A stretch of DNA of 64,000 bases from Acidobacteriota bacterium (GCA_965209055.1 OZ242374.1:32001-96000), one strand, 5' to 3'. Shown: positions 1 to 64,000, counted from the first letter of the stretch. Program-made: numbers and translations. The notes: generated by a model not told the origin, from the sequence alone.

Positions 1-377
1 TCGAGGATTTGGCCAAGGAGCACTCGGAGGGCCCCACCGCCAATCGGGGAGGGTCCATCGGGGCCTTCAAGCGGGGGTCCATGCAGGCGGTTCAGGAGGC
101 CGCCGTATCCAAGTTGAAAGAGGGGGAACACAGCGGCCTGATCGAGGCCGACTACGGTTTCCAGATCCTCAGGCTGTTGAAACGGAAACCGGCCCGGCAG
201 TTGGAGCTGGAAACGGTACGGAACCACATTGAACAACAGCTCTTCACGAAGAAGGCCGCGCCCCAGCTCAAGAAGTACGTGGAGAGCCTTCGGGAGGAGA
301 GCTTCATCTACGTCGATCCCAGTTACCTGAAGGATTTCGACGTGGAGGAACTGGGACTGACGACGATCGAATTTTAG
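1..377 (+). CDS. PpiC/SurA-type peptidyl-prolyl isomerase, 3' part (truncated by window edge)
   Basis: Parvulin-like motifs AKEHSEGPTANRGGSIG...SGLIEADYGFQIL, followed by a SurA-like C-terminal helix. Confidence 0.8.
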   Translation, partial: EDLAKEHSEGPTANRGGSIGAFKRGSMQAVQEAAVSKLKEGEHSGLIEADYGFQILRLLKRKPARQLELETVRNHIEQQLFTKKAAPQLKKYVESLREESFIYVDPSYLKDFDVEELGLTTIEF

Positions 378-445
378 GTCTTTGCAACGCCGCGTTCATC
401 ACGCCTGCCGGCGGCGTCCGCCGCCCGTCCCGGCCGCTCTCGAAC

Positions 446-1360
446 TCAGAGCCCCGCCCGCTTCTCCGCTCTCCGTTTGAACACCCACGAGATGACGATG
501 CTCACCAGGTAGAGCAGGACCATGGGGCCGCTCCAGAGGAACAGGTTGATGGCGTCCGTGGTGGGAGACACCACGGCCGCGACCATGACCATGAGGAGGA
601 AGGCGTAGCGGAAGTTCCTCCAGAGAAAGCCGGGAGTGATGAGTCCGAACATGGAGAGGAAGGCCACGATCACCGGAAGCTGAAAAATGGCGCCCATGCC
701 CAGAATGATGATCACCTCGAAATTGAAGTACTCGATGGCGGTGACCATGGGCTGGAAGGCTGCGCCGAACTGGTTGATCAGAAAATCCAGCGCCGTGGGG
801 AGGATGATGTAGTAGGCGAAAGTGCCGCCCAGCAGGACCAGCGCCGTTGACGAGACCAGGAAGGGGATGATGTAGCGCTTCTCCCGCTGGTACAGGCCCG
901 GAGCGATGAAGAGCCAGACCTGCGAGAGGATGGCCGGAGCGGCCAGGAAAACGGCCGCGACGAAGCAAACCTTCAGGTAGATCGTGAACGGTTCCGTCGG
1001 CTTGATATAGGTCAACTTCTCGATGCCGGCGTTCTTGATGGGTACGGACAGGAATTCGAAGATGGGCTCGCGGAAAACCCAGCAGCCGATGAAAGCGACC
1101 GCGACGGCGATCGCGCTCCAGAGAATGCGCTTTCGAAGCTCGTCCAGGTGCTCCAGAAAGGTCATCTTGGCGCCCAGTTCGTCCTCGTCGGGAGAATCCG
1201 GGTCGTCTTCGGCCTCTGCTGAGGCTACCGGCGTGGGAGGATCGGATGGAGGCGGGGAGGAACCGGAAGCGGGGACGATCTCCTGCCCGGCGTCTTCGGC
1301 CGCTTGAGACTCGGACGCGCTTGGGTCTTGGGGAGGAGCGGAACCCGGGGAGTCATTCAT
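446..1360 (-). CDS. tatC: Twin-arginine translocase subunit TatC
   Basis: MTFLEHLDELRKR, QVWLFIAPGLY and SPTTD motifs; multiple TM helices; adjacent to tatA; long acidic Pro-rich N-terminus. Confidence 0.95.
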   Translation of the reverse strand: MNDSPGSAPPQDPSASESQAAEDAGQEIVPASGSSPPPSDPPTPVASAEAEDDPDSPDEDELGAKMTFLEHLDELRKRILWSAIAVAVAFIGCWVFREPIFEFLSVPIKNAGIEKLTYIKPTEPFTIYLKVCFVAAVFLAAPAILSQVWLFIAPGLYQREKRYIIPFLVSSTALVLLGGTFAYYIILPTALDFLINQFGAAFQPMVTAIEYFNFEVIIILGMGAIFQLPVIVAFLSMFGLITPGFLWRNFRYAFLLMVMVAAVVSPTTDAINLFLWSGPMVLLYLVSIVISWVFKRRAEKRAGL

Positions 1361-1402
1361 GAAAGACGGTCGATTGGCTGAGCGGGAGCCACCGGGAGTC
1401 GA

Positions 1403-1618
1403 TCATGACGATTCGATATCTCGCTGGATCTTCTTCAACTCTTCGCTCTCGGCTCGAACCTCGTCTTCCCAGGTCCGCTTCAACTCGTTGGAAGCCCGCT
1501 TGAATTCGGCCAGGCTCTTGCCCAGAGACTTCCCCAGATCGGGAAGCTTCCGAGGGCCAAAGATCACAAGAGCGATGATGAAGATGATCACCACTTCCTG
1601 AAAGCCCAGATTCCACAT
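1403..1618 (-). CDS. tatA: Twin-arginine translocase TatA/TatE family subunit
   Basis: TM helix + FGPRKLPDLGKSLGKSLAEFK amphipathic helix. Confidence 0.93.
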   Translation of the reverse strand: MWNLGFQEVVIIFIIALVIFGPRKLPDLGKSLGKSLAEFKRASNELKRTWEDEVRAESEELKKIQRDIESS

Positions 1619-1756
1619 AGTTGCCTCGTCTCGCTGAAGGAAAATAGTAAGTCACCGCGTCAAATCAAGTCAACCGGCAAGGACCCGCGCAGGCGCCGGG
1701 ACCGCCGTCATGAAGCCGTCCCGGGATGCGGACCGGGTCGGCGGCCGCGGCGACTT

Positions 1757-3505
1757 TTGCCACGGACACTAAATGTTATACTGCCCGGCAACCAGCGCCA
1801 TTCGGCGGTCTTGGGAAGATCTGGACGGAAAGGGCTCGGAAACTTGGACTACTCTGGAGACCGGTCGAACAAGGGGCTGGGTATTTTTCTGGTCCTGGCG
1901 ATCCTGGTCGTCACCCTCCTCGGTGGCTGGCTGGGAGAGAAGGTCAGCGCCGGCGCACCGCTCGAAGAAGATACCCACAGGCTGCTGAAGGCCTTCACGG
2001 CCACGTTGGATCGTATCCACTCGGACTACGCCCGCGAGGTGGATGGGGACCGCCTGATCGAAAGTTCCATTCGCGGTCTTCTGCGATCCCTCGATCCCCA
2101 CAGTTCGTTTTTCTCCCGGGCCGACTACAGCAAGCTCCAGGAAGAACAGAAGGGCAAATACTACGGGCTGGGGATCAGCATCAAGGCGGAATCCCCGGGG
2201 AGCGGACGCGTGGTGGTGGAAAAACCTCCCTCCGTCGGCACGCCGGCCTACAAGGCGGGCATCCAGGTCGGCGACGTGATCTCCAAAATCCGAGGCGAAT
2301 CGATCGAGGACTGGGACCTTCTGGAAGAGGTCATCCCCAACCTGAAGGGTCCCAAGGGGACCACGGTCCAGATCACCATCGAGCGTCCCGGAGTCCCGGA
2401 ACCGATCGAAATGACCGTGGAACGGGACGAGATCCCCATGTACACGATCGAGTTCGCGTTCTACCTCCCGAACGAGATCGGCTATGTGAAGATCAAGAAG
2501 TTCTCCGAGACCACGGGTGAGGAACTGAACGAAGCGCTGAAGCGGCTGGACGAATCCAGGCTCCAGGCCTTGATCCTGGATCTGCGCGACAATCCCGGCG
2601 GCGCCCTCAACCAGGCGATCCAGGTTGCCGACCGGTTTCTCTCCAAGGGACAACTGGTGGTCCGGACTCGAATGCGAAAGGGAAGAGGCCACGAATACGT
2701 GGCGCCCAAGGGTCGCGATCATGTCTATCCCATGGTCGTCCTCATCGACCGCAACAGCGCCAGCGCCAGTGAAATCGTGGCCGGCGCGCTGCAGGACCAT
2801 GACCGCGCCCTGATCGTGGGCGAGACCAGCTTCGGCAAGGCCCTGGTCCAGACCATCTATCCATTGGAGCAGAACCGGGGCCTGGCCCTGACCACCGGCA
2901 AGTACTACACCCCGAGCGACCGGCTCATCCAGCGCAGCTATTCGGACAGCTTTTACGAGTACTTTTCGGGCCGGCGCGATAGTTCTTCGTCGGAACGGAC
3001 CGAGCACAAGACCGACAGCGGGAGGCCCGTCTACGGTGGAGGCGGCATCACTCCGGATGAGGAGGTTTCCCGGCCGGCGCATCCCAAGATCGTGCGTCAA
3101 CTGGGCCTCAAGGGCATTTTCCGTCAGTTCGTGGAAAAGCTGTCCCAGGGGGATCTCGATCCCAAATATCGTTTCCCCAGGCAGTTGGAACGGTGGAACG
3201 ATCTTGCGGAAGCGGAGAAAGACCGGCTTCGGCAGCAGCATCGGGTGACCGACAAGATTCTCAACCGTTTCCGGCAATATCTCGACGACGAGAAGATCGT
3301 CTACAATCACGCCGATTTCGACGACAACCGGCAACTGATCAAGACCCTTCTGGAACAGCAGCTCATGACTCGGGTCCTGAGTGAGGAAGAAGGCCAGAGG
3401 GTCCGATTGAGCATCGACAAGATGCTGCGAAGGGCCATCGAGCTCCTTCCCCGGGCGAAATCTCTCTTCGACAACGTCGTCGCCCTCAAGCAGAGCGATA
3501 CCTAG
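1757..3505 (+). CDS. S41 family C-terminal processing peptidase (PDZ + S41); true start probably slightly downstream
   Basis: LDPHS, GLGI (PDZ), DLRDNPGG, SASASEIVAGALQD, GETSFGK motifs. Confidence 0.93.
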   Translation: MPRTLNVILPGNQRHSAVLGRSGRKGLGNLDYSGDRSNKGLGIFLVLAILVVTLLGGWLGEKVSAGAPLEEDTHRLLKAFTATLDRIHSDYAREVDGDRLIESSIRGLLRSLDPHSSFFSRADYSKLQEEQKGKYYGLGISIKAESPGSGRVVVEKPPSVGTPAYKAGIQVGDVISKIRGESIEDWDLLEEVIPNLKGPKGTTVQITIERPGVPEPIEMTVERDEIPMYTIEFAFYLPNEIGYVKIKKFSETTGEELNEALKRLDESRLQALILDLRDNPGGALNQAIQVADRFLSKGQLVVRTRMRKGRGHEYVAPKGRDHVYPMVVLIDRNSASASEIVAGALQDHDRALIVGETSFGKALVQTIYPLEQNRGLALTTGKYYTPSDRLIQRSYSDSFYEYFSGRRDSSSSERTEHKTDSGRPVYGGGGITPDEEVSRPAHPKIVRQLGLKGIFRQFVEKLSQGDLDPKYRFPRQLERWNDLAEAEKDRLRQQHRVTDKILNRFRQYLDDEKIVYNHADFDDNRQLIKTLLEQQLMTRVLSEEEGQRVRLSIDKMLRRAIELLPRAKSLFDNVVALKQSDT

Positions 3506-3513
3506 AGATCGAA

Positions 3514-5259
3514 ATGGCTCGGCCGGAAGCTGGAACAGACCGGGAATGGTTTTCTGCGCGGAATTTTGAGCCTTCCCCCCGGCAGGGGCGCGCATTTCGA
3601 CGATACTTGATCCGGAACGTTGCTGCCCTGGCCGCCGTGGCCCTGCTTTCCGGCTGTAGTTCCCAGCGTCGAGTCACCGTTCCCGATCCCACCGGCAGTT
3701 CACCGGTAGCCGCAGATCGCCCGGCCGCCCATACCGCAGACGAGGCGCCGGAGCCGGATCCGGAGATCCAACGGAAGCTGGCCGAGAATCGCGTGAGGGA
3801 GCGGATCCAGTCTTCCAGGGAGCTCTACCGGGAGGGAGAGTCGCTGTTCAACCAGGGACAGCAGGACGGCGGCGGCTACTTCGAGAGAGCGCTGGATCAA
3901 CTGCGCGAGCCCGCCGCGTCGCCCCTTCTGAACGGTCAATTGGAACAGGCGTATTTCTCCCTGTTGGGCAGGATCGAGGATCTGCGGCTGGATGACCTGG
4001 ACAGCGTCCCCGATGAGGACAGTTCCATCGAATGGCTGGCCAACCGCAACGTCTTCACCATTCGGGTGGACCCGAAGTTGAAGCATCTGGCCAGCGAGGA
4101 CCTGCTCACGTCGCAATTCGACGTCCCCGTGGTCCTCAATGAACGGGTGCTCCGATTCCTGACCTACTACCGGACGCGCGGACGGGTCTTCATGGAGCGG
4201 GGGCTGCAGCGGTCGGGCCGTTACCTGGAAATGTTCAAGGCGGTGTTCCGCCAAGAGGGGGTCCCCCTGGATCTGGTCTACCTGGCCCACATCGAGAGCC
4301 TCTTCCGGCCCCAGGCGCTGTCGAGGGCGCGGGCAAAAGGCATCTGGCAGTTCATCCGGGGAACCGGACGCCTGTACGGCCTCAGGCAGGACTGGTGGAT
4401 CGACGAACGTTCCGACATCCTGAAATCCACCGTTGCCGCCGCCCGGTATCTGAAACACCTCTACGGCGAGTTCGGGGACTGGTATCTGGCCATGGCCGGA
4501 TACAACTGCGGTCCCCGGAGAATCGAGCGCAATCTGCGGCGCTACGGGCGCATCGACTACTGGGAGATGGCCCGGCGGCGCCTTCTGCCCCGGGAGACCA
4601 GGAATTACGTGCCCTCCTACCTGGCGGCCGCCATCATTTTCAAGAATCCGGCCCGGTACGGCTTCCACGTCGAACGTGACCCGGAGCTGAGATTCGAAAT
4701 GGTTCCCATGGAGCACCAGGTGGATCTGGATACGCTGGCCGAACTCATGGAGGTCCCGGCCCAACTGCTGGACGACCTCAATCCGGAGCTGAGGAGGCGA
4801 GTGACCCCCCACAAGCTCCCTGGCTATCGGATGAAGGTGCCGGTCGGCATGGGAGCGATGGTTCAGGAAAAGGTGGCCCAGCTTCCACCCGAGAAAAGGA
4901 TCCGGCTCAGCCACCACCAGGTCCGCAAGGGAGAGACACTGTCGCTGATCGCCCGCCGTTACTCCACGTCGATTCAGGCCATCGCTCAGGCCAATCGGCT
5001 CCGCAACATCCATCGGCTCCGGATCGGACAGGAGCTGGCCATTCCACTGTTCCCTTCCGCCAGGACCGGCGCGGCTCGAAGAGGGGGTTCGGCGGTCCGC
5101 CGTTCCGATTCGTCGGGGCCGCACGTCGTCAGCCGCGGCGACACGCTCTACGCCATCGCCCGCGCTTATGGCGTGAAACTCAAGGACCTGCTCCGCTGGA
5201 ACAATCTGAGTCCGAGGCAGCGGATCTTTCCGGGTCAGAAGATCCTGGTTTCACCGTAG
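3514..5259 (+). CDS. MltD-like lytic murein transglycosylase lipoprotein with LysM domains
   Basis: Lipobox LLSGC; SLT motifs IES, GIWQF, GYNCG, ETRNYV; two C-terminal LysM repeats. Confidence 0.92.
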   Translation: MARPEAGTDREWFSARNFEPSPRQGRAFRRYLIRNVAALAAVALLSGCSSQRRVTVPDPTGSSPVAADRPAAHTADEAPEPDPEIQRKLAENRVRERIQSSRELYREGESLFNQGQQDGGGYFERALDQLREPAASPLLNGQLEQAYFSLLGRIEDLRLDDLDSVPDEDSSIEWLANRNVFTIRVDPKLKHLASEDLLTSQFDVPVVLNERVLRFLTYYRTRGRVFMERGLQRSGRYLEMFKAVFRQEGVPLDLVYLAHIESLFRPQALSRARAKGIWQFIRGTGRLYGLRQDWWIDERSDILKSTVAAARYLKHLYGEFGDWYLAMAGYNCGPRRIERNLRRYGRIDYWEMARRRLLPRETRNYVPSYLAAAIIFKNPARYGFHVERDPELRFEMVPMEHQVDLDTLAELMEVPAQLLDDLNPELRRRVTPHKLPGYRMKVPVGMGAMVQEKVAQLPPEKRIRLSHHQVRKGETLSLIARRYSTSIQAIAQANRLRNIHRLRIGQELAIPLFPSARTGAARRGGSAVRRSDSSGPHVVSRGDTLYAIARAYGVKLKDLLRWNNLSPRQRIFPGQKILVSP

Positions 5260-5312
5260 GTAGGAGGGGGGACATTCCTGTCCCCCATTGGAGAGGCGGT
5301 TTTCCTACCGCC
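5260..5312. repeat. Two REP-like palindromes between convergent genes (possible bidirectional terminator)
   Basis: GGGGGACA-TTCC-TGTCCCCC (5267-5286) and GGCGGT-TTTCCT-ACCGCC (5295-5312), preceded by GTAG. Confidence 0.55.
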
Positions 5313-5366
5313 CGTCTTCATCGTTGTTGTGCGAGTCGGTAGGGGAGAAGCGTAGAGGTGGAGAAG

Positions 5367-6566
5367 TCATCTTTCGTCGCGGACCAGCTTCTCGGTCTCG
5401 CGGGCGATGACCAGTTCCTCGTTGGCCAGGATCACCAGAACCTGGGCCGGGGATCCGGGTGCGGAGATGCATCCCTCGCGGCCCCGGGAGTCGTTGGCGC
5501 CAGGGTCCAGGCGGATTCCCAGGAACTCCAACCCGCGACAGATCTTGCGGCGGATGGCGATGCCGTTTTCTCCGATGCCGCCGGTGAACACGAGGGCGTC
5601 GAGTCCCCCCAGCACCGCCGCGTAGGCGCCGATGTACTTGCGGGTCTCGTGCACCATCACATCCAGGGCCAGCGCGGCTCTCGAGTGTCCCTGTCCTGCC
5701 GCTTCCTCCAGGTCCCGCACATCGCCGCTCACCCCGGAGATTCCCTTGAGGCCGCCGTCCTTCACCAGCCGGTCCCGCAGTTGGGCAGGGGTGAGTTTCT
5801 CCTTGTCCAGGAGATAGAGAAGCACGAACGGGTCAAGATCGCCGTTTCTGGTGGCGTTGGGCAGACCGGACTGGGGAGAGAAGCCCATGCTGGTCTCCAC
5901 CGAGACGCCCCCTTTGAGGGCGCAGACGCTGGAGCTGCCCCCGAGGTGACAGGAGACGATGCGCAGCTCGCGATCCGGATTTCCCAGTAGTTCCGGCGCC
6001 CGCAGGGAGACATAGCGATGGGACGCTCCGTGGAAGCCGTAGCGGCGAATGGCGTGCCTCCGGGACCATTCGTAAGGAATGCCGTAGGTTCGGGCGGGCT
6101 CGGGGATGGTCTTGTGGAACGCGGGCTCGAAGACACCCACAAGCGGTTTCTCAGGCAGTATTTCCTGGAATATCCGAAACGCCTGGATGTACGGCGGATT
6201 GTGAGCCGGCGCCAGAGGCGTGTACTCCTCCATGGCGGCGATGATCTGATCCGTGATGAAGACCGAATCGGCGATCCCCTTGGCATGGACCGGTTTGAAT
6301 CCCACGGCGTCCAGTTCTTCCAAGCTGTTCAGGACCCCGGTTTCCGGGTCGGTCAACAGCTTGAGAGCGTGGTCGACGGCCGCTCGCTGGTCGGGACACT
6401 TCAGTTTCCCCTTCAGCTCCGGTTCCCGGCCGCGCCGATAGTTGAAGGGAGAGGACCGGCTGCCCACCCGCTCCATCCTCCCGGCGGCCAGGATCTCTTC
6501 ATCCTCCATTCGGAAGAGGCGGAACTTGAGGGATGTGGACCCGACGTTGACGACCAGAACCTGCAT
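5367..6566 (-). CDS. ackA: Acetate/propionate family kinase (divergent)
   Basis: NVGSTSLKF, APAHNP, RRYGFHGASH, CHLGGSSS, FTGGIGEN, NEEL motifs. Confidence 0.9.
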   Translation of the reverse strand: MQVLVVNVGSTSLKFRLFRMEDEEILAAGRMERVGSRSSPFNYRRGREPELKGKLKCPDQRAAVDHALKLLTDPETGVLNSLEELDAVGFKPVHAKGIADSVFITDQIIAAMEEYTPLAPAHNPPYIQAFRIFQEILPEKPLVGVFEPAFHKTIPEPARTYGIPYEWSRRHAIRRYGFHGASHRYVSLRAPELLGNPDRELRIVSCHLGGSSSVCALKGGVSVETSMGFSPQSGLPNATRNGDLDPFVLLYLLDKEKLTPAQLRDRLVKDGGLKGISGVSGDVRDLEEAAGQGHSRAALALDVMVHETRKYIGAYAAVLGGLDALVFTGGIGENGIAIRRKICRGLEFLGIRLDPGANDSRGREGCISAPGSPAQVLVILANEELVIARETEKLVRDER

Positions 6567-6585
6567 GGCGGGAGTCCGATCCCGG

Positions 6586-7497
6586 TCAGCCGGCGGCGTA
6601 TTGGGCGACCAGCCGACCGATGGCGATGGAACGTATCTTGGTTTCCGGAGTTTCGGCCCGGGAGAGAAGTATCAAGGGGACCTTGGCCCCGACCACGATT
6701 CCACCCGATTCCCCGCCGGCCATGTAGAGAATGGCCCGGTAGAGAATGTTCGCGGCTTCGATGTCGGGAGCGATGAAGATGTCCGTGTTCTCGACCAGAG
6801 GAGTCTCGATCCCCTTGCGGTCGGCCGCAAACCGGCTCATGGGGACGTCCAGGGCGATGGGACCCTCCAGGTAGGCGCCCGTCAACTGGCCTCTCCGGTT
6901 CATCATGGTCAGAGCCGCCGCGTCCACCGTGGCCGGCATGGCGGGGTTGACGAACTCCAGAGCGCAGAGGAGCGCAACGTTGGGCTCCTCGATGCCCAGG
7001 GCGTGGGCGACGTGAATGGCGTTGCGGCAGATCTCCGCTTTTTGGGCCAGTTCGGGGGCCAGGTTGATGGCGGCGTCGGTCATGATCATGAGACGGTCGA
7101 TCCCGGGCACCTGAAAGACGATGACCTGGCTCAACTGGCGGCCGGTCCGGAGGCCCTTCTCCCGGTTCAGGACCGCGCGAATCAGCACGGAGGTGTTGAT
7201 CTTCCCCTTCATCAGGAGATCTGCGGCACCCTCCCGAACCAGCCCAATGGCCTGGAGGGCCGCCGCGCTCTCATCCGGTTGGTGGATCAATTGTCCGGAG
7301 CCGAGGCGGAGTCCGGCGGCCGACGCCGCGGGCTCGATCTTTTTCCGATCGCCCACCAGCACTGCCTCGGCCAGGCCCATCTCGCGAGCCAACTGGAGCG
7401 ACTCGATGACGTCCGGGTCGTGGCCCGCGGCCACGGCGATCCGCGCCGGACCCAGTGCGATGGCGGCCTCGACCAGAGCATCCAGGTTACGAAACAT
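6586..7497 (-). CDS. Phosphate butyryl/acetyltransferase (PTA_PTB family)
   Basis: LMKGKINT, TDAAINLAP, EGPIALD, PDIEAANILY, SRAE motifs; co-oriented upstream of ackA. Confidence 0.88.
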   Translation of the reverse strand: MFRNLDALVEAAIALGPARIAVAAGHDPDVIESLQLAREMGLAEAVLVGDRKKIEPAASAAGLRLGSGQLIHQPDESAAALQAIGLVREGAADLLMKGKINTSVLIRAVLNREKGLRTGRQLSQVIVFQVPGIDRLMIMTDAAINLAPELAQKAEICRNAIHVAHALGIEEPNVALLCALEFVNPAMPATVDAAALTMMNRRGQLTGAYLEGPIALDVPMSRFAADRKGIETPLVENTDIFIAPDIEAANILYRAILYMAGGESGGIVVGAKVPLILLSRAETPETKIRSIAIGRLVAQYAAG

Positions 7498-7550
7498 CTT
7501 TCACTGCTCCTCCGTTTGATTCCGGACCCGGGTGGAATTCCGGCGGCGCT

Positions 7551-8771
7551 TCAGGATCCCAGCACCTCGCCGGCGATGGAATCGAACTCCTCGTCCGTCA
7601 GCAGCGCCTTGTTCCGGATCGAGACCTGCTTGACGCGATCCACGATCTCCTTGGTCTGTTCGGCGTCGGCGCTCAAGCCCCGGGCTTCCAGGACCTCTTC
7701 CACGTTGGCCAGGCCGGCGCCCTTGCCCAGGGCGATCTCGACGCCGGGACGGCCGACCACCTGGGGAAGAAAAGGAATGTACTCCAAGGGCTCCACGTTC
7801 TTGCAGCGCCGGTGGAACATGGCCACGATGCCCGATTCGATCTTGTACAGGGAATCGCCGACGATGGGCCGGTTGGGCGGCAGTTGGACGTTGGACAGTC
7901 TCTGCACCAGCTTGGAGAGTTCGTAGAATCCCTCCGTTCTCACGCCGACATCGACACCGTAGAGCACCTTCAGGGCCATGACCGTGTCCTCCAGGGGCAC
8001 GTTTCCGGCCCTTTCCCCAAGGGCCGACACGGTGACGTGGGCCACCGAAGCTCCGTTGGAGAGAGCGGCGATGGTGTTGGCGACGCCGAGGCCGAAATCC
8101 TCATGGCAATGGATCTCGATGGGCTGATTGAAACGGGCCTTGAGCTTCTTGAGCACCATGGCGATCCCCTCCGGAGAGCAGGCGCCGAAGGAGTCGGCCA
8201 GGGTCAGGGCGTCCATGTGCCCTTCGGTGGAGACCCGCTCGATCAGGTCCATGTAGCGGTCCAGGTCCGAACGGGTGCTGTCGATGGTGAAGAAGACGGT
8301 GTAGAGTCCTGCCTCCTTGGCGGCCAGGGTGGTGTCGATGGAGGCCTTGACCGCCCAGTCCATGTCCTTGCCGTAGGCGTTGGCGATGATGTGATCGCTG
8401 GAGGGGATTTCGGTGATGATCCCGTGGACACCGCAGTCCTTGGCCTGCTTGACGTCCGCAGGCATGCAGCGGGCGAAAGAGAAGATCTCCGAATCCAGGC
8501 CCAGGGCGACGATGTCCTTGATGGCCGCCTCGTCTTCGTCGGAGACGGCCGGCATGCCGGCCTCGATTCGATGGACGCCGGCTGCCGCCAGCTTCTTGGC
8601 GATGGCCACCTTCTCGTCCCGCCGGAACACGATTCCCGTCTGCTGCTCGCCATCGCGGAGGGTCACGTCGTGAATGCGGATCTGGTCGGGAAAGTTGAGA
8701 TCCTGACGGGCTTCCTGCGAGAAATTCCAGGGGCTGGCAAACCAGTTGTCCGTTTTCCACTCTTGAGTCAT
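7551..8771 (-). CDS. DRE-TIM metallolyase (homocitrate/isopropylmalate/citramalate synthase-like), no C-terminal regulatory domain
   Basis: DVTLRDGEQ, HCHEDFG, GERAGN motifs. Confidence 0.85.
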   Translation of the reverse strand: MTQEWKTDNWFASPWNFSQEARQDLNFPDQIRIHDVTLRDGEQQTGIVFRRDEKVAIAKKLAAAGVHRIEAGMPAVSDEDEAAIKDIVALGLDSEIFSFARCMPADVKQAKDCGVHGIITEIPSSDHIIANAYGKDMDWAVKASIDTTLAAKEAGLYTVFFTIDSTRSDLDRYMDLIERVSTEGHMDALTLADSFGACSPEGIAMVLKKLKARFNQPIEIHCHEDFGLGVANTIAALSNGASVAHVTVSALGERAGNVPLEDTVMALKVLYGVDVGVRTEGFYELSKLVQRLSNVQLPPNRPIVGDSLYKIESGIVAMFHRRCKNVEPLEYIPFLPQVVGRPGVEIALGKGAGLANVEEVLEARGLSADAEQTKEIVDRVKQVSIRNKALLTDEEFDSIAGEVLGS

Positions 8772-8949
8772 GCGAAGTTCCTCCCGGACGAGACACAGGG
8801 AACGAGCCCTGAAACGTTACTGTTCGGTTGCTCGAAGTACGGGACGGCGCCGATTGCGTACGAGTATCCGGGCCGACCTCCGTCTCGAAAGAGCATGTAT
8901 CATAGCATGGACAAAAGGCGAGGGAAGTCGAGGAGACAAACACGGGGAA

Positions 8950-10305
8950 GTGTTGAGCAGAAAGGGTCCCGACTGGCTCCTGGGAGAGCTTCCCGAACTG
9001 GTGTCGCGCGGGATTCTGACCACGGATGCAGCCGATCGGCTGCGCTCCCATTACCACGACGCCGGAAGGCCCGCCGCTCGCCAGCTCGGCCTGACCGTCA
9101 CCGCGGTTTTCGGTTCCGCCCTGATCGGTCTCGGGGTCATCCTGGTTCTGGCGTACAACTGGGAGGAGCTCTCCAGGCCGCTCCGCGCCGCAATCTCCTT
9201 CTCGATTCTGATGGGCGCTCAAGGGGCTGCCGGATGGGTGGTTTTCCGTTCCGTCCTTTCCCGGTCCTGGCGCGAAGGGACGGCCTGCTTCTGGTTTCTG
9301 GCCGTGGGGTCCGCCATGGCCCTCATCGCACAGACCTACCATATTCCCGGAGACCCCGGCCGCTTCCTCCTGACCTGGATGCTGCTGGCGGTGCCGCTCG
9401 TCTATCTGACGGGAGCGGGATCGGCCGCGGCGCTCTATCTGGTAGGGGTAACGGCGCTGGGAGGGGTCGAGGCGGACGCCGGGGAAGGCCCCCTCCTCTA
9501 CTGGGTCATGCTGGCGCTGGTTGCACCCTATCTCGGGTCACTGCTGCGGGGGGACCGGCAGAGCGCAGGAACCGTTCTCCTGCTCTGGATCGGCGCCGTC
9601 TCCCTCGGTTTCGGATTCGGTTTCACCCTCTCGGAGTCTTGGGAACACCTGCATCTGGCCGCTTACGCGGGGCTGTTCTCCGTCTTGTACCTGGTGGGCC
9701 GGATCTGGTTCGGAGGGGCTCCCCGCGTTTGGCAGGGGCCCCTGCAATGCGTCGGCGGACTGGGAATCTTCGTGATGGCCTTCCGGTTCTCCTACGGCGA
9801 CGCTTGGCAACATCTCGGACGGATTGGCGCTGGGGAGTGGAATTGGACGGATGCCGCGCCGGGGATGGTGCTCATCGGAACCTGCCTGTCGCTGTCCGTG
9901 ATCCTGGGCTGGTTCAGCCTGTTCCAGGGCCGTCCGCAGAGGCTGCTCTGGGGTGCCTTCGGCGCGGTTGCATTGCTTGCCCATGGTCTGATGCTGGCGC
10001 TGGAGTCCACGCTGGTCCCGGTGTTTCTGTTGAATCTCTATTTGCTGGCCGCCGGAGTCTCGGTTCTGGTTCGCGGCGTCCGCCGGGCGAGAATCGGGAT
10101 CGTCAATCTCGGAATGCTCATTCTGGCGGCGCTCATGGGGGCCAGATTCTTCGACACCGATTTGGGACTCATGGTCCGCGGGATCGGCTTCATTCTTCTG
10201 GGCGCCGCCTTCCTGTCGGCAAACGCCTTTCTGGTCCGCCGTTTTCGCGGCCTCCGGCGCTCGGAAGACGAGCCGGAACAACAGACGCCGGGGGTGGGGG
10301 CATGA
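8950..10305 (+). CDS. DUF2157 family membrane protein
   Basis: WL..EL..LV.RGI N-terminus, G..LIGLGVILVLAYNW, ALIAQTYHI; many TM helices; start estimated at GTG 8950. Confidence 0.8.
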   Translation: MLSRKGPDWLLGELPELVSRGILTTDAADRLRSHYHDAGRPAARQLGLTVTAVFGSALIGLGVILVLAYNWEELSRPLRAAISFSILMGAQGAAGWVVFRSVLSRSWREGTACFWFLAVGSAMALIAQTYHIPGDPGRFLLTWMLLAVPLVYLTGAGSAAALYLVGVTALGGVEADAGEGPLLYWVMLALVAPYLGSLLRGDRQSAGTVLLLWIGAVSLGFGFGFTLSESWEHLHLAAYAGLFSVLYLVGRIWFGGAPRVWQGPLQCVGGLGIFVMAFRFSYGDAWQHLGRIGAGEWNWTDAAPGMVLIGTCLSLSVILGWFSLFQGRPQRLLWGAFGAVALLAHGLMLALESTLVPVFLLNLYLLAAGVSVLVRGVRRARIGIVNLGMLILAALMGARFFDTDLGLMVRGIGFILLGAAFLSANAFLVRRFRGLRRSEDEPEQQTPGVGA

Positions 10306-10865
10306 TCCGGCTCAGGACGTTGGTGTTCGCCGCGGCGGTCCTCTGTCAGCTCGGCGTTCCCGCCTGGATGATCCTCCAACGCGAATGGACTCTGCGCGAC
10401 GGTGTCCGGGTCAAGTTCCGGGTGGAGCCCGTGGACCCCCGGGACGAGGTTCTGGGGCGCCATGTGCGATTCAAGATTCCCGCTTCGAAGGTGACACTGG
10501 ACGAGTCGGCCGAAACACCGTCTCTCGTCCGGGCCTACGGTGTTCTGGAGTTGGATCAGGAGGGTTTCGGCCGCTTCACGGCGGTTCGGAATGAACCCCC
10601 CGAAGCCGGCGTATACCTGAGAGTGCAGGTCCGGAGAGAAGGGAAGTCGGGCATCATTCAGCTTCCTTTCGACCGCTACTACCTGCCGGAAGACGTGGCT
10701 TCAAAAGCCGGGGCGGGGCGGAAACAAGCTCTTCGGTCCGGTAAAGTGGACGCCCATGTCACGCTGCGCGTGCATCGGGGCGACGGAGTGATCGAGGGTT
10801 TTTACCTCCAGGACACTCCGGTCCTGGACTATTTGAAGGCTCGTACCGGGCCGAATGGAGAATAA
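10302..10865 (+). CDS. GDYXXLXY-family membrane-anchored protein
   Basis: C-terminal part of ORF 7455..10865; ATG overlaps the DUF2157 stop (ATGA); PVDPRD and FDRYYLPE motifs; usual DUF2157 partner. Confidence 0.75.
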   Translation: MIRLRTLVFAAAVLCQLGVPAWMILQREWTLRDGVRVKFRVEPVDPRDEVLGRHVRFKIPASKVTLDESAETPSLVRAYGVLELDQEGFGRFTAVRNEPPEAGVYLRVQVRREGKSGIIQLPFDRYYLPEDVASKAGAGRKQALRSGKVDAHVTLRVHRGDGVIEGFYLQDTPVLDYLKARTGPNGE

Positions 10866-10876
10866 GGAGAGATGCC

Positions 10877-12220
10877 ATGAAGAAACAGAACCGGCGAGGA
10901 TTCTTGACCGGGTCGGCGGCCCTGACGGGCGGGGCGGCCCTGGCCGCCGGCCGCCCTGCGTCCGCCCTGTCCTATGCCCGGACCGACGGGGCCAACGACC
11001 GGATACGCCTGGGAGTGATCGGCTGCGGCGGCCGGGGACGAGGCAATCTCAGGCAGTTTCTCAAGATCGACGGGATCCAATGCGCGGCCATCTGTGATGT
11101 GGACGGGGCTCAGATGGACCGCACCCAGTCCGAGATTCTGGATCCGGCCGGCCAGAAGGCCGAATTCCGGACTTCGGATTTTCGGCGCCTTCTGGATCGA
11201 AAGGACCTGGACGCCGTCCTGGTGGCCACTCCCGATCACTGGCACGCCATTCCCACCGTCATGGCCTGCGAAGCGGGCATGGACGTCTACGTGGAGAAGC
11301 CGCTGTCTCTGACCATCCACGAGGGCCGGGTCATGGTGGATGCGGCGCGCGAACATGGCCGGGTCGTCCAGATGGGGACGCAGCAGAGGAGCGCCCCCCA
11401 CTACACCGACGCGGTTGACTACGTGAAGAGCGGGAAGCTGGGCAAGATCCGGCTGGTCCGGGCCTGGGCCTATCTGGACTGGAAGGGAGAAATGCCGGCG
11501 CAGCCGGACGCGTCACCACCCCCGGGCGTGGACTACGACATGTGGTTGGGACCGGCTCCCGAACGTCCGTTCAACCTGAACCGCTTTCACTTCTCCTTCC
11601 GCTGGTACTGGGACTACTCCGGCGGTCTCATGACCGACTGGGGAGCTCACATGATCGACATCGCCAACTGGGCCATGGACGTGAAGGCGCCCCGGTCGGC
11701 CGTCTCGGTGGGGGGCAAGTTCGGCTATCCCCGGGACGCCATGGAAACGCCCGACACCCAACAGGTCATCTGGGAGTTCGACGACTTCAGCATGGTCTGG
11801 GAACACGCGCTGGGCGTGGGACGAGGTCCGGAAGCCCGGGAGCACGGCGTCCAGTTCCACGGCAACGACGGTGTGCTGGTGGTGGACCGCAACGGTTGGG
11901 AGGTCCACTCCGAGACGGACAAGATCGACAAGCCGGCGCGGGAGTTCCGGTCTCGGGGCAAGCCCCGCCACAACATCCGGGGCCGGGGCGCCTATCACCT
12001 GGGGCATGTCCAAAACTTCGTGGACTGCATGCGCACGAGGGAGCGTCCGCGATCGGACGTGGAGATCGGTCATGACTCGATGATCGCCTGTCATCTGGGC
12101 AATATGGCCTTCCGGCTCGGGCGCAGAGTCGAGTGGGATCCGGAACGGGAACGCATCGTCAACGATCCGGAAGCCGAACGCCTGGCCGGCATCAACTACC
12201 GGAAGCCCTGGAAGCTGTAG
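10877..12220 (+). CDS. Gfo/Idh/MocA family oxidoreductase with Tat signal
   Basis: NRRGFL Tat motif, IGCGGRG, ATPDHWH, YVEKP, DWGAH. Confidence 0.93.
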   Translation: MKKQNRRGFLTGSAALTGGAALAAGRPASALSYARTDGANDRIRLGVIGCGGRGRGNLRQFLKIDGIQCAAICDVDGAQMDRTQSEILDPAGQKAEFRTSDFRRLLDRKDLDAVLVATPDHWHAIPTVMACEAGMDVYVEKPLSLTIHEGRVMVDAAREHGRVVQMGTQQRSAPHYTDAVDYVKSGKLGKIRLVRAWAYLDWKGEMPAQPDASPPPGVDYDMWLGPAPERPFNLNRFHFSFRWYWDYSGGLMTDWGAHMIDIANWAMDVKAPRSAVSVGGKFGYPRDAMETPDTQQVIWEFDDFSMVWEHALGVGRGPEAREHGVQFHGNDGVLVVDRNGWEVHSETDKIDKPAREFRSRGKPRHNIRGRGAYHLGHVQNFVDCMRTRERPRSDVEIGHDSMIACHLGNMAFRLGRRVEWDPERERIVNDPEAERLAGINYRKPWKL

Positions 12221-12259
12221 TAAGACACAGGTGCCGCGAGCGAGAGAAGAGGGAGGCGA

Positions 12260-13723
12260 ATGTCGGTGACAAGGTCCGGTGATCAGGATCCCGTCCGGTA
12301 CCCGGAACTCTCGCCCCAGCTCCGCGATCGTTCCCTGACGGGAATGCTCAAGCTCTTCGGTCCGGGCGCCATCATCGCCTCGGTCACCATCGGAAGCGGC
12401 GAGACCGTCTTCGCTTCCCGGGGCGGCGCCGTCTTCGGCTATTCCCTCTTCTGGTGTTTTCTGGTCGGTTCCGCCCTGAAGGGACTCCAGGTCTATACCG
12501 GCGCCCGGTTCATCACCCTGACCGGCCGCCATCCCTTGCGGAGCTGGATGGACCTGCCCGGCCCCCGCGGCTGGTTCGTCCTGTTTGTCTCCGTCATGAC
12601 CATCGTCTGGATGCCCTTCTGGGTGGGCGGGGGACTCCCCAAGATGCTGGGAGAGTTCACCAACTGGGTGGTCGGTTTCCCGGACCCGGAAAACGTGTCC
12701 GACTACGTCTTCTTCGGCCGGCTCTGGGGAACCTTCTTCATCCTGGTGGCGCTGACCTTCACCTGGGTTCAGAGCTACGGGTTCCTGGAGCGGGTCCAGA
12801 CCGTCCTGGTGGGTCTGCTGCTCCTCTGCATGGTCCTGGCGGCCGCCGTGTCGAATCCCGATCTCCTGGCCATGCTGGGGGGAACCCTGGTCCCCACCCG
12901 GCCCAGGTACGACGGCTGGGTCCTGGAACGGTTCGCCGAATTCCGGGGGCGCAATCCCTGGGTGGAGATGGTCACCTACCTGGGAGCGGTGGGAGGCGGG
13001 ACCCAGGACTATCTGGGATACGTGGGAATGCTGCGGGAGAAGGGCTGGGGACTGCTGGGCAGCCGGGGCCGGGGTCCCGTGGACGCCGGCCGGGAGAACC
13101 TGAAACGGGGCCTGGCCTGGCTGCGGGCCCCGCGCACCGACGTGACGGTGTCGTTCACCTGCATCTTCATCTTCACCCTCTGTTTCGCCATCCTCGGGGC
13201 CACCATCCTCTATCCCCGGCAGGAGATCCCCAGCGGGTTCGACCTGCTGACCCTGCAATTGGGGTACCTGGTCCGGCCGGACCAGTCGCCGCTGGTCCGG
13301 ACTCTGCTCGCCTGGCTCTACAAGACCGGCATCTTCTTCGCGTTCTTCGGCACCATCTACGGCGCCTACGAACTCTACACCCGGACCACCCGGGAATGCC
13401 TGGTGGCGCTCTTCCCCTCTCTGCGGAAGGTTCCCTTGAAGAAGTTCCGGCTCTGGACGCTGCTCTGGTGCGCGGTGCCCGGCCTGGGCCTGCTCTGGTT
13501 CCTGGAACGGGACCCGGTCTTCATCGTCACGCCGGCGGCCCTGGTGGGTTCCGGTCTCATTTGCGGCCTCTGGTGCTTCGCCATGCTCTGGTCGGACCGA
13601 TACCATCTCCCGCGGGAGTTGCGGATGAGATGGCCGCTATGGCTGGGCACCCTCGTGGCCGGGATCGGGCTGACGGTGATCCCCCTGATCGGAATCGTGA
13701 AGTACGTTCAGAGCTTTCTCTGA
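12260..13723 (+). CDS. Nramp-like (APC superfamily) transporter
   Basis: FGPGAIIASVTIGSGE N-terminal motif; about 11 TM helices. Confidence 0.75.
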   Translation: MSVTRSGDQDPVRYPELSPQLRDRSLTGMLKLFGPGAIIASVTIGSGETVFASRGGAVFGYSLFWCFLVGSALKGLQVYTGARFITLTGRHPLRSWMDLPGPRGWFVLFVSVMTIVWMPFWVGGGLPKMLGEFTNWVVGFPDPENVSDYVFFGRLWGTFFILVALTFTWVQSYGFLERVQTVLVGLLLLCMVLAAAVSNPDLLAMLGGTLVPTRPRYDGWVLERFAEFRGRNPWVEMVTYLGAVGGGTQDYLGYVGMLREKGWGLLGSRGRGPVDAGRENLKRGLAWLRAPRTDVTVSFTCIFIFTLCFAILGATILYPRQEIPSGFDLLTLQLGYLVRPDQSPLVRTLLAWLYKTGIFFAFFGTIYGAYELYTRTTRECLVALFPSLRKVPLKKFRLWTLLWCAVPGLGLLWFLERDPVFIVTPAALVGSGLICGLWCFAMLWSDRYHLPRELRMRWPLWLGTLVAGIGLTVIPLIGIVKYVQSFL

Positions 13724-13751
13724 GGGACGTCGACCCCCAGCGGCTGTCAGC

Positions 13752-14798
13752 CTACCGGGGCGGCAACTGGTAGCCTTCCCGCTTGACGTGGATCCGGTAG
13801 AGACTCTTTCCGGCCGTAATGTAGAGGGTCTTGCTCTCGGTCCCGCGTCCGAACCCCACGTTGGTCGGCAGCTCGGTAGGAATGAAGGCCAGCTCCTCTC
13901 CTTCGGGGGAATAGACGGCGACTCCGGGGCGGGTCACATCCCGCACGGTCACATAGAGATTGCCGTCCACGTCCACCACCATGCCGTCCGGTCCATCCTG
14001 GGGAGAATAGTCCACCAGGACCTCCCGAAAGCTGGCCGTACCGTCGGGAGCCAGATCGTAGGCCAGCAGCGCCATGCGGTTCTTGTTCAACGGCGTTCCC
14101 TGCGGCAATCGGGAGAAGTCCGTGGCCCCGTCGTCGTTGCTGACCACGTAGAGGGTCTTCTGGTCGGGGGAGACGGCTACGCCGTTGGGCTTGCCCGCGT
14201 CGGTGATGATCCGGTGCACCGAGCCGTCGGTGTCGATCCGATACACGGCCATGACCGCCTGGTCGACGGTTTCGTGACCCAGGTAGCGGGGGTCGCTGAA
14301 ATAGATCCGCCCCTTTTCATCAATGGTGATGTCATTGGGGGCATTGAGCTTCCGGCCTTCGTACATTCCCGCGATGATGTAGCTCTTTCCGGTCTTCATG
14401 TCGGTGCGGACGATCCGCCGACCGCCGTAATCGGCGCCTTCGGCGATGATCATGTCGCCCCGGGCATCGAACTTGATGCCGTTGGACATGCCGCTGGGGG
14501 AACGGAAGATAGTGGTCTCGCCGGTCTTGGGGTCATACTTCCAGATGTGCCCGGCTTCGGGTTCACCCTTCTCGTTCTTACACGTGAACGTGAACGTGAT
14601 GTCGCTGAAGTAAATGGTGCCGTCCGGGGCCGCCGCGACCCCTTCGGTGAGAATGCATCCGCCTTCGAAGAGCTTCTCCAGCGTGACGCCGGCGGCGATG
14701 ATGCTGGGGTCTCCGGAGGGGAACTGGGCCAGGCCCGGCTGGCTCAACACCAGGCAGGCCAGGGACCCGAGAATCAGGTTTCGGATTCTTTGAACCAT
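13752..14798 (-). CDS. SMP-30/gluconolactonase family protein, secreted
   Basis: Signal peptide; TEG, NAPND, PNG, PDGM motifs. Confidence 0.9.
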   Translation of the reverse strand: MVQRIRNLILGSLACLVLSQPGLAQFPSGDPSIIAAGVTLEKLFEGGCILTEGVAAAPDGTIYFSDITFTFTCKNEKGEPEAGHIWKYDPKTGETTIFRSPSGMSNGIKFDARGDMIIAEGADYGGRRIVRTDMKTGKSYIIAGMYEGRKLNAPNDITIDEKGRIYFSDPRYLGHETVDQAVMAVYRIDTDGSVHRIITDAGKPNGVAVSPDQKTLYVVSNDDGATDFSRLPQGTPLNKNRMALLAYDLAPDGTASFREVLVDYSPQDGPDGMVVDVDGNLYVTVRDVTRPGVAVYSPEGEELAFIPTELPTNVGFGRGTESKTLYITAGKSLYRIHVKREGYQLPPR

Positions 14799-14972
14799 TG
14801 AACTCTCCTTAATAACTTGGCGCCGTGAAAGACTCTGCCGTCACCGGGCAGGTTAGCACCTGGGAACCGTCCGCAAAAGTCATTACTTGCGTACTTCTTC
14901 CGGGATTTGCCGGTGCTCGGGCCGAAAGATACAATCCGCCGAAAGATCGCGGGGGATGAAGCCGGGAAGGAA

Positions 14973-15902
14973 ATGCAGATGAGAGTGCCTGCCTTGGGGA
15001 CCAGGATCCTGTTGGCGCTTGCCGCCGCCTCGCTGTTTTCGGGAATGGTTGCGGCGCTGATTTCTTCCGAGCCGGGTTCGCTGACGGAGCTGGCGCCCGG
15101 AGTCTATTTTCGGAAGGGAGAACTGGAGCACCAGGGCCATTGCAACAACGGGGTCGTGGTCTTCAACGATTTTGTGGTGGTCATCGACGCCAACTTCCCG
15201 AGTGGCGCCGAAGCCTGCCTGGCCGACATCCGCCAGGTCACCGACAAGCCGGTGCGGCTGGTTTTCGACACCCATCATCACGGCGACCACGCGTACGGGA
15301 ATCCGGTCTGGGTCTCCGCCGGAGCCGTGACGGTCGCACACGAGAAGGTGGTCCAGGAAATGGATCGTTTCGAGCCGCTCCGCTGGAAGCAAGAAACCGC
15401 CAAACGCAAGGATGTCGCCGCACTGGGGCTCAGGAGCGCCCAGCCCCCCATCGTGACCTATCCCGACCGGTTGGTCATCGACGACGGGACTCAACGCTTG
15501 GAGCTGCTCCACTTCGGAACCGCCCACACCCGCGGCGACGGCTTCGCCTACCTCCCCCGCCATCGGATCCTCTTTACCGGGGATGCCGTGGTCAACGGAC
15601 CCTACAATTACATGGGGGACGGGGACACGCATTCCTGGATCGGCGTCATCGAGGCGCTGGAAAAGCTTCGGGTCGAGACCGTCGCTCCGGGACACGGCCC
15701 CCCCGCGGACCGCTCGCTTCTGGGCAAGCAGAAGGCGTTCATCCGCGCGCTGCACCGCGAGGTGGCGTTGGGGCTGGAGGCCGGGAAGAGCCTCGAGGAG
15801 CTGCAAAAATCCATCCGGCTCCCCGATTCCGTCCGCCTCCACGTGGGGAGTTGGTTCGAATCACAGGTCGCCAAGGTCTACAGCGAGAAGACGACCCCCT
15901 GA
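14973..15902 (+). CDS. MBL-fold metallo-hydrolase, secreted (cyclase-like)
   Basis: THHHGDH, AHTRGD, TGD, PGHG motifs; start estimated. Confidence 0.88.
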   Translation: MQMRVPALGTRILLALAAASLFSGMVAALISSEPGSLTELAPGVYFRKGELEHQGHCNNGVVVFNDFVVVIDANFPSGAEACLADIRQVTDKPVRLVFDTHHHGDHAYGNPVWVSAGAVTVAHEKVVQEMDRFEPLRWKQETAKRKDVAALGLRSAQPPIVTYPDRLVIDDGTQRLELLHFGTAHTRGDGFAYLPRHRILFTGDAVVNGPYNYMGDGDTHSWIGVIEALEKLRVETVAPGHGPPADRSLLGKQKAFIRALHREVALGLEAGKSLEELQKSIRLPDSVRLHVGSWFESQVAKVYSEKTTP

Positions 15903-15941
15903 ACGGCCGCCGCCCCTCACGGGTGTGACTTTCTCCCGGGA

Positions 15942-17243
15942 TCAGAGGCCCAATACCTTCACCGCCGAGAAGTATCCGCTGACGGCCGCCACGGCGAACA
16001 GGAACCCCACCAGGACGTTGTCCCACCAGCGGTTTCGATATTCGGCACCGATATGGACTCGGCGAGCCGTCAAGATCCAGATTCCGGCCACCAGGAAGGG
16101 GAGGACCACCACCTGCGCGGCGTTGACCGTCACCGTCAGACCGACGAAGTCCGAGTAGCCCAGAAACACCCAGATCAGGGGTGAGAGAACGACCCAGTAG
16201 GTGGCCAGACGAAGACTGGGATGCCGTTTGTAATCGCCGCCGCAGGCCTCCCGAGCCGAGGGCCGGAGCTGAATATAGGCGTCGGCGATGAGCATGGCGT
16301 AGGCGCTGCCGTTTCCCACCATGGAACTGAACAGGGCAGCGAAGACGCCCATGTAGAACAGTAGAGAACCTGCCTCGCCCATGGTTTCGCCCAGGAGCAG
16401 CGAGAGGCTCTCCAGGTCCACGACCTGGATGTTTCTGGGATGGAGGACTTCGGCCCCCACGACCCAGATGGAGAGATCCAGGACGATCAGCACGATGATG
16501 CCCAATATCAGGTCGTATTTCTGCACCCGCCGGTGGCCGGGTGTGACCCATCCCTTTTCCCGCATGAAGTAGGGGTAGAGGAGATTCCCCAGGCTGCCGG
16601 CAATGGCGCCTACCATGGCCACCATGAGGTATATGGCGTCGAAGCGTCCCAGGGTCTCGGGAACCTGTAAACCCAGAACACCCTTGACGATTCCTGTTGC
16701 TGACGGCCCGGACCAACCGGCCAGTCCGATCAGCGAAACCGACAAGGCGCCCGCGAGCACGAAAAAGATCACTTCGATTCGCCGGTAGTGGGGCCGGATC
16801 ACCAGGAGCAGAACGGCCAGGGCCAAACCGGCTCCCCACACCGGAATGCTGCCGATTCCCGTCACCTTGACGCAGATCCCGGCCGTTCCCACCAGCAGAA
16901 ATACGCCGATGCCGTGGGTGAGCAACAACGTCCCCGTGAGGACGATGAGCGCGAAGAGGGGGTGCAGACGCCCCAGGCCCGCCAACACCGTCTCGCCTCG
17001 CCGGTTGCAAAGCTGGTATTTGGCAATGAGGGAGACGAACAGGTAGCGGAGGATCAGGCAGAGCGCAAAGCCCCACATGAGGGAATAGCCGTAATTCCCC
17101 CCGGCCATGGCCGACTCGACGATGTCCCCGGCTCCCAGCCAGGTCAGGACGACCACGATTCCGGGTCCCATGGACCGGACGTATTCCAGAAAGGAGCGGG
17201 GAATGGGTGCCGGTTTGTAAGACGAGTCGCCTCCTTCTCTCAA
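15942..17243 (-). CDS. Nramp-like transporter
   Basis: MGPGIVVVLTWLGAGD, GGNYGY motifs; about 11 TM helices. Confidence 0.78.
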   Translation of the reverse strand: MREGGDSSYKPAPIPRSFLEYVRSMGPGIVVVLTWLGAGDIVESAMAGGNYGYSLMWGFALCLILRYLFVSLIAKYQLCNRRGETVLAGLGRLHPLFALIVLTGTLLLTHGIGVFLLVGTAGICVKVTGIGSIPVWGAGLALAVLLLVIRPHYRRIEVIFFVLAGALSVSLIGLAGWSGPSATGIVKGVLGLQVPETLGRFDAIYLMVAMVGAIAGSLGNLLYPYFMREKGWVTPGHRRVQKYDLILGIIVLIVLDLSIWVVGAEVLHPRNIQVVDLESLSLLLGETMGEAGSLLFYMGVFAALFSSMVGNGSAYAMLIADAYIQLRPSAREACGGDYKRHPSLRLATYWVVLSPLIWVFLGYSDFVGLTVTVNAAQVVVLPFLVAGIWILTARRVHIGAEYRNRWWDNVLVGFLFAVAAVSGYFSAVKVLGL

Positions 17244-17261
17244 GTCTCACCTCGCTCCCTA

Positions 17262-18167
17262 TTACCCTCGCAGCAGCAGGATCAGTATTCCCGTCACCAC
17301 CAGCAGGACTCCCAGCAGTTCCCGTCCCGTGACCCGCTCACGAAAGAAAGCGGTGGACACCATGAAGGCGAAGAGCAGCTCCACTTGGCCCAATGCCTTC
17401 ACGTGGGCGGCGTTTTGAATGGTCATGGCCGTGAACCAGCAGGCGGAGGCCGACATCCCGGCCAGACCGACGGCGCCTGAAATCCTCCAGGACCTGAAGA
17501 CCAGGGTCAACTGTCCCGGCTCCCTCAGCCGCAGGTAGAGTCCCATGGTCACGGTTTGGAACAGGAGGGCGGCTGCGAGCGTGCACGCGGCCGATGCAAC
17601 GTAGTCGCCGCCGAGGGAGAGGCTGCCGGCCCGGTAGGAGACGGCGGCAAGACCGAACCCGGCGCCGCTGGCCAATCCGATTCCCGCCGTCCTTCCGAAC
17701 AGGGAGGCGAGCAATTCCCGGGCTGCCAACTGCCGCCTGGCGATGGCCAGCAGCATGACGCCGGCCAGGCTCACGACGATGGCCAGCAGCGCCCATGCGG
17801 TAATGGAGTCCGAGAGGATGAGCATTCCGGCGATGGCCGCCTGGATCGTCTCCGTTTTCGAGTAAGCCGTCGCGACGACGAAGTTCCGGAACGAAAAGAG
17901 GTGGATCAGGAGCGCCGTCCCGGCGATCTGGGCCGTGGAGCCCAGGACCACGAAGAAAAGAAACCGCCGGTTGAACTCCGGGAAGTCGTACTCGGCGCCG
18001 AAACGGAGGATCGCCAGATAGAGGAGGACGAAGGGCAGGGCATAGAAAAAACGCACGTAAGCCGCTGCCGACGTGCTCAACGATCCCTTGAGGTGCTTCT
18101 GCAGCGACGACCTGGCGTTCTGAAAGAATGCCGCCGCGATGGTGATGGGGACCCAGGTTTCGAACAA
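17262..18167 (-). CDS. DMT/EamA family transporter
   Basis: About 10 TM helices; AAFFQNARSSLQK, SKTE, LGQVEL motifs. Confidence 0.8.
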   Translation of the reverse strand: MFETWVPITIAAAFFQNARSSLQKHLKGSLSTSAAAYVRFFYALPFVLLYLAILRFGAEYDFPEFNRRFLFFVVLGSTAQIAGTALLIHLFSFRNFVVATAYSKTETIQAAIAGMLILSDSITAWALLAIVVSLAGVMLLAIARRQLAARELLASLFGRTAGIGLASGAGFGLAAVSYRAGSLSLGGDYVASAACTLAAALLFQTVTMGLYLRLREPGQLTLVFRSWRISGAVGLAGMSASACWFTAMTIQNAAHVKALGQVELLFAFMVSTAFFRERVTGRELLGVLLVVTGILILLLRG

Positions 18168-18367
18168 CTGCTCAAATTCTCCCGGTCTGAGCCGTGCCGG
18201 CGTGTCGCGCGGTCATTGGATATTGGGGGAAAGTCCGCCGACTCTCAAATCTCCGGGCCCATTTCCATCGTCGCGAAACGTCCCTCCGGCTGGCGAGATC
18301 CTGGAGCCGTGCGGTGCCGCAGCCGGCGAATGTATAGTTGGAAAGGGCCGGATACGGAGGAGGACGG

Positions 18368-19117
18368 ATGTCCAGATTCGAAGGCCGGGTGGCCATCGTC
18401 ACCGGCGCGGCAGAGGGTCTCGGCTTCGGTATCGCACAACGTCTCGCGAGTGAAGGGGCCCGGATGACCGTCGTTGACGTGAACCCCGGTCCCGCCCGGC
18501 AGGCATCGCGCACTCTCGCCCGTCAGGGGGTGCCGTCAGAGGTCGTCGTCGGCGACGTGGGGGACGAGGCGACAGCCCGTGAAGCGGTCCGGACGTCCAT
18601 CGACCGGTGGGGCCGCATCGACATCTTGGTCAACAATGCGGGAATCGGCAGTCCTGTCGCCAAGACCTGGGAAATGCCGGTGGAGGAGATGGACCGCATC
18701 TACCGGACCAACCTCCGCGGCGTGTTCGCCTTTTGTCATCATGTGATTCCGCACATGATGGAGCGGGACTATGGCCGCATCGTCAACGTCTCCTCCGCCT
18801 CCGGCAAGGAGGGGGTCGCCGGGGCTGTGCCCTATGCCGCTACCAAGGCCGGCGTCATCAGCCTCACCAAATCAATCGGCCTGGAACTGGCGAAAACGGG
18901 CATACGGGTGAACTGCGTCACTCCCGGCGCAGTCATGACCCGTCTGTTGGAAAGACTGACGAAGGAGCGGATCGCAGGCATGATCAGCCGGATTCCCATG
19001 GGGCGCACCGGGACGGTGTCCGAGGTCGCGGCGCTCGTCGCCTGGCTGGCATCGGACGAGTGCTCCTACAGCACCGGCGCGGTATTCGACGTCAGCGGCG
19101 GGCGTACGACCTACTGA
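18368..19117 (+). CDS. Short-chain dehydrogenase/reductase (FabG-like)
   Basis: TGAAEGLG, NNAG, YAATK, DVSGG motifs; RBS GGAGG before ATG. Confidence 0.92.
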   Translation: MSRFEGRVAIVTGAAEGLGFGIAQRLASEGARMTVVDVNPGPARQASRTLARQGVPSEVVVGDVGDEATAREAVRTSIDRWGRIDILVNNAGIGSPVAKTWEMPVEEMDRIYRTNLRGVFAFCHHVIPHMMERDYGRIVNVSSASGKEGVAGAVPYAATKAGVISLTKSIGLELAKTGIRVNCVTPGAVMTRLLERLTKERIAGMISRIPMGRTGTVSEVAALVAWLASDECSYSTGAVFDVSGGRTTY

Positions 19118-19135
19118 TCCAGGAGCAGGAAACCC

Positions 19136-20260
19136 TTGTCGCTGAGAGCATCCCGGACGAATGGAGAGCCGCCTGCCGTGAGCCGGATTCACGAACTCGA
19201 CGCTCTGCGCGCCGTTGCCATGCTGCTCGTCGTCTTGTTGCACGCGTTGTGTTTCCTGATGCCCTTCTCGGACTTCTGGCCGGGGAAACATGTCTACGCC
19301 GAGGACACGGAACCTCATTACAACCCTTACGTCTACCTGTTCAGCGCCCTGGCCGGAGTTCTCATGCCGCTGTTTTTCATCCTGAGCGGATATTTCACCG
19401 CCATGCAATGGCGGCGCCGGGGGTTGGCGCAGATGGTCAGGGCCCGCTTGAGGTACGTCGGACTGCCGCTGCTGCTGGCAATGGTCACCGTCATCCCCCT
19501 CACTCATTGGGCATTCACCGAAGGGGAAAACGACCCGATCGCCTGGCCGGAGCACTTCTACCATCTCTGGTTTCTCTGGCACCTGTTGCTGATCGTCGGA
19601 GCTTTCGGCACCGCCGCCAGGCTGGGCTTGCGGTTCCGGCATCCCAGCTGGTGGGTGCTCGTCCCTGCGGCCATCGTGCCGCAGTATTTCATGCGCCAGA
19701 TCGTGGGCGCCGACGTCTCCGGCGGATTCCTGCCCGAGCTTCCGATCATCGTTTACTACCTCGTCTTCTTCCTGGCCGGCGTTCTGCTCCATCAGCGGAG
19801 CGTCCCGGTGCGCCGGTGGTGGTCCTCAGGGCTCCCGATGGCGCTGCCGCTGCTGGCGCTGGCGCTGGTGTTTCTCTATCCCGGGAGAATCGGCTTCGTG
19901 GATCCGAAAACGGCCTGGGTGCCGGCGGGAGCGGCAGTGTTTCAGGTTGCGTACACCTGGATGGCCTGCTTTGGCCTGATGGGACTGTTCCGGCGGGTTG
20001 CGGCCCGGGAGCGATCCTGGGTGCGGTATGTCTCGGACGCCTCCTACTGGATCTACGTCATGCATCTGCCGCTGGTGGTCTGGGGCCAGCGGCTGGCCGC
20101 GGAGAAGTCCCTCAATCCACACCTGGCGTTCGTGTCGATCTGCGTCGCCGTAACGGGTCTGCTGCTGGCGGTCTATGCGTGGGCAGTTCGATACACCTGG
20201 GTCGGGACCCTCCTGAACGGCAAGCGAGTCCGCGTTCGCCCCGTGCTTTCAGACGGGTGA
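19136..20260 (+). CDS. Acyltransferase family 3 (OpgC-like) membrane protein
   Basis: LDALRA..M....LH, MPLFFILSG, YHLWFL, SYWIYVMHLP motifs. Confidence 0.85.
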   Translation: MSLRASRTNGEPPAVSRIHELDALRAVAMLLVVLLHALCFLMPFSDFWPGKHVYAEDTEPHYNPYVYLFSALAGVLMPLFFILSGYFTAMQWRRRGLAQMVRARLRYVGLPLLLAMVTVIPLTHWAFTEGENDPIAWPEHFYHLWFLWHLLLIVGAFGTAARLGLRFRHPSWWVLVPAAIVPQYFMRQIVGADVSGGFLPELPIIVYYLVFFLAGVLLHQRSVPVRRWWSSGLPMALPLLALALVFLYPGRIGFVDPKTAWVPAGAAVFQVAYTWMACFGLMGLFRRVAARERSWVRYVSDASYWIYVMHLPLVVWGQRLAAEKSLNPHLAFVSICVAVTGLLLAVYAWAVRYTWVGTLLNGKRVRVRPVLSDG

Positions 20261-21865
20261 CCTCTTCAGAAAGAGGGTGATGGCCACGGCGCCCGCCATG
20301 ACTGCGGCGCTGACCGTAAACACGTCTCCAACCGCTGCCGCCAACGCGGAATTCAGGTCGCTGAGAAGCGCGTCCGCCATCGCCACAGTGTCGGCACCGG
20401 CGCCGGAGAATCCGGATCTCAGTTCGTCGATGGCGGACGGATCGATCAGCGCCCGCGGGTTGTCCGTTATGGCGTCAAGCCGTCCGGGAGGGAGAGCGGC
20501 TCTTGTGGTGGCCGAAACCGTCTCTTCCACCCGCAGCGAGAACCTGTGCCTCAACAAGGCGCCCAGCAGGGCGAGACCCGTCGTCCCGCCGATCAGCCTG
20601 AAGAAATGTAGCGCCGAGGTGGCGGTTCCCATGACCCGGGTCGAAACCGAATTCTGCACCGCCACCGCAAAGGTGGCCAGCGTTCCTCCCACGCCGAGCC
20701 CCATGATCACGATGTATCCCACTGCGGCGCCGAAGCTGGTGCTCCCGGTCATGGCAGAGATGAGAATCATGCCGACGGCCATGCAGCCTGTGGTGGCCAG
20801 CCCCTGCCTCCGGTATTGACCGCCGGATCGGGAAAGCCGCCTGCCCGCCAGAATGGAGCCGACGACGATTCCCAGCAACATGGGGGTCAAAAAGCCGCCG
20901 CTTCCCGTCGCGGAAGCGCCCAGGACAGCCTGGAAGAACAGCGGCAGAAAAATGATGCTCCCGTACAGCCCGAACCCGGTCACGAATGCGACGAGCGCCG
21001 AGATGGATACCATCCGGTTTCTGTAGATTTCCAGGGGCATGATGGGGGAATCGGACCTGGATTCCACGACCAGGAAAAACCCGGCCGTCGCCAACCCGAA
21101 GCCCAGGAGGCCCATGACCTGCGGTGACACCCAATCGTACTGATTTCCTGCCCACGACAACGCCAGCATCACGGGCACTACGGAAAGCACCAGAGCCATC
21201 ATCCCCGCGTAGTCCAGCTTACGTTCTCCGGCCTCGGGACTGATGTTGGGGAAGGTGCGCATGACCAGCAGGAGCACTGGAATCCCGGCAGGAAGATTGA
21301 TCAGGAAGACCCAGTTCCAGGAGAGTTGATCCGTGATGAAGCCCCCCAGCCCCGGCCCGATGACCGAGGCCATGCCGAACACCAGGGCGATCAGTCCCTG
21401 AAACCTGCCCCGTTTCCGGGGCGGAAAAAGATCCGGGATGGAACGGAGGCTCATGGTCATGAGGATTCCGCCGCCGATACCCTGAAAGGCCCGGGCAGCG
21501 ATGAGCTGATTCATCGACTGGCTGAATCCGGCCGCTACGGAGCCGACGATGAATACGACGAGTCCCAGGACGAGGAATCCCTTGCGCGCGTAAATGTCGG
21601 TGAGTCTCCCGGCGATGGGGATGGCCACCGTGGACGCGATGAGATAGGCGGCCGCCACCCACGTGTAGCGGTCGAATCCACCCAGATCGGCGACGATGCG
21701 CGGCATGGCCGTGGCCACGACGGTCTGGCTCACCATGGCCAGAAATACCGCGGACATCACCCCCAGCATCGTCAGCACGATCTGTCTTCTGGGAAGCTGT
21801 ACGAAATCCCGCTCCGCCGACTGATCGGTGCTGTTCCGCTTTTCCGTACCGGACACGTGGTTCAT
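20249..21865 (-). CDS. MDR/DHA2 family MFS efflux transporter (start uncertain)
   Basis: TVVATAMP, GRLTDIYARK, RAFQGIGGG, GPGLGG, WVFLINLP; 14-TM pattern. Confidence 0.88.
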   Translation of the reverse strand: MNHVSGTEKRNSTDQSAERDFVQLPRRQIVLTMLGVMSAVFLAMVSQTVVATAMPRIVADLGGFDRYTWVAAAYLIASTVAIPIAGRLTDIYARKGFLVLGLVVFIVGSVAAGFSQSMNQLIAARAFQGIGGGILMTMSLRSIPDLFPPRKRGRFQGLIALVFGMASVIGPGLGGFITDQLSWNWVFLINLPAGIPVLLLVMRTFPNISPEAGERKLDYAGMMALVLSVVPVMLALSWAGNQYDWVSPQVMGLLGFGLATAGFFLVVESRSDSPIMPLEIYRNRMVSISALVAFVTGFGLYGSIIFLPLFFQAVLGASATGSGGFLTPMLLGIVVGSILAGRRLSRSGGQYRRQGLATTGCMAVGMILISAMTGSTSFGAAVGYIVIMGLGVGGTLATFAVAVQNSVSTRVMGTATSALHFFRLIGGTTGLALLGALLRHRFSLRVEETVSATTRAALPPGRLDAITDNPRALIDPSAIDELRSGFSGAGADTVAMADALLSDLNSALAAAVGDVFTVSAAVMAGAVAITLFLKRSPV

Positions 21866-21915
21866 TGATTGGTCACTGGCTTTTCGTCCCATGCCGTTAT
21901 GTGCTGATCCCGGCG

Positions 21916-22743
21916 CTACATCTTCTCGGCGACGATGCCGATCATGGGCGCGGCAAACAGGAACGTGCCCGGATCCCGCTCCCGATCCCTCCACTCGGCT
22001 TCAAACGCAAGACGTTCCGATTCCGTCAATAGGCCGTTTTCAACCAACTGTGGAACGAAGTTGGAGAAGAACTGAGTCGGCCACTTCCAGAAACTTGTGC
22101 CGGGCCGGATGAACCGCACGAGCGGGACCAGGTCGACCAGACGGCAGCCCGAAGCCGCGATCAGTCCCGGCAGCCGGTCGCCGATGTTGAGATCACCGCC
22201 GTTGCTCGCAAAGCTCTCGTAGACCGCCGCGTGGACGCGTTGGAATGCCGGGCTCCGTGGCAGGAGCGCCATCCCGTCGAAGTTCAGGAAGTCCCAGGCC
22301 ACGAAGCGGCCACCGGGCCGCAGACCGTTGACGACCCGGTCGATGACCGCAGCCGGATCGGTCAGAAAGCAGAAAAGCCAGCGCACGAAGGCGCCGTCCA
22401 GCGAGGCCGGTTCCAGCCGCACCATCTCGGCCCGCTCCACCCGCGCGGTGATTTGCTTGAACCCGAGCCGTTTCGCTTCGCGGGTCAGCCTGCCGATGAA
22501 ACGCCCCGACTCGTCGACGGCGAGCACCCGGCCTCCTGCGCCGACCCGTTCTGCCAGCTCAAAGGTGGCGAATCCCGGACCGCAGCCGAGATCGAGCAGC
22601 TGTGCACCCGGCCCGAATCCCGCGCGGTCCCAGAGGTCGCGCGCTTCCCCCGCCCACAATCGGTGTTGAGTTTCCAGGCGGCTTTCCTCCGCCGCATGGG
22701 TGCCGAGCAGATACGGTTCGTTCGACTCGAGGTGCTTTCCCAT
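21916..22743 (-). CDS. Class I SAM-dependent methyltransferase
   Basis: LDLGCGPG and LRPGG motifs; RBS GAAGGAG upstream of ATG 22743. Confidence 0.88.
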   Translation of the reverse strand: MGKHLESNEPYLLGTHAAEESRLETQHRLWAGEARDLWDRAGFGPGAQLLDLGCGPGFATFELAERVGAGGRVLAVDESGRFIGRLTREAKRLGFKQITARVERAEMVRLEPASLDGAFVRWLFCFLTDPAAVIDRVVNGLRPGGRFVAWDFLNFDGMALLPRSPAFQRVHAAVYESFASNGGDLNIGDRLPGLIAASGCRLVDLVPLVRFIRPGTSFWKWPTQFFSNFVPQLVENGLLTESERLAFEAEWRDRERDPGTFLFAAPMIGIVAEKM

Positions 22744-23046
22744 TTTCTCCTTCACTCCGCTTTCACTGAATATTCGGCGGCTACCCCACCAATTTCAATA
22801 CCACGTTCCCGGGAACTTAAGCGTTCGGATCCAAGTTTTTCATTGCGACGTGATCCAGGTTTGCACTCGATGTTCCCGCGTCATCGGCCGCATTTCACGA
22901 GAGAACCAGACGGCCGAAGCGCAGAACATGCAGTTCGGATACAACTGCGATTTCATCGGTTTCTACTAAGACCGAGTAGCTCAGAGGATCTCGAAATGAC
23001 TTGGGATTTGGCAGGGTGAGGGCGTTGTGCTCTGGTTCGTGACCCG

Positions 23047-23280
23047 TTAGCGGCGCCTTGGAACAGGCAGCCCCGCGGATCGTCCTGCGGCGCCGAGTGC
23101 AATGTCCAGAGTCGCCAGCGGAATCAGTACTTCCATCACTCTTCGATCATCTGGACGTACCGAGAGGCCAGCGAGAGTGTGGGTCTCCTGAAACGCCTTC
23201 AGAGTCTCGATGGCAGCCCGGATTTTTCCGGCATCCCGCGGGATGTACGGAATCAACTCGGCGACCGGCCGATACCGCCG
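23047..23280 (-). pseudogene. Decayed type II TA locus: Phd/YefM-type antitoxin C-terminus fused to the tail of a PIN/VapC toxin
   Basis: RPVAELIPY...IRAAIETLKAFQETHTLAGLSVR, then after a 1-nt shift QMIEE*WKY*, immediately followed by IPLATLD..L..A...AGL; family calls are from motif recognition. Confidence 0.6.
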
Positions 23281-23427
23281 CCTGGGGAGACACGTCCCTG
23301 ATTTGATCCTCGCCTGCCGCATTGCGAGCGGCACTGTCCGTTTCTCCTGCGATGATGCAGAGTGTTTTTCTTGTGGGTAAAACTATCTGTAAAAATATTT
23401 ATCAATAGGGAAATGTTTCTGTAATAT

Positions 23428-24549
23428 ATGCAAATCGTGGAGCATCGATACCTGCGCGACCAAATCCAGGCGGATCTCCCCCGGAAGATGGTATTCGTCG
23501 CCGGCCCAAGGCAGGTGGGGAAGACGACATTGGGCCTTTCCCTGCCGGGCGCCCGGCAAGGCTACATGAATTGGGATGTCCCCAGGCACCGGGAATGGAT
23601 CCTTCGTCGGGAGTTACCATTCGGATCGCTCTGGTTCTTCGACGAGATCCACAAGTACCGGAGCTGGCGGAACTACCTCAAGGGGCTGTATGACGACCGG
23701 CCGGACAATCAAAGAATTCTGGTCACGGGCAGCGCTCGATTGGAGCTGTATCGCTATTCCGGAGACTCGCTGCAGGGTCGATACCACCTGCTTCGTCTGC
23801 ACCCCTTGTCAGTAGCCGAACTGGGGATCGAGTCCGCGGATGACTTCGAACAGTTGCTCATGCTGGGCGGATTTCCAGAACCGTTCTTTTCGGGTTCGGA
23901 AGTGCAGGCGCGGCGCTGGTCGCGCGAATATCGGAATCTGCTGGTTCGCGAAGAGATCAGGGAACTGGAACGGATCCAGGATCTGGGAAACCTTGAGCTG
24001 CTTGTCATGAGCCTGCCGGAACGGGTCGGTTCACTGCTGTCACTCAACGCGCTTCGCGAAGATCTGCAGGTGAGCCACAAGGCGGTCCGCAATTGGGTGG
24101 CCGCGCTGGAACGGCTCTACGCCCTGTTTCGGATCTCACCGTTCGGCAGCCCCAAGATCAGGGCGATCAAGAAGGCGCAGAAGCACTACCATTTCGATTG
24201 GTCACTGGTTCCCCAACCCGGTCCGCGGCTCGAGAACCTGGTCGCCGGGCATCTGTTGAAGTGGGTCCACTATCGCCAGGACGCCGAGGGGCTCGACATC
24301 GACCTCCAGTTTTTCCGCGATACCGATGGGCGCGAGGTGGACTTCATTGTCACCGACCGCAGGCGGCCTGTACTGGCGGTCGAATGCAAGATTTCCCAGT
24401 CGAGGCCGGACCGAAATCTTCGTTACTGGAAAAAACGGTTTCCGGAATGCGAGACGTGGTTGGTGACGGCCCAAGAGGGACGGGAATTCGTAACGGCGGA
24501 CGGAATTCGCGTTTGCCACGCACTCCGGTTTCTCAGTCGACTCATCTGA
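23428..24549 (+). CDS. AAA_14 ATPase with DUF4143 domain
   Basis: GPRQVGKTT Walker A, FDEIH Walker B, TGS, GGFPE, REVDF...ECK nuclease-like tail. Confidence 0.9.
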   Translation: MQIVEHRYLRDQIQADLPRKMVFVAGPRQVGKTTLGLSLPGARQGYMNWDVPRHREWILRRELPFGSLWFFDEIHKYRSWRNYLKGLYDDRPDNQRILVTGSARLELYRYSGDSLQGRYHLLRLHPLSVAELGIESADDFEQLLMLGGFPEPFFSGSEVQARRWSREYRNLLVREEIRELERIQDLGNLELLVMSLPERVGSLLSLNALREDLQVSHKAVRNWVAALERLYALFRISPFGSPKIRAIKKAQKHYHFDWSLVPQPGPRLENLVAGHLLKWVHYRQDAEGLDIDLQFFRDTDGREVDFIVTDRRRPVLAVECKISQSRPDRNLRYWKKRFPECETWLVTAQEGREFVTADGIRVCHALRFLSRLI

Positions 24550-24633
24550 TGGGGTCGATGGGTGAAGAACCTTGCACCGTGAAGAACAAAGGCGCAATCC
24601 GCGGGGCCGCCGGGTCTTTTCGACCGTCTCCGC

Positions 24634-25896
24634 TCAACTCCGCACGAATTGGGACTGTCTCGGCGCCTGGTAACGGATCGACAGGTGGGGTGTCTCAAGG
24701 GTCTTACCGCCTTGGGCGAGTGACCGTACCCCAGCCTCGACCAACCCGGTGGTCAGCAGCGTCCGTTCCGGCGGATAGGGGGCTTCGCCGGTCAGGACCA
24801 TCTCCTCCACCTTGGACATCTGGGCCGCGAAATGAACCACGTTGGGCACCGGCGACAGGTAGAACAGCGTGGAGAGAGGCTCGGAGCGGTCCTTCAGGCG
24901 CGCGGCGAAGGTGAAGTCTTCCACCAGGCCGTTCAGCAGCAGCATCGTCCCTTTCAATCCATCGTTGTGTTGGTACCGGTACACGACCGGTTCTTTCACC
25001 CATTGCCGGATCTGCTCCGGGGTGGGGTACCGGTGGTTCATGTTTTCCGGCTGAGTCAGCTTGTGGCTGCGGCAGAGGCACGCCCGGAACAGTTCCGGGT
25101 CCCAGCCGCCGCGGCCGAAGGAACCTTTATCCATGGCATCCCAGGCGGGATCGCCCCGTAGCGCCTGGAGCCACGCGACTCCGGTCTCCCCTCCCCGGCG
25201 GCGCTCCGCCATGCACTGAATCGTCTCCAGGGCGTGGATGTCGTAGCTGTCCACCCCGCCCGAGGACACGCACATCACTTCGTCGACCTCGGCGCCATAG
25301 GGCATGTCGATGTCCGGCATTCTCCAGGTGACGGGCAAAGATGAGCCGGCCAGAAACGGAAATCCCATGGTTCGGGCCGTGTCGACCATCTCCTTGGCCC
25401 AATCCCATCTCCAGGAAAGATGTTTGTCATTGAAGACGGGCACCGTGCGCCCATCCTGCTTGAAGACCTCGACCACCTCCTTGAAGAACTCGTAGCGGGG
25501 GTAGAGCTTCTGGCCCAGTTCGTTGACCGGGTATCGACCGTGTTCGCCGATGATAAGGACCACGTCGACGGCCAATTTGTCCCCGCCGCAGCGAAGCGTC
25601 TCGGCGATTGTGGGATAAATTGGAAAACCGAACTCCCGTGCGCGGTCGCGGCTCAGGTCGTTCTCGGGCGTCTGGTCCACGTAGGCCGATACGAGCCTGA
25701 TGGGGGACTGGTGCCAACGCCCCTCCACGGGATAACCCGCAAGAAACCGTTGACCCGTGTGCCAGGCGTGAGAATAGCGCCGCCACTCGGTGGCTACCAC
25801 TGCCAGGCGCTTCGGTTTTGCATGGCCTTGTCCAAGGAGAGGAACGGCCGCCAAGCTGCCCCCGAGGGCGCCGATAAACGTGCGTCGGTGGATCAT
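24634..25896 (-). CDS. Tat-exported conserved hypothetical protein (distantly oxidoreductase-like)
   Basis: HRRTFIG Tat motif; IIGEHGRYP, FNDKHLS, AGSSLP, YDIHALE motifs. Confidence 0.7.
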   Translation of the reverse strand: MIHRRTFIGALGGSLAAVPLLGQGHAKPKRLAVVATEWRRYSHAWHTGQRFLAGYPVEGRWHQSPIRLVSAYVDQTPENDLSRDRAREFGFPIYPTIAETLRCGGDKLAVDVVLIIGEHGRYPVNELGQKLYPRYEFFKEVVEVFKQDGRTVPVFNDKHLSWRWDWAKEMVDTARTMGFPFLAGSSLPVTWRMPDIDMPYGAEVDEVMCVSSGGVDSYDIHALETIQCMAERRRGGETGVAWLQALRGDPAWDAMDKGSFGRGGWDPELFRACLCRSHKLTQPENMNHRYPTPEQIRQWVKEPVVYRYQHNDGLKGTMLLLNGLVEDFTFAARLKDRSEPLSTLFYLSPVPNVVHFAAQMSKVEEMVLTGEAPYPPERTLLTTGLVEAGVRSLAQGGKTLETPHLSIRYQAPRQSQFVRS

Positions 25897-25971
25897 AACG
25901 AATCTCCCTCAGTTCAATCCTGATTCGTTCCTCGAGCGGCACAACTCAAGGGCCGACCGAACGCCGGTCTG

Positions 25972-26454
25972 TCAGAAGATTCTGGAGGCGAGGAGGATGC
26001 CGACCACTCCGGCGCCTTGTACCCACAGGGCCCGGAACAGTTCGCCCCTGAGTTTGCCCATTTCGCCGCGCAATTCCGCTGCCGTCGCCGCGATTTCGGA
26101 ACGCAATGCGGCTGAATTGGCCTCCATTTCGGAGCGCAACGCTGCCGTATTGGCCTCCATTTCGGAACGCAACAACACCGAACTGGCCTTCAAGTCGGAA
26201 CGCAACGCCGCCGAACTGGCCTCCAGGTCGGAACGCAACGCCGCCGAACTGGCCTCCAGGTCGGAGCGCAACGCTGCCGTACTGGTTTCCAGGTCGGAGC
26301 GCAACGCTGCCACATTCGAGTCCAGGTCCCGTTTCGTGGCGGCGGTGTCTCGACTCTCCTGAATAGCGAAAACGATCGCCTCGGCCTGTTTGGTTGCAAT
26401 TCCGGTGGCTTCAAGTCTGCGGGCGGTGGCCAAGGAATCGAATGGAGTGCTCAT
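25972..26454 (-). CDS. DUF1640/CCDC90-like coiled-coil protein with 11-aa repeats and C-terminal membrane anchor
   Basis: FDSL..ARRLE..G....QAEAI and ATKRDL head; hendecad repeats; RBS GGAGA before ATG 26454. Confidence 0.8.
   Translation of the reverse strand: MSTPFDSLATARRLEATGIATKQAEAIVFAIQESRDTAATKRDLDSNVAALRSDLETSTAALRSDLEASSAALRSDLEASSAALRSDLKASSVLLRSEMEANTAALRSEMEANSAALRSEIAATAAELRGEMGKLRGELFRALWVQGAGVVGILLASRIF
26060..26310 (-). repeat. 33-bp tandem repeat, about 7 copies, coding ALRS(D/E)xxxxxA
   Basis: Recurring TCGGA(A/G)CGCAAC units at 33-bp spacing; boundaries approximate. Confidence 0.85.
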
Positions 26455-26485
26455 CTGTGTATCTCCCAAATCATGGCGGAACGGA

Positions 26486-26501
26486 GTATTGACTTCAATA
26501 C
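26486..26501. promoter_or_regulatory. Perfect 7-2-7 palindrome, candidate operator
   Basis: GTATTGA-CT-TCAATAC about 30 bp upstream of the DUF1640 start. Confidence 0.4.
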
Positions 26502-26839
26502 ACACAACGAGTCCGGGGGTGTTTCCATGAATGGCAAGCATTGACCTCGTGCAGGAAAGCAGGACTGCGCATCGCCCGGGAGGAATCCCCACGCCTGCAA
26601 TCGCGGCGCCGAGTGGGTGTGATTCCGGCGTCCTTCCCCGCGGAACCAGACGATTCCCGGGTTGTGGACTCGATACCTTCGACCCTCTACCATTACTGCC
26701 CGTACCAAGAGCCTCCGTGGCATCCGGATGGCGCACGAATGCGTTGGCAATCGGAAAGGGCGGCCGCGGGATTCGCTGCCGTTTCCGCTTGGTCGCGGGA
26801 CTCTGACCACGGATTGTTATCGCCGACAAGGAGAACTTC

Positions 26840-30034
<3,195 letters not shown>

Positions 30035-30070
30035 CGCCCGGCGCGCCGGGCCGGCCGCCCGGACCCGCCG

Positions 30071-32383
30071 TCACTCTCTCTTTTCCGGCCAGTTCAAGTG
30101 CTTGTGCAGGAACGAGAAGGTGCCTTGTGCGTTGATGGTGTGCGGTCCCACGAACCACTCGATCTCGACCCGGTCGGCCAAGCCCAGGCGCGCGGCGTAC
30201 AGGTGGCGCACCTTGGCGAATTCATAGCCCACCATCTCGTCGGGCGCCACGCCGTCGAAGTGTCCCCGCTCCACCATGAAGGGCCGGGGGGCGATCAGGG
30301 CCGCCATCTCCGCGTAGTTGAACGTGCTGCCCAGGTCGAACTCGAAGATTTCATACTCGCCGTGGAAGACATAGCTGTATTTGGCGCGAGACGAGGCGTT
30401 CTTCCAGACCCACTCGTTGAAGTCGGCCGAGCAGATGGAGAGGGCGTAATCGGTCAACAGGGCAGGGACCCGCATGGCCGTCTTCCCTCCATAGCTCAGG
30501 CCGTAGAAGCCGATCCGGCCGGGGTCCACCCAGGGGAGGGTCTTGAGCCAGTCCAGGATCTGCTGGTGTTGGACGGCGATGATGGAGAAGAGGGACTTCT
30601 TGAGCGGATTCGCTTTCCGTTGCAGGGTGCGGAAGCGGTCGCGGAAGATGTAGAGATTCTGAGGCGCGAAGGTGATGAAGCCCCGTTCGGCCAGCTTGGC
30701 CGTAAAGTCGTGATAGGCCCTGTGATCGCCGCGGATGGTTTCCTGGGGCCGGCCTTCGAGGCCGTGCTGGCAGACCACCACCGGCCGCCGCTCGCCGGGG
30801 ACCAGATCCTTGGGAAGAAGCAGAATCCCGTAGGCGATGACGTCGGGGTAGACGTCGAGGACCACCTCGTGCCCGGTCCAGCCGGGGGCGTCGTAGATCG
30901 GGCGGGTGCGGGGATTGAACGGCAGTCGATCGTCGTGGAACCAGCCGATGACCTCCTCCCGGAAGATCTCGCGGTAGTCCCGCGTGCTCTTCCGATAGGC
31001 TTCCAGGGAGGTGGTGTCCAGATTCTCCATGAAGGTTTGACGGACGTAGGGGCTCTCGGAGAGCAGCCACTGGTTGTGGCGGTCCATTTCGCCGACCTGG
31101 CGCTCCATGCGGACCCCGGGATCGAAAGAGTCCGGCAGGAAAGAGGGGGCAGGACCGGAGGGAGCCGGTTCGAGTCCGCTTGAGAGCGATCCAAGCAAAG
31201 AGGTCAGGGCGGGGTCGCCGCCTGCGGGACCGGCGCCCCGGGGACCACGGGTCACGAGTTGGATCCGGCCTGCGGGATTCAGTCCGGCCACGAATTCCTG
31301 GGCCCGTCGAACCTCCCGGCGAACGGTTTCGAGTGGCGGCGTGTCCAGAATCGCCGGAGCCCCACCTTCTCCGGGCAGCGTCAACTCGGGACCCCTTGCC
31401 GCTTCGACGATCAAGGAACGAGGTGCGATCATCGAGGCCAGTTCCGCGTCCCCGAACTGCTCCAGCAGCCCGAAGACGTTGCGGTCGATGGGTTGTTTCC
31501 AAATGTTGCGCCGGTCGCTGAAATACCCGCTCACCAGGGCGGCGTCGATTCGGGTGTCCAGGGCGGCCGCATAGAGCGCGAGGCCACCTCCCTCGCCATA
31601 ACCGGCAATACCGATACGGGGGTCGCCGCCTTCGGCGTCCTGTGTGAACCAGTCCACCAGGGCCAGGAGCTTCTGGATCTCGTAACCCAGCAGGTGCCGG
31701 CCCAGTTCGAAGGCGGACCGGTAGATGAACTCCCGATGCGTCAGGAGGGGACGCCCGATCCGCCTTTTCCTATCCCGGTTGATGAGGGCCGGAACCACGA
31801 CCCGGCAGCCGCTCTCGGCCAAGCGGCGCGCGAACTGGGATGCGGCAGGGACCCCGGGAATCAGGCCGGCGATCTGTTCCGGGCTCTGGTCCGCGTCCGG
31901 GACGGCGATGACGTCGGCGGCAGGCCGGCCCTGCCGGGGAACCAGGAGCAGCCCTTCTCCATGCATCTGGCCGACGGAGGGCCAGCGGATGGAGAACACA
32001 TCGTAGGATTCGGTCCCCCCGATGCGGGCGCTTTGCCGGACCGTGGCCATCAGTTCCGGACTCGAAAAGGGCACCCGGGGATCCCGGACTCCCAGGATGT
32101 GAGCCAACCTTTTCCGGTTCGGCTCCAGGGATCGGGCGTAGTTCCCGGGAGATGAGAAGTTGCGGTTCCAGTGTCGCGCCCGGTTCCGGCGGGAGTTCTC
32201 CAATTTGCGCAGGAGGAAGCGGTCGGCGCCGGCCACCAGGCGGGAAGCGATGTCTCCCGTCATCTCCAATGGCTGCGTCCGGCGCGAGAGCTCTGAAGCG
32301 GGCTGCCCGAAGGCTATCCGGCCATCCGCCCAAGACGCCAACAGGACACCCGCCAGAACCAAGAGGGGAGAAATCTTCACCAT
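30071..32383 (-). CDS. Secreted double alpha/beta-hydrolase (dienelactone hydrolase-like)
   Basis: Signal peptide from ATG 32383; GYGEGG and GLSYGG nucleophile elbows; CQHGLEG. Confidence 0.78.
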   Translation of the reverse strand: MVKISPLLVLAGVLLASWADGRIAFGQPASELSRRTQPLEMTGDIASRLVAGADRFLLRKLENSRRNRARHWNRNFSSPGNYARSLEPNRKRLAHILGVRDPRVPFSSPELMATVRQSARIGGTESYDVFSIRWPSVGQMHGEGLLLVPRQGRPAADVIAVPDADQSPEQIAGLIPGVPAASQFARRLAESGCRVVVPALINRDRKRRIGRPLLTHREFIYRSAFELGRHLLGYEIQKLLALVDWFTQDAEGGDPRIGIAGYGEGGGLALYAAALDTRIDAALVSGYFSDRRNIWKQPIDRNVFGLLEQFGDAELASMIAPRSLIVEAARGPELTLPGEGGAPAILDTPPLETVRREVRRAQEFVAGLNPAGRIQLVTRGPRGAGPAGGDPALTSLLGSLSSGLEPAPSGPAPSFLPDSFDPGVRMERQVGEMDRHNQWLLSESPYVRQTFMENLDTTSLEAYRKSTRDYREIFREEVIGWFHDDRLPFNPRTRPIYDAPGWTGHEVVLDVYPDVIAYGILLLPKDLVPGERRPVVVCQHGLEGRPQETIRGDHRAYHDFTAKLAERGFITFAPQNLYIFRDRFRTLQRKANPLKKSLFSIIAVQHQQILDWLKTLPWVDPGRIGFYGLSYGGKTAMRVPALLTDYALSICSADFNEWVWKNASSRAKYSYVFHGEYEIFEFDLGSTFNYAEMAALIAPRPFMVERGHFDGVAPDEMVGYEFAKVRHLYAARLGLADRVEIEWFVGPHTINAQGTFSFLHKHLNWPEKRE

Positions 32384-32439
32384 TGGGACCCTACGGATGC
32401 GGCGGCCGGTTTGCAATTCCAGTCGGCGGACCGTCCCGC

Positions 32440-32790
32440 TCACAGCGGATAGCCTTGGATACGGGCCGAGATCCATGCCGCGACGGCGCCCGCCGCCAGG
32501 TAACCGGCCAATCCGGCCAGGAGTCCGGCCCAGAGGCGGGACCGAAGCCTGAGACCCCACCAGGCGCCGGCGATCGCTCCGGCGGTCATCCCTGCAAAGG
32601 GAGCATAGAATCCGAGCTTCCCCTGGCTGCACCAGGGGCACCAGGGTCCCTGGAGGTTATGCACGTTGCAGGAGGCCATCCCCTCCATGAGCGTGCACCC
32701 GCATCCGAAAAGAAGACCGCAGTAGGCGGTGACGGTGGCCGCCTCCACGACGAGCAGGAGCGCAACGCAGATCAACAGCCGTGCCAGCAT
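32440..32790 (-). CDS. Small Cys-rich membrane protein of unknown function
   Basis: CGLLFGCGC...CNVH....WCPWC between hydrophobic segments; co-oriented with the downstream hydrolase. Confidence 0.55.
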   Translation of the reverse strand: MLARLLICVALLLVVEAATVTAYCGLLFGCGCTLMEGMASCNVHNLQGPWCPWCSQGKLGFYAPFAGMTAGAIAGAWWGLRLRSRLWAGLLAGLAGYLAAGAVAAWISARIQGYPL

Positions 32791-32980
32791 ATTCCAAACC
32801 CAGTCTACACTGCCGCCCTTGTCCCGGCTGGGGAGCGACTGCTCGCCAGGGTGATGGGCGATAATAATCCTGCTGGCCCGGTTTGCCGTCGCCGGCGGGG
32901 ATTTCGGTCATTTGAACTGCCTTCGGCCCAGCGCATAGTATGAAGGCGTTTTTTACTTGTGGAATGAGAGGAAGGAGGCC

Positions 32981-34180
32981 ATGAGCACCACCGGGAAGAC
33001 GTTGGTTCGCGGTGATCGGGTTGCAGGGTACAACTTGGAGGAGATTGAGGCGCGCCTGGAGTCCTGCGAGGGGATCTCCGGCGTGTGCAAGACCGATCTT
33101 CCCACTCCCTCCCTGCTGCTGGATCTGGATCTCTTCGAGGCCAACGTCGAGACCATGGCCCGCCACGCCGCGAGCCACTCCATCGGAATGCGGCCTCACT
33201 CCAAGACCCACAAGTGCCCGGAGGTTGCGCGGCGCCAACTGGATGCCGGCGCTCTGGGAATCTCCACGGCCACCGTCTCCGAAGCCGAGACCATGGCCCG
33301 AGCCGGCATTGCCGGCCTCCTGATCACTTCCGAGATGGCGGACCCCAACAAATTCCAGCGGCTGGTCCGCTTGACCCGGCGCCATCCCGACACCATGGCG
33401 GTGGTCGACCACCCGTGGCAGGCGGAGCAGATGAACGAGGCGGCCGCGGCGGGCGGAGTGCAGCTCAATATCATGCTGGACATCGATCCGGCCAACCTCC
33501 GAACCGGGGTCGAAGCCGGAGAGCCGGCGCTCCGTCTGGCCCGGGACGTGGACCGCCTCTCGAATCTGAATCTGAGAGGGGTCCACTGCTACTGCGGAAA
33601 GTCATCCCACGTCCACGGTTTCGAAGAGCGGCGGCGGCACTCGCAGGAATCCATGGCCGCTCCACTGGAGACCTTCTCCAGGATGCGGAAGGATGGGCTC
33701 CCGGTGGAAATCTTCTCCGGTTGCAGCACCGGGACCTACAATATCGATTCCGAAATCGAGGGCATCACCGAGATGCAGGCAGGTTCCTACGTCTTCATGG
33801 ACCTGGATTACATGCGCATCGGTGGCCGAGGGGGCGATGTCTACGATGACTTCGATCCGGCCCTGACGGTCCTCTCCACGGTCACCAGCAGGAACCTCTC
33901 CAGACAGGCCACGCTGGATGCCGGGCTCAAGGCCTTTTCCACCGATCGGGCCTTCGGGCCACGGCCGGTGGGGATCGAAGGCGCGGGCTTTCGATGGGGC
34001 GGGGACGAACACGGCATCCTGACCCTGGAAGCGGCCGGCGCCGATGTCCGTCTGGGCGACAAGCTGGAATTCTATCCCCCCCACTGCGACCCCACGGTCA
34101 ACCTCTACGATCGCATCTACTGCACCCGGGGCGATCAGGTGGTGGAAGTCTGGCCGATCCTCGCCCGCGGCCATCGCTAA
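32981..34180 (+). CDS. DSD1/D-threonine aldolase family PLP-dependent enzyme
   Basis: LPTPSLLLD, RPHSKTHK, RTGV, QAGSYVFMD, DAGLK, DEHG, HCDPTVNL motifs. Confidence 0.9.
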   Translation: MSTTGKTLVRGDRVAGYNLEEIEARLESCEGISGVCKTDLPTPSLLLDLDLFEANVETMARHAASHSIGMRPHSKTHKCPEVARRQLDAGALGISTATVSEAETMARAGIAGLLITSEMADPNKFQRLVRLTRRHPDTMAVVDHPWQAEQMNEAAAAGGVQLNIMLDIDPANLRTGVEAGEPALRLARDVDRLSNLNLRGVHCYCGKSSHVHGFEERRRHSQESMAAPLETFSRMRKDGLPVEIFSGCSTGTYNIDSEIEGITEMQAGSYVFMDLDYMRIGGRGGDVYDDFDPALTVLSTVTSRNLSRQATLDAGLKAFSTDRAFGPRPVGIEGAGFRWGGDEHGILTLEAAGADVRLGDKLEFYPPHCDPTVNLYDRIYCTRGDQVVEVWPILARGHR

Positions 34181-34239
34181 AAAGGTCCCGCGCCGGCGGT
34201 AGATCCGGATGCACCCCGGGGACACGGAGGGAGGCAAGA

Positions 34240-35859
34240 ATGCAGCTGTCCGAACTGATCGTCCGGGAAGCCAGGGAACGGGGCCTGAACCACTACTTCG
34301 GCATACCGGGAAGCGGGCTGCCCCTGGACATCATGGATTGGGGGCGGCGTCTGGATCTCGACTTCGTCACGGTGGCCCATGAATCCTCGGCGGCCATCAT
34401 GGCTGCCTACTATGGACTCGTGAGAGAGACGGCGGGTCTGGCCCTGGCGGTCAAGGGCGTCGGAGCCGGGAACTTGGCGGGTGGGGCCGTCAACGCCTAC
34501 TTCGAGCGCGTCCCCGTCGTCTGTTGCTGTGAGCGGAGTCCATTGTCCACCGGCCACCTGGAGCTGGTCTGCCAGTGCTCCCACGGGAAGCTCTTCGACT
34601 CGGTGGTCAAGTCGCAGTGTACGGTCTCTCTCGACTCGGCTCGGGAGAGTCTTCGCGACGCCTTCTTCCAGGCGTCCGATGGCCGTCCGGGTCCGGTGCT
34701 GCTGGACGTTCCTACCGACCTGTCGACGGCTTCCGTGCCGGGTGGGACGCTCGCTCCGCTTGAGGCTCGTCCGTCCGCACAGCCCGACGAATCGAAGCTC
34801 GCAGTTCTCCGGAAGGCGTTGTCAGAGTCCCAAAGACCGGTGGTCCTGGCGGGACAGGACGTGGTCCGGGCCGGCGCCTGCGCATTCCTGCACTCGTTGG
34901 TCGAATCCCTGGGAGCCGCGGTTCTGGTGGAGATGGACGCCCACGGAGTCTTTCCCGAGTCCCATCCCCTGTGGGCCGGGACCTTCGTGGGACACCAGAT
35001 TCCCCACACGGTGGAGGGAGAGCTGGTCCCGCAAGCCGACTTGGCGCTTCTGGTCGGCTGCGACAGCCTGGTTTCGGACAAGAAGTGGGAGTCGGCGGCC
35101 CCCGTCTTCGAATTGGCCCAGCGGAAAGAGTACGAATCGTTGGCGGCCAGTCCCCGCCTCCGGATCGACGGCGATCTGAAGACCTCTTTGAGCCGGCTGC
35201 TTCCGCCGTCCCCCCAGGCCGGATTTCCGGCGTCGCAAATCGCGAAGACCCGGGAGCAGGTTTTGCGGCAGTTCCGGCGTCCGGGCGACGCCCGGCTGGC
35301 GGCTCAGGACATTATCGAGATCACGCGGACCCATCTGCCGGATGACGGCCTTCTGATTTCCGAAACGGGGATCTTCATCCTGATGTTGCATCATCTCTGG
35401 CCCGTGGATCGCCCCGGCAGCCATCTCTGCACTTCCGGCGGACGCACCATGGGCCTGATGCTTCCGGCGATCCTGGGAGCCAAACTGGCCCGGCCCGAAC
35501 AACCCATGGTGGGCATTGGAGCCGATGGCAGCACCTTGATGCGGCTGGGGGAGTTGGAGGTCTTCGCCCGCACCGGAGTCCGGGTCCCTCTGGTGATCCT
35601 GAATGACCACGCGCTGGGCACCATGAAGTCGAGGCAGCAAAGCCGGGGAATGGAGGACTACGGGCTGGATCTGCACCCCATCGATCTGGCGGCCGTGGCC
35701 CGGGCCTCGGGTCTGGCCGGTGTCGTGGTCCGGACGCCCGGGGAATACGAAACGGAACTCAAGAAGGCTCTGGTTGCCGACACCACCACTCTGATCGACG
35801 CGCGGGTGGACCCGAAGGCCTACCAGGACAGCTTCGCCGCCACCATCGGGATCGTCTAG
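34240..35859 (+). CDS. Thiamine pyrophosphate-binding enzyme (acetolactate synthase-like)
   Basis: FGIPG, HE..AA.MA, RPGPV, GADGS...LND TPP motif; the stop TAG is supplied by the MITE end. Confidence 0.88.
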   Translation: MQLSELIVREARERGLNHYFGIPGSGLPLDIMDWGRRLDLDFVTVAHESSAAIMAAYYGLVRETAGLALAVKGVGAGNLAGGAVNAYFERVPVVCCCERSPLSTGHLELVCQCSHGKLFDSVVKSQCTVSLDSARESLRDAFFQASDGRPGPVLLDVPTDLSTASVPGGTLAPLEARPSAQPDESKLAVLRKALSESQRPVVLAGQDVVRAGACAFLHSLVESLGAAVLVEMDAHGVFPESHPLWAGTFVGHQIPHTVEGELVPQADLALLVGCDSLVSDKKWESAAPVFELAQRKEYESLAASPRLRIDGDLKTSLSRLLPPSPQAGFPASQIAKTREQVLRQFRRPGDARLAAQDIIEITRTHLPDDGLLISETGIFILMLHHLWPVDRPGSHLCTSGGRTMGLMLPAILGAKLARPEQPMVGIGADGSTLMRLGELEVFARTGVRVPLVILNDHALGTMKSRQQSRGMEDYGLDLHPIDLAAVARASGLAGVVVRTPGEYETELKKALVADTTTLIDARVDPKAYQDSFAATIGIV

Positions 35860-35973
35860 CAGTCCGTGGTGAAAGTCCCGCGAGCACCGAGACCGTTCCT
35901 GCGCCCGCCGGACAAGGCGCGATTCGGGTGCATACCGGGAGTATGTGCCCGAATCGCAACGCAGTCCGCCGGG
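35857..35973. repeat. Left half of a palindromic MITE-like element split by the island
   Basis: TAGCAGTCCGTGGTGAAAGTC (35857-35877) is the inverted complement of 52029-52049 (19/21); inner hairpin 35919-35957. Confidence 0.8.
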
Positions 35974-36113
35974 CTGTAGTTTGTGGGATGGACATAACGT
36001 CCAGATATGTCCAGTATTGTACATAAGTGTCTGTTTATCATTGACTTATCAGGTGTTCGGACGTTCTCCGGTGTCCCATAACGATCCGCTTCGTCCCCTT
36101 GCATCCACGATAT

Positions 36114-36136
36114 TGTGGGGGTATAGTGGTGGGTAT
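36114..36136 (+). promoter_or_regulatory. Candidate integrase arm-type binding repeats
   Basis: TGTGGGGGTAT-AGTGGTGGGTAT directly before int; resembles the GGGGGTAT repeats seen before P4-like integrases. Confidence 0.4.
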
Positions 36137-37358
36137 GGCACTCGTGAAACGTCCCCCGAAACGCAAACCGCGCGGGCGGCATCCCCTCAACGCCCTGACA
36201 CCGGTCTTTGTCCGCAACGTGAATCAGGCCGGACGCTACTGCGACGGCCAGGGCCTCTATCTCGACGTCCGGCCCACGGGCAGCCGGGGTTGGATTCAAC
36301 GTCTCACCATCCGTGGCCGCCGAGCCGAGCTCGGACTCGGTGGATTCCCCCTCGTCTCGCTCAAGGAAGCGCGCGAGAAGGCGTTCGCCAACCGGAAGCT
36401 GGCCCGCGAGGGGGGCGACCCCCGGGCCGGGAAGCGGGAGTCCAAGTCGATGCCCACCTTCGCTGACGCCACCCGGACGGTCTGGAAGCAGTTGCGGCCG
36501 GGCTGGCGCTCCCCCCGGCATGCTCGGCTCTGGCTGGCGAGCCTGGAGCACCACGCCTTCCCTCGCATTGGTGAGATGCCGATTGCGGAGGTGACGAGCG
36601 CCGACGTGATCGGAATTCTCGCTCCGATCTGGCACGAGAAGGCCTCCACCGCCCGGAAGCTGCGCCAGCGCATCCGCGCGGTCCTGGAGTGGGCCGTGGC
36701 GATGGATCTTCGGCCCGACAACCCCTGTGACCGGATCGGCCCGGTGCTCGGTGCGCAGGGAAAGGTGGTGCGCCACATGCGGGCGTTGCCCCACCGCGAG
36801 GTGGCGGCCGCACTTGAGTCGGTGCAGGGGTCCAACGCGCGGCCGGTGTTGAAGCTGGCCTTCGAGTTCCTGGTGCTGACGGCGACACGCTCCGGCGAGG
36901 TCCGCAGGGCGGCTTGGACGGAGATCGACCGGGAGGAGGGGGTGTGGACCATCCCGGCCGCACGGACGAAAGGGAATCGGGAGCACCGGGTCCCGCTCAG
37001 TCGTCGTGCGTTGGAGATCCTCAAGGACGTGCGGTCGGTCGGTGGCGTTGGCCCATTCGTGTTTCCGAGCGTGCGCGGCAAGCCAGTCGGAAACACGGCG
37101 ATGGCGGAGCTGCTCCGGAGGTTGGGGATCGCGGCGGTACCGCACGGGTTCCGGTCGAGTTTCCGGGACTGGGCGGCGGAGGAGACGGATCATCCGCGCG
37201 AAGTGGCGGAGGCGGCGCTGGCGCACAAGGTGCGCAACCCGATCGAGGCCGCCTACCGGCGCACGGACCTGTTCGAACGCCGGCGCCGACTTATGGACAA
37301 CTGGGCGAACTATCTGGCTGGCGAGAGCCGGCAACCGGCATCCGGTCGGCTCCGTTGA
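36135..37358 (+). CDS. P4-like tyrosine integrase with arm DNA-binding domain
   Basis: DGQGLYL.V...G...W and LGLGGFP.VSLKEAR N-domain; catalytic R (TATRSGE), K, HGFR, LAH, AY all present. Confidence 0.95.
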   Translation: MALVKRPPKRKPRGRHPLNALTPVFVRNVNQAGRYCDGQGLYLDVRPTGSRGWIQRLTIRGRRAELGLGGFPLVSLKEAREKAFANRKLAREGGDPRAGKRESKSMPTFADATRTVWKQLRPGWRSPRHARLWLASLEHHAFPRIGEMPIAEVTSADVIGILAPIWHEKASTARKLRQRIRAVLEWAVAMDLRPDNPCDRIGPVLGAQGKVVRHMRALPHREVAAALESVQGSNARPVLKLAFEFLVLTATRSGEVRRAAWTEIDREEGVWTIPAARTKGNREHRVPLSRRALEILKDVRSVGGVGPFVFPSVRGKPVGNTAMAELLRRLGIAAVPHGFRSSFRDWAAEETDHPREVAEAALAHKVRNPIEAAYRRTDLFERRRRLMDNWANYLAGESRQPASGRLR

Positions 37359-37622
37359 TCCGCCGTGCGTAGAGCGCCAGCTTGAAAGTCTGCGCGAAGC
37401 CATAGTCCGCCGATATGCCGCCGGAAACCCACTCAGGCGCAATCTTCGAGAACTCCCGAAAAAACAAGCCCGCCATTTGGCCTGGTTGGCTTGGTGAAAC
37501 CGGGCCAAGGGTTCGGGATAGGCCGTTGGACGTTGTCCTCTCCCATGCGGGGCATTCTCTCACGACAGACTGGAATTCTCCCTTCCCCATCTTCGCAGAG
37601 GCCTTCCCGCAGGGATCAATGA

Positions 37623-37731
37623 AGAAGTGAGCGACCCCCCCGCGCATGCCGCGCCGGTGTCCAACGGAGTGGAACACTGGCAGCGCTTGCGTGACGTGCG
37701 AGGCACGAAAACAGGGGGGTCGCTCACTTCT
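37623..37731. repeat. 18-bp perfect inverted repeat element A
   Basis: AGAAGTGAGCGACCCCCC (37623-37640) / GGGGGGTCGCTCACTTCT (37714-37731). Confidence 0.8.
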
Positions 37732-38028
37732 CCTCCCCGGACTCCCCGTCCGGGCGCTCCTCCTCCAGGAGGACGGGGACAAACCGAAGGGGCTCAACAA
37801 GATGCCGGAAAGGGAGCTTGTAACACTCGCCGCTCCGGGAGTGGAACACACCCCCCCATGTGTGTTTCACATCCTGGGACTTTGCCGGACAGGCCCACCG
37901 GAGGTGGAACACGGACCGGGAGCGGTCCGCCACATTGCCGTCAATGGGACTTTCCGTGCTCTTCGCAGCCCGTGGATCCACGACGTCCACGGGGTCCACC
38001 CGGGACCGCGCGCGGCCCCTCAGGCGCT

Positions 38029-38430
38029 CTACAACCCTCCTCCGGTTTCCGCTGGAATCCGGACCGAGAGCCAGCCGCGGCCCCGGTCGATGCGGATGCG
38101 GTTTTGGGGGATAGGGGCGGTGGCCCGCTCCCGCCGGAGGTCGTCGCGGGCCACCGCGACCACTTGCACCGGGTGGTCTTGTGCGCACAGCGCGGCCCAG
38201 AGCCGGGGGTGCTCCACCCTCCACGAGAGCAACTCCGAGTCGGTGTCCCGGCCGGGATCGACATAGACGAAGGTCGCCCGGTCCTCCTCCAGGGCCAGGG
38301 GGAGCTTGCGGGGGAAGTACCGGCTCCGTCCCCGGGCGTGGCCGGCATAGTGGCGGCACTGGAACAGCCGCCGGGAAAGGCCCAGCGCCTCCAGCGCCTG
38401 CGACAGCTGCGTCACCTGCGGGCCGACAGG
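38029..38430 (-). pseudogene. Probable fragment of a mobile-element-associated hypothetical protein
   Basis: Protein-like segment ALEALGL...RYFPRKLPLALEEDRATFVYVDPG...LWAAL...VQVVAVAR with no credible start or end. Confidence 0.35.
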
Positions 38431-38612
38431 GTTCATGGAGGGGTGAAAGGGCTTCCCGGTGTCGATCCGGGAGTGTAAGTGAGACAACGGGGGCGACTTA
38501 CAACAGGGGAGCGAGTTCACTTACACACGCGATTTCCCCGAACTCTTTGTCGCTCATGCAGTTACGGCCACATTCCCGGCTTCGCCGCGCCCGCACGGGG
38601 AAATCGGAGGTG

Positions 38613-38709
38613 GACGGGAGCGACCCCCCCTTTTTCCTGCCCGGTGCGGGCGCGGGGGTGTTGTGCAACTTACATTTGCACAACACCCCCTGGGGGGGTC
38701 GCTCCCGTC
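38613..38709. repeat. 18-bp perfect inverted repeat element B with nested 15-bp hairpin
   Basis: GACGGGAGCGACCCCCCC / GGGGGGGTCGCTCCCGTC; inner GGGGGTGTTGTGCAA-CTTACAT-TTGCACAACACCCCC (38654-38690). Confidence 0.85.
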
Positions 38710-39249
38710 TCATTGATCCCTAGCGGGAAGGCCACAAAAGACACCCGTGCCGGGCAAGATGGGACGTATGAGTGCCCCCGACATCCCCGAGAAACGCTTG
38801 GAGACCCTCAGGAAGTAGGCGGTGGAGAGGCTCCGCGACCGCCGCGCTTACCGCTGTCCGGACTGCGGCAATCGAAGCTTCCCGCGAGGCCGCGCTTCGG
38901 CCACCGTCATGAGGTTCGAGCGAGCCGGTGCCAAATGCCGGGAGTTCCAGGTCCGGCCGGGTGAGGGGTGCTACCCCTTCCTCGTCTCCGATCCGCCCTA
39001 CCGGACAAGCCCGCATTGTCTAACTTATCGTGCTCTGACCCACGCCCCTGCCCCCCCGGTTTCCAGCGGGGTCCACGGTCCAGAGACGTCAAAATCTTGC
39101 CCAGCCCCGTGAGTCTATTTGTATGGAAAACGAGGCAAGGATTCTATCCGTCAGGTCAGTAGCTCCTTCTACACTTCGGCCAGAAGAGGATCCATTGCAT
39201 CATTGAATACTGTCGAAGGCCAACCTTCTGCCGGGAGGAACCGTTCCGG

Positions 39250-42200
39250 ATGTCAGTACCCACCCTGAAGATCGCACATCGTTGCCGATTGCGATCCGCG
39301 ACCTCACTACTAACCGTAACTTTGGGCTTGGTTCTGCTGGCCGTACCGCAGAAAGCCATGGCTCAAATCGTCCCCGTCTGCGACCGAACTCCGGAAGTGC
39401 GTGACGCCATCGTGGAGAAGATTCCAGATGTTTCCGACTGCAGCGAGGTGACTGAGGCGCATCTGGCCGTGATCACAGGTTTCCTCGATCTGGCAGGTCC
39501 GCACGAGTTTTGGGGTGTTCCCAGCGGCCGCCCGAATCCCATTCCAGAGTTGAAAGCCGGGGATTTCTCCGGGCTGTCTTCGTTGGAAGGACTCCTGTTG
39601 CAGTACAATGACCTGACGACGCTGCCCCCAGGTTTCTTCCACGGGCTGTCCTCCCTGAAAACGCTCAACCTGGAGAACAACCGCCTGACCACGCTGTCGA
39701 CCGGGGTCTTTGCCGGGTTGTCCTCCCTGAGAACGCTCGCACTGAGTGGCAATCCACTGACGACCGTGCCGGCCGGGATCTTCTACGGACTCACCGCGCT
39801 GGACAAACTCAGGCTGTCCCTGCATTACGACGAATTGACGCCTTTCCACGGCGGGATCTTCTCCGGACTCACCGTGTTGAATACGCTCTACCTGACCCTA
39901 TCGGGGTTCAATGATCCGGTTCCCCTTTCCGGGGATCTTTTCTACGGACTCACCGCGCTGAAATCGCTCAATCTCTACAGTCTCAATCGGAGCACTCTGC
40001 CCGATGACTTTTTCTCCGAGTTGTCCACGCTGAAAGGGCTCAAACTGCTGGGCAACCGACTGACCACGCTGCCAGCCGGAATCTTTGCGGGACTGTCCTC
40101 GCTGGAATCGCTCGACCTGAATTTCAATCCACTGACCAGCCTGCCGCCCGGGGTCTTTTCTGGATTGTCCTTGCTGAAAACGCTCAAACTGGTTGGCAAC
40201 GAGTTGAGCACACTGCCGGTGGGGGTCTTCGCCGGGTTGCCCTCGCTGGAGACGCTCGAGATGGATGAAAACCGTCTGGCCACTCTGCCGCCCGGGGTCT
40301 TTTCTGGATTGTCCTCGCTGAAAACACTCAATCTGGGTGTCAACGACCTGACCACGCTGCCGGTCGGGGTCTTCGCCGGGCTACCCTCGCTACAATGGCT
40401 GTACCTGTATCGCAACGAACTGACCGCACTGCCGGTGGGAATTTTCTCCGGACTGTCTTCCCTTAAGTTGCTCAATCTGCGTGGCAACGACCTGATCCAG
40501 GTGTCGATTGGCCTCTTCTCCGGATTGTCTTCGCTGCAAACGCTCGATCTGGCGTACAATCGCCTGACCGCGCTACCGGACGGCATCTTTTTTGGGCTGT
40601 CCTCGCTACAATTGCTGTACCTGGATCGCAACGAATTGACCACGTTGCCGGGCGCGGTCTTCTCGGGACTGTCTTCTTTGGAGACGCTCAGTCTGCGTGG
40701 CAACGAACTGACCACGCTACCGGACCGGGTTTTCTCCGGGTTGACCTCGCTACAAACGCTCGTTCTGACAACCAATCGCTTGACCGCGCTGCCGGACGGG
40801 ATCTTTACCGGGCTGCCCTCGCTGAAGAGGCTCACGGTGTCTCAAAACGAGCGTCTACTGACCACGATGATTTCGCTGGAATTCGCTGGAGAAGGCCGGT
40901 TCAGAGCCATGGCGCAAACCGGAGCCCTCTTCGATATCGAGCTTCCGATCACCGTTGTCAACGGTGTCATCGACGGCGGTTCAAGCCAGCAGATCACCAT
41001 CCCCAGGGGCAGCGTGTATAGCGCCACGTTCACCGTTTCCCGCAATCCCGGCCCGGCCTCGACCGTCTTCGTGGATATCGGCGAGTTGCCCGAGATGCCG
41101 AGTTCCATTGATACGGACCTCACTCTGGTCAAGTCTCCCCACTTGCCGCTGATCGTTCTGGAGGAACCAAATCTGCACTTTGCTCATTTCGCCAATGGGG
41201 AATCCATCACGTCCGAGTTGGTGTTGGTGAACGTGGGCGACGAGCCGATCCGTCCGGTTATCTCCTTTCTGGATCGCGGCGGGAATCTCCTGTCCGGCGG
41301 ATGGCTGGTGGAGATGAGGGAAGGCCTGGAGGTCCAAGAGGACGGCTCGGTGAGGGTTCAGACGAGCGTGGAACCCCTGGGAGAGCTCACAATCTCGACC
41401 CATCCTCGAAGGGTGATGGTGTCCGGATCGGTGCGCGTGGTCTCGGACGGTCCCATCGGCGGGGTCCTCCGCTATGTCAATCCGGGCATCGGCGTGGCCG
41501 GGGTGGGAGCGAGTCCACGCGTCCGGGACGCCATCTTCCCGGCTCGAAACCAGGCGGGAGGGATCCGCACGGCGGTCGCGATCCGTAACCGAGGAGCGGG
41601 GTGGATGAGGGTGCGGTGCCAATTGATGCAAGCGGGCGCCGTGCTGGATGAGACGGAGATCTCTCTGAAAGGCGGCGGGCAGGCGGCCCGGTTTCTCGAC
41701 GAATTGTTCACCCAGACCGATACGTCCGACTTCGTTGGGTCGGTGCGTTGTACGGCGCCGCGCAGCCGGCTTTTCACGGGAGTGGCCGTTGAAATGGATA
41801 CCGAGAATCGGATCTTCACGACCCTGCCGATGGTGCCGGTGGAGCCCTTGGCGGACGGGAGCGGGGAAGGGACTTTGGTCTTCGCGCATTTCGGGAACGG
41901 ATCGTCCATTCGATCCGAGTTGGTGTTGGTGAACGTGGGGACCGATCCGATCCGGCCCTCCGTCTTCTTCTATGATCGGCAGGGCGCCCAAATCGACGCG
42001 GAATCGGTGGTGGAAGTGATGGGAGACCTGGAGGTCCGGGAGGACGGAGCACTCGGCGTTGGGACGGAAATGGGGGCGCTGAGCGAGCTCACGATCTCGA
42101 CCCATAGGCAAGGGGAACTGGTGACGGGATCGGTGCGGGTGGAGTCTGACGGTCCCATGGGCGGGGTTCTGCGCTTTGACGTCCCAAGCGTGGGGGTGGC

Positions 42201-42552
42201 CGGGATCGGCGCCTCCCCGCCCGTCACGGCCGCGATCTTCCCGGCCCGGCGCCACGAAAACGGGATCAACACCGGAGCCGCGATCCACAATCTGGAAGCG
42301 GAAGCCATGACGTTGACCTGCGCACTGATGCAGAACGGTCGCATGCTGGCTGAGACAGAGATCGACCTGGACGCCGGCGGTCAGGTCGCCCGTTTCATCA
42401 ACGAACTCTTCAAGGACGCTGATACCTTCAACTTCGCCGGCTCGGTCCACTGCACCGCGCCCCCGGGCGGAGCCTTCACGGGAGTGGCCCTGGAGATGGA
42501 TGCGGACAACCGGATCTTCACCACATTGCCGATGGTCCCGGTGCACCGATGA
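39250..42552 (+). CDS. Secreted leucine-rich repeat protein 1 (about 18 typical 24-aa LRRs + tandem C-terminal domains)
   Basis: Signal peptide (..KAMA/Q), Cys N-cap VCDRT..C, LxxLxxLxLxxNxLxxLPxGxFxG repeats, two copies of an FAHF(A/G)NG...TTLPMVPV domain. Confidence 0.92.
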   Translation: MSVPTLKIAHRCRLRSATSLLTVTLGLVLLAVPQKAMAQIVPVCDRTPEVRDAIVEKIPDVSDCSEVTEAHLAVITGFLDLAGPHEFWGVPSGRPNPIPELKAGDFSGLSSLEGLLLQYNDLTTLPPGFFHGLSSLKTLNLENNRLTTLSTGVFAGLSSLRTLALSGNPLTTVPAGIFYGLTALDKLRLSLHYDELTPFHGGIFSGLTVLNTLYLTLSGFNDPVPLSGDLFYGLTALKSLNLYSLNRSTLPDDFFSELSTLKGLKLLGNRLTTLPAGIFAGLSSLESLDLNFNPLTSLPPGVFSGLSLLKTLKLVGNELSTLPVGVFAGLPSLETLEMDENRLATLPPGVFSGLSSLKTLNLGVNDLTTLPVGVFAGLPSLQWLYLYRNELTALPVGIFSGLSSLKLLNLRGNDLIQVSIGLFSGLSSLQTLDLAYNRLTALPDGIFFGLSSLQLLYLDRNELTTLPGAVFSGLSSLETLSLRGNELTTLPDRVFSGLTSLQTLVLTTNRLTALPDGIFTGLPSLKRLTVSQNERLLTTMISLEFAGEGRFRAMAQTGALFDIELPITVVNGVIDGGSSQQITIPRGSVYSATFTVSRNPGPASTVFVDIGELPEMPSSIDTDLTLVKSPHLPLIVLEEPNLHFAHFANGESITSELVLVNVGDEPIRPVISFLDRGGNLLSGGWLVEMREGLEVQEDGSVRVQTSVEPLGELTISTHPRRVMVSGSVRVVSDGPIGGVLRYVNPGIGVAGVGASPRVRDAIFPARNQAGGIRTAVAIRNRGAGWMRVRCQLMQAGAVLDETEISLKGGGQAARFLDELFTQTDTSDFVGSVRCTAPRSRLFTGVAVEMDTENRIFTTLPMVPVEPLADGSGEGTLVFAHFGNGSSIRSELVLVNVGTDPIRPSVFFYDRQGAQIDAESVVEVMGDLEVREDGALGVGTEMGALSELTISTHRQGELVTGSVRVESDGPMGGVLRFDVPSVGVAGIGASPPVTAAIFPARRHENGINTGAAIHNLEAEAMTLTCALMQNGRMLAETEIDLDAGGQVARFINELFKDADTFNFAGSVHCTAPPGGAFTGVALEMDADNRIFTTLPMVPVHR

Positions 42553-42568
42553 CCTGAGGAGATTAGAC

Positions 42569-43357
42569 ATGAGGCGAATACCCGCTATTTCATTGCTGAT
42601 TCTGATTTCCATGGTTCCAGTCTTCTCAGAGGGAGACGGAGACCGGGAGTACATCGTTCCCATTTATTTCCAGGAACGGCCTTTGTATACGACTTTCGAC
42701 ATCATCGAGGTATCGGGTCGGCAGGTCGATGTCCATATTGAAGAGTATAGATCCGACGGAATCGAAACCGTTGGGAAATCCCATGTTGACGGGGTCAGGG
42801 AGAATGACTGGTGGGATGTCATCCCCTCGTTTTTCATATCCGGACTCCAGTTAGACAATGGCTGGGCGCGCATCACCTGTCCGGCAAATCGGGAACTTCA
42901 CATTGTTTCGACCATTCACACGGAGGACGATCCACAGCGTTCGATTCATTTCGGAGGAGTGGTTCCATCGAAATCATTTCGTCTGATGGCATGGTACTTC
43001 GAGGATAACCCCCGTGAGGACTGGGAGGGGAAGAAATTGGCCCCTGGTCAGACTGCTTTGGTTATCGTAAACCCTACGGAGGAAACCCAAACCGTGACCG
43101 TGACCTTATATTTGCGCGATCTGGAGGACCCGCTGAGAGAGATGGTCCAGATCGAACCTCTGCACTCACTGAGCCGGTTTCTATCCGAGCTGGTGCCCGT
43201 GGATGAGCACTTGGATCACAGGGACAAGGAATTGGGACGTGTGGGATACATCAGAGGATTGGTGGAAGTGTCAGGGGAAACGGTAATCGCGGTAGGTGCC
43301 CTGGACTTTTTCCGCGAAAGCGGTCGATTCAGGAGTGTTCCGGTAAGCTATGAATAA
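42569..43357 (+). CDS. Secreted hypothetical protein, stand-alone homologue of the LRR C-terminal domain
   Basis: RBS GAGGAG; signal peptide; TALVIVNP, SRFLSEL, IAVGAL, SVPV motifs. Confidence 0.75.
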   Translation: MRRIPAISLLILISMVPVFSEGDGDREYIVPIYFQERPLYTTFDIIEVSGRQVDVHIEEYRSDGIETVGKSHVDGVRENDWWDVIPSFFISGLQLDNGWARITCPANRELHIVSTIHTEDDPQRSIHFGGVVPSKSFRLMAWYFEDNPREDWEGKKLAPGQTALVIVNPTEETQTVTVTLYLRDLEDPLREMVQIEPLHSLSRFLSELVPVDEHLDHRDKELGRVGYIRGLVEVSGETVIAVGALDFFRESGRFRSVPVSYE

Positions 43358-43490
43358 GGCAATCGGCTGTAATTCTCTGCCAGATCTCTAGCTGACATAA
43401 TTTATGCGGTCGCAGATCCCCCATCACCTCTGGAGAGAGGCAATCTGGAAATCCCCAAGAATATAGTCCCCAAATCCAAATTGGGACACT

Positions 43491-43658
43491 ACCCGGTTCC
43501 TGTCGGAACTCGTCGATCTGGAAGGTCTGGAGAGAAATTCTCGGGGCGGGACCCAGGGCTTGGTTCGAATCGAGGGGCAGGAGGAGACCGCCGTGGCCGC
43601 AGTCGGGTACTCACGGGCGACGAATTGGTTTCATACGGTGCCGGTGGCGGCTGAGTAG
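43491..43658 (+). pseudogene. Truncated C-terminal fragment of another paralog of the secreted family (not in ORF track)
   Basis: Manual translation TRFLSELVDLEGLERNSRGGTQGLVRIEGQEETAVAAVGYSRATNWFHTVPVAAE* aligns with the C-termini of neighbouring paralogs. Confidence 0.75.
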
Positions 43659-43885
43659 TGGAACTCGACGGAGTGCTGGTCTGGGTTATATCCTCGATGC
43701 CCCTCTGGGAGGGATCAGATGGCTACGCACACCCCAGGCCCCCGGGTTCTCTGAGACTGCCAATCCCTGGAGGAGCGGCTCGTTGATCTGTTGAGTCTGC
43801 GTCCCGTCCTCGGGTTCGGCCAAAAGGCACTCTCCCGCATCATTAATTGCTGACTAAAGTTCTATTCTCTGCTGCACCCAAAGCC

Positions 43886-44689
43886 ATGGATTCATACAAG
43901 CTACACCTCGTCATTCTTGTTGTCCTGCTCTCGGTTGTCGGCCCCATCCGGGGGGCCGAACGGGAACTCCTATTCCCGATCGTGACGCACGTCGGGAACT
44001 ACAACTCCAGGATGGTCGTGATGAATCCATCCAAGTACAGGGTGAGCTACCACATCAAAGGTCTCAGCCCAGGTGCAGGGGGAAGTGGATCAAGCGGCAC
44101 TCTAGAGCCCGATAGCATGAGTGTCTTCGAACCTGGCCCTTTTCTCAGGCGCGCGGATTTTAAAGGTGGTTGGGGATTCGTAAGATACAGTTTCTTGGGA
44201 GTCCCCGACGCCGACAAGGAGCGAGCGAAACGCCTTCGCCTCTTGGCGTGGACGGAACTTCGGCTTTTAGATAAAGAGCATCCTCTAGTTCCGGTAATTG
44301 CAATAGCGAGCATCCCCGCCGTTGAGGCCGCGTTGGAATTCAGAGTGCCTGGTGTATTCCGAAGAGATGAAGAAGCGGCCATAGCGATCCTCAATCCGTC
44401 CGAGGAGCCGGTCCAAATCGAAGTCACTCTGCACCGTTACCGAAGGCCCGTCCGTAACCCGCCGTACGTCCAGGTCAAGAACAGGCTTACTGTGCCTCCG
44501 ATGGAGCGCCTGAGCCGATTTCTGGGGGAGTTGATGACGGAAGGCAAGGACGACCCACTGGAGGTGCCCCCGCCTCCCAACGGCAGCACCCTGCACATTC
44601 GCGGCAGTGCACCTATTGCTGTCGCAGCGCTGCTCTACAACCACGGGACCGGGGCGTATGGGAATCTTCCGGTCGTGAGGGTGGACTAG
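43886..44689 (+). CDS. Secreted hypothetical protein, paralog of 42569..43357
   Basis: Signal peptide; GGW, AAIAILNP, SRFLGEL, IAVAAL, LPVV motifs. Confidence 0.75.
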   Translation: MDSYKLHLVILVVLLSVVGPIRGAERELLFPIVTHVGNYNSRMVVMNPSKYRVSYHIKGLSPGAGGSGSSGTLEPDSMSVFEPGPFLRRADFKGGWGFVRYSFLGVPDADKERAKRLRLLAWTELRLLDKEHPLVPVIAIASIPAVEAALEFRVPGVFRRDEEAAIAILNPSEEPVQIEVTLHRYRRPVRNPPYVQVKNRLTVPPMERLSRFLGELMTEGKDDPLEVPPPPNGSTLHIRGSAPIAVAALLYNHGTGAYGNLPVVRVD

Positions 44690-44803
44690 GTGATCGCCCG
44701 CATAGCCCGGGTCGTTGCATAGATCTTCCGCAGTGCAGACTCCGAGTCCCGAAGCGGTGCGAGAACCGCAGGAGAGCCGCAGACCCTGACCATCGAGACG
44801 ATA

Positions 44804-45607
44804 GTGCATGAGATCCTGTCCCGTTTGAGAGCTGGTCAGTACGTTCTGGATTTAGGGTGCGGAACGGGTAGTTTCAACCGTCGAAACTACCCGTGCACCA
44901 CAATCCGCGTGGATCTGTCTCGTGAAGGAGATGTATCGGTCCAGGCCAACGCCGCTCAGTTGCCCTTCAGGGATAGTGTGTTCGACGCTGTGATTTGCAA
45001 CCATAGTCTGGAGCATTTTGAGAACCTTGATGGAGCACTTCTAGAACTGAAGCGAACAGCAAATCAGAACGCAGCCGTTTTCGTAGCCGTTCCGGATGCC
45101 AACACTCTCACGGATCGAGTATATCGGTGGCTGGCACGGGGCGGAGGACACGTCAACGGCTGGCGCTCGGAAAGGCATTTGGCCCGGCAGATCGAATCAC
45201 AGATCCAACTGAATCATCAGGGTACCCGGCTGCTTCTCACATCTCTGTCGTTCCTGAATCGGAAGAACAGGATCGCTCCGCCTCCCAAGAGGCTGTTCCT
45301 GTTGGCCGGAGGGAGTGAGAGTGCCTTGATCCTTTTGAACTACGTTTTACGTGTGATCGATCGGCTCCTGGGGACTCGACTAGCCGTTTATGGTTGGGCA
45401 ATGTATTTCGGTCACGTTCCGGGACCGATCGACACGAGACCTTGGACGAATGTCTGTGTTCGCTGTGGGTCTGGCCATAGGGCAGACTCGCTCATCAAGG
45501 CCGGCCGGATCCAGCACCGAAGCCTGGTCTGGTGGATCTGGACGTGTCCAATCTGTGAGACGAAAAATCTATTCACTGACGACGCCTACGGTGTTCAGTA
45601 CAACTAA
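44804..45607 (+). CDS. Class I SAM-dependent methyltransferase with C-terminal CxxC...CxxC
   Basis: VLDLGCGTG, LPFRDSVFDAVICNHSLEH; CVRC and CPIC near the C-terminus. Confidence 0.8.
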   Translation: MHEILSRLRAGQYVLDLGCGTGSFNRRNYPCTTIRVDLSREGDVSVQANAAQLPFRDSVFDAVICNHSLEHFENLDGALLELKRTANQNAAVFVAVPDANTLTDRVYRWLARGGGHVNGWRSERHLARQIESQIQLNHQGTRLLLTSLSFLNRKNRIAPPPKRLFLLAGGSESALILLNYVLRVIDRLLGTRLAVYGWAMYFGHVPGPIDTRPWTNVCVRCGSGHRADSLIKAGRIQHRSLVWWIWTCPICETKNLFTDDAYGVQYN

Positions 45608-45701
45608 CCGATGCGTCCGTGGGAGGATCGCCTGAAACCCTCGCCAAAGATCCCAGATGGGAAATAGACAGCCTTCCTTCTGCCTGGAGGAACCATTCCG
45701 G

Positions 45702-48700
45702 ATGTCAGTACACATTCTGAAGATTGAACCGCTTCCCCGATTGCGATCCACGACCTCGGTGCTAGCGGTAACTTTGGGCTTGGTTCTGCTGGCCGTACCG
45801 GAGAAAGCCACGGCGCAGATCGTCCCCGTCTGTGACCGGACTCCGGAAGTGCGCGACGCAATCGTGGAGAAGGTTCCGGACGTTAGCGATTGCGGTGATG
45901 TGACGGAGGCACATCTGGCTGAGATTGAGGGTGACCTCAATCTGGCAGGTCCGTACGATGTATGGGGTATTCCCTCCGGCGATCTCCCGAATCCCATTCT
46001 AGAGTTAAAGGCGGGGGATTTTAGCGGACTGTCCTCGTTGGAAGGACTTGGGTTACATGCCAACAAACTGACTACCCTTCCGGCGGGCCTCTTCCACGGG
46101 CTTTCTTCCCTGGAAACGCTCGCGCTGGGCCGCAATCCACTGACCTCCCTGCCGGCCGGGATCTTCTCGGGACTCATCTCGCTCCAATCGCTCGGGCTGT
46201 CCCTGCACTACAACGATATGGTTCCCCTGTCCGGCGACCTTTTCTCGGGACTCACCTCGCTCCAATGGCTCACTCTGTACATCGGGGGTCCTCTGCCAGA
46301 TGACCTCTTATTCGGATTGCCCACGCTGAAATGGCTCAAATTGAGAGTCAGCGACGGGACGACGCTGCCGGCTGGGATTTTCGCGGGACTGTCGTTGCTG
46401 GAGTCGCTCAACCTGGCCTTCAACCGATTGACCGAGCTACCGGCCGGGAACTTCTCCGGGTTGTCGTCGTTGAAATGGCTCGATCTGCGCGGCAATCGAT
46501 TAACGACACTGCCGGCCGGGATTTTCGCGGAACTGTCCACGCTGGAAGGGCTCGATTTGACAGACAATCGACTGACGACGCTGCCGGCCGGGATCTTCGG
46601 TGAGCTGTCCTCTCTGAAAGAGCTCAACCTGGGCGATAACGACCTGACCACACTCCCGGTCGGCGTCTTCGCCGGGTTGTCCTCGCTGGAAGATCTCTCT
46701 CTGGTTAGAAACAGCTTGACGACGTTGCCGACCGGCGTCTTTTCCGAGCTGTCCTCGCTGGAAGATCTCTCTCTGGGTGGCAACGGCCTGACGACACTGC
46801 CGGTCGGTGTCTTCTCCGGGTTGTCCTCGCTGGAACGGCTCTATCTTGGTGGCAACGGCCTGACGACACTGCCGGTCGGCGTCTTCGCCGGGTTGTCTTC
46901 GCTGGAAGGGCTCTCTCTGGGTGGCAACCGTCTGACGCCGTTGCCGATCGGGGTCTTCGCCGGGCTGTCCTCGCTGGAATGGCTCTCTCTGGATGGCAAC
47001 GGCCTGACGACGCTGCCGGCCGGGGCCTTCTCTGGACTGTCGTCCTTGAAACAGCTCTATCTGGAGAACAACCATCTGACGACGTTACCAGCTGGGGTCT
47101 TCTATGAGTTGTCCTCGCTGGAACGGCTCTTGCTGAGAAACAACGACCTGAGGACGCTGCCGGTCGGGGTCTTCGCCGGTTTGTCCTCACTGCGGGTGCT
47201 CCACCTGCGTTGGAACGAGCTGAGGTCGCTTCCAGTCGGGACCTTCGCTGGGCTGTCCTCGCTGGAAGAGCTCTACCTGAGAAATAACGACCTGAGGACG
47301 CTGCCGGCCGGAGTCTTCTCCGGGCTGTCCTCGCTGAAAGTGCTCAGCCTGAGCGACAACCGACTGACGACGCTGCCGATCGGAGTCTTCTCCGGGTTGT
47401 CCTCGCTGGAAGAGCTCTTTCTGGTCAGAAACAGATTAACGACGCTTCCGGCCGGGGTCTTCGCGGGGCTGTCCTCTTTGAAAACGCTTGGGTTGTATGA
47501 CAATCACCTGACCGCACTGCCGGAGGGGATCTTTTCCGGGCTGTCCGCGTTGGAATCGCTTTGGTTGTCTACCAATCGCTTGACCGCACTGCCGGAGGGG
47601 ATCTTTTCCGGGTTGCCGTCGCTACAAAAGCTTTCTCTGTCTGACAACTGGAACCAACTGACCACAATGATTTCGCTGGAATTCGCTGGGGAAGGCCGGT
47701 TCAGAGCCCGGGCCGACACCGGGGCCCTCTTTGAGATCGTGTTGCCGATCAATGTTGTCAACGGCGTCATCGACGGCGGATCGAGCCACATCAATATCCC
47801 CAGGGGCAGCGTGTATAGCGCCATGTTCACAGTTTCCCGCGACCCCGACCCGACGTCTGCCGTCTTCGTGGATATCGGCGAGTTGCCGGAGATGCCGGAT
47901 TCCGTTGATACGGACCTCACTCTGGTCAAATCGCCCCACTTGCCGCTGAACGTTCTGGAGGCGCCGAATCTGCACTTTGCCCATTTCGCCAATGGGGAGT
48001 CCATCACGTCCGAATTGGTGTTGGTGAACGTGGGCGACGAGCCGATCCGTCCGGTCATCTCCTTCCTGGACCGCGGAGGGAATCTCCTGTCCGGCGGATG
48101 GCTGGTCGAGATGAGGGAGGATCTGGAGGTTCGGGAGGACGGCTCGCTGAGGGTTCGGACGAGCATCGAACCGCTGGGGGAGCGCACGATCTCGACCCAT
48201 CCTCGAAGGACGATTGTGTCCGGATCGGTGCGGGTGGAGTCCGATGGTCCTCTCGGCGGGGTCCTCCGCTATGTCAATCCGGATATCGGCGTGGCCGGGG
48301 TGGGAGCGAGTCCACGCGTCCGGGACGCCATCTTCCCGGCTCGAAACCAGGCGGGAGGGATCCGCACAGCGCTCGCGATCCGCAGCCGGGCAGACGAATG
48401 GATGAGGGTGCGGTGCCAGTTGCTGCAAGCGGGCACTGTGCTGGAAGAGACGCAGATCTCCCTGACGCGCGACGGGCAAGCGGCCCGGTTTATCGATGAA
48501 TTGTTCACCCAGACCGACACGTCCGACTTCGTTGGTTCGGTGCGCTGTACGGCGCCGCGCGGCCAGCTTTTCACGGGAGTGGCCGTGGAATTGGATACAG
48601 AGAATCGGATCTTTACCACCCTGCCGATGGTGCCGGTGGAGCCCTTGGCGGACGGAAGCGAGGAAGGGACTCTGGTCTTCGCGCATTTCGGGAACGGATC

Positions 48701-49349
48701 GTCCATTCGATCCGAGTTGGTGTTGGTGAACGTGGGTGCCGATCCCCTACGGCCCGCCGTCTACTTTTACGATCAGGAGGGCGCCCAAATTGACGCGGAA
48801 TCGGTCGTGGAAGTGACGGGAGATCTGGAGGTTCGAGAGGACGGAGCACTGAGCGTCGGGACGGAAATGGTGGCGCTGAGCCAGCTCACGATCTCCACCC
48901 ACGGGCAAGGGGATTTGGTGACGGGATCGGTGCGAGTGGAGTCTGACGGACCCGTTGGCGGGGTCCTGCGCTTTGACATCCCAAGCGTGGGGGTGGCCGG
49001 GATTGGTGCCTCCCTGCCCGTTACGGCCGCGATGTTCCCGGCCCGGCGGCAGGACAACGGGATCAACACCGGAGCTGCGATCCGAAACCTCGAGTCGGAA
49101 GCCGTGACGTTGACCTGCGCACTCATGCAGAACGGTCGCATTCTGGCTGAGACGGAGATCGACCTGGACGCCGGCGGTCAGGTCGCCCGTTTCATCGACG
49201 AACTCTTCAAGGACGCCGATACTTCCGACTTCACCGGCTCAGTCCTCTGCACTGCGCTCCCGGGCGGATCCTTCACTGGAGTGGCCCTGGAGATGGATGC
49301 GGACAACCGGATCTTCACCACATTGCCCATGGTCCCGGTGCTCCGATGA
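45702..49349 (+). CDS. Secreted leucine-rich repeat protein 2 (about 23 LRRs + tandem C-terminal domains)
   Basis: Paralog of LRR protein 1 including the upstream GGAGGAACC.TTCCGGATG leader; start chosen by homology. Confidence 0.92.
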   Translation: MSVHILKIEPLPRLRSTTSVLAVTLGLVLLAVPEKATAQIVPVCDRTPEVRDAIVEKVPDVSDCGDVTEAHLAEIEGDLNLAGPYDVWGIPSGDLPNPILELKAGDFSGLSSLEGLGLHANKLTTLPAGLFHGLSSLETLALGRNPLTSLPAGIFSGLISLQSLGLSLHYNDMVPLSGDLFSGLTSLQWLTLYIGGPLPDDLLFGLPTLKWLKLRVSDGTTLPAGIFAGLSLLESLNLAFNRLTELPAGNFSGLSSLKWLDLRGNRLTTLPAGIFAELSTLEGLDLTDNRLTTLPAGIFGELSSLKELNLGDNDLTTLPVGVFAGLSSLEDLSLVRNSLTTLPTGVFSELSSLEDLSLGGNGLTTLPVGVFSGLSSLERLYLGGNGLTTLPVGVFAGLSSLEGLSLGGNRLTPLPIGVFAGLSSLEWLSLDGNGLTTLPAGAFSGLSSLKQLYLENNHLTTLPAGVFYELSSLERLLLRNNDLRTLPVGVFAGLSSLRVLHLRWNELRSLPVGTFAGLSSLEELYLRNNDLRTLPAGVFSGLSSLKVLSLSDNRLTTLPIGVFSGLSSLEELFLVRNRLTTLPAGVFAGLSSLKTLGLYDNHLTALPEGIFSGLSALESLWLSTNRLTALPEGIFSGLPSLQKLSLSDNWNQLTTMISLEFAGEGRFRARADTGALFEIVLPINVVNGVIDGGSSHINIPRGSVYSAMFTVSRDPDPTSAVFVDIGELPEMPDSVDTDLTLVKSPHLPLNVLEAPNLHFAHFANGESITSELVLVNVGDEPIRPVISFLDRGGNLLSGGWLVEMREDLEVREDGSLRVRTSIEPLGERTISTHPRRTIVSGSVRVESDGPLGGVLRYVNPDIGVAGVGASPRVRDAIFPARNQAGGIRTALAIRSRADEWMRVRCQLLQAGTVLEETQISLTRDGQAARFIDELFTQTDTSDFVGSVRCTAPRGQLFTGVAVELDTENRIFTTLPMVPVEPLADGSEEGTLVFAHFGNGSSIRSELVLVNVGADPLRPAVYFYDQEGAQIDAESVVEVTGDLEVREDGALSVGTEMVALSQLTISTHGQGDLVTGSVRVESDGPVGGVLRFDIPSVGVAGIGASLPVTAAMFPARRQDNGINTGAAIRNLESEAVTLTCALMQNGRILAETEIDLDAGGQVARFIDELFKDADTSDFTGSVLCTALPGGSFTGVALEMDADNRIFTTLPMVPVLR

Positions 49350-49483
49350 CCTGACGAGAATAGCTAGTGACGGCGGATCTCTGGACACGGGGCATCTGGA
49401 ATATCAATGCGAGGAAAAGTCTGCGCGCTCGTCGTGGAGTTTAAGGAATGATCAACCCAGGATTAGACCATGAGCAAGACTAA

Positions 49484-50673
49484 GGAAGGTCTGATTAAGT
49501 CGAGTCAGCGTTCTGCACGATAATCCCTTCATCATCACTGCGTGGGGGGAAAGACGATGTCGCAACGGACGTTCGCAGATCTGGAATACGACGCCAAGAA
49601 GCGGGTGACCCGTCGGGAGAAGTTTCTGGTCCGCATGGACGGGTTGATTCCGTGGGAGCAGTTGGAAGCCCGGATTGAGCCGTTTTACCCGAAAGCGGGA
49701 CGGGGCCGGCGTCCCTACCCGCTCTCGGCGATGCTGCGGATCCACTGCGTGCAGTTGTTTTACAACCTGAGCGATCCGGGGATGGAGGATCTGCTTTACG
49801 AGGTGGAGTCGGTGCGGCGGTTCGTGGGTCTGAAGCTCACAGGGCCGCTGCCGGACGAGACGACGATTCTGAAGTTCCGTCATCGGCTGGAGGAGCATGG
49901 TCTGGGGGAGGCGCTGTTCGAGGAGATCGGTTCTCACCTGCAGCGTCAAGGCCTGCGGCTGAGCCGGGGGACGATCGTGGACGCGAGTATCCTGGCGGCG
50001 CCTTCCTCGACGAAAAACAAGGATCGGGCGCGGGATCCGGAGATGCACCAGACGAAAAAGGGAAAACAGTGGTATTTCGGAATGAAGGCCCACCTGGGGG
50101 TGGACGCCCAGACGGGGGTGGCGCACACGGTGGTGACGGCTCCGGCCAACGAGCATGACGTGACGCGGGCCTCCGAATTGCTGCACGGCTCGGAGTCGCA
50201 AGTTTGGGGGGATTCCGGATACCAGGGAGTGCAGAAGCGGTCGGAGAATCGAGATCGGCCGGTGGATTGGCAGGTGATGATGAAGCCCGGGAAGCGTTGG
50301 CAGCTGTCGCCGGAGAGTGAGGCGGCGTTGGCCGAGCGGCGTAAGGCATCGGTACGGGCGAAGGCAGAACATGTGTTCGGGTACCTGAAACGGCATTTCG
50401 GCTACGCCAAGGTGCGCTACCGCGGGCTGGCGAAAAACACCCAACGGATCTATCTGCTGGTGGGATTCGCCAATCTGATGATCGCCGAGCGCTCCGGTGT
50501 GACCGCCTGATCGGAATGCGGCACGGCTGTGTTTGAGGCTGGGGAAACCGTCTCGCAATCGCTTGGTCAAGACCAATTCAGGGTTGCAAATCCCAGGTTA
50601 GAGCGTCTGGATCCGAAAAAGGGAGGGATACAAGGTCTGTTTCGCCCCATATGAGGACTTAATCAGACCTTCC
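49484..50673 (+). mobile_element. IS5 family insertion sequence, complete
   Basis: Perfect 18-bp IRs GGAAGGTCTGATTAAGTC / GACTTAATCAGACCTTCC; CTAA target duplication at 49480-49483 and 50674-50677. Confidence 0.97.
49557..50510 (+). CDS. IS5 family transposase
   Basis: PDETTILKFR, IVDAS, KKGKQWYFGMKAH, GDSGY, RAKAEHVF, RYRGL motifs. Confidence 0.96.
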   Translation: MSQRTFADLEYDAKKRVTRREKFLVRMDGLIPWEQLEARIEPFYPKAGRGRRPYPLSAMLRIHCVQLFYNLSDPGMEDLLYEVESVRRFVGLKLTGPLPDETTILKFRHRLEEHGLGEALFEEIGSHLQRQGLRLSRGTIVDASILAAPSSTKNKDRARDPEMHQTKKGKQWYFGMKAHLGVDAQTGVAHTVVTAPANEHDVTRASELLHGSESQVWGDSGYQGVQKRSENRDRPVDWQVMMKPGKRWQLSPESEAALAERRKASVRAKAEHVFGYLKRHFGYAKVRYRGLAKNTQRIYLLVGFANLMIAERSGVTA

Positions 50674-52002
50674 CTAAGTTGTCCCTCGCCGTTCTGCTGC
50701 TTCTGCCCCTGCTGCTTCTGGCCGGGCATTCACAGATCCCGGTCATTACTACGGACACTCCGCTCAAGACTCTGATCGTCCCTATCTACGCTCAGCACTT
50801 TTGGTACGAGACGACGATCTCAGTCATAGAGGCTTCTGGTCTGCCCACGACTTTCTGGGTCCGTGAATATACTGAGGCCGGAGACTTTGTCCACGGGGAA
50901 GGAGAGGAGCGTTTCTTGGCCGAGGACGCTTCTGAGGGCATAAGTTTCCATCCGCTTTTCTTGCACACGACGATTAAGAACGGATGGGCGTTGCTGTTGC
51001 ACCCGTCGAATCGCAAGCTCCATGCCGTCAGTACAGTGTGGAAGTACAATGATGACACGATTGAGTCCAGAGTATCCTCCGCGGCGGTAGAGCCTGCGGC
51101 CGCATTCCGATTCGGTGGATTTCGAGTAGAGGATCGGGAGACGGCGGTCTCGATCATCAACCCAACTGGTCACGACCAAAGGGTGACGATCCAGATGTAC
51201 GCCATGCGCGGGAAGCCTTTGCGGAGGCCGATCGAAGCGAGCTGGAAGATTGGTCCGATGGACCGGCTTAGTCGGTTTATCTCGGAATTGCTTCCCTTGG
51301 AGGAGTCCGTCGGCAACCCGCGCGATGTTGGTGGGATAATCCGAGTTGCCGGGGAATCGAGGATTGCGGTGGGTGCTCTGGGGTTCTCACACGGGACGGG
51401 GAAGATTTGGCATGTCCCTGTCGTTGCGGAACCCCAGAGCCATAACTAAGCCTCCTTCCTTAGTAAATCCAGTAATTCGTCGCTATCAACGTCGCGTCAA
51501 CCCGGCCTTCGTGGGCAGGGCCGTAACCGATCTCCAGGCTGGACCCGCAACTGTCTCTGGAAGGGGCCAAGACCCTTCCGTTGAATCACTCGGTAGCCAA
51601 GATCCGACTATTCTGACGCCTGTGTCCCTCCTCGGAAATCGATGAGATGGGTAAGGGCTTCGCCTGATTAGGAATGAGACTTGACTTGGCCAGGGTGTTG
51701 TCGAGTCGAGCCGACTTGGCGAGGGTGCCCGGCCATAAGCCCAGTCCCGGACGAACCGGCGCGGCAGGAAAGCCGATTGTTGGCGGCCGTGAAAAAGTGC
51801 AGTAAAGTGGCCTTCGAAAATGTCAGGCTCCGGTGGCGTGAGCGGGTGGTAATCCGGGACGGGCATGTCCGTTCACGGCCACGAAGAGCCGAGGACATCC
51901 ATTTCTTTCCGGTGGAAAGAATGGGGGGAACAACGTCTCCAAAACATACGTAAGTCGTTTAAGGTAAATGGTTTACAGAAATTATGGAAATAGTCCGCCG
52001 GG

Positions 52003-52049
52003 ATGCAGGGACGGTCGAATGCCGTGACGACTTTTACCACGGGCTGCTA
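52003..52049. repeat. Right half of the split MITE-like element
   Basis: GTCCGCCGGGATGCAGGGACGGTC pairs with GACCGTTCCTGCGCCCGCCGGAC (35891-35913); terminal GACTTTTACCACGGGCTGCTA. Confidence 0.8.
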
Positions 52050-53306
52050 ACCACCCTCCCGCAACGGCAGCCAGCGGGGGTGATCGGCTCCCCGGCCCTG
52101 CAGGCCGCGGGTGAGGCGCCTGGCGTTGGTTCCGTTGGACTCCACGCACCAGATTTCCGGCATCCGCCCCGTCTTGGCCCGGCAGAAAACGATGGTGCGG
52201 CCGTCGGGAGATTCGCTTGCCCTCAGGTCCCAAACGGGGGGGCGGCTCCCGGTCAAGTACCGGATTTCGCCGCCGCCGGGGTCGATCCGGCAGATTTCCG
52301 TGCCGCCCCGGGCCGATTCCGGCTTGTAGTCGCGGTTGAAGTGGTCCGTGTCCGGACATTGCGGCTGGTATTCCCAGGGAACCTTGCTGCCCGGGAGCTT
52401 TCGCGAAAAGAGAATGGCGCCGTCTCGAGTCCAAGAGAGCAAATTTGACCCGCCGCCGCGGTTTCCCGGACTGCCGTAGCTGGCGCCGAACCAGTGGGAC
52501 TGTCCCCGGGTCAGGACCCGCTGCTCCGATCCGTCGGGGCGGCTGACGCAGACATCGGACCAGTCGTGGCCCGGATCTTGCCGGAAACGGCAGTCCAGGT
52601 AGGCGAGCCATGCTCCATCGAGCGACCAGGCGGGCCCGAAGTAGAGATGGTCCGGGTGGGCCGCCACGAGTGTTCGGCGGCGGCCTTGGAAATCGCTGGT
52701 CCAGACCTGGTAACCCGCCGGGCCAGCCAGGTGAAAGGCGACCCGTTTCCTCTCCCGATTGAGGCTGAAGCCGTAGGGGAGGCCTTCACCCGCGGCCGTG
52801 AACTCGCGGGAATCGCTGCCATCCAGGTTCATGCTGAAGACCTGTCCGACCTGGTTTCGGAAGACCTGGACCAACATGCGTTGGTCGTCCAGCAGCAGTT
52901 GGGGAGTGTAGAAGACCGCCATCCGGTCCCGGGTGGCGATTTCGGTGAGACGTTTGTCCTGGAGGTCATAGGTCCAGATATGGGTGGGGGTCCGGGTGTA
53001 GTACCGGGCGAAGGGGCGGCCCGGACCGTCCCGGCGCGCTTCCATGCTCAGGAGCAGGATTCTCCGGCCGTCGCGGAAGAACCCGGCCGGCTGCCACGTC
53101 ACCTGGTCCGGCTCCTGGAAATCCAGAACTTGCAGATCGCCGCCGGCAGCGTCCATGATGGCCGTCCTGCCCGCCGTCGTGAAGATGAAACGCATAGCCG
53201 AGCCGGGCGAGGCCGCCACCGCGGAGGCGCGACGGGCAGTCGAGGCCAGGGCGGACGCGGAGAGGAGGGAAACCAGGAGATCGCGGCGGGAAAGGCAGTC
53301 TTCCAT
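52047..53306 (-). CDS. Tat-exported TolB-like/PD40 beta-propeller protein
   Basis: SRRDLL Tat motif; repeated DGS...LT, SPDG, PAWS motifs; stop TAG lies at the MITE end. Confidence 0.75.
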   Translation of the reverse strand: MEDCLSRRDLLVSLLSASALASTARRASAVAASPGSAMRFIFTTAGRTAIMDAAGGDLQVLDFQEPDQVTWQPAGFFRDGRRILLLSMEARRDGPGRPFARYYTRTPTHIWTYDLQDKRLTEIATRDRMAVFYTPQLLLDDQRMLVQVFRNQVGQVFSMNLDGSDSREFTAAGEGLPYGFSLNRERKRVAFHLAGPAGYQVWTSDFQGRRRTLVAAHPDHLYFGPAWSLDGAWLAYLDCRFRQDPGHDWSDVCVSRPDGSEQRVLTRGQSHWFGASYGSPGNRGGGSNLLSWTRDGAILFSRKLPGSKVPWEYQPQCPDTDHFNRDYKPESARGGTEICRIDPGGGEIRYLTGSRPPVWDLRASESPDGRTIVFCRAKTGRMPEIWCVESNGTNARRLTRGLQGRGADHPRWLPLREGG

Positions 53307-53384
53307 GGCCCGTTTCTGCTCCGGCCACCAGTGATGGAGAGTCCGCATGGTGACGTCAACCCCCGGGTCTGTAAAGTCGTTGCG

Positions 53385-54416
53385 GTGAAGGAAGGATCGA
53401 GCCGTTCAGCCTCCTTGGCCACCCTTGCGGCGGCATCCCTTCTGCTCGCGGGCTGCGCGGCGGGTCCACGCGATGGGGAGGCTGGTCATGAACCGCCGGC
53501 GGATCTGGACTTCCACCGTCTCCAGGTCGAGCCCCTGGTCCACTCCACCTATCCCACCTATCGGCGCTACCACGACGCCCTGGCCCCCCAGGTGGTGGTC
53601 ATCACGGCACGGGGCCTGGAGCGGATCGGCTGGGAGGATCGGCCTGAGAGGGCCTCCTGGCTCCTCAGGCTGCCGGAGCAGATTTACGTCAATGGACGGA
53701 AGCTCCACTACCAGGTGGGGATGCGATGGGTGAATGCGGGAGAGCGGTGGACCTATTCCGGCGCTCCGGTCAGGGATCTCAACGGGCTCTGGAAGCTGGA
53801 TCCAAAGCACGATTTCTATTACTACCTGCTCGACGAAGCCGCGGCGACGAAAGCTGTCTTGGGCCGCCAGTCGGCCGGCATCCATGCGGACTCCACGGGC
53901 GCACACTATTCCGTGTCAGTCACCAACAACTCCGGTGAACCCTGGAGAGATGTCCATGCATGGATCTGCCTGGACCATTACCACGCGCCGGCCACCGGAT
54001 ACCGGCCCTATCTCAAGGTGGGATCGTCCTGGACCGAATACCAGAGCCTGCCCGGTGTCGGAGCTGCCACGTTTCTTCCGGTGGAGGAAAGAAACGGTGA
54101 ATTTTTCCGGGTCCGGCCCGGGTCGAAGGCGTCCTCCTCCGTGAGCTTCCCGGGGGTCGTCTGCTGGAACATCACGGACAAGGGGCACCTCCTGACCGCG
54201 CATTTTTCGCAAGATGCTCTGGCCGTGCTGGCGAATCAGAATGCCCCCTGCACCGATCTGCTACTCTGGTTCGGCGACCTGCGGCCCGGCCAGCGGGTCA
54301 CCCGCGGCGGAAGCGTCCTCATCGTTCGCGCCAGCCTGGAGGAATTCCGGCGGCGGGAGGGCAGCGTGATGCGACTCTTGGTTCGAAGCGGGAAAGAGAA
54401 CCCGCCGGGTCCGTAG
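53385..54416 (+). CDS. Hypothetical lipoprotein
   Basis: 3' part of ORF 52494..54416; lipobox LLAGC; start estimated. Confidence 0.6.
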   Translation: MKEGSSRSASLATLAAASLLLAGCAAGPRDGEAGHEPPADLDFHRLQVEPLVHSTYPTYRRYHDALAPQVVVITARGLERIGWEDRPERASWLLRLPEQIYVNGRKLHYQVGMRWVNAGERWTYSGAPVRDLNGLWKLDPKHDFYYYLLDEAAATKAVLGRQSAGIHADSTGAHYSVSVTNNSGEPWRDVHAWICLDHYHAPATGYRPYLKVGSSWTEYQSLPGVGAATFLPVEERNGEFFRVRPGSKASSSVSFPGVVCWNITDKGHLLTAHFSQDALAVLANQNAPCTDLLLWFGDLRPGQRVTRGGSVLIVRASLEEFRRREGSVMRLLVRSGKENPPGP

Positions 54417-54455
54417 TATCCTCATGCAGCCGGCTCCCGAACTGGAGACAGAAAA

Positions 54456-55451
54456 ATGATTGTTGCAGGCGACACCCGCGGGACGAGCCGCTTCCGAGAG
54501 GCCAGGGACAAGGGCTGTGCGTTTCTATTGGACCAATTGCGAAGCGACGGCGGCTTCGGAGATTCCGAAAAGGGCCTGCTCGAGTACCACAAGGTCCCTG
54601 CGGCCCTGGCGGCGTGCGGCGAAACCTTCGCGGCCAACCGCCTCTGCAGTTGGATTCGGGAGAACGGAACGCTCCCCGACGGAGACTTCGGGCCCCGGCC
54701 CGAGGCAATCCGCGGTTACGGCTACACCTACTTCAACGCGTGGGTGATCAAGGCCGCTCACCGCTTGGGGCATTTCGACCTCTCGCAGCGGGGCATGGAT
54801 TTCCTGATGAGCTTCCGGGACAGCCGGACCGGCGGGTTCCTGTCCAGTCCGGTGGAACACGATCCCCTGGAGCAACAGGACCTCTGGGTGGTCGCGGGAT
54901 GCGGCTGGTCCGCCCTCTACACCGGCAGGATCGAAGTTGCCCGGGGAGTGGGCCGGTGGATGAAGACCCTCATGGAGGTCCAGCCCAACTATCCGGCCCA
55001 GTTTTACGCGGTCTACAGCAGGGAACAGGGGTTGCACGTCGAGCATGACGCCGCCGACGCGTTCCGGTATGTCCTGAACCGGGACGCCGAGCGGGATGAA
55101 CCCTTCTACAACCCGGGAATCGCGGGCGGGTTTCTCGCCCTCCTCTATCAGGCCACCGGCGAGGAAGAGTGGCTGGAACTCGCCAGGGAGTACATGCTTC
55201 TGGCGGAGGGCGCCAGCGAATATCTCTACAGCTTGGTCCGCGCCGGAAAACCGGGATGGGCGGCATCCGTGATGTACACCCTGACTGCCGAGGAGAAGTA
55301 CCGCGAGATGGCGGTTCGCGTGGGCGACGGCCTGATCGCGTCTCAGTCGCCTGAGGGTTGGTGGGGCAACGTCGGCGAGACGGCGGCCAACAGCGACATC
55401 ACCGCCGAAATGGTCTTCTGGCTGGACCATATCTACCAGGCCGTTTCCTGA
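54456..55451 (+). CDS. Hypothetical alpha/alpha-toroid protein (prenyltransferase/six-hairpin glycosidase-like)
   Basis: Repeated Q...DGGF, TGGF, QSPEGWW motifs; LYQATGEEEWLELA. Confidence 0.6.
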   Translation: MIVAGDTRGTSRFREARDKGCAFLLDQLRSDGGFGDSEKGLLEYHKVPAALAACGETFAANRLCSWIRENGTLPDGDFGPRPEAIRGYGYTYFNAWVIKAAHRLGHFDLSQRGMDFLMSFRDSRTGGFLSSPVEHDPLEQQDLWVVAGCGWSALYTGRIEVARGVGRWMKTLMEVQPNYPAQFYAVYSREQGLHVEHDAADAFRYVLNRDAERDEPFYNPGIAGGFLALLYQATGEEEWLELAREYMLLAEGASEYLYSLVRAGKPGWAASVMYTLTAEEKYREMAVRVGDGLIASQSPEGWWGNVGETAANSDITAEMVFWLDHIYQAVS

Positions 55452-55577
55452 CGGCATTTGCGAGAGCATTCCCAACGTCCCGTCTACCGTTGCCCCTTGA
55501 CCTGCATCCCTACCTGCAGGCCTGAGGAGGCCCGCCGAGCCGCGTGGGGTCCTCGACGCCGGGTCCTGAACGCCCGT

Positions 55578-56816
55578 TCACGGCAATATCCGGGCATCCG
55601 TCAAGACGCGGCGGAAGTCGCCGTAAGTCATGTTCCTGGCAATGACGTAGCAGGCGTCCTCGGCGGTATTCACCACGCCGTACCAGTCGAAGTCGCGCCG
55701 GATCCCGTTGTAGACCGGCAGCTTCAACTCGCCTCCCTCCGAATCCAGGGCCAACTCGGGGGCGTCAGGTTCCGGCCAGCAGAGCTTTCCGTGGACCTCC
55801 CGAACCTGGAGATCGAGACCCTGGACGGGAATCCGGGCGTAGAGCAGAGGATCCTTGAGCCGGCACCAGGCCCGGGTGTACAGACCCACCAGGCGCCCCC
55901 CGGTTGCTTCCCAGAGATAAAGGCGCAGGTTGGAATCCAGGTCGACCCGCTCCCGGAATCGGGATCCCATCAGGAACGAGGCGCCGCTGACGGAAAGGTC
56001 GTACCGGTTGTCCACGGGGGTCTGAAGCCCCAGATAGGGGGCCAGCATCTCCTTGTAGGTCATGGCGCACTGCTCGAACCCCTCGCCGAAGGCGACTCCC
56101 TGCGTCGTGGCGGGATCGTATCTCAGGTTGCGTTTCCGGAATTCGTTCCGGATGTCCGACGCGGCCAGCCGGCTGAAGTAGAGCACCTCCAATACCGCTG
56201 GATTCCAGGTGGCGGCCACGGCGCCGGCTTCGTCGATGGCCTCCCGGATCTCCGCCGCCAACTCCTCCCGGATCTCCGCCGGCACTCCATCCAGGAACTC
56301 GTCTCGCCCCGGCAAGTCCGGCACCGACAGGAATCGCTCCAGAGGATGGTCCAGCTTCCGCCACTCCGCCGGCGGTTGCTTCAGCTCCCGGTCCACGAGA
56401 ACGGCTCGCCGTCCCAGAGTGCGGCTGGCGTAGTCTTGCAGCTCGAGCATGGGTGTCTTGTCGCCGATGGGGAAAAGGAGCAAGACCTCGTCCGCCTTCA
56501 TCCTGGACATGAGGTCCTTCTGGAGACGGTTGACCTCCAGCTCCTTCCGGTAGGTCGCGTCCCAGACGGGCCGGCTGTAGGGGCTGTGTTCGTCCCAGTC
56601 CCCCGGCGGAGGATCCAGTCCCGCCGTCTGCCAGCAGACCGGGTGGAACATGAAGTAGATCTTCCGCACGTCCAGCGGGCCGGGTCCGGCATCGGCTCCT
56701 GAGGAACTTTCTCCGCAGCCGATCAGGGGAAGAATCAGAAGAAGAATGGAGGCCAGGACGCTCAACGGGACGAGAGTTCGCAGCCGTGGGGAGCGAGCGC
56801 CGAATCGAAAGGTCAT
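55578..56816 (-). CDS. Hypothetical lipoprotein
   Basis: Hydrophobic signal with LIGC lipobox; part of a co-oriented minus-strand cluster. Confidence 0.6.
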   Translation of the reverse strand: MTFRFGARSPRLRTLVPLSVLASILLLILPLIGCGESSSGADAGPGPLDVRKIYFMFHPVCWQTAGLDPPPGDWDEHSPYSRPVWDATYRKELEVNRLQKDLMSRMKADEVLLLFPIGDKTPMLELQDYASRTLGRRAVLVDRELKQPPAEWRKLDHPLERFLSVPDLPGRDEFLDGVPAEIREELAAEIREAIDEAGAVAATWNPAVLEVLYFSRLAASDIRNEFRKRNLRYDPATTQGVAFGEGFEQCAMTYKEMLAPYLGLQTPVDNRYDLSVSGASFLMGSRFRERVDLDSNLRLYLWEATGGRLVGLYTRAWCRLKDPLLYARIPVQGLDLQVREVHGKLCWPEPDAPELALDSEGGELKLPVYNGIRRDFDWYGVVNTAEDACYVIARNMTYGDFRRVLTDARILP

Positions 56817-56939
56817 TTCTTGTCTTCAGAACCGGTTCTTGGGAGCGAGTCTAGCACGGCCCGGGAAAGGGAATTTCGTATCGGCCTGCCGCGCCGGGGC
56901 CGTTGGCGAATACAGTTCGTTGACGGGAGATCTCTGCGG

Positions 56940-58262
56940 TCACGGCCTGACGACGATCCGGCGCGCCTCGTAGAGCGTCTTCATGTCCCGCAGGAAATGC
57001 TCGCTGTCGTTTTCCCACATCCGGAGTGTTTCGCCCAGCGATTTCCCGGGCAAAACGAAACGATAGGAGAGCACGACGCAGGAGTCGGGTCCGGTGGCGG
57101 CGATCTGAGTGTACCCTTGCGTCAACGGTTCGGCGATCTTGCGGGGTTGAGTCCAGGTATACCCCTTGTCGGGACTGAACATGACGTAGTCTCCCGCCGC
57201 CGCCGAAGGATCTTCAATGCCGACCTGGCTCTTGTAGCGCTTGTGATAGTCGGCGAGGCCCGCGGGGTAGTACCCGCCGTTGGGATCCTCCCAGTAGATG
57301 TACCGCATGGGGCGCCAGCCGAAGCTGCAGGCCAGGATCCCATTCTCCAACAGGGTCATTCTCGGCCGCAGGCCCAGCGTCTCCAGGGAGACCGGCTCGC
57401 TCCAGGTCCGTCCTCCGTCCATGGAACGGCACTGATAAAGGGGCGCGTAGCGGCCGGTTCGCATGATCGCCAGCAGTTCCCCGCCGCCGAAATCCACGAG
57501 GGCCGGCTCGCAGAAACTCTCCTGCCCGGTCTTGCCGTCGTAGGCAATGGTCGAAAGATATTCCCAATTCTTCCCGTCATCGGTGGAGGACAACATGTAG
57601 GTGCGGTACATGGGCGCGACGCCCAGTTTGGTGTCGAATCCGCTGATGGGCACGTCGTCGCCGACGAAGTTGCCGTAGGAGAGCCCCAGCAGCGTTCCGT
57701 CCGGCAGCTCATGGGCGAGCTCGACATGGGGAGCTCGAGACACGGTCTTGTAATCATCGGCGATGACAGGCTTGAACCGGGGCACGGAGATGGCGGCTTC
57801 CTGCCAGGATTCATCGCCAACGTCCTTGAAGTCGCCGAGCCCGTTCAATTTCATGTATCCGGCGAGGAAAACCCCCGGCCGTTCTGACGGCCGGACGCCC
57901 CGCTTGAGCAGATAGAACGAACCGTCCCGGCGCTGTAGCGCCTGGTATCTGGAGATCGCGACCGGCTGTTTCCGCCAAGTGCGGCCGCCGTCGGTGGAAC
58001 GCAGGATCTTGTCCGCGCTCCCAATGAGGATGATGGAACCGTCGAGCAGCTTGAGCAGCGGCGTGTAGCGAGAGTAATAGGGGGGCGCCGCCCCATCTTC
58101 GTGCACGATGGAGGGCTCGGAGACGGTCACCGACGTGACCGCGGCCCTTGAATGGAGCAGCATCGGTTTCTCTTGTGGCGGGGCCGCCGGCACGTGCGCG
58201 CCGGCAAAGGCAATTCCCAGCAGACGACTCAGCAACAGAGTCCCGGTCACTGCAACAGGCAT
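56940..58262 (-). CDS. Sialidase/BNR-repeat family protein
   Basis: Asp-boxes STDGGRTW, STDDGKNW, SMDGGRTW, SPDKGYTW; FCEPAL. Confidence 0.8.
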   Translation of the reverse strand: MPVAVTGTLLLSRLLGIAFAGAHVPAAPPQEKPMLLHSRAAVTSVTVSEPSIVHEDGAAPPYYSRYTPLLKLLDGSIILIGSADKILRSTDGGRTWRKQPVAISRYQALQRRDGSFYLLKRGVRPSERPGVFLAGYMKLNGLGDFKDVGDESWQEAAISVPRFKPVIADDYKTVSRAPHVELAHELPDGTLLGLSYGNFVGDDVPISGFDTKLGVAPMYRTYMLSSTDDGKNWEYLSTIAYDGKTGQESFCEPALVDFGGGELLAIMRTGRYAPLYQCRSMDGGRTWSEPVSLETLGLRPRMTLLENGILACSFGWRPMRYIYWEDPNGGYYPAGLADYHKRYKSQVGIEDPSAAAGDYVMFSPDKGYTWTQPRKIAEPLTQGYTQIAATGPDSCVVLSYRFVLPGKSLGETLRMWENDSEHFLRDMKTLYEARRIVVRP

Positions 58263-58307
58263 GGTCTCTTTCCTCGCTGTCCGATTCAGATCAAACGCAC
58301 CGTGAGT

Positions 58308-61046
58308 CTATCTGAAGGTGAAACCGTAGAGGCGGGCTCGGCCGTCGAGCGTAAAGCGGAGCCGTAGCGTTCCCGTGCCCGGGTGCTCGACCCTTCGGGT
58401 CCGGGTCCACCGGACCGGGACCGCAACTCCATCCTGGTTCAGGACTCGACCGGTGGCCAGCACTTGCCGGGCATCGATCAACTCGACGGCGATTCGGCCC
58501 GCGTTACGGGAGAGTCCTTCGACATTCACCTCAAGATCCGGAGGGATAGACTTTCCGGCCAGAGGAATCGTGGTGAACCACCCCGAGTCCTTCCCTTCCG
58601 TGACCTCCAGGCTCACGAATCCGTCTTTGCGGATGGTGGCCAGACCGCTCTCCATGGGCAGGTCGATCCAGTCGTGGTACGGCCCGATGCTCACCGGACT
58701 GCCCGAGTAGTAGAGCCACAGGTCGTCTCCTACGGCCACCGGCAGATCCGCGGGGGAGGTCCAGCCGCCGTCCCAGGCGCCGGGCGGCCCCAACTCGACG
58801 GCGGGGACGCCGTCGAAGACGTGAACGAAGTTGCGCCCGTCCCGGCTCACGGCCAGTTGTTGGGGGCTCAATTGCAGGGCGTCCCAAGCGTCGAACAGAC
58901 CCAGATACACCTGGCCGGCGATCCAGACGGACATGGCATGTTGCTCCACTTCGGTTCCGGCGCGTGGATAGAAGACCGGATTCCGGGGGTCGGAAGTCCA
59001 ACGGATCAGGTCGGGGCTCCAGTACCGGCAGGTTCGGCGGGTGTATCGCGGAACCAGCAGGCCGGTCCCGAAACAGTGGCGGCCGAACACTTTCCAGCGG
59101 CGCTCCGGATCGGTCTCCAGCGAATCGTGGAACAGATTCCTCCGGTCTCCGAAGCGGCCCGGATTCGTGCCGCCGCCGGGAAGCCGGTTCGGATTGACCA
59201 GGATCCCGCCGGACCAGCGGATGCCGTCCGCCGAGTAGTGGAGCCGGTTGCCGTCCGTGTGGTCCACCATCGCCTTGTAGCGCTTCTCCGGGTCGGGATC
59301 CCGTTCGTCCTTGACCACCATGGCCCAATGGCCGTGCGGCCGGTAGCTCAGGTCGACGATGTTGTTCCGCTTTGATCCCCGGTGTTCCACCTGGTCGAGA
59401 ACCGGCTTGACCCAGTGGATGCCGTCTTCGCTCTCGGCGTAACCAACCCGGTAACCGCCCGAGTACCGGTTTCTCACGGTGTCCCGGTCGGTGCCCGAAT
59501 ACCAGATTCGAAATTTGCCGTCGTCGAGCAGAACCTCTCCGTAGGCGATGGCTCGTGCGTCGTCCCAGGTCCCGGGGGAACCTCTGCGCAGGACCGGGTT
59601 GGCCGGGTGCTTGCGCATGGGGTGAAAGGAGCGCCGCAGGTTGTCCAGAGCGCTCACTTCCAGCATGTCGAGGAAGAGGATCTTGCGGCCCGGCTCCGGA
59701 TTCAGGTCCGGGACCTTCAAGGTGTCGAAGAAGACGCCTCCGCCGCTGCCCCGGGTGGCGAGGGCCATCCCCAGGGCTTCCGCGTTCCCTCCCGTCCCTT
59801 TGCCCACGGTGTGGAAGTGACTGAGGGCGGGCGCCCGGGTCATCGCCTCGTGGGAAACCGGATCGCCGCCGGCCGTTCGTCCTCTGCAGGCCGCGCCGAA
59901 CCGGGAGCCCAGCCACCGGGAATAGAAGGTGTGGCTCCGCGTCGTATTGGTCCAGAAGACCCAACCGGCGTCGTGCGGATCCCGAACCAGAATGGGGTGA
60001 TGGAAATGCTCCGGACTCGAGTGCAGTCCCTGGACGCTCCAGGATTCTCCGTCGAAAAAGGCGTACAGGATCTGATGCTCCACCTTTTCCCAGGCCACCA
60101 GGGCGTGCCGGCCCCAGCCGATGACGCTGTGGCTGACGAATCCGGTTCCGGTCCAGGGGACATGGGGGGCGGAGGTGGTGAAGTCGCGCTGACGGTCGAA
60201 GCCGTCGGTGAAATTGGGGAATTGGAGATAGAAGAGGAAGTTGAACCCTTTTCTCGAGGAGGTCAGGTGCAATGTGCCGGAGCGGTCCAGATCGGCGACC
60301 GGGGCGCCAAAATCGCCCGGACGCGTCAGGGGCCGCCGGATCCAGCCTCCCTCTCTTGGCGAAGCCGCCCAGAGTTGCCGGGCCGGCCGGCGGGCGCGCC
60401 TCGAGTACGAATGGCCCTTGTCCCGGAACTCATAGATGTTCTCGGCGGCGGCCGGAACGGCCTGGCTGTAGAGGATCCAGGGCCGGCCCCGCGCATCGGT
60501 CACCAGGTCCCCGAATTCGGTCCCCTCGCCGTGATCGATTCTTTCGGGACCCGGGGTCTTGCCGTCGGCCCGGGTCCAATTCTTTCTCCTTCCCAGGCTC
60601 CCTGACGGGTCCGTGCCTCCGGCTGGGCACCGCGCATACCAGATCCCTTGCGGCTCGGAACTCTGGAAGACCAGGTGCAGAATGTCGTCCCGGCCGATGA
60701 CCAGGCTCGCCGCCCGCGCACCCGTGAACGGACCGGTCAGGACCGGCCGGCTCGACCCCCCTGCCAGGGCTATGGCTGCTTTGAAATCGCCGGCAAATTC
60801 AGGACGGGGGTCTTTGGAGGTCGATAGGAAAACCGTCGGGTTCCCATCGGCGGCGCCGTCGTGGGCCAGGAACCAGATTCCCTTGGAGTTGCCGGCGATC
60901 TGTCGTCCATTGGTTCTGGGGAAAGGAGGAACTCCGTTGTGGCTGCCTGTCCGCAGCGTCAGAACCGCAGCCGCGTCGGGCGTGGTCCAGAGCAGGCAAA
61001 CCGAGAGGATGAGCCCGTTGGTAAAGGCACGGGTGCGAGCCATCAA
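58308..61046 (-). CDS. Large secreted protein with C-terminal five-bladed beta-propeller glycosidase-like domain
   Basis: Signal peptide; KHPANPV, YAESEDGIHW.KP, RYK, G.PGAWD, LYYSG, RKDGFVSL motifs. Confidence 0.7.
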   Translation of the reverse strand: MMARTRAFTNGLILSVCLLWTTPDAAAVLTLRTGSHNGVPPFPRTNGRQIAGNSKGIWFLAHDGAADGNPTVFLSTSKDPRPEFAGDFKAAIALAGGSSRPVLTGPFTGARAASLVIGRDDILHLVFQSSEPQGIWYARCPAGGTDPSGSLGRRKNWTRADGKTPGPERIDHGEGTEFGDLVTDARGRPWILYSQAVPAAAENIYEFRDKGHSYSRRARRPARQLWAASPREGGWIRRPLTRPGDFGAPVADLDRSGTLHLTSSRKGFNFLFYLQFPNFTDGFDRQRDFTTSAPHVPWTGTGFVSHSVIGWGRHALVAWEKVEHQILYAFFDGESWSVQGLHSSPEHFHHPILVRDPHDAGWVFWTNTTRSHTFYSRWLGSRFGAACRGRTAGGDPVSHEAMTRAPALSHFHTVGKGTGGNAEALGMALATRGSGGGVFFDTLKVPDLNPEPGRKILFLDMLEVSALDNLRRSFHPMRKHPANPVLRRGSPGTWDDARAIAYGEVLLDDGKFRIWYSGTDRDTVRNRYSGGYRVGYAESEDGIHWVKPVLDQVEHRGSKRNNIVDLSYRPHGHWAMVVKDERDPDPEKRYKAMVDHTDGNRLHYSADGIRWSGGILVNPNRLPGGGTNPGRFGDRRNLFHDSLETDPERRWKVFGRHCFGTGLLVPRYTRRTCRYWSPDLIRWTSDPRNPVFYPRAGTEVEQHAMSVWIAGQVYLGLFDAWDALQLSPQQLAVSRDGRNFVHVFDGVPAVELGPPGAWDGGWTSPADLPVAVGDDLWLYYSGSPVSIGPYHDWIDLPMESGLATIRKDGFVSLEVTEGKDSGWFTTIPLAGKSIPPDLEVNVEGLSRNAGRIAVELIDARQVLATGRVLNQDGVAVPVRWTRTRRVEHPGTGTLRLRFTLDGRARLYGFTFR

Positions 61047-64000
61047 CGATAGGTGATCCAGATGGGGGACGACCAGGCCACGTGACCGTCGGCCTGCTGG
61101 AGGCGGACGTAGTAGAAGTGTGTTCCGGGTACCGGATCCGTTTCCAGGAAGGAGAAGTCCACGCGGCTCCCGCCCGGCTTTCGGGTGTAGACGACCCGGT
61201 TGTCCCGGATCAGGACCACGTCGGAAACCGGTCCGGTTCCCTCGGCGTGCACCCGCAATGTGGCCCCGGAGTCGGCGTCGAAGGCGTCTCCCATGATGTG
61301 GGTGCGGCCGCCCTGTTCCGCCCTGAAATCGAGGACGATGTTGTCGGTAGCGGCGTAGGAGTGGCGGCGGCGCATGGCGTCCATCAACCCCTGGGCGTCG
61401 AAGCGTTCCACCAGCAGGCAGGCGTAGGAGTAGTGGGTGGACCAGTGGTCGGAGCTGGCCTGGACGCCCAGCCGGTACCCCTTCTCCCAGGCCTTCCAGA
61501 CGAAGCCCTCCTCGAGATAGCCGCCCCGGTGAGTGGCGTTGTTGTCCCGAACCGCCGCCAGGGGCGCTCCCGGACGTTCGTAGGAGGTCCGGTCCCCCTG
61601 GAAAATCTCCACCAGCGGCTCCACGTCCTCGGCATGGTCCCGCCAGTCGGTCCCCATGGTGGGGGTGCCCGAGGTGTGGGGCATGGCGAGTCCATCGTAT
61701 TTTCTGAGGTATTCGTAGAGGACTGCTCCGCTGTTGACTTCGCCCGAACGCTCCCTGGGTCCGGCGTCAAGCACGGGCGCGCCTCTGCCGGCAAAGACCA
61801 CGTTCCGGTGCCCGTTGGGGTAGCCCAGGTTTCGTTCGTATCCCAACAACGGGACGAACCTGCCGGGGAGGTGGAACCGTTGGAGCGATTTCTGGGTCTC
61901 CCACCAGACGTATTCGCCCGGGTAGTGGTCGGTGATGGCCAGAAAGTCCAGAGAGGCGGCGTCCAGGGCGTAGCGGTAGGTCTCGTGCAGCGAACTGTCC
62001 AGCCCGCCGTCCTGGGAGTAGTCGGTGTGGCGGTGCATGTCTCCCCGGACGATCCGGTAGGTTTTTCCGTCCAACTTCACGCGGTAGGACCGGATCCGGT
62101 CCAGGTCGCCCGGCTCGTCCGGGTGGTATGGCTCGATGGGTTCTTCTCGAGGGTGATGCCCCTTCAGACGGGACACTTCGCCGTTGCGGGCAAGCTCCAA
62201 CCGTCCCACCACCACGTCTTCTTGCAGGAGCCTGGAGTCAGGCGTGGCGCGGTGAATCGACCGGTGGTCCGTGAGCCACGCCATCCACAACGTGCCGTCC
62301 GTGGAGGCGTCCAGCGCCAGGGGCATGTCCAGCCTCCCTGTGCTGCGAGGAACCAACATGGGTGTGGACCAGGAGGAGTCTTGGTAGAAGACGCCGTAAA
62401 CCTCCCAGCCCGGTCGATGCGAAGCGCCGTCGCCTGCCGTGGACACTTGGTGGCGGAAGAAGAGCCACATTCGTCCCTGCCGGTCCCAGAACAGCCGTGG
62501 GAGCTCATTGTCGTTGCGAAACCGGACCTGAGCTGCGGGTGGGCGGTAGCGCCGCAGTCCGCCCCGGGAAAGCCTCGAGAAATGGTCCTCCAGAGCTTGG
62601 GACACCTCCTCCAGCGGTCGGCTCCATCGATCCCCGTCCCAGACCGCCACGCGGATGGTCCGCTCGTCCAGGAAGGTCTGCCGCGAACGGTCGATCCAGA
62701 AGCCCGAGTCCTTCCCCCAGTTGGGGCCCGATTCGTTCCAGGCGATCCAGACCCGGTCCTGGGCGTCACACGCCACATCGGCGTAGCCTTCGAATTTCCT
62801 GGAGCGGGCCACCGGGATGATCTTGCCCATTTCCTGGGGACCCACCCGGCGCAGTTGAAGATCGTAGTCGCCTCGTTCGTACGAATCCCAGACCACGTGA
62901 ACGCCGCCCTGGGAATCCGCCGCGACGGCCGGCTTCCAGTCGTTCGCCGCCGTACGGCTCACCTTCCGTTCCGGCCCCCAGGAACCGCCTCGGAGGGTCT
63001 TGATAAGCACGTCCGATTGGGAACCGCGAAAGCCTTGCCACACCAGGTGGACCTCGCCGCCGGGACCGGCCGTGGCCCGCGGGTACAGGTCGGGACGCGG
63101 ATCCTCGGTGAGGCGCGTCACCGGCCCCAGCACGCCGTCCTCCCCAGAGCGGGCGTACAGGTCCCAGTTGTCCTCAAGTTGCTGCGACCAGATCCACCAG
63201 AACCTGCCGGCCCCGGTCCGCACCATCTGAAGGTCGGAGAGATCCTGACCCTCCCGGATCTCCACTGGGGGAGACCAGGTCCCTCCGGACAAGCGGCGGC
63301 TCAGAATCCGTTGGACGCCGTCCCTGAATTCGATCCAACCGACCCGGCAACCTGCTTCGTCCGCCGCCAGGGCGGGGAAGTCGTCATAGGTCTCTTCCCG
63401 GGTCAGAACCTGAAACAGAGGCACCTGGCTGGCCGCCACTTGTCCCGCCAGTTCGAACCTTCTCAGCCCCGGTTTCAAGTTGCGGGTGTCGATCTGCAGC
63501 AGTCCCCTTGGAGTTGAGAGAGCCCACTCCCCGGGCTGCGCCGTCACCGCCAAGAGGCCCGGCCAGACCAACCTGGAGTAGGCGGTGGTGCTGCGGAGGG
63601 GGTCGCCGCCGACAAACATCTGATTCTGGGTGGGTTCTTCCCAGTAGTTGGGTCGGCGCGCGTCGAATCTCCGGGTCCGGGCGCTCCAGGAGGATCCTGG
63701 CCCCACCGAAGTGTCCCCGTTGATTCGCCACGGCAGCAACTGTACGGAACCGGGCTCCGCTTCCAGGCGTCCACTCCAATCGGAGGGCCGGGGATCGTCG
63801 AGGCCCAACTCGATCAGGAAGCATCGTTTCCCGGATGTCAGGTCCGATGGCAGCGCCGTGTCCGGATCCGGCCCGGTCCCGCAGCCGGATGACAGGAGGT
63901 AGGCCGCAACCAGGAAGCCGAGTTTTCGCGCCGCTTGCCTCAATGGATGAGTCCGGTTCCGAAGATCCCTATCAAAATAGCATCGGCAAAATCCCGGCAC
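61043..64000 (-). CDS. PHP-fold (DUF3604/CehA-McbA-like) metallohydrolase with N-terminal beta-propeller; start near window edge
   Basis: GDMHRHT..S.DG, LDFLAITDH, GHRN, SSDH, YYVRLQQADG.AWSSPIW. Confidence 0.75.
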   Translation of the reverse strand: MPGFCRCYFDRDLRNRTHPLRQAARKLGFLVAAYLLSSGCGTGPDPDTALPSDLTSGKRCFLIELGLDDPRPSDWSGRLEAEPGSVQLLPWRINGDTSVGPGSSWSARTRRFDARRPNYWEEPTQNQMFVGGDPLRSTTAYSRLVWPGLLAVTAQPGEWALSTPRGLLQIDTRNLKPGLRRFELAGQVAASQVPLFQVLTREETYDDFPALAADEAGCRVGWIEFRDGVQRILSRRLSGGTWSPPVEIREGQDLSDLQMVRTGAGRFWWIWSQQLEDNWDLYARSGEDGVLGPVTRLTEDPRPDLYPRATAGPGGEVHLVWQGFRGSQSDVLIKTLRGGSWGPERKVSRTAANDWKPAVAADSQGGVHVVWDSYERGDYDLQLRRVGPQEMGKIIPVARSRKFEGYADVACDAQDRVWIAWNESGPNWGKDSGFWIDRSRQTFLDERTIRVAVWDGDRWSRPLEEVSQALEDHFSRLSRGGLRRYRPPAAQVRFRNDNELPRLFWDRQGRMWLFFRHQVSTAGDGASHRPGWEVYGVFYQDSSWSTPMLVPRSTGRLDMPLALDASTDGTLWMAWLTDHRSIHRATPDSRLLQEDVVVGRLELARNGEVSRLKGHHPREEPIEPYHPDEPGDLDRIRSYRVKLDGKTYRIVRGDMHRHTDYSQDGGLDSSLHETYRYALDAASLDFLAITDHYPGEYVWWETQKSLQRFHLPGRFVPLLGYERNLGYPNGHRNVVFAGRGAPVLDAGPRERSGEVNSGAVLYEYLRKYDGLAMPHTSGTPTMGTDWRDHAEDVEPLVEIFQGDRTSYERPGAPLAAVRDNNATHRGGYLEEGFVWKAWEKGYRLGVQASSDHWSTHYSYACLLVERFDAQGLMDAMRRRHSYAATDNIVLDFRAEQGGRTHIMGDAFDADSGATLRVHAEGTGPVSDVVLIRDNRVVYTRKPGGSRVDFSFLETDPVPGTHFYYVRLQQADGHVAWSSPIWITYR

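Follow-up and report, generated by a model that had tools for sequence, protein, structure and literature searches.

A P4-type integrase island within a dispersed palindromic MITE-like repeat, its probable attachment site, in an Acidobacteriota genome

Islands with integrases of the P4/CP4-57 type are classically located at tRNA and tmRNA genes. Dispersed repeats are also known to receive mobile elements, as with IS1397 in ERIC/IRU, IS110-family elements in REP and Neisseria filamentous prophages in dRS3. MITEs that duplicate TA, such as Correia and Nezha, are derived from IS630/Tc1-mariner elements. The repeat REP13E12 is approximately 1.4 kb in length, and several of its copies can serve as attB, as Bibb and Hatfull reportedly found in 2002. 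A review places the attB of phiRv1 of Mycobacterium tuberculosis inside this repeated chromosomal element (PMC9317374). A full-text literature search found no precedent for such repeat targeting by a tyrosine integrase.

The DNA analyzed here is a stretch of 64,000 nucleotides from an Acidobacteriota bacterium (the window), to which coordinates refer unless given as genome positions; features are on the plus strand unless noted. It contains an integrative island of 16.0 kb at 35974-52002 (A1; genome 67857-84049 together with the repeat that it splits), whose P4/CP4-type tyrosine integrase very probably has its attB in the right arm of a MITE, to judge from sequence comparison. An 11-bp direct repeat, AGTCCGCCGGG, bounds the island at 35963-35973 and 51992-52002 and is the sole 11-mer common to both junction regions (35857-36100 versus 51800-52049). 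The initial annotation had proposed that removal of the island would rebuild one nested palindrome; in-silico deletion of 35974-52002 did rebuild one, of 164 bp, and the rejoined element corresponds to uninterrupted copies elsewhere in the genome, an agreement that greatly exceeds chance. The left part of the MITE (35859-35973) comprises the left terminal inverted repeat (TIR), the left middle arm, the central hairpin (35919-35957) and as much of the right arm as extends to the end of the core. The rest of this right middle arm, followed by the right TIR, forms the right part (52003-52047). The positions proposed in that annotation for cores, TIRs, arms and hairpin all held on re-examination, as did its count of 19/21 matching positions between the TIRs (35857-35877 and 52029-52049); 20 of 24 columns, with one gap, agree between the middle arms (35891-35913 and 51993-52016). 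The left TA flank (35857-35858), a putative target-site duplication, lies within the TAG stop of an upstream TPP-enzyme gene and the right TA (52048-52049) within the stop codon of a convergent PD40-repeat gene (52047-53348, minus strand). The MITE is inserted where the stop codons of two convergent genes overlap.

As a check on its reading the annotation had asked for intact copies of the palindrome; this genome has them, and the element is present in 8/8 congeners. At least nine uninterrupted copies in this genome are nearly full-length with 89-98% identity, the best being C1:1238357-1238521 (98.2% over 165 columns, E 2.5e-76), with others at 2985089-2985252 and 4320990-4321153; all run unbroken across the predicted joint (...gcagtccgccgggatgcaggg...). 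A census of the genome gave 5 close copies in which the core is present, 5 close ones of a core-less variant and around 8 divergent full-length ones, as well as 10 terminal-repeat pairs spaced 158-159 bp apart and 63 nhmmer hits, counting both strands. Each congener has at least 20 scored matches and none of the 32 genomes searched outside the genus has any; by these searches the MITE is genus-specific. It is 164-165 bp in length with no coding capacity, and an intact copy folds as a single long DNA hairpin (-58.3 kcal/mol, z -9.0, 0/200 shuffles folding as well). The repeat is thus short, non-coding and multi-copy with TIRs, as MITEs are. Other copies are flanked by TA..TA, in one case by CA..CA, and an independent insertion in genome G007 reads TA-element-TA, although, TA being self-complementary, TA duplication is not distinguishable from TA preference by sequence alone. 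The orthologous sites of A1 read ..gtCTAGccgcc.. with no element in 8/8 congeners, and MITE-free sites were likewise found for two sister islands described below (A3 in G004, G001 and G008; A5 in G008). The label MITE rests on the inverted repeats, the TA on either side and the orthologous sites that lack the element, features in which the repeat behaves like one. Searching this genome for an autonomous partner yielded no DDE_3 (IS630-type) transposase, and two of three wider terminal-repeat pairs, examined as candidates for a longer element with MITE ends, enclose ordinary genes and no transposase. A REPIN/RAYT relationship was considered and rejected, as the genome has a pair of weak Y1_Tnp matches (30.8 and 23.6 bits) with no copy of the repeat near either locus.

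The identity block common to both junctions and to intact MITE copies is CCGCCGG, the presumed crossover (overlap) segment, which lies within the 11-bp repeats at the integrase-proximal attL (35966-35972) and at the distal attR (51995-52001). The island arm beside the integrase (35974-36134), presumably attP-derived, carries repeated GTCCAG motifs and has 86-91% identity to four other islands of the same type (group A) in this genome. At 75-81% identity it matches 13 further places over most of its length (one match is partial), of which five are at group-B integrases of this genome and eight are in 6/8 congeners. The distal arm (51859-51991), also presumably attP-derived, contains the motif ..taa(g/c)tc.tttaaggtaaatggtttac.. 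and is kept in islands A1-A6 and a remnant, I7. ARAGORN identified no tRNA or tmRNA in the 64-kb window, and no Rfam family was found in the whole window at gathering scores or in 35800-38100 at E<=1, in agreement with the annotation, which had seen no tRNA at the island; the junction is inside the MITE and not at the usual attB, a tRNA/tmRNA 3' end. The GC fraction is 0.52-0.62 in the island versus 0.65 in its flanks. The orthologous locus lacks the island in 8/8 congeners and in two metagenome contigs (X1 and X2), X1 skipping exactly 16191 bp, equal to the MITE, the island and one TA. Core direct repeat, terminal integrase, deviant GC and absence from relatives are together those of a genomic island. 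Logan contigs break within the MITE and lose rare variants; among the joints listed for four runs neither an attP circle joint nor a joint at the A1 locus with a whole MITE was present.

The integrase gene (36135-37358) is intact, encoding 407 aa from ATG with the frame open from a TTG at 36099. It begins 162 bp from the left core when counted from ATG, in keeping with the distance of about 160 bp first noted, or 126 bp from TTG, and its in-frame GC3 is 0.85-0.91. The three domains of P4/CP4 integrases, arm-binding, central SAM-like and catalytic, are represented by Pfam matches to Arm-DNA-bind_3 (PF13356, 62.6 bits, cut-off 27), Phage_int_M (PF22022, 85.7 bits, cut-off 27) and Phage_integrase (PF00589, 64.8 bits, cut-off 27.1), and in the PDB the stretch 28-205 of the query (406 aa) matches chains that bear the name CP4-like integrase. 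Tyrosine integrases have the signature R..K..HxxR..H..Y, and all six residues (R264, K291, H349, R352, H376 and Y386 in the numbering of the 419-aa ORF) are present here; among 45 relatives in the alignment, 42-45 share them. The enzyme is presumably active. No excisionase was recognized in Pfam and PHROG profile searches.

Downstream of the integrases of all island types is a structured palindromic element of about 180 bp, which we call P2 (37584-37761). At the 5' end it has CCTTCCCGCAGGGAT, which is similar to the core of the MITE, its RNA fold has -121 kcal/mol (z -6.3), and it has no Rfam match within 35800-38100 at E<=1; a second P2-like element lies inverted at 38586-38733 (minus strand; genome 70586-70733). 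A 163-aa ORF (38029-38520, minus strand, with which the GC3 pattern agrees) belongs to the conserved island backbone and has no Pfam or PHROG match. By tblastn it is homologous, in truncated form, to the C-terminal domain of an ArdC-like fusion protein whose long form (with ArdcN and MPTase-PolyVal) is encoded by islands of the tRNA/tmRNA type. Because the backbone looks decayed in this way, some islands may be immobile. The cargo of A1 includes two leucine-rich-repeat proteins, of 1100 aa (39250-42552; Pfam LRR_8, E 4e-100, with NCBIfam matches sub-threshold only) and 1230 aa (45657-49349; LRR_8, E 3e-152), and a SAM-dependent methyltransferase identified by profile matches (44804-45607). An IS5-family transposase (49542-50510) matches NCBIfam transpos_IS5_4 (336 bits, cut-off 140) as well as Pfam DDE_Tnp_1 and a PHROG transposase family. 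Islands elsewhere carry restriction-modification systems.

A further check proposed in advance was whether other copies are split at this core by islands with close homologues of the integrase, and they are, in this genome as well as in other species. With tblastn, five integrases with 94-100% identity were found, each at a distance of 120-160 bp from the core at which its MITE is split, the core being the same in all five; the four paralogues of A1 (94-96% identity) are in islands A2 (genome 571454-580350), A3 (2474458-2485457), A4 (3838517-3848529, inverted) and A5 (4956908-4968852). Integrase-less remnants A6 (4556128-4560882) and I7 (5258827-5273364) keep the distal island arm, and I9 (1350199-1363333) only the start of the integrase-proximal arm. 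The islands share around 3 kb at the integrase end and around 190 bp at the far end, while their cargo differs. Islands are present in 5/10 copies, versus 0/5 core-less copies, a difference that is not significant (Fisher p 0.084).

Such islands could also have multiplied by being copied along with their flanks or exchanged through homologous recombination at MITEs, site-specific integration playing no part. A1 and A2 are indeed one locus within an inverted duplication of about 170 kb (98-99% identity) and consequently count once, and the CheckM-type contamination is 7.4%. However, A3, A4 and A5 have unrelated flanks, the same junction recurs in other species and the junctions are base-exact at the 11-bp core, which makes this origin highly improbable.

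Alternatively, there may have been a single ancestral integration, after which the loaded MITE was moved to new TA sites as a TIR-to-TIR composite by a MITE transposase in trans, in which case the occupied copies would not be independent integrase events. All occupied copies are flanked like ordinary MITE insertions. Of the four loci examined, three (A1, A3 and A5) have neither MITE nor island in close relatives, nor has A1 in contigs X1 and X2, and the comparison gave no copy that is occupied in one genome but empty in a second. At the A4 locus, G001 has neither MITE nor island, and G008 has the MITE on a contig that ends 71 nt into it. Since no MITE copy was present but empty in a relative at these four loci, we infer independent integration rather than regard it as proven. 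Yet transposition of a loaded MITE cannot yield opposite island orientations at one split position, as is the case for A4, which is inverted relative to its MITE, split at the identical position and the sister of A1 in the tree, and for loci L004/L086, L088 and L097. The MITE halves around different islands are moreover different sub-variants also seen in intact copies: the terminal repeats of A5 carry a compensating C..G pair, as does copy 1074627, and the central hairpins of A2 and A3 are of the variants found in copies 2985089 and 997735. The loads, at 9-16 kb, are around 55 to 100 times the MITE length, no transposase with matching ends turned up in this genome, either as a DDE_3 hit or within the two wider terminal-repeat pairs examined, and a core repeat at the island ends is what site-specific recombination would leave. 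On balance we consider this route unlikely.

In other species, 5/6 related arms (in four species) abut a MITE at the core, three of them inverted; these arms or integrases are in G007, G004 (two places), G006 and G008, and the exception is an arm in G003 with no adjoining MITE. That repeat and islands occur in the same genus, and that a core-like CCCGCAGGGAT heads the island-borne P2, might suggest that the 165-bp repeat is itself a miniature island derivative, formed of fused island ends and spread by the integrase. Against this, the island arms resemble the MITE nowhere past the 11-bp core, the MITE has its own TIRs and TA flanks outside the cores, core-less variants exist, G002 and G005 have the MITE with no group-A-type arm, and a first look gave 68-306 MITE candidates per congener versus one to few related islands. 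Such an origin seems scarcely credible. The original proposal, that the integrase targets a dispersed repeat rather than a tRNA gene, is largely supported by the intact copies and the repeated occupation of the same core. Neither finding that the annotation had named as speaking against it, a lack of intact copies elsewhere or a one-off junction with homologous integrases at tRNAs or unrelated sites, was borne out.

For targeting of the MITE by the integrase, the following mechanism is suggested. The integrase would bind the near-palindromic core GCAGTCC-GCC-GGGATGC together with its own arm sites in the circular island, and strand exchange would take place inside CCGCCGG, leaving the island between two core copies with the integrase gene beside one junction. 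The sole asymmetric base of the core is the centre of this 7-mer, and inverted islands show CCGGCGG there when read in island orientation; such near-symmetry would explain entry in either orientation. A dispersed MITE would offer several attB per genome, and several copies are occupied by paralogous islands with varied cargo. The integrase clade has probably given up the tRNA/tmRNA targets that more distant paralogues keep, with sublineages each using different dispersed palindromic repeats. In this genome, tRNA-Phe, tRNA-Ala, tRNA-Ile and tmRNA are the sites of paralogues with 30-35% identity. A second dispersed repeat is used by sister integrase lineages: for 5/6 group C integrases (61-65% identity), attL as well as attR lies in a REP-like G-rich hairpin, and the rejoined sites match 3-16 uninterrupted copies each. 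A third is probably used as well. Integrases of this clade occur at 74-88% identity in MAGs titled Acidobacteriota, Gemmatimonadota, Latescibacterota and Gammaproteobacteria. Tentatively, and with the odds slightly against it, the P4-type clade in those MAGs may have left tRNA/tmRNA genes and, on more than one occasion, moved to dispersed palindromic repeats (the TA-flanked MITE, the REP-like G-rich hairpin and an island-borne structured element, at its 5' end), with near-symmetric cores giving either orientation and many sites per genome.

Within a single genome the dispersed repeat thus seems to provide many places for the island to land. If so, islands could multiply within one chromosome and stack on one another, and would perhaps be carried along when the MITE itself transposes, making it a mobile landing site. 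One element would then be parasitizing another, a two-level parasitism that could spread defence and eukaryote-like genes among symbionts.

Like P4/CP4-57 islands, A1 has the integrase architecture with R-K-H-R-H-Y, the integrase at the junction pointing inward, a short flanking direct repeat, lower GC than its host and variable cargo. Unlike theirs, its presumed attB is a site inside a non-coding dispersed repeat with no tRNA-like sequence rather than a gene, with several attB per genome, several of them occupied, in both orientations. The repeat itself resembles the TA MITEs Correia and Nezha in TIRs (19/21), TA flanks, length (about 165 bp), lack of an ORF and many copies, although no DDE_3 transposase or longer same-ended element was found in this genome; its near-perfect full-length hairpin is like that of a REPIN, whereas the two Y1_Tnp loci have no flanking repeat. 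In landing at a dispersed palindromic repeat, a target that is safe and present in many copies, the island resembles the elements known from REP, ERIC/IRU and dRS3, but those use DDE/DEDD transposases and are not cargo islands, whereas here a P4-type tyrosine integrase with arm sites accompanies cargo-carrying islands of 9-16 kb. The closest precedent is phiRv1, likewise an integrating element with its attB in a chromosomal repeat; phiRv1 has a serine integrase and REP13E12 as target, while the present island has a P4-type tyrosine integrase and a 165-bp TA-flanked palindromic hairpin MITE.

The studied genome is a single contig of 6.08 Mb with about 65% G+C, of which the window takes up positions 32001-96000. 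Within the window, both copies of the core, AGTCCGCCGGG, lie where the initial annotation placed them (35963-35973 and 51992-52002), and the GC fraction between them is 0.52-0.62 versus about 0.65 outside. The remaining parts of the split repeat agree with that annotation as well: the terminal inverted repeats at 35857-35877 and 52029-52049 match at 19 of 21 positions, the middle arms match in 20 of 24 columns, and a hairpin occupies 35919-35957. An attachment site without a tRNA was also borne out, as ARAGORN returned no tRNA or tmRNA in the whole window. Rfam gave no family in the window at gathering scores and none within 35800-38100 at E<=1, and on these empty ARAGORN and Rfam searches a structured RNA gene (6S, SRP or tmRNA-like) was rejected as the target.

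The uninterrupted element was rebuilt in silico by joining 35857-35973 to 52003-52049, giving 164 bp, and was searched against the genome with blastn. Intact copies, which had been predicted, do exist, with at least nine uninterrupted matches over nearly the full length. The best of these (C1:1238357-1238521, C1 being the genome's contig) is identical in 98.2% of 165 columns with an E value of 2.5e-76, and other top copies lie at C1:1074627-1074784, 2985089-2985252 and 4320990-4321153. The predicted joint, ...cgcaacgcagtccgccgggatgcagggacggtc..., is present exactly in these uninterrupted copies. A profile census counted five close intact copies with the core, five of a core-less variant (..cagtccgcgcctgtgcaggg.., also written ..CCGCGCCTGTG..), about eight divergent full-length copies and a set of half copies. 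Islands occupy 5 of 10 core-bearing and 0 of 5 core-less copies (p 0.084), a higher occupancy of core-bearing copies that is suggestive only. An intact copy is computed to fold into a single extended DNA hairpin (-58.3 kcal/mol, z -9.0); within it the core is predicted to pair with the left-arm CCCGCCGGAC around a central C-C mismatch.

The repeat is found in all eight congeners searched, with at least 20 scored matches and 68-306 first-look candidates in each and the most copies in G007, G005 and G006. It gave no match in any of 32 genomes searched from the same family and order but outside the genus. At the orthologous locus, between the convergent genes for a TPP enzyme and a PD40 protein, repeat and island are both missing in 8 of 8 congeners. 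Where one congener (G008) reads ..gggatcgtCTAGccgccctcccgc.., the studied genome reads ..gggatcgtCTAG[CAGTCC...GGGCTG]CTAAccaccctcccgc.., and it follows that the element inserted at the TA in which the stop codons of the convergent genes overlapped. The landing site was the CTAG formed by these two stop codons (window 35857-35859 and 52047-52049), and the palindromic ends of the element (TAG..CTA) now supply the stop codon of both flanking genes. The flanks are joined directly in a 25-kb contig from one metagenome run and in a contig from a second; the former skips 16191 bp, equal to the repeat, the island and one TA. An independent intact copy in another congener (G007) lies 38 bp away from this position and is flanked by TA..TA, as are other copies, with one case of CA..CA. 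The terminal three nucleotides of other copies co-vary palindromically (TAA..TTA, TAT..ATA, CAA..TTG).

A search of the genome for a transposase partner gave no DDE_3 match. Two pairs of terminal repeats (genome 307803-309158 and 1858745-1860527) were considered as an autonomous IS with the same ends and were dismissed, as they enclose ordinary genes. A REPIN/RAYT reading was likewise set aside, the genome having only two weak Y1_Tnp loci, neither flanked by the repeat. Because the genome shows no transposase partner, the label MITE is supported by structure and insertion behaviour and not by a known parent element. Among other arrangements of the repeat, a 16.3-kb interval (genome 1002549-1018818) separates a right-end MITE fragment from a terminal-repeat match, and two copies stand in direct tandem with a 2-base overlap in a congener (G007:C2:2174454-2174780). 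The same end-to-start joint occurs in a metagenome contig, which runs from 52049 back to 35864 and fits tandem MITEs.

That close homologues of the integrase should occupy split copies at the same core was likewise upheld, with five such cases in this genome at 94-100% identity (tblastn), each integrase lying just inside its split copy. Besides the island of the window (A1; genome 67857-84049, 16.2 kb), these are A2 (571454-580350, 8.9 kb), A3 (2474458-2485457, 11.0 kb), A4 (3838517-3848529, 10.0 kb) and A5 (4956908-4968852, 11.9 kb). Three remnants in split copies are without an integrase: A6 (4556128-4560882) and I7 (5258827-5273364) keep the typical distal arm, while all that I9 (1350199-1363333) retains of the arms is the beginning of the integrase-proximal one. 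A further candidate at 5691036-5707644 is doubtful, since island arms could not be recognised in it. Genome positions 1-173 kb, which include the whole window, are an inverted copy of 642-484 kb at 97-99% identity; as A1 and A2 both fall within this duplication, they represent one locus and are counted once. The two islands are 93.6% identical over their first 1.7 kb, their flanks are 98.7% identical and their cargo differs. The duplicated 173 kb may reflect a true segmental duplication, or the assembly may have joined versions from two strains. A further 27 kb matches 789-830 kb, and the contamination estimate of the genome is 7.4%.

The flanks of A3, A4 and A5 are unrelated, and similarity among the islands is confined to 2.9-3.2 kb at the start and about 190 bp at the end. 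Between these ends, restriction functions are found in two islands: a type ISP restriction enzyme, together with a Ser/Thr kinase, in A3 and a type I restriction-modification system in A5. A4 encodes DUF4357 and T5orf172 proteins, and A1 an IS5 transposase and a methyltransferase besides two leucine-rich-repeat proteins. The leucine-rich-repeat proteins of A1 (39250-42552 and 45657-49349) are very large and form its main cargo; their matches to type III effector families fall in the LRR parts and stay below the family cut-offs, and a relative is found in remnant I9 as a 1165-aa ORF (genome 1359757-1363254).

Island A4 splits the repeat where the others do, with the integrase beside the right half, so that this island is inverted; read in island orientation, its junctions have CCGGCGG in place of CCGCCGG. 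By eye, the attB core GCAGTCCGCCGGGATGC is self-complementary at 12 of 17 positions, and the 7-mer CCGCCGG is asymmetric at its central base only. Such a near-symmetric core would let the synapse form either way round. A quick IQ-TREE tree pairs A4 with A1 as sisters (SH-aLRT 96), and island orientation therefore does not follow lineage.

For evidence of recombination, Logan contigs of four runs were aligned to window 35000-53000; these contigs stop inside the repeat. The joints listed from the four runs include, at this locus, no attP circle joint and no deletion of the island alone leaving the MITE whole. One joint, 35969->52004 with five other letters between its sides, proved to be a core-less MITE variant from elsewhere. 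A relative in which the same repeat copy is empty was not found at A1, A3, A4 or A5; at the A4 locus the G008 contig covers 71 nt of the repeat and then stops. As neither a recombination product nor a relative with the same copy empty was seen, the main rival explanation is that a single MITE was loaded with an island and was then moved, TIR to TIR, by the MITE's own transposase. Such movement, however, could not produce two island orientations; the repeat halves around different islands belong to different sub-variants that are also present in intact copies, and no transposase partner is present in the genome. For these reasons we rate the loaded MITE low, as a process that could still contribute. 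Site-specific integration is very probably how the island reached the repeat. Use of a palindromic repeat rather than a tRNA as the attachment site is confirmed as an observation and supported as an interpretation, and the evidence supports an integrase island of the P4 type whose attB is unusual in being multi-copy, palindromic and mobile.

The integrase ORF (36099-37358, with a probable ATG at 36135) contains Arm-DNA-bind_3, Phage_int_M and Phage_integrase domains and matches PDB chains named CP4-like integrase. R264, K291, H349, R352, H376 and Y386 are all present, each being shared by 42-45 of 45 relatives, and a GC3 of 0.85-0.91 fits a live gene. In other species, related arms or integrases adjoin the repeat at the core in five of six cases. 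These are in G007 (87-89% identity, inverted), in G004 (87%, direct), in G006 (inverted), in a second place in G004 that is a remnant (inverted), and in G008, where it is an integrase fragment (94% identical, direct). The sixth, in G003, has a broken integrase and no adjoining repeat.

By tblastn the genome holds 16 integrases with 61-100% identity to that of the window. The most distant of these (group C/D, 61-65%) have attL and attR inside a second dispersed repeat in five of six cases. In their target a set of REP-like hairpins precedes GGGGGGACGGCAGTCCCCCC, and the core is GGGGACGGCA; the islands measure 2.5-16.4 kb, each rejoined site matches 3-16 uninterrupted copies, and inverted cases occur in G001 and G004. 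The second repeat consists of one to three REP-like hairpins (GGAGCGGCGACTTTCCTGTCGCCGA) and then GGGGGGTAGGGGGGACGGCAGTCCCCCCTCTACGCTTTCC; examples at C1 2226873-2226920, 1094987-1095034 and 4905048-4905084 illustrate a repeat often placed just 3' of stop codons. A run of about 26 G stands at one second-repeat junction, near 818190.

Group B (82-87% identity) has the core CCTTCCCGC, which is the 5' end of P2, an island-borne palindromic element, and group-B island ends adjoin P2 copies. The supposed distal junction (attR) of this group proved to be P2 itself, which lies inside every island, and for that reason we only infer that group B targets P2. The element is about 180 bp long, with two copies in the window (37584-37761 on the plus strand and 38586-38733 on the minus strand) and about 40 more genome-wide. 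It forms a long stem, GAAGTGAGCGACCCCCC...GGGGGGTCGCTCAC (predicted RNA fold -121 kcal/mol, z -6.3), has no match in Rfam, and is located downstream of integrases in every island type, including the tRNA/tmRNA type; it might act as a regulatory RNA, an origin or a transfer site. The start of P2 (cCCGCAGGGAT) and the MITE core (tCCGCCGGGAT) are alike at 10 of 11 positions, a likeness that suggests how the MITE may have been adopted as a target.

Also in the window's island, a truncated 163-aa ORF on the minus strand (38029-38520) is homologous to the C-terminal domain of an ArdC-like protein of 690-790 aa, which tRNA/tmRNA-type islands carry. Long homologues are located at genome 1991319-1993664, 477417-479489 and 2522612-2524993; their N-terminal part is ArdC-like (ArdcN and a zincin metallopeptidase) and the shared C-terminal domain is without a Pfam family. 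The backbone ORFs within 37291-39112 matched no family in Pfam, PHROGs or NCBIfam, no excisionase was recognised, and the backbone looks decayed. At several sites (L008/L125, L066/L110, L069 and genome 3152671) the distal end of an island meets the start of another, or P2, through a single core, in an attP-like or tandem arrangement; one hybrid junction fuses an A-type distal arm to P2, with ..cagtCCGC running directly into AGGGATC... These junctions suggest island stacking and the use of secondary sites.

Paralogues of 30-35% identity in the same genome sit at tRNA-Phe, tRNA-Ala, tRNA-Ile and tmRNA, the last also being the site of a 43% relative in G028, a further genome, and of a 32-35% relative in G001. 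All repeat-associated integrases form one clade (32 rows) apart from the tRNA/tmRNA ones, with an SH-aLRT of 99 in a quick IQ-TREE analysis that gave SH-aLRT support only and long-branch warnings on the outgroups. In a wider scan with one genome per species, the clade was found at 74-88% identity in assemblies titled Acidobacteriota, Longimicrobiales, Palauibacter, Versatilivorator, Latescibacterota and Gammaproteobacteria, most of these relatives having group-B-type cores after unique flanks. These integrases (L107-L148) occur several per genome and span four titled phyla, Acidobacteriota, Gemmatimonadota, Latescibacterota and Gammaproteobacteria, a spread that points to recent cross-phylum transfer or to mis-binning in some assemblies.

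Site-specific integrases are regarded as one-site enzymes that rely on conserved single-copy genes. The family described here appears to be one of tyrosine integrases that use a non-coding, multi-copy and mobile repeat, which offers several neutral landing sites per chromosome and entry in both orientations, as many as 16 related integrases sharing a single 6-Mb genome. Because relatives of the tRNA/tmRNA, MITE, REP and P2 types share one genome, it is a natural system for studying shifts in attB specificity, as well as for the interplay of nested mobile elements. The sequencing runs that hold the window sequence are mostly labelled sponge metagenome, and by these labels the hosts appear to be sponge-associated; among such bacteria the islands apparently offer a view of the spread of defence systems and leucine-rich-repeat proteins. 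A short, repeated and symmetric attB also makes such integrases interesting in practice, as multi-copy landing-pad tools.

Some transposases are known to target REP, ERIC or dRS3 repeats. In a literature search covering full text and few subscription journals, without supplements, no tyrosine or P4-type integrase island with a MITE or REP attB was found; as subscription journals were mostly outside it, an earlier precedent may exist. Haloarchaeal repeats carry nested insertions, with no integrase case in the passages on them (PMC3119063). The closest precedent found is phiRv1, which lies in the REP13E12 repeat and depends on a serine recombinase (PMC9317374), whereas the island described here carries a tyrosine integrase.
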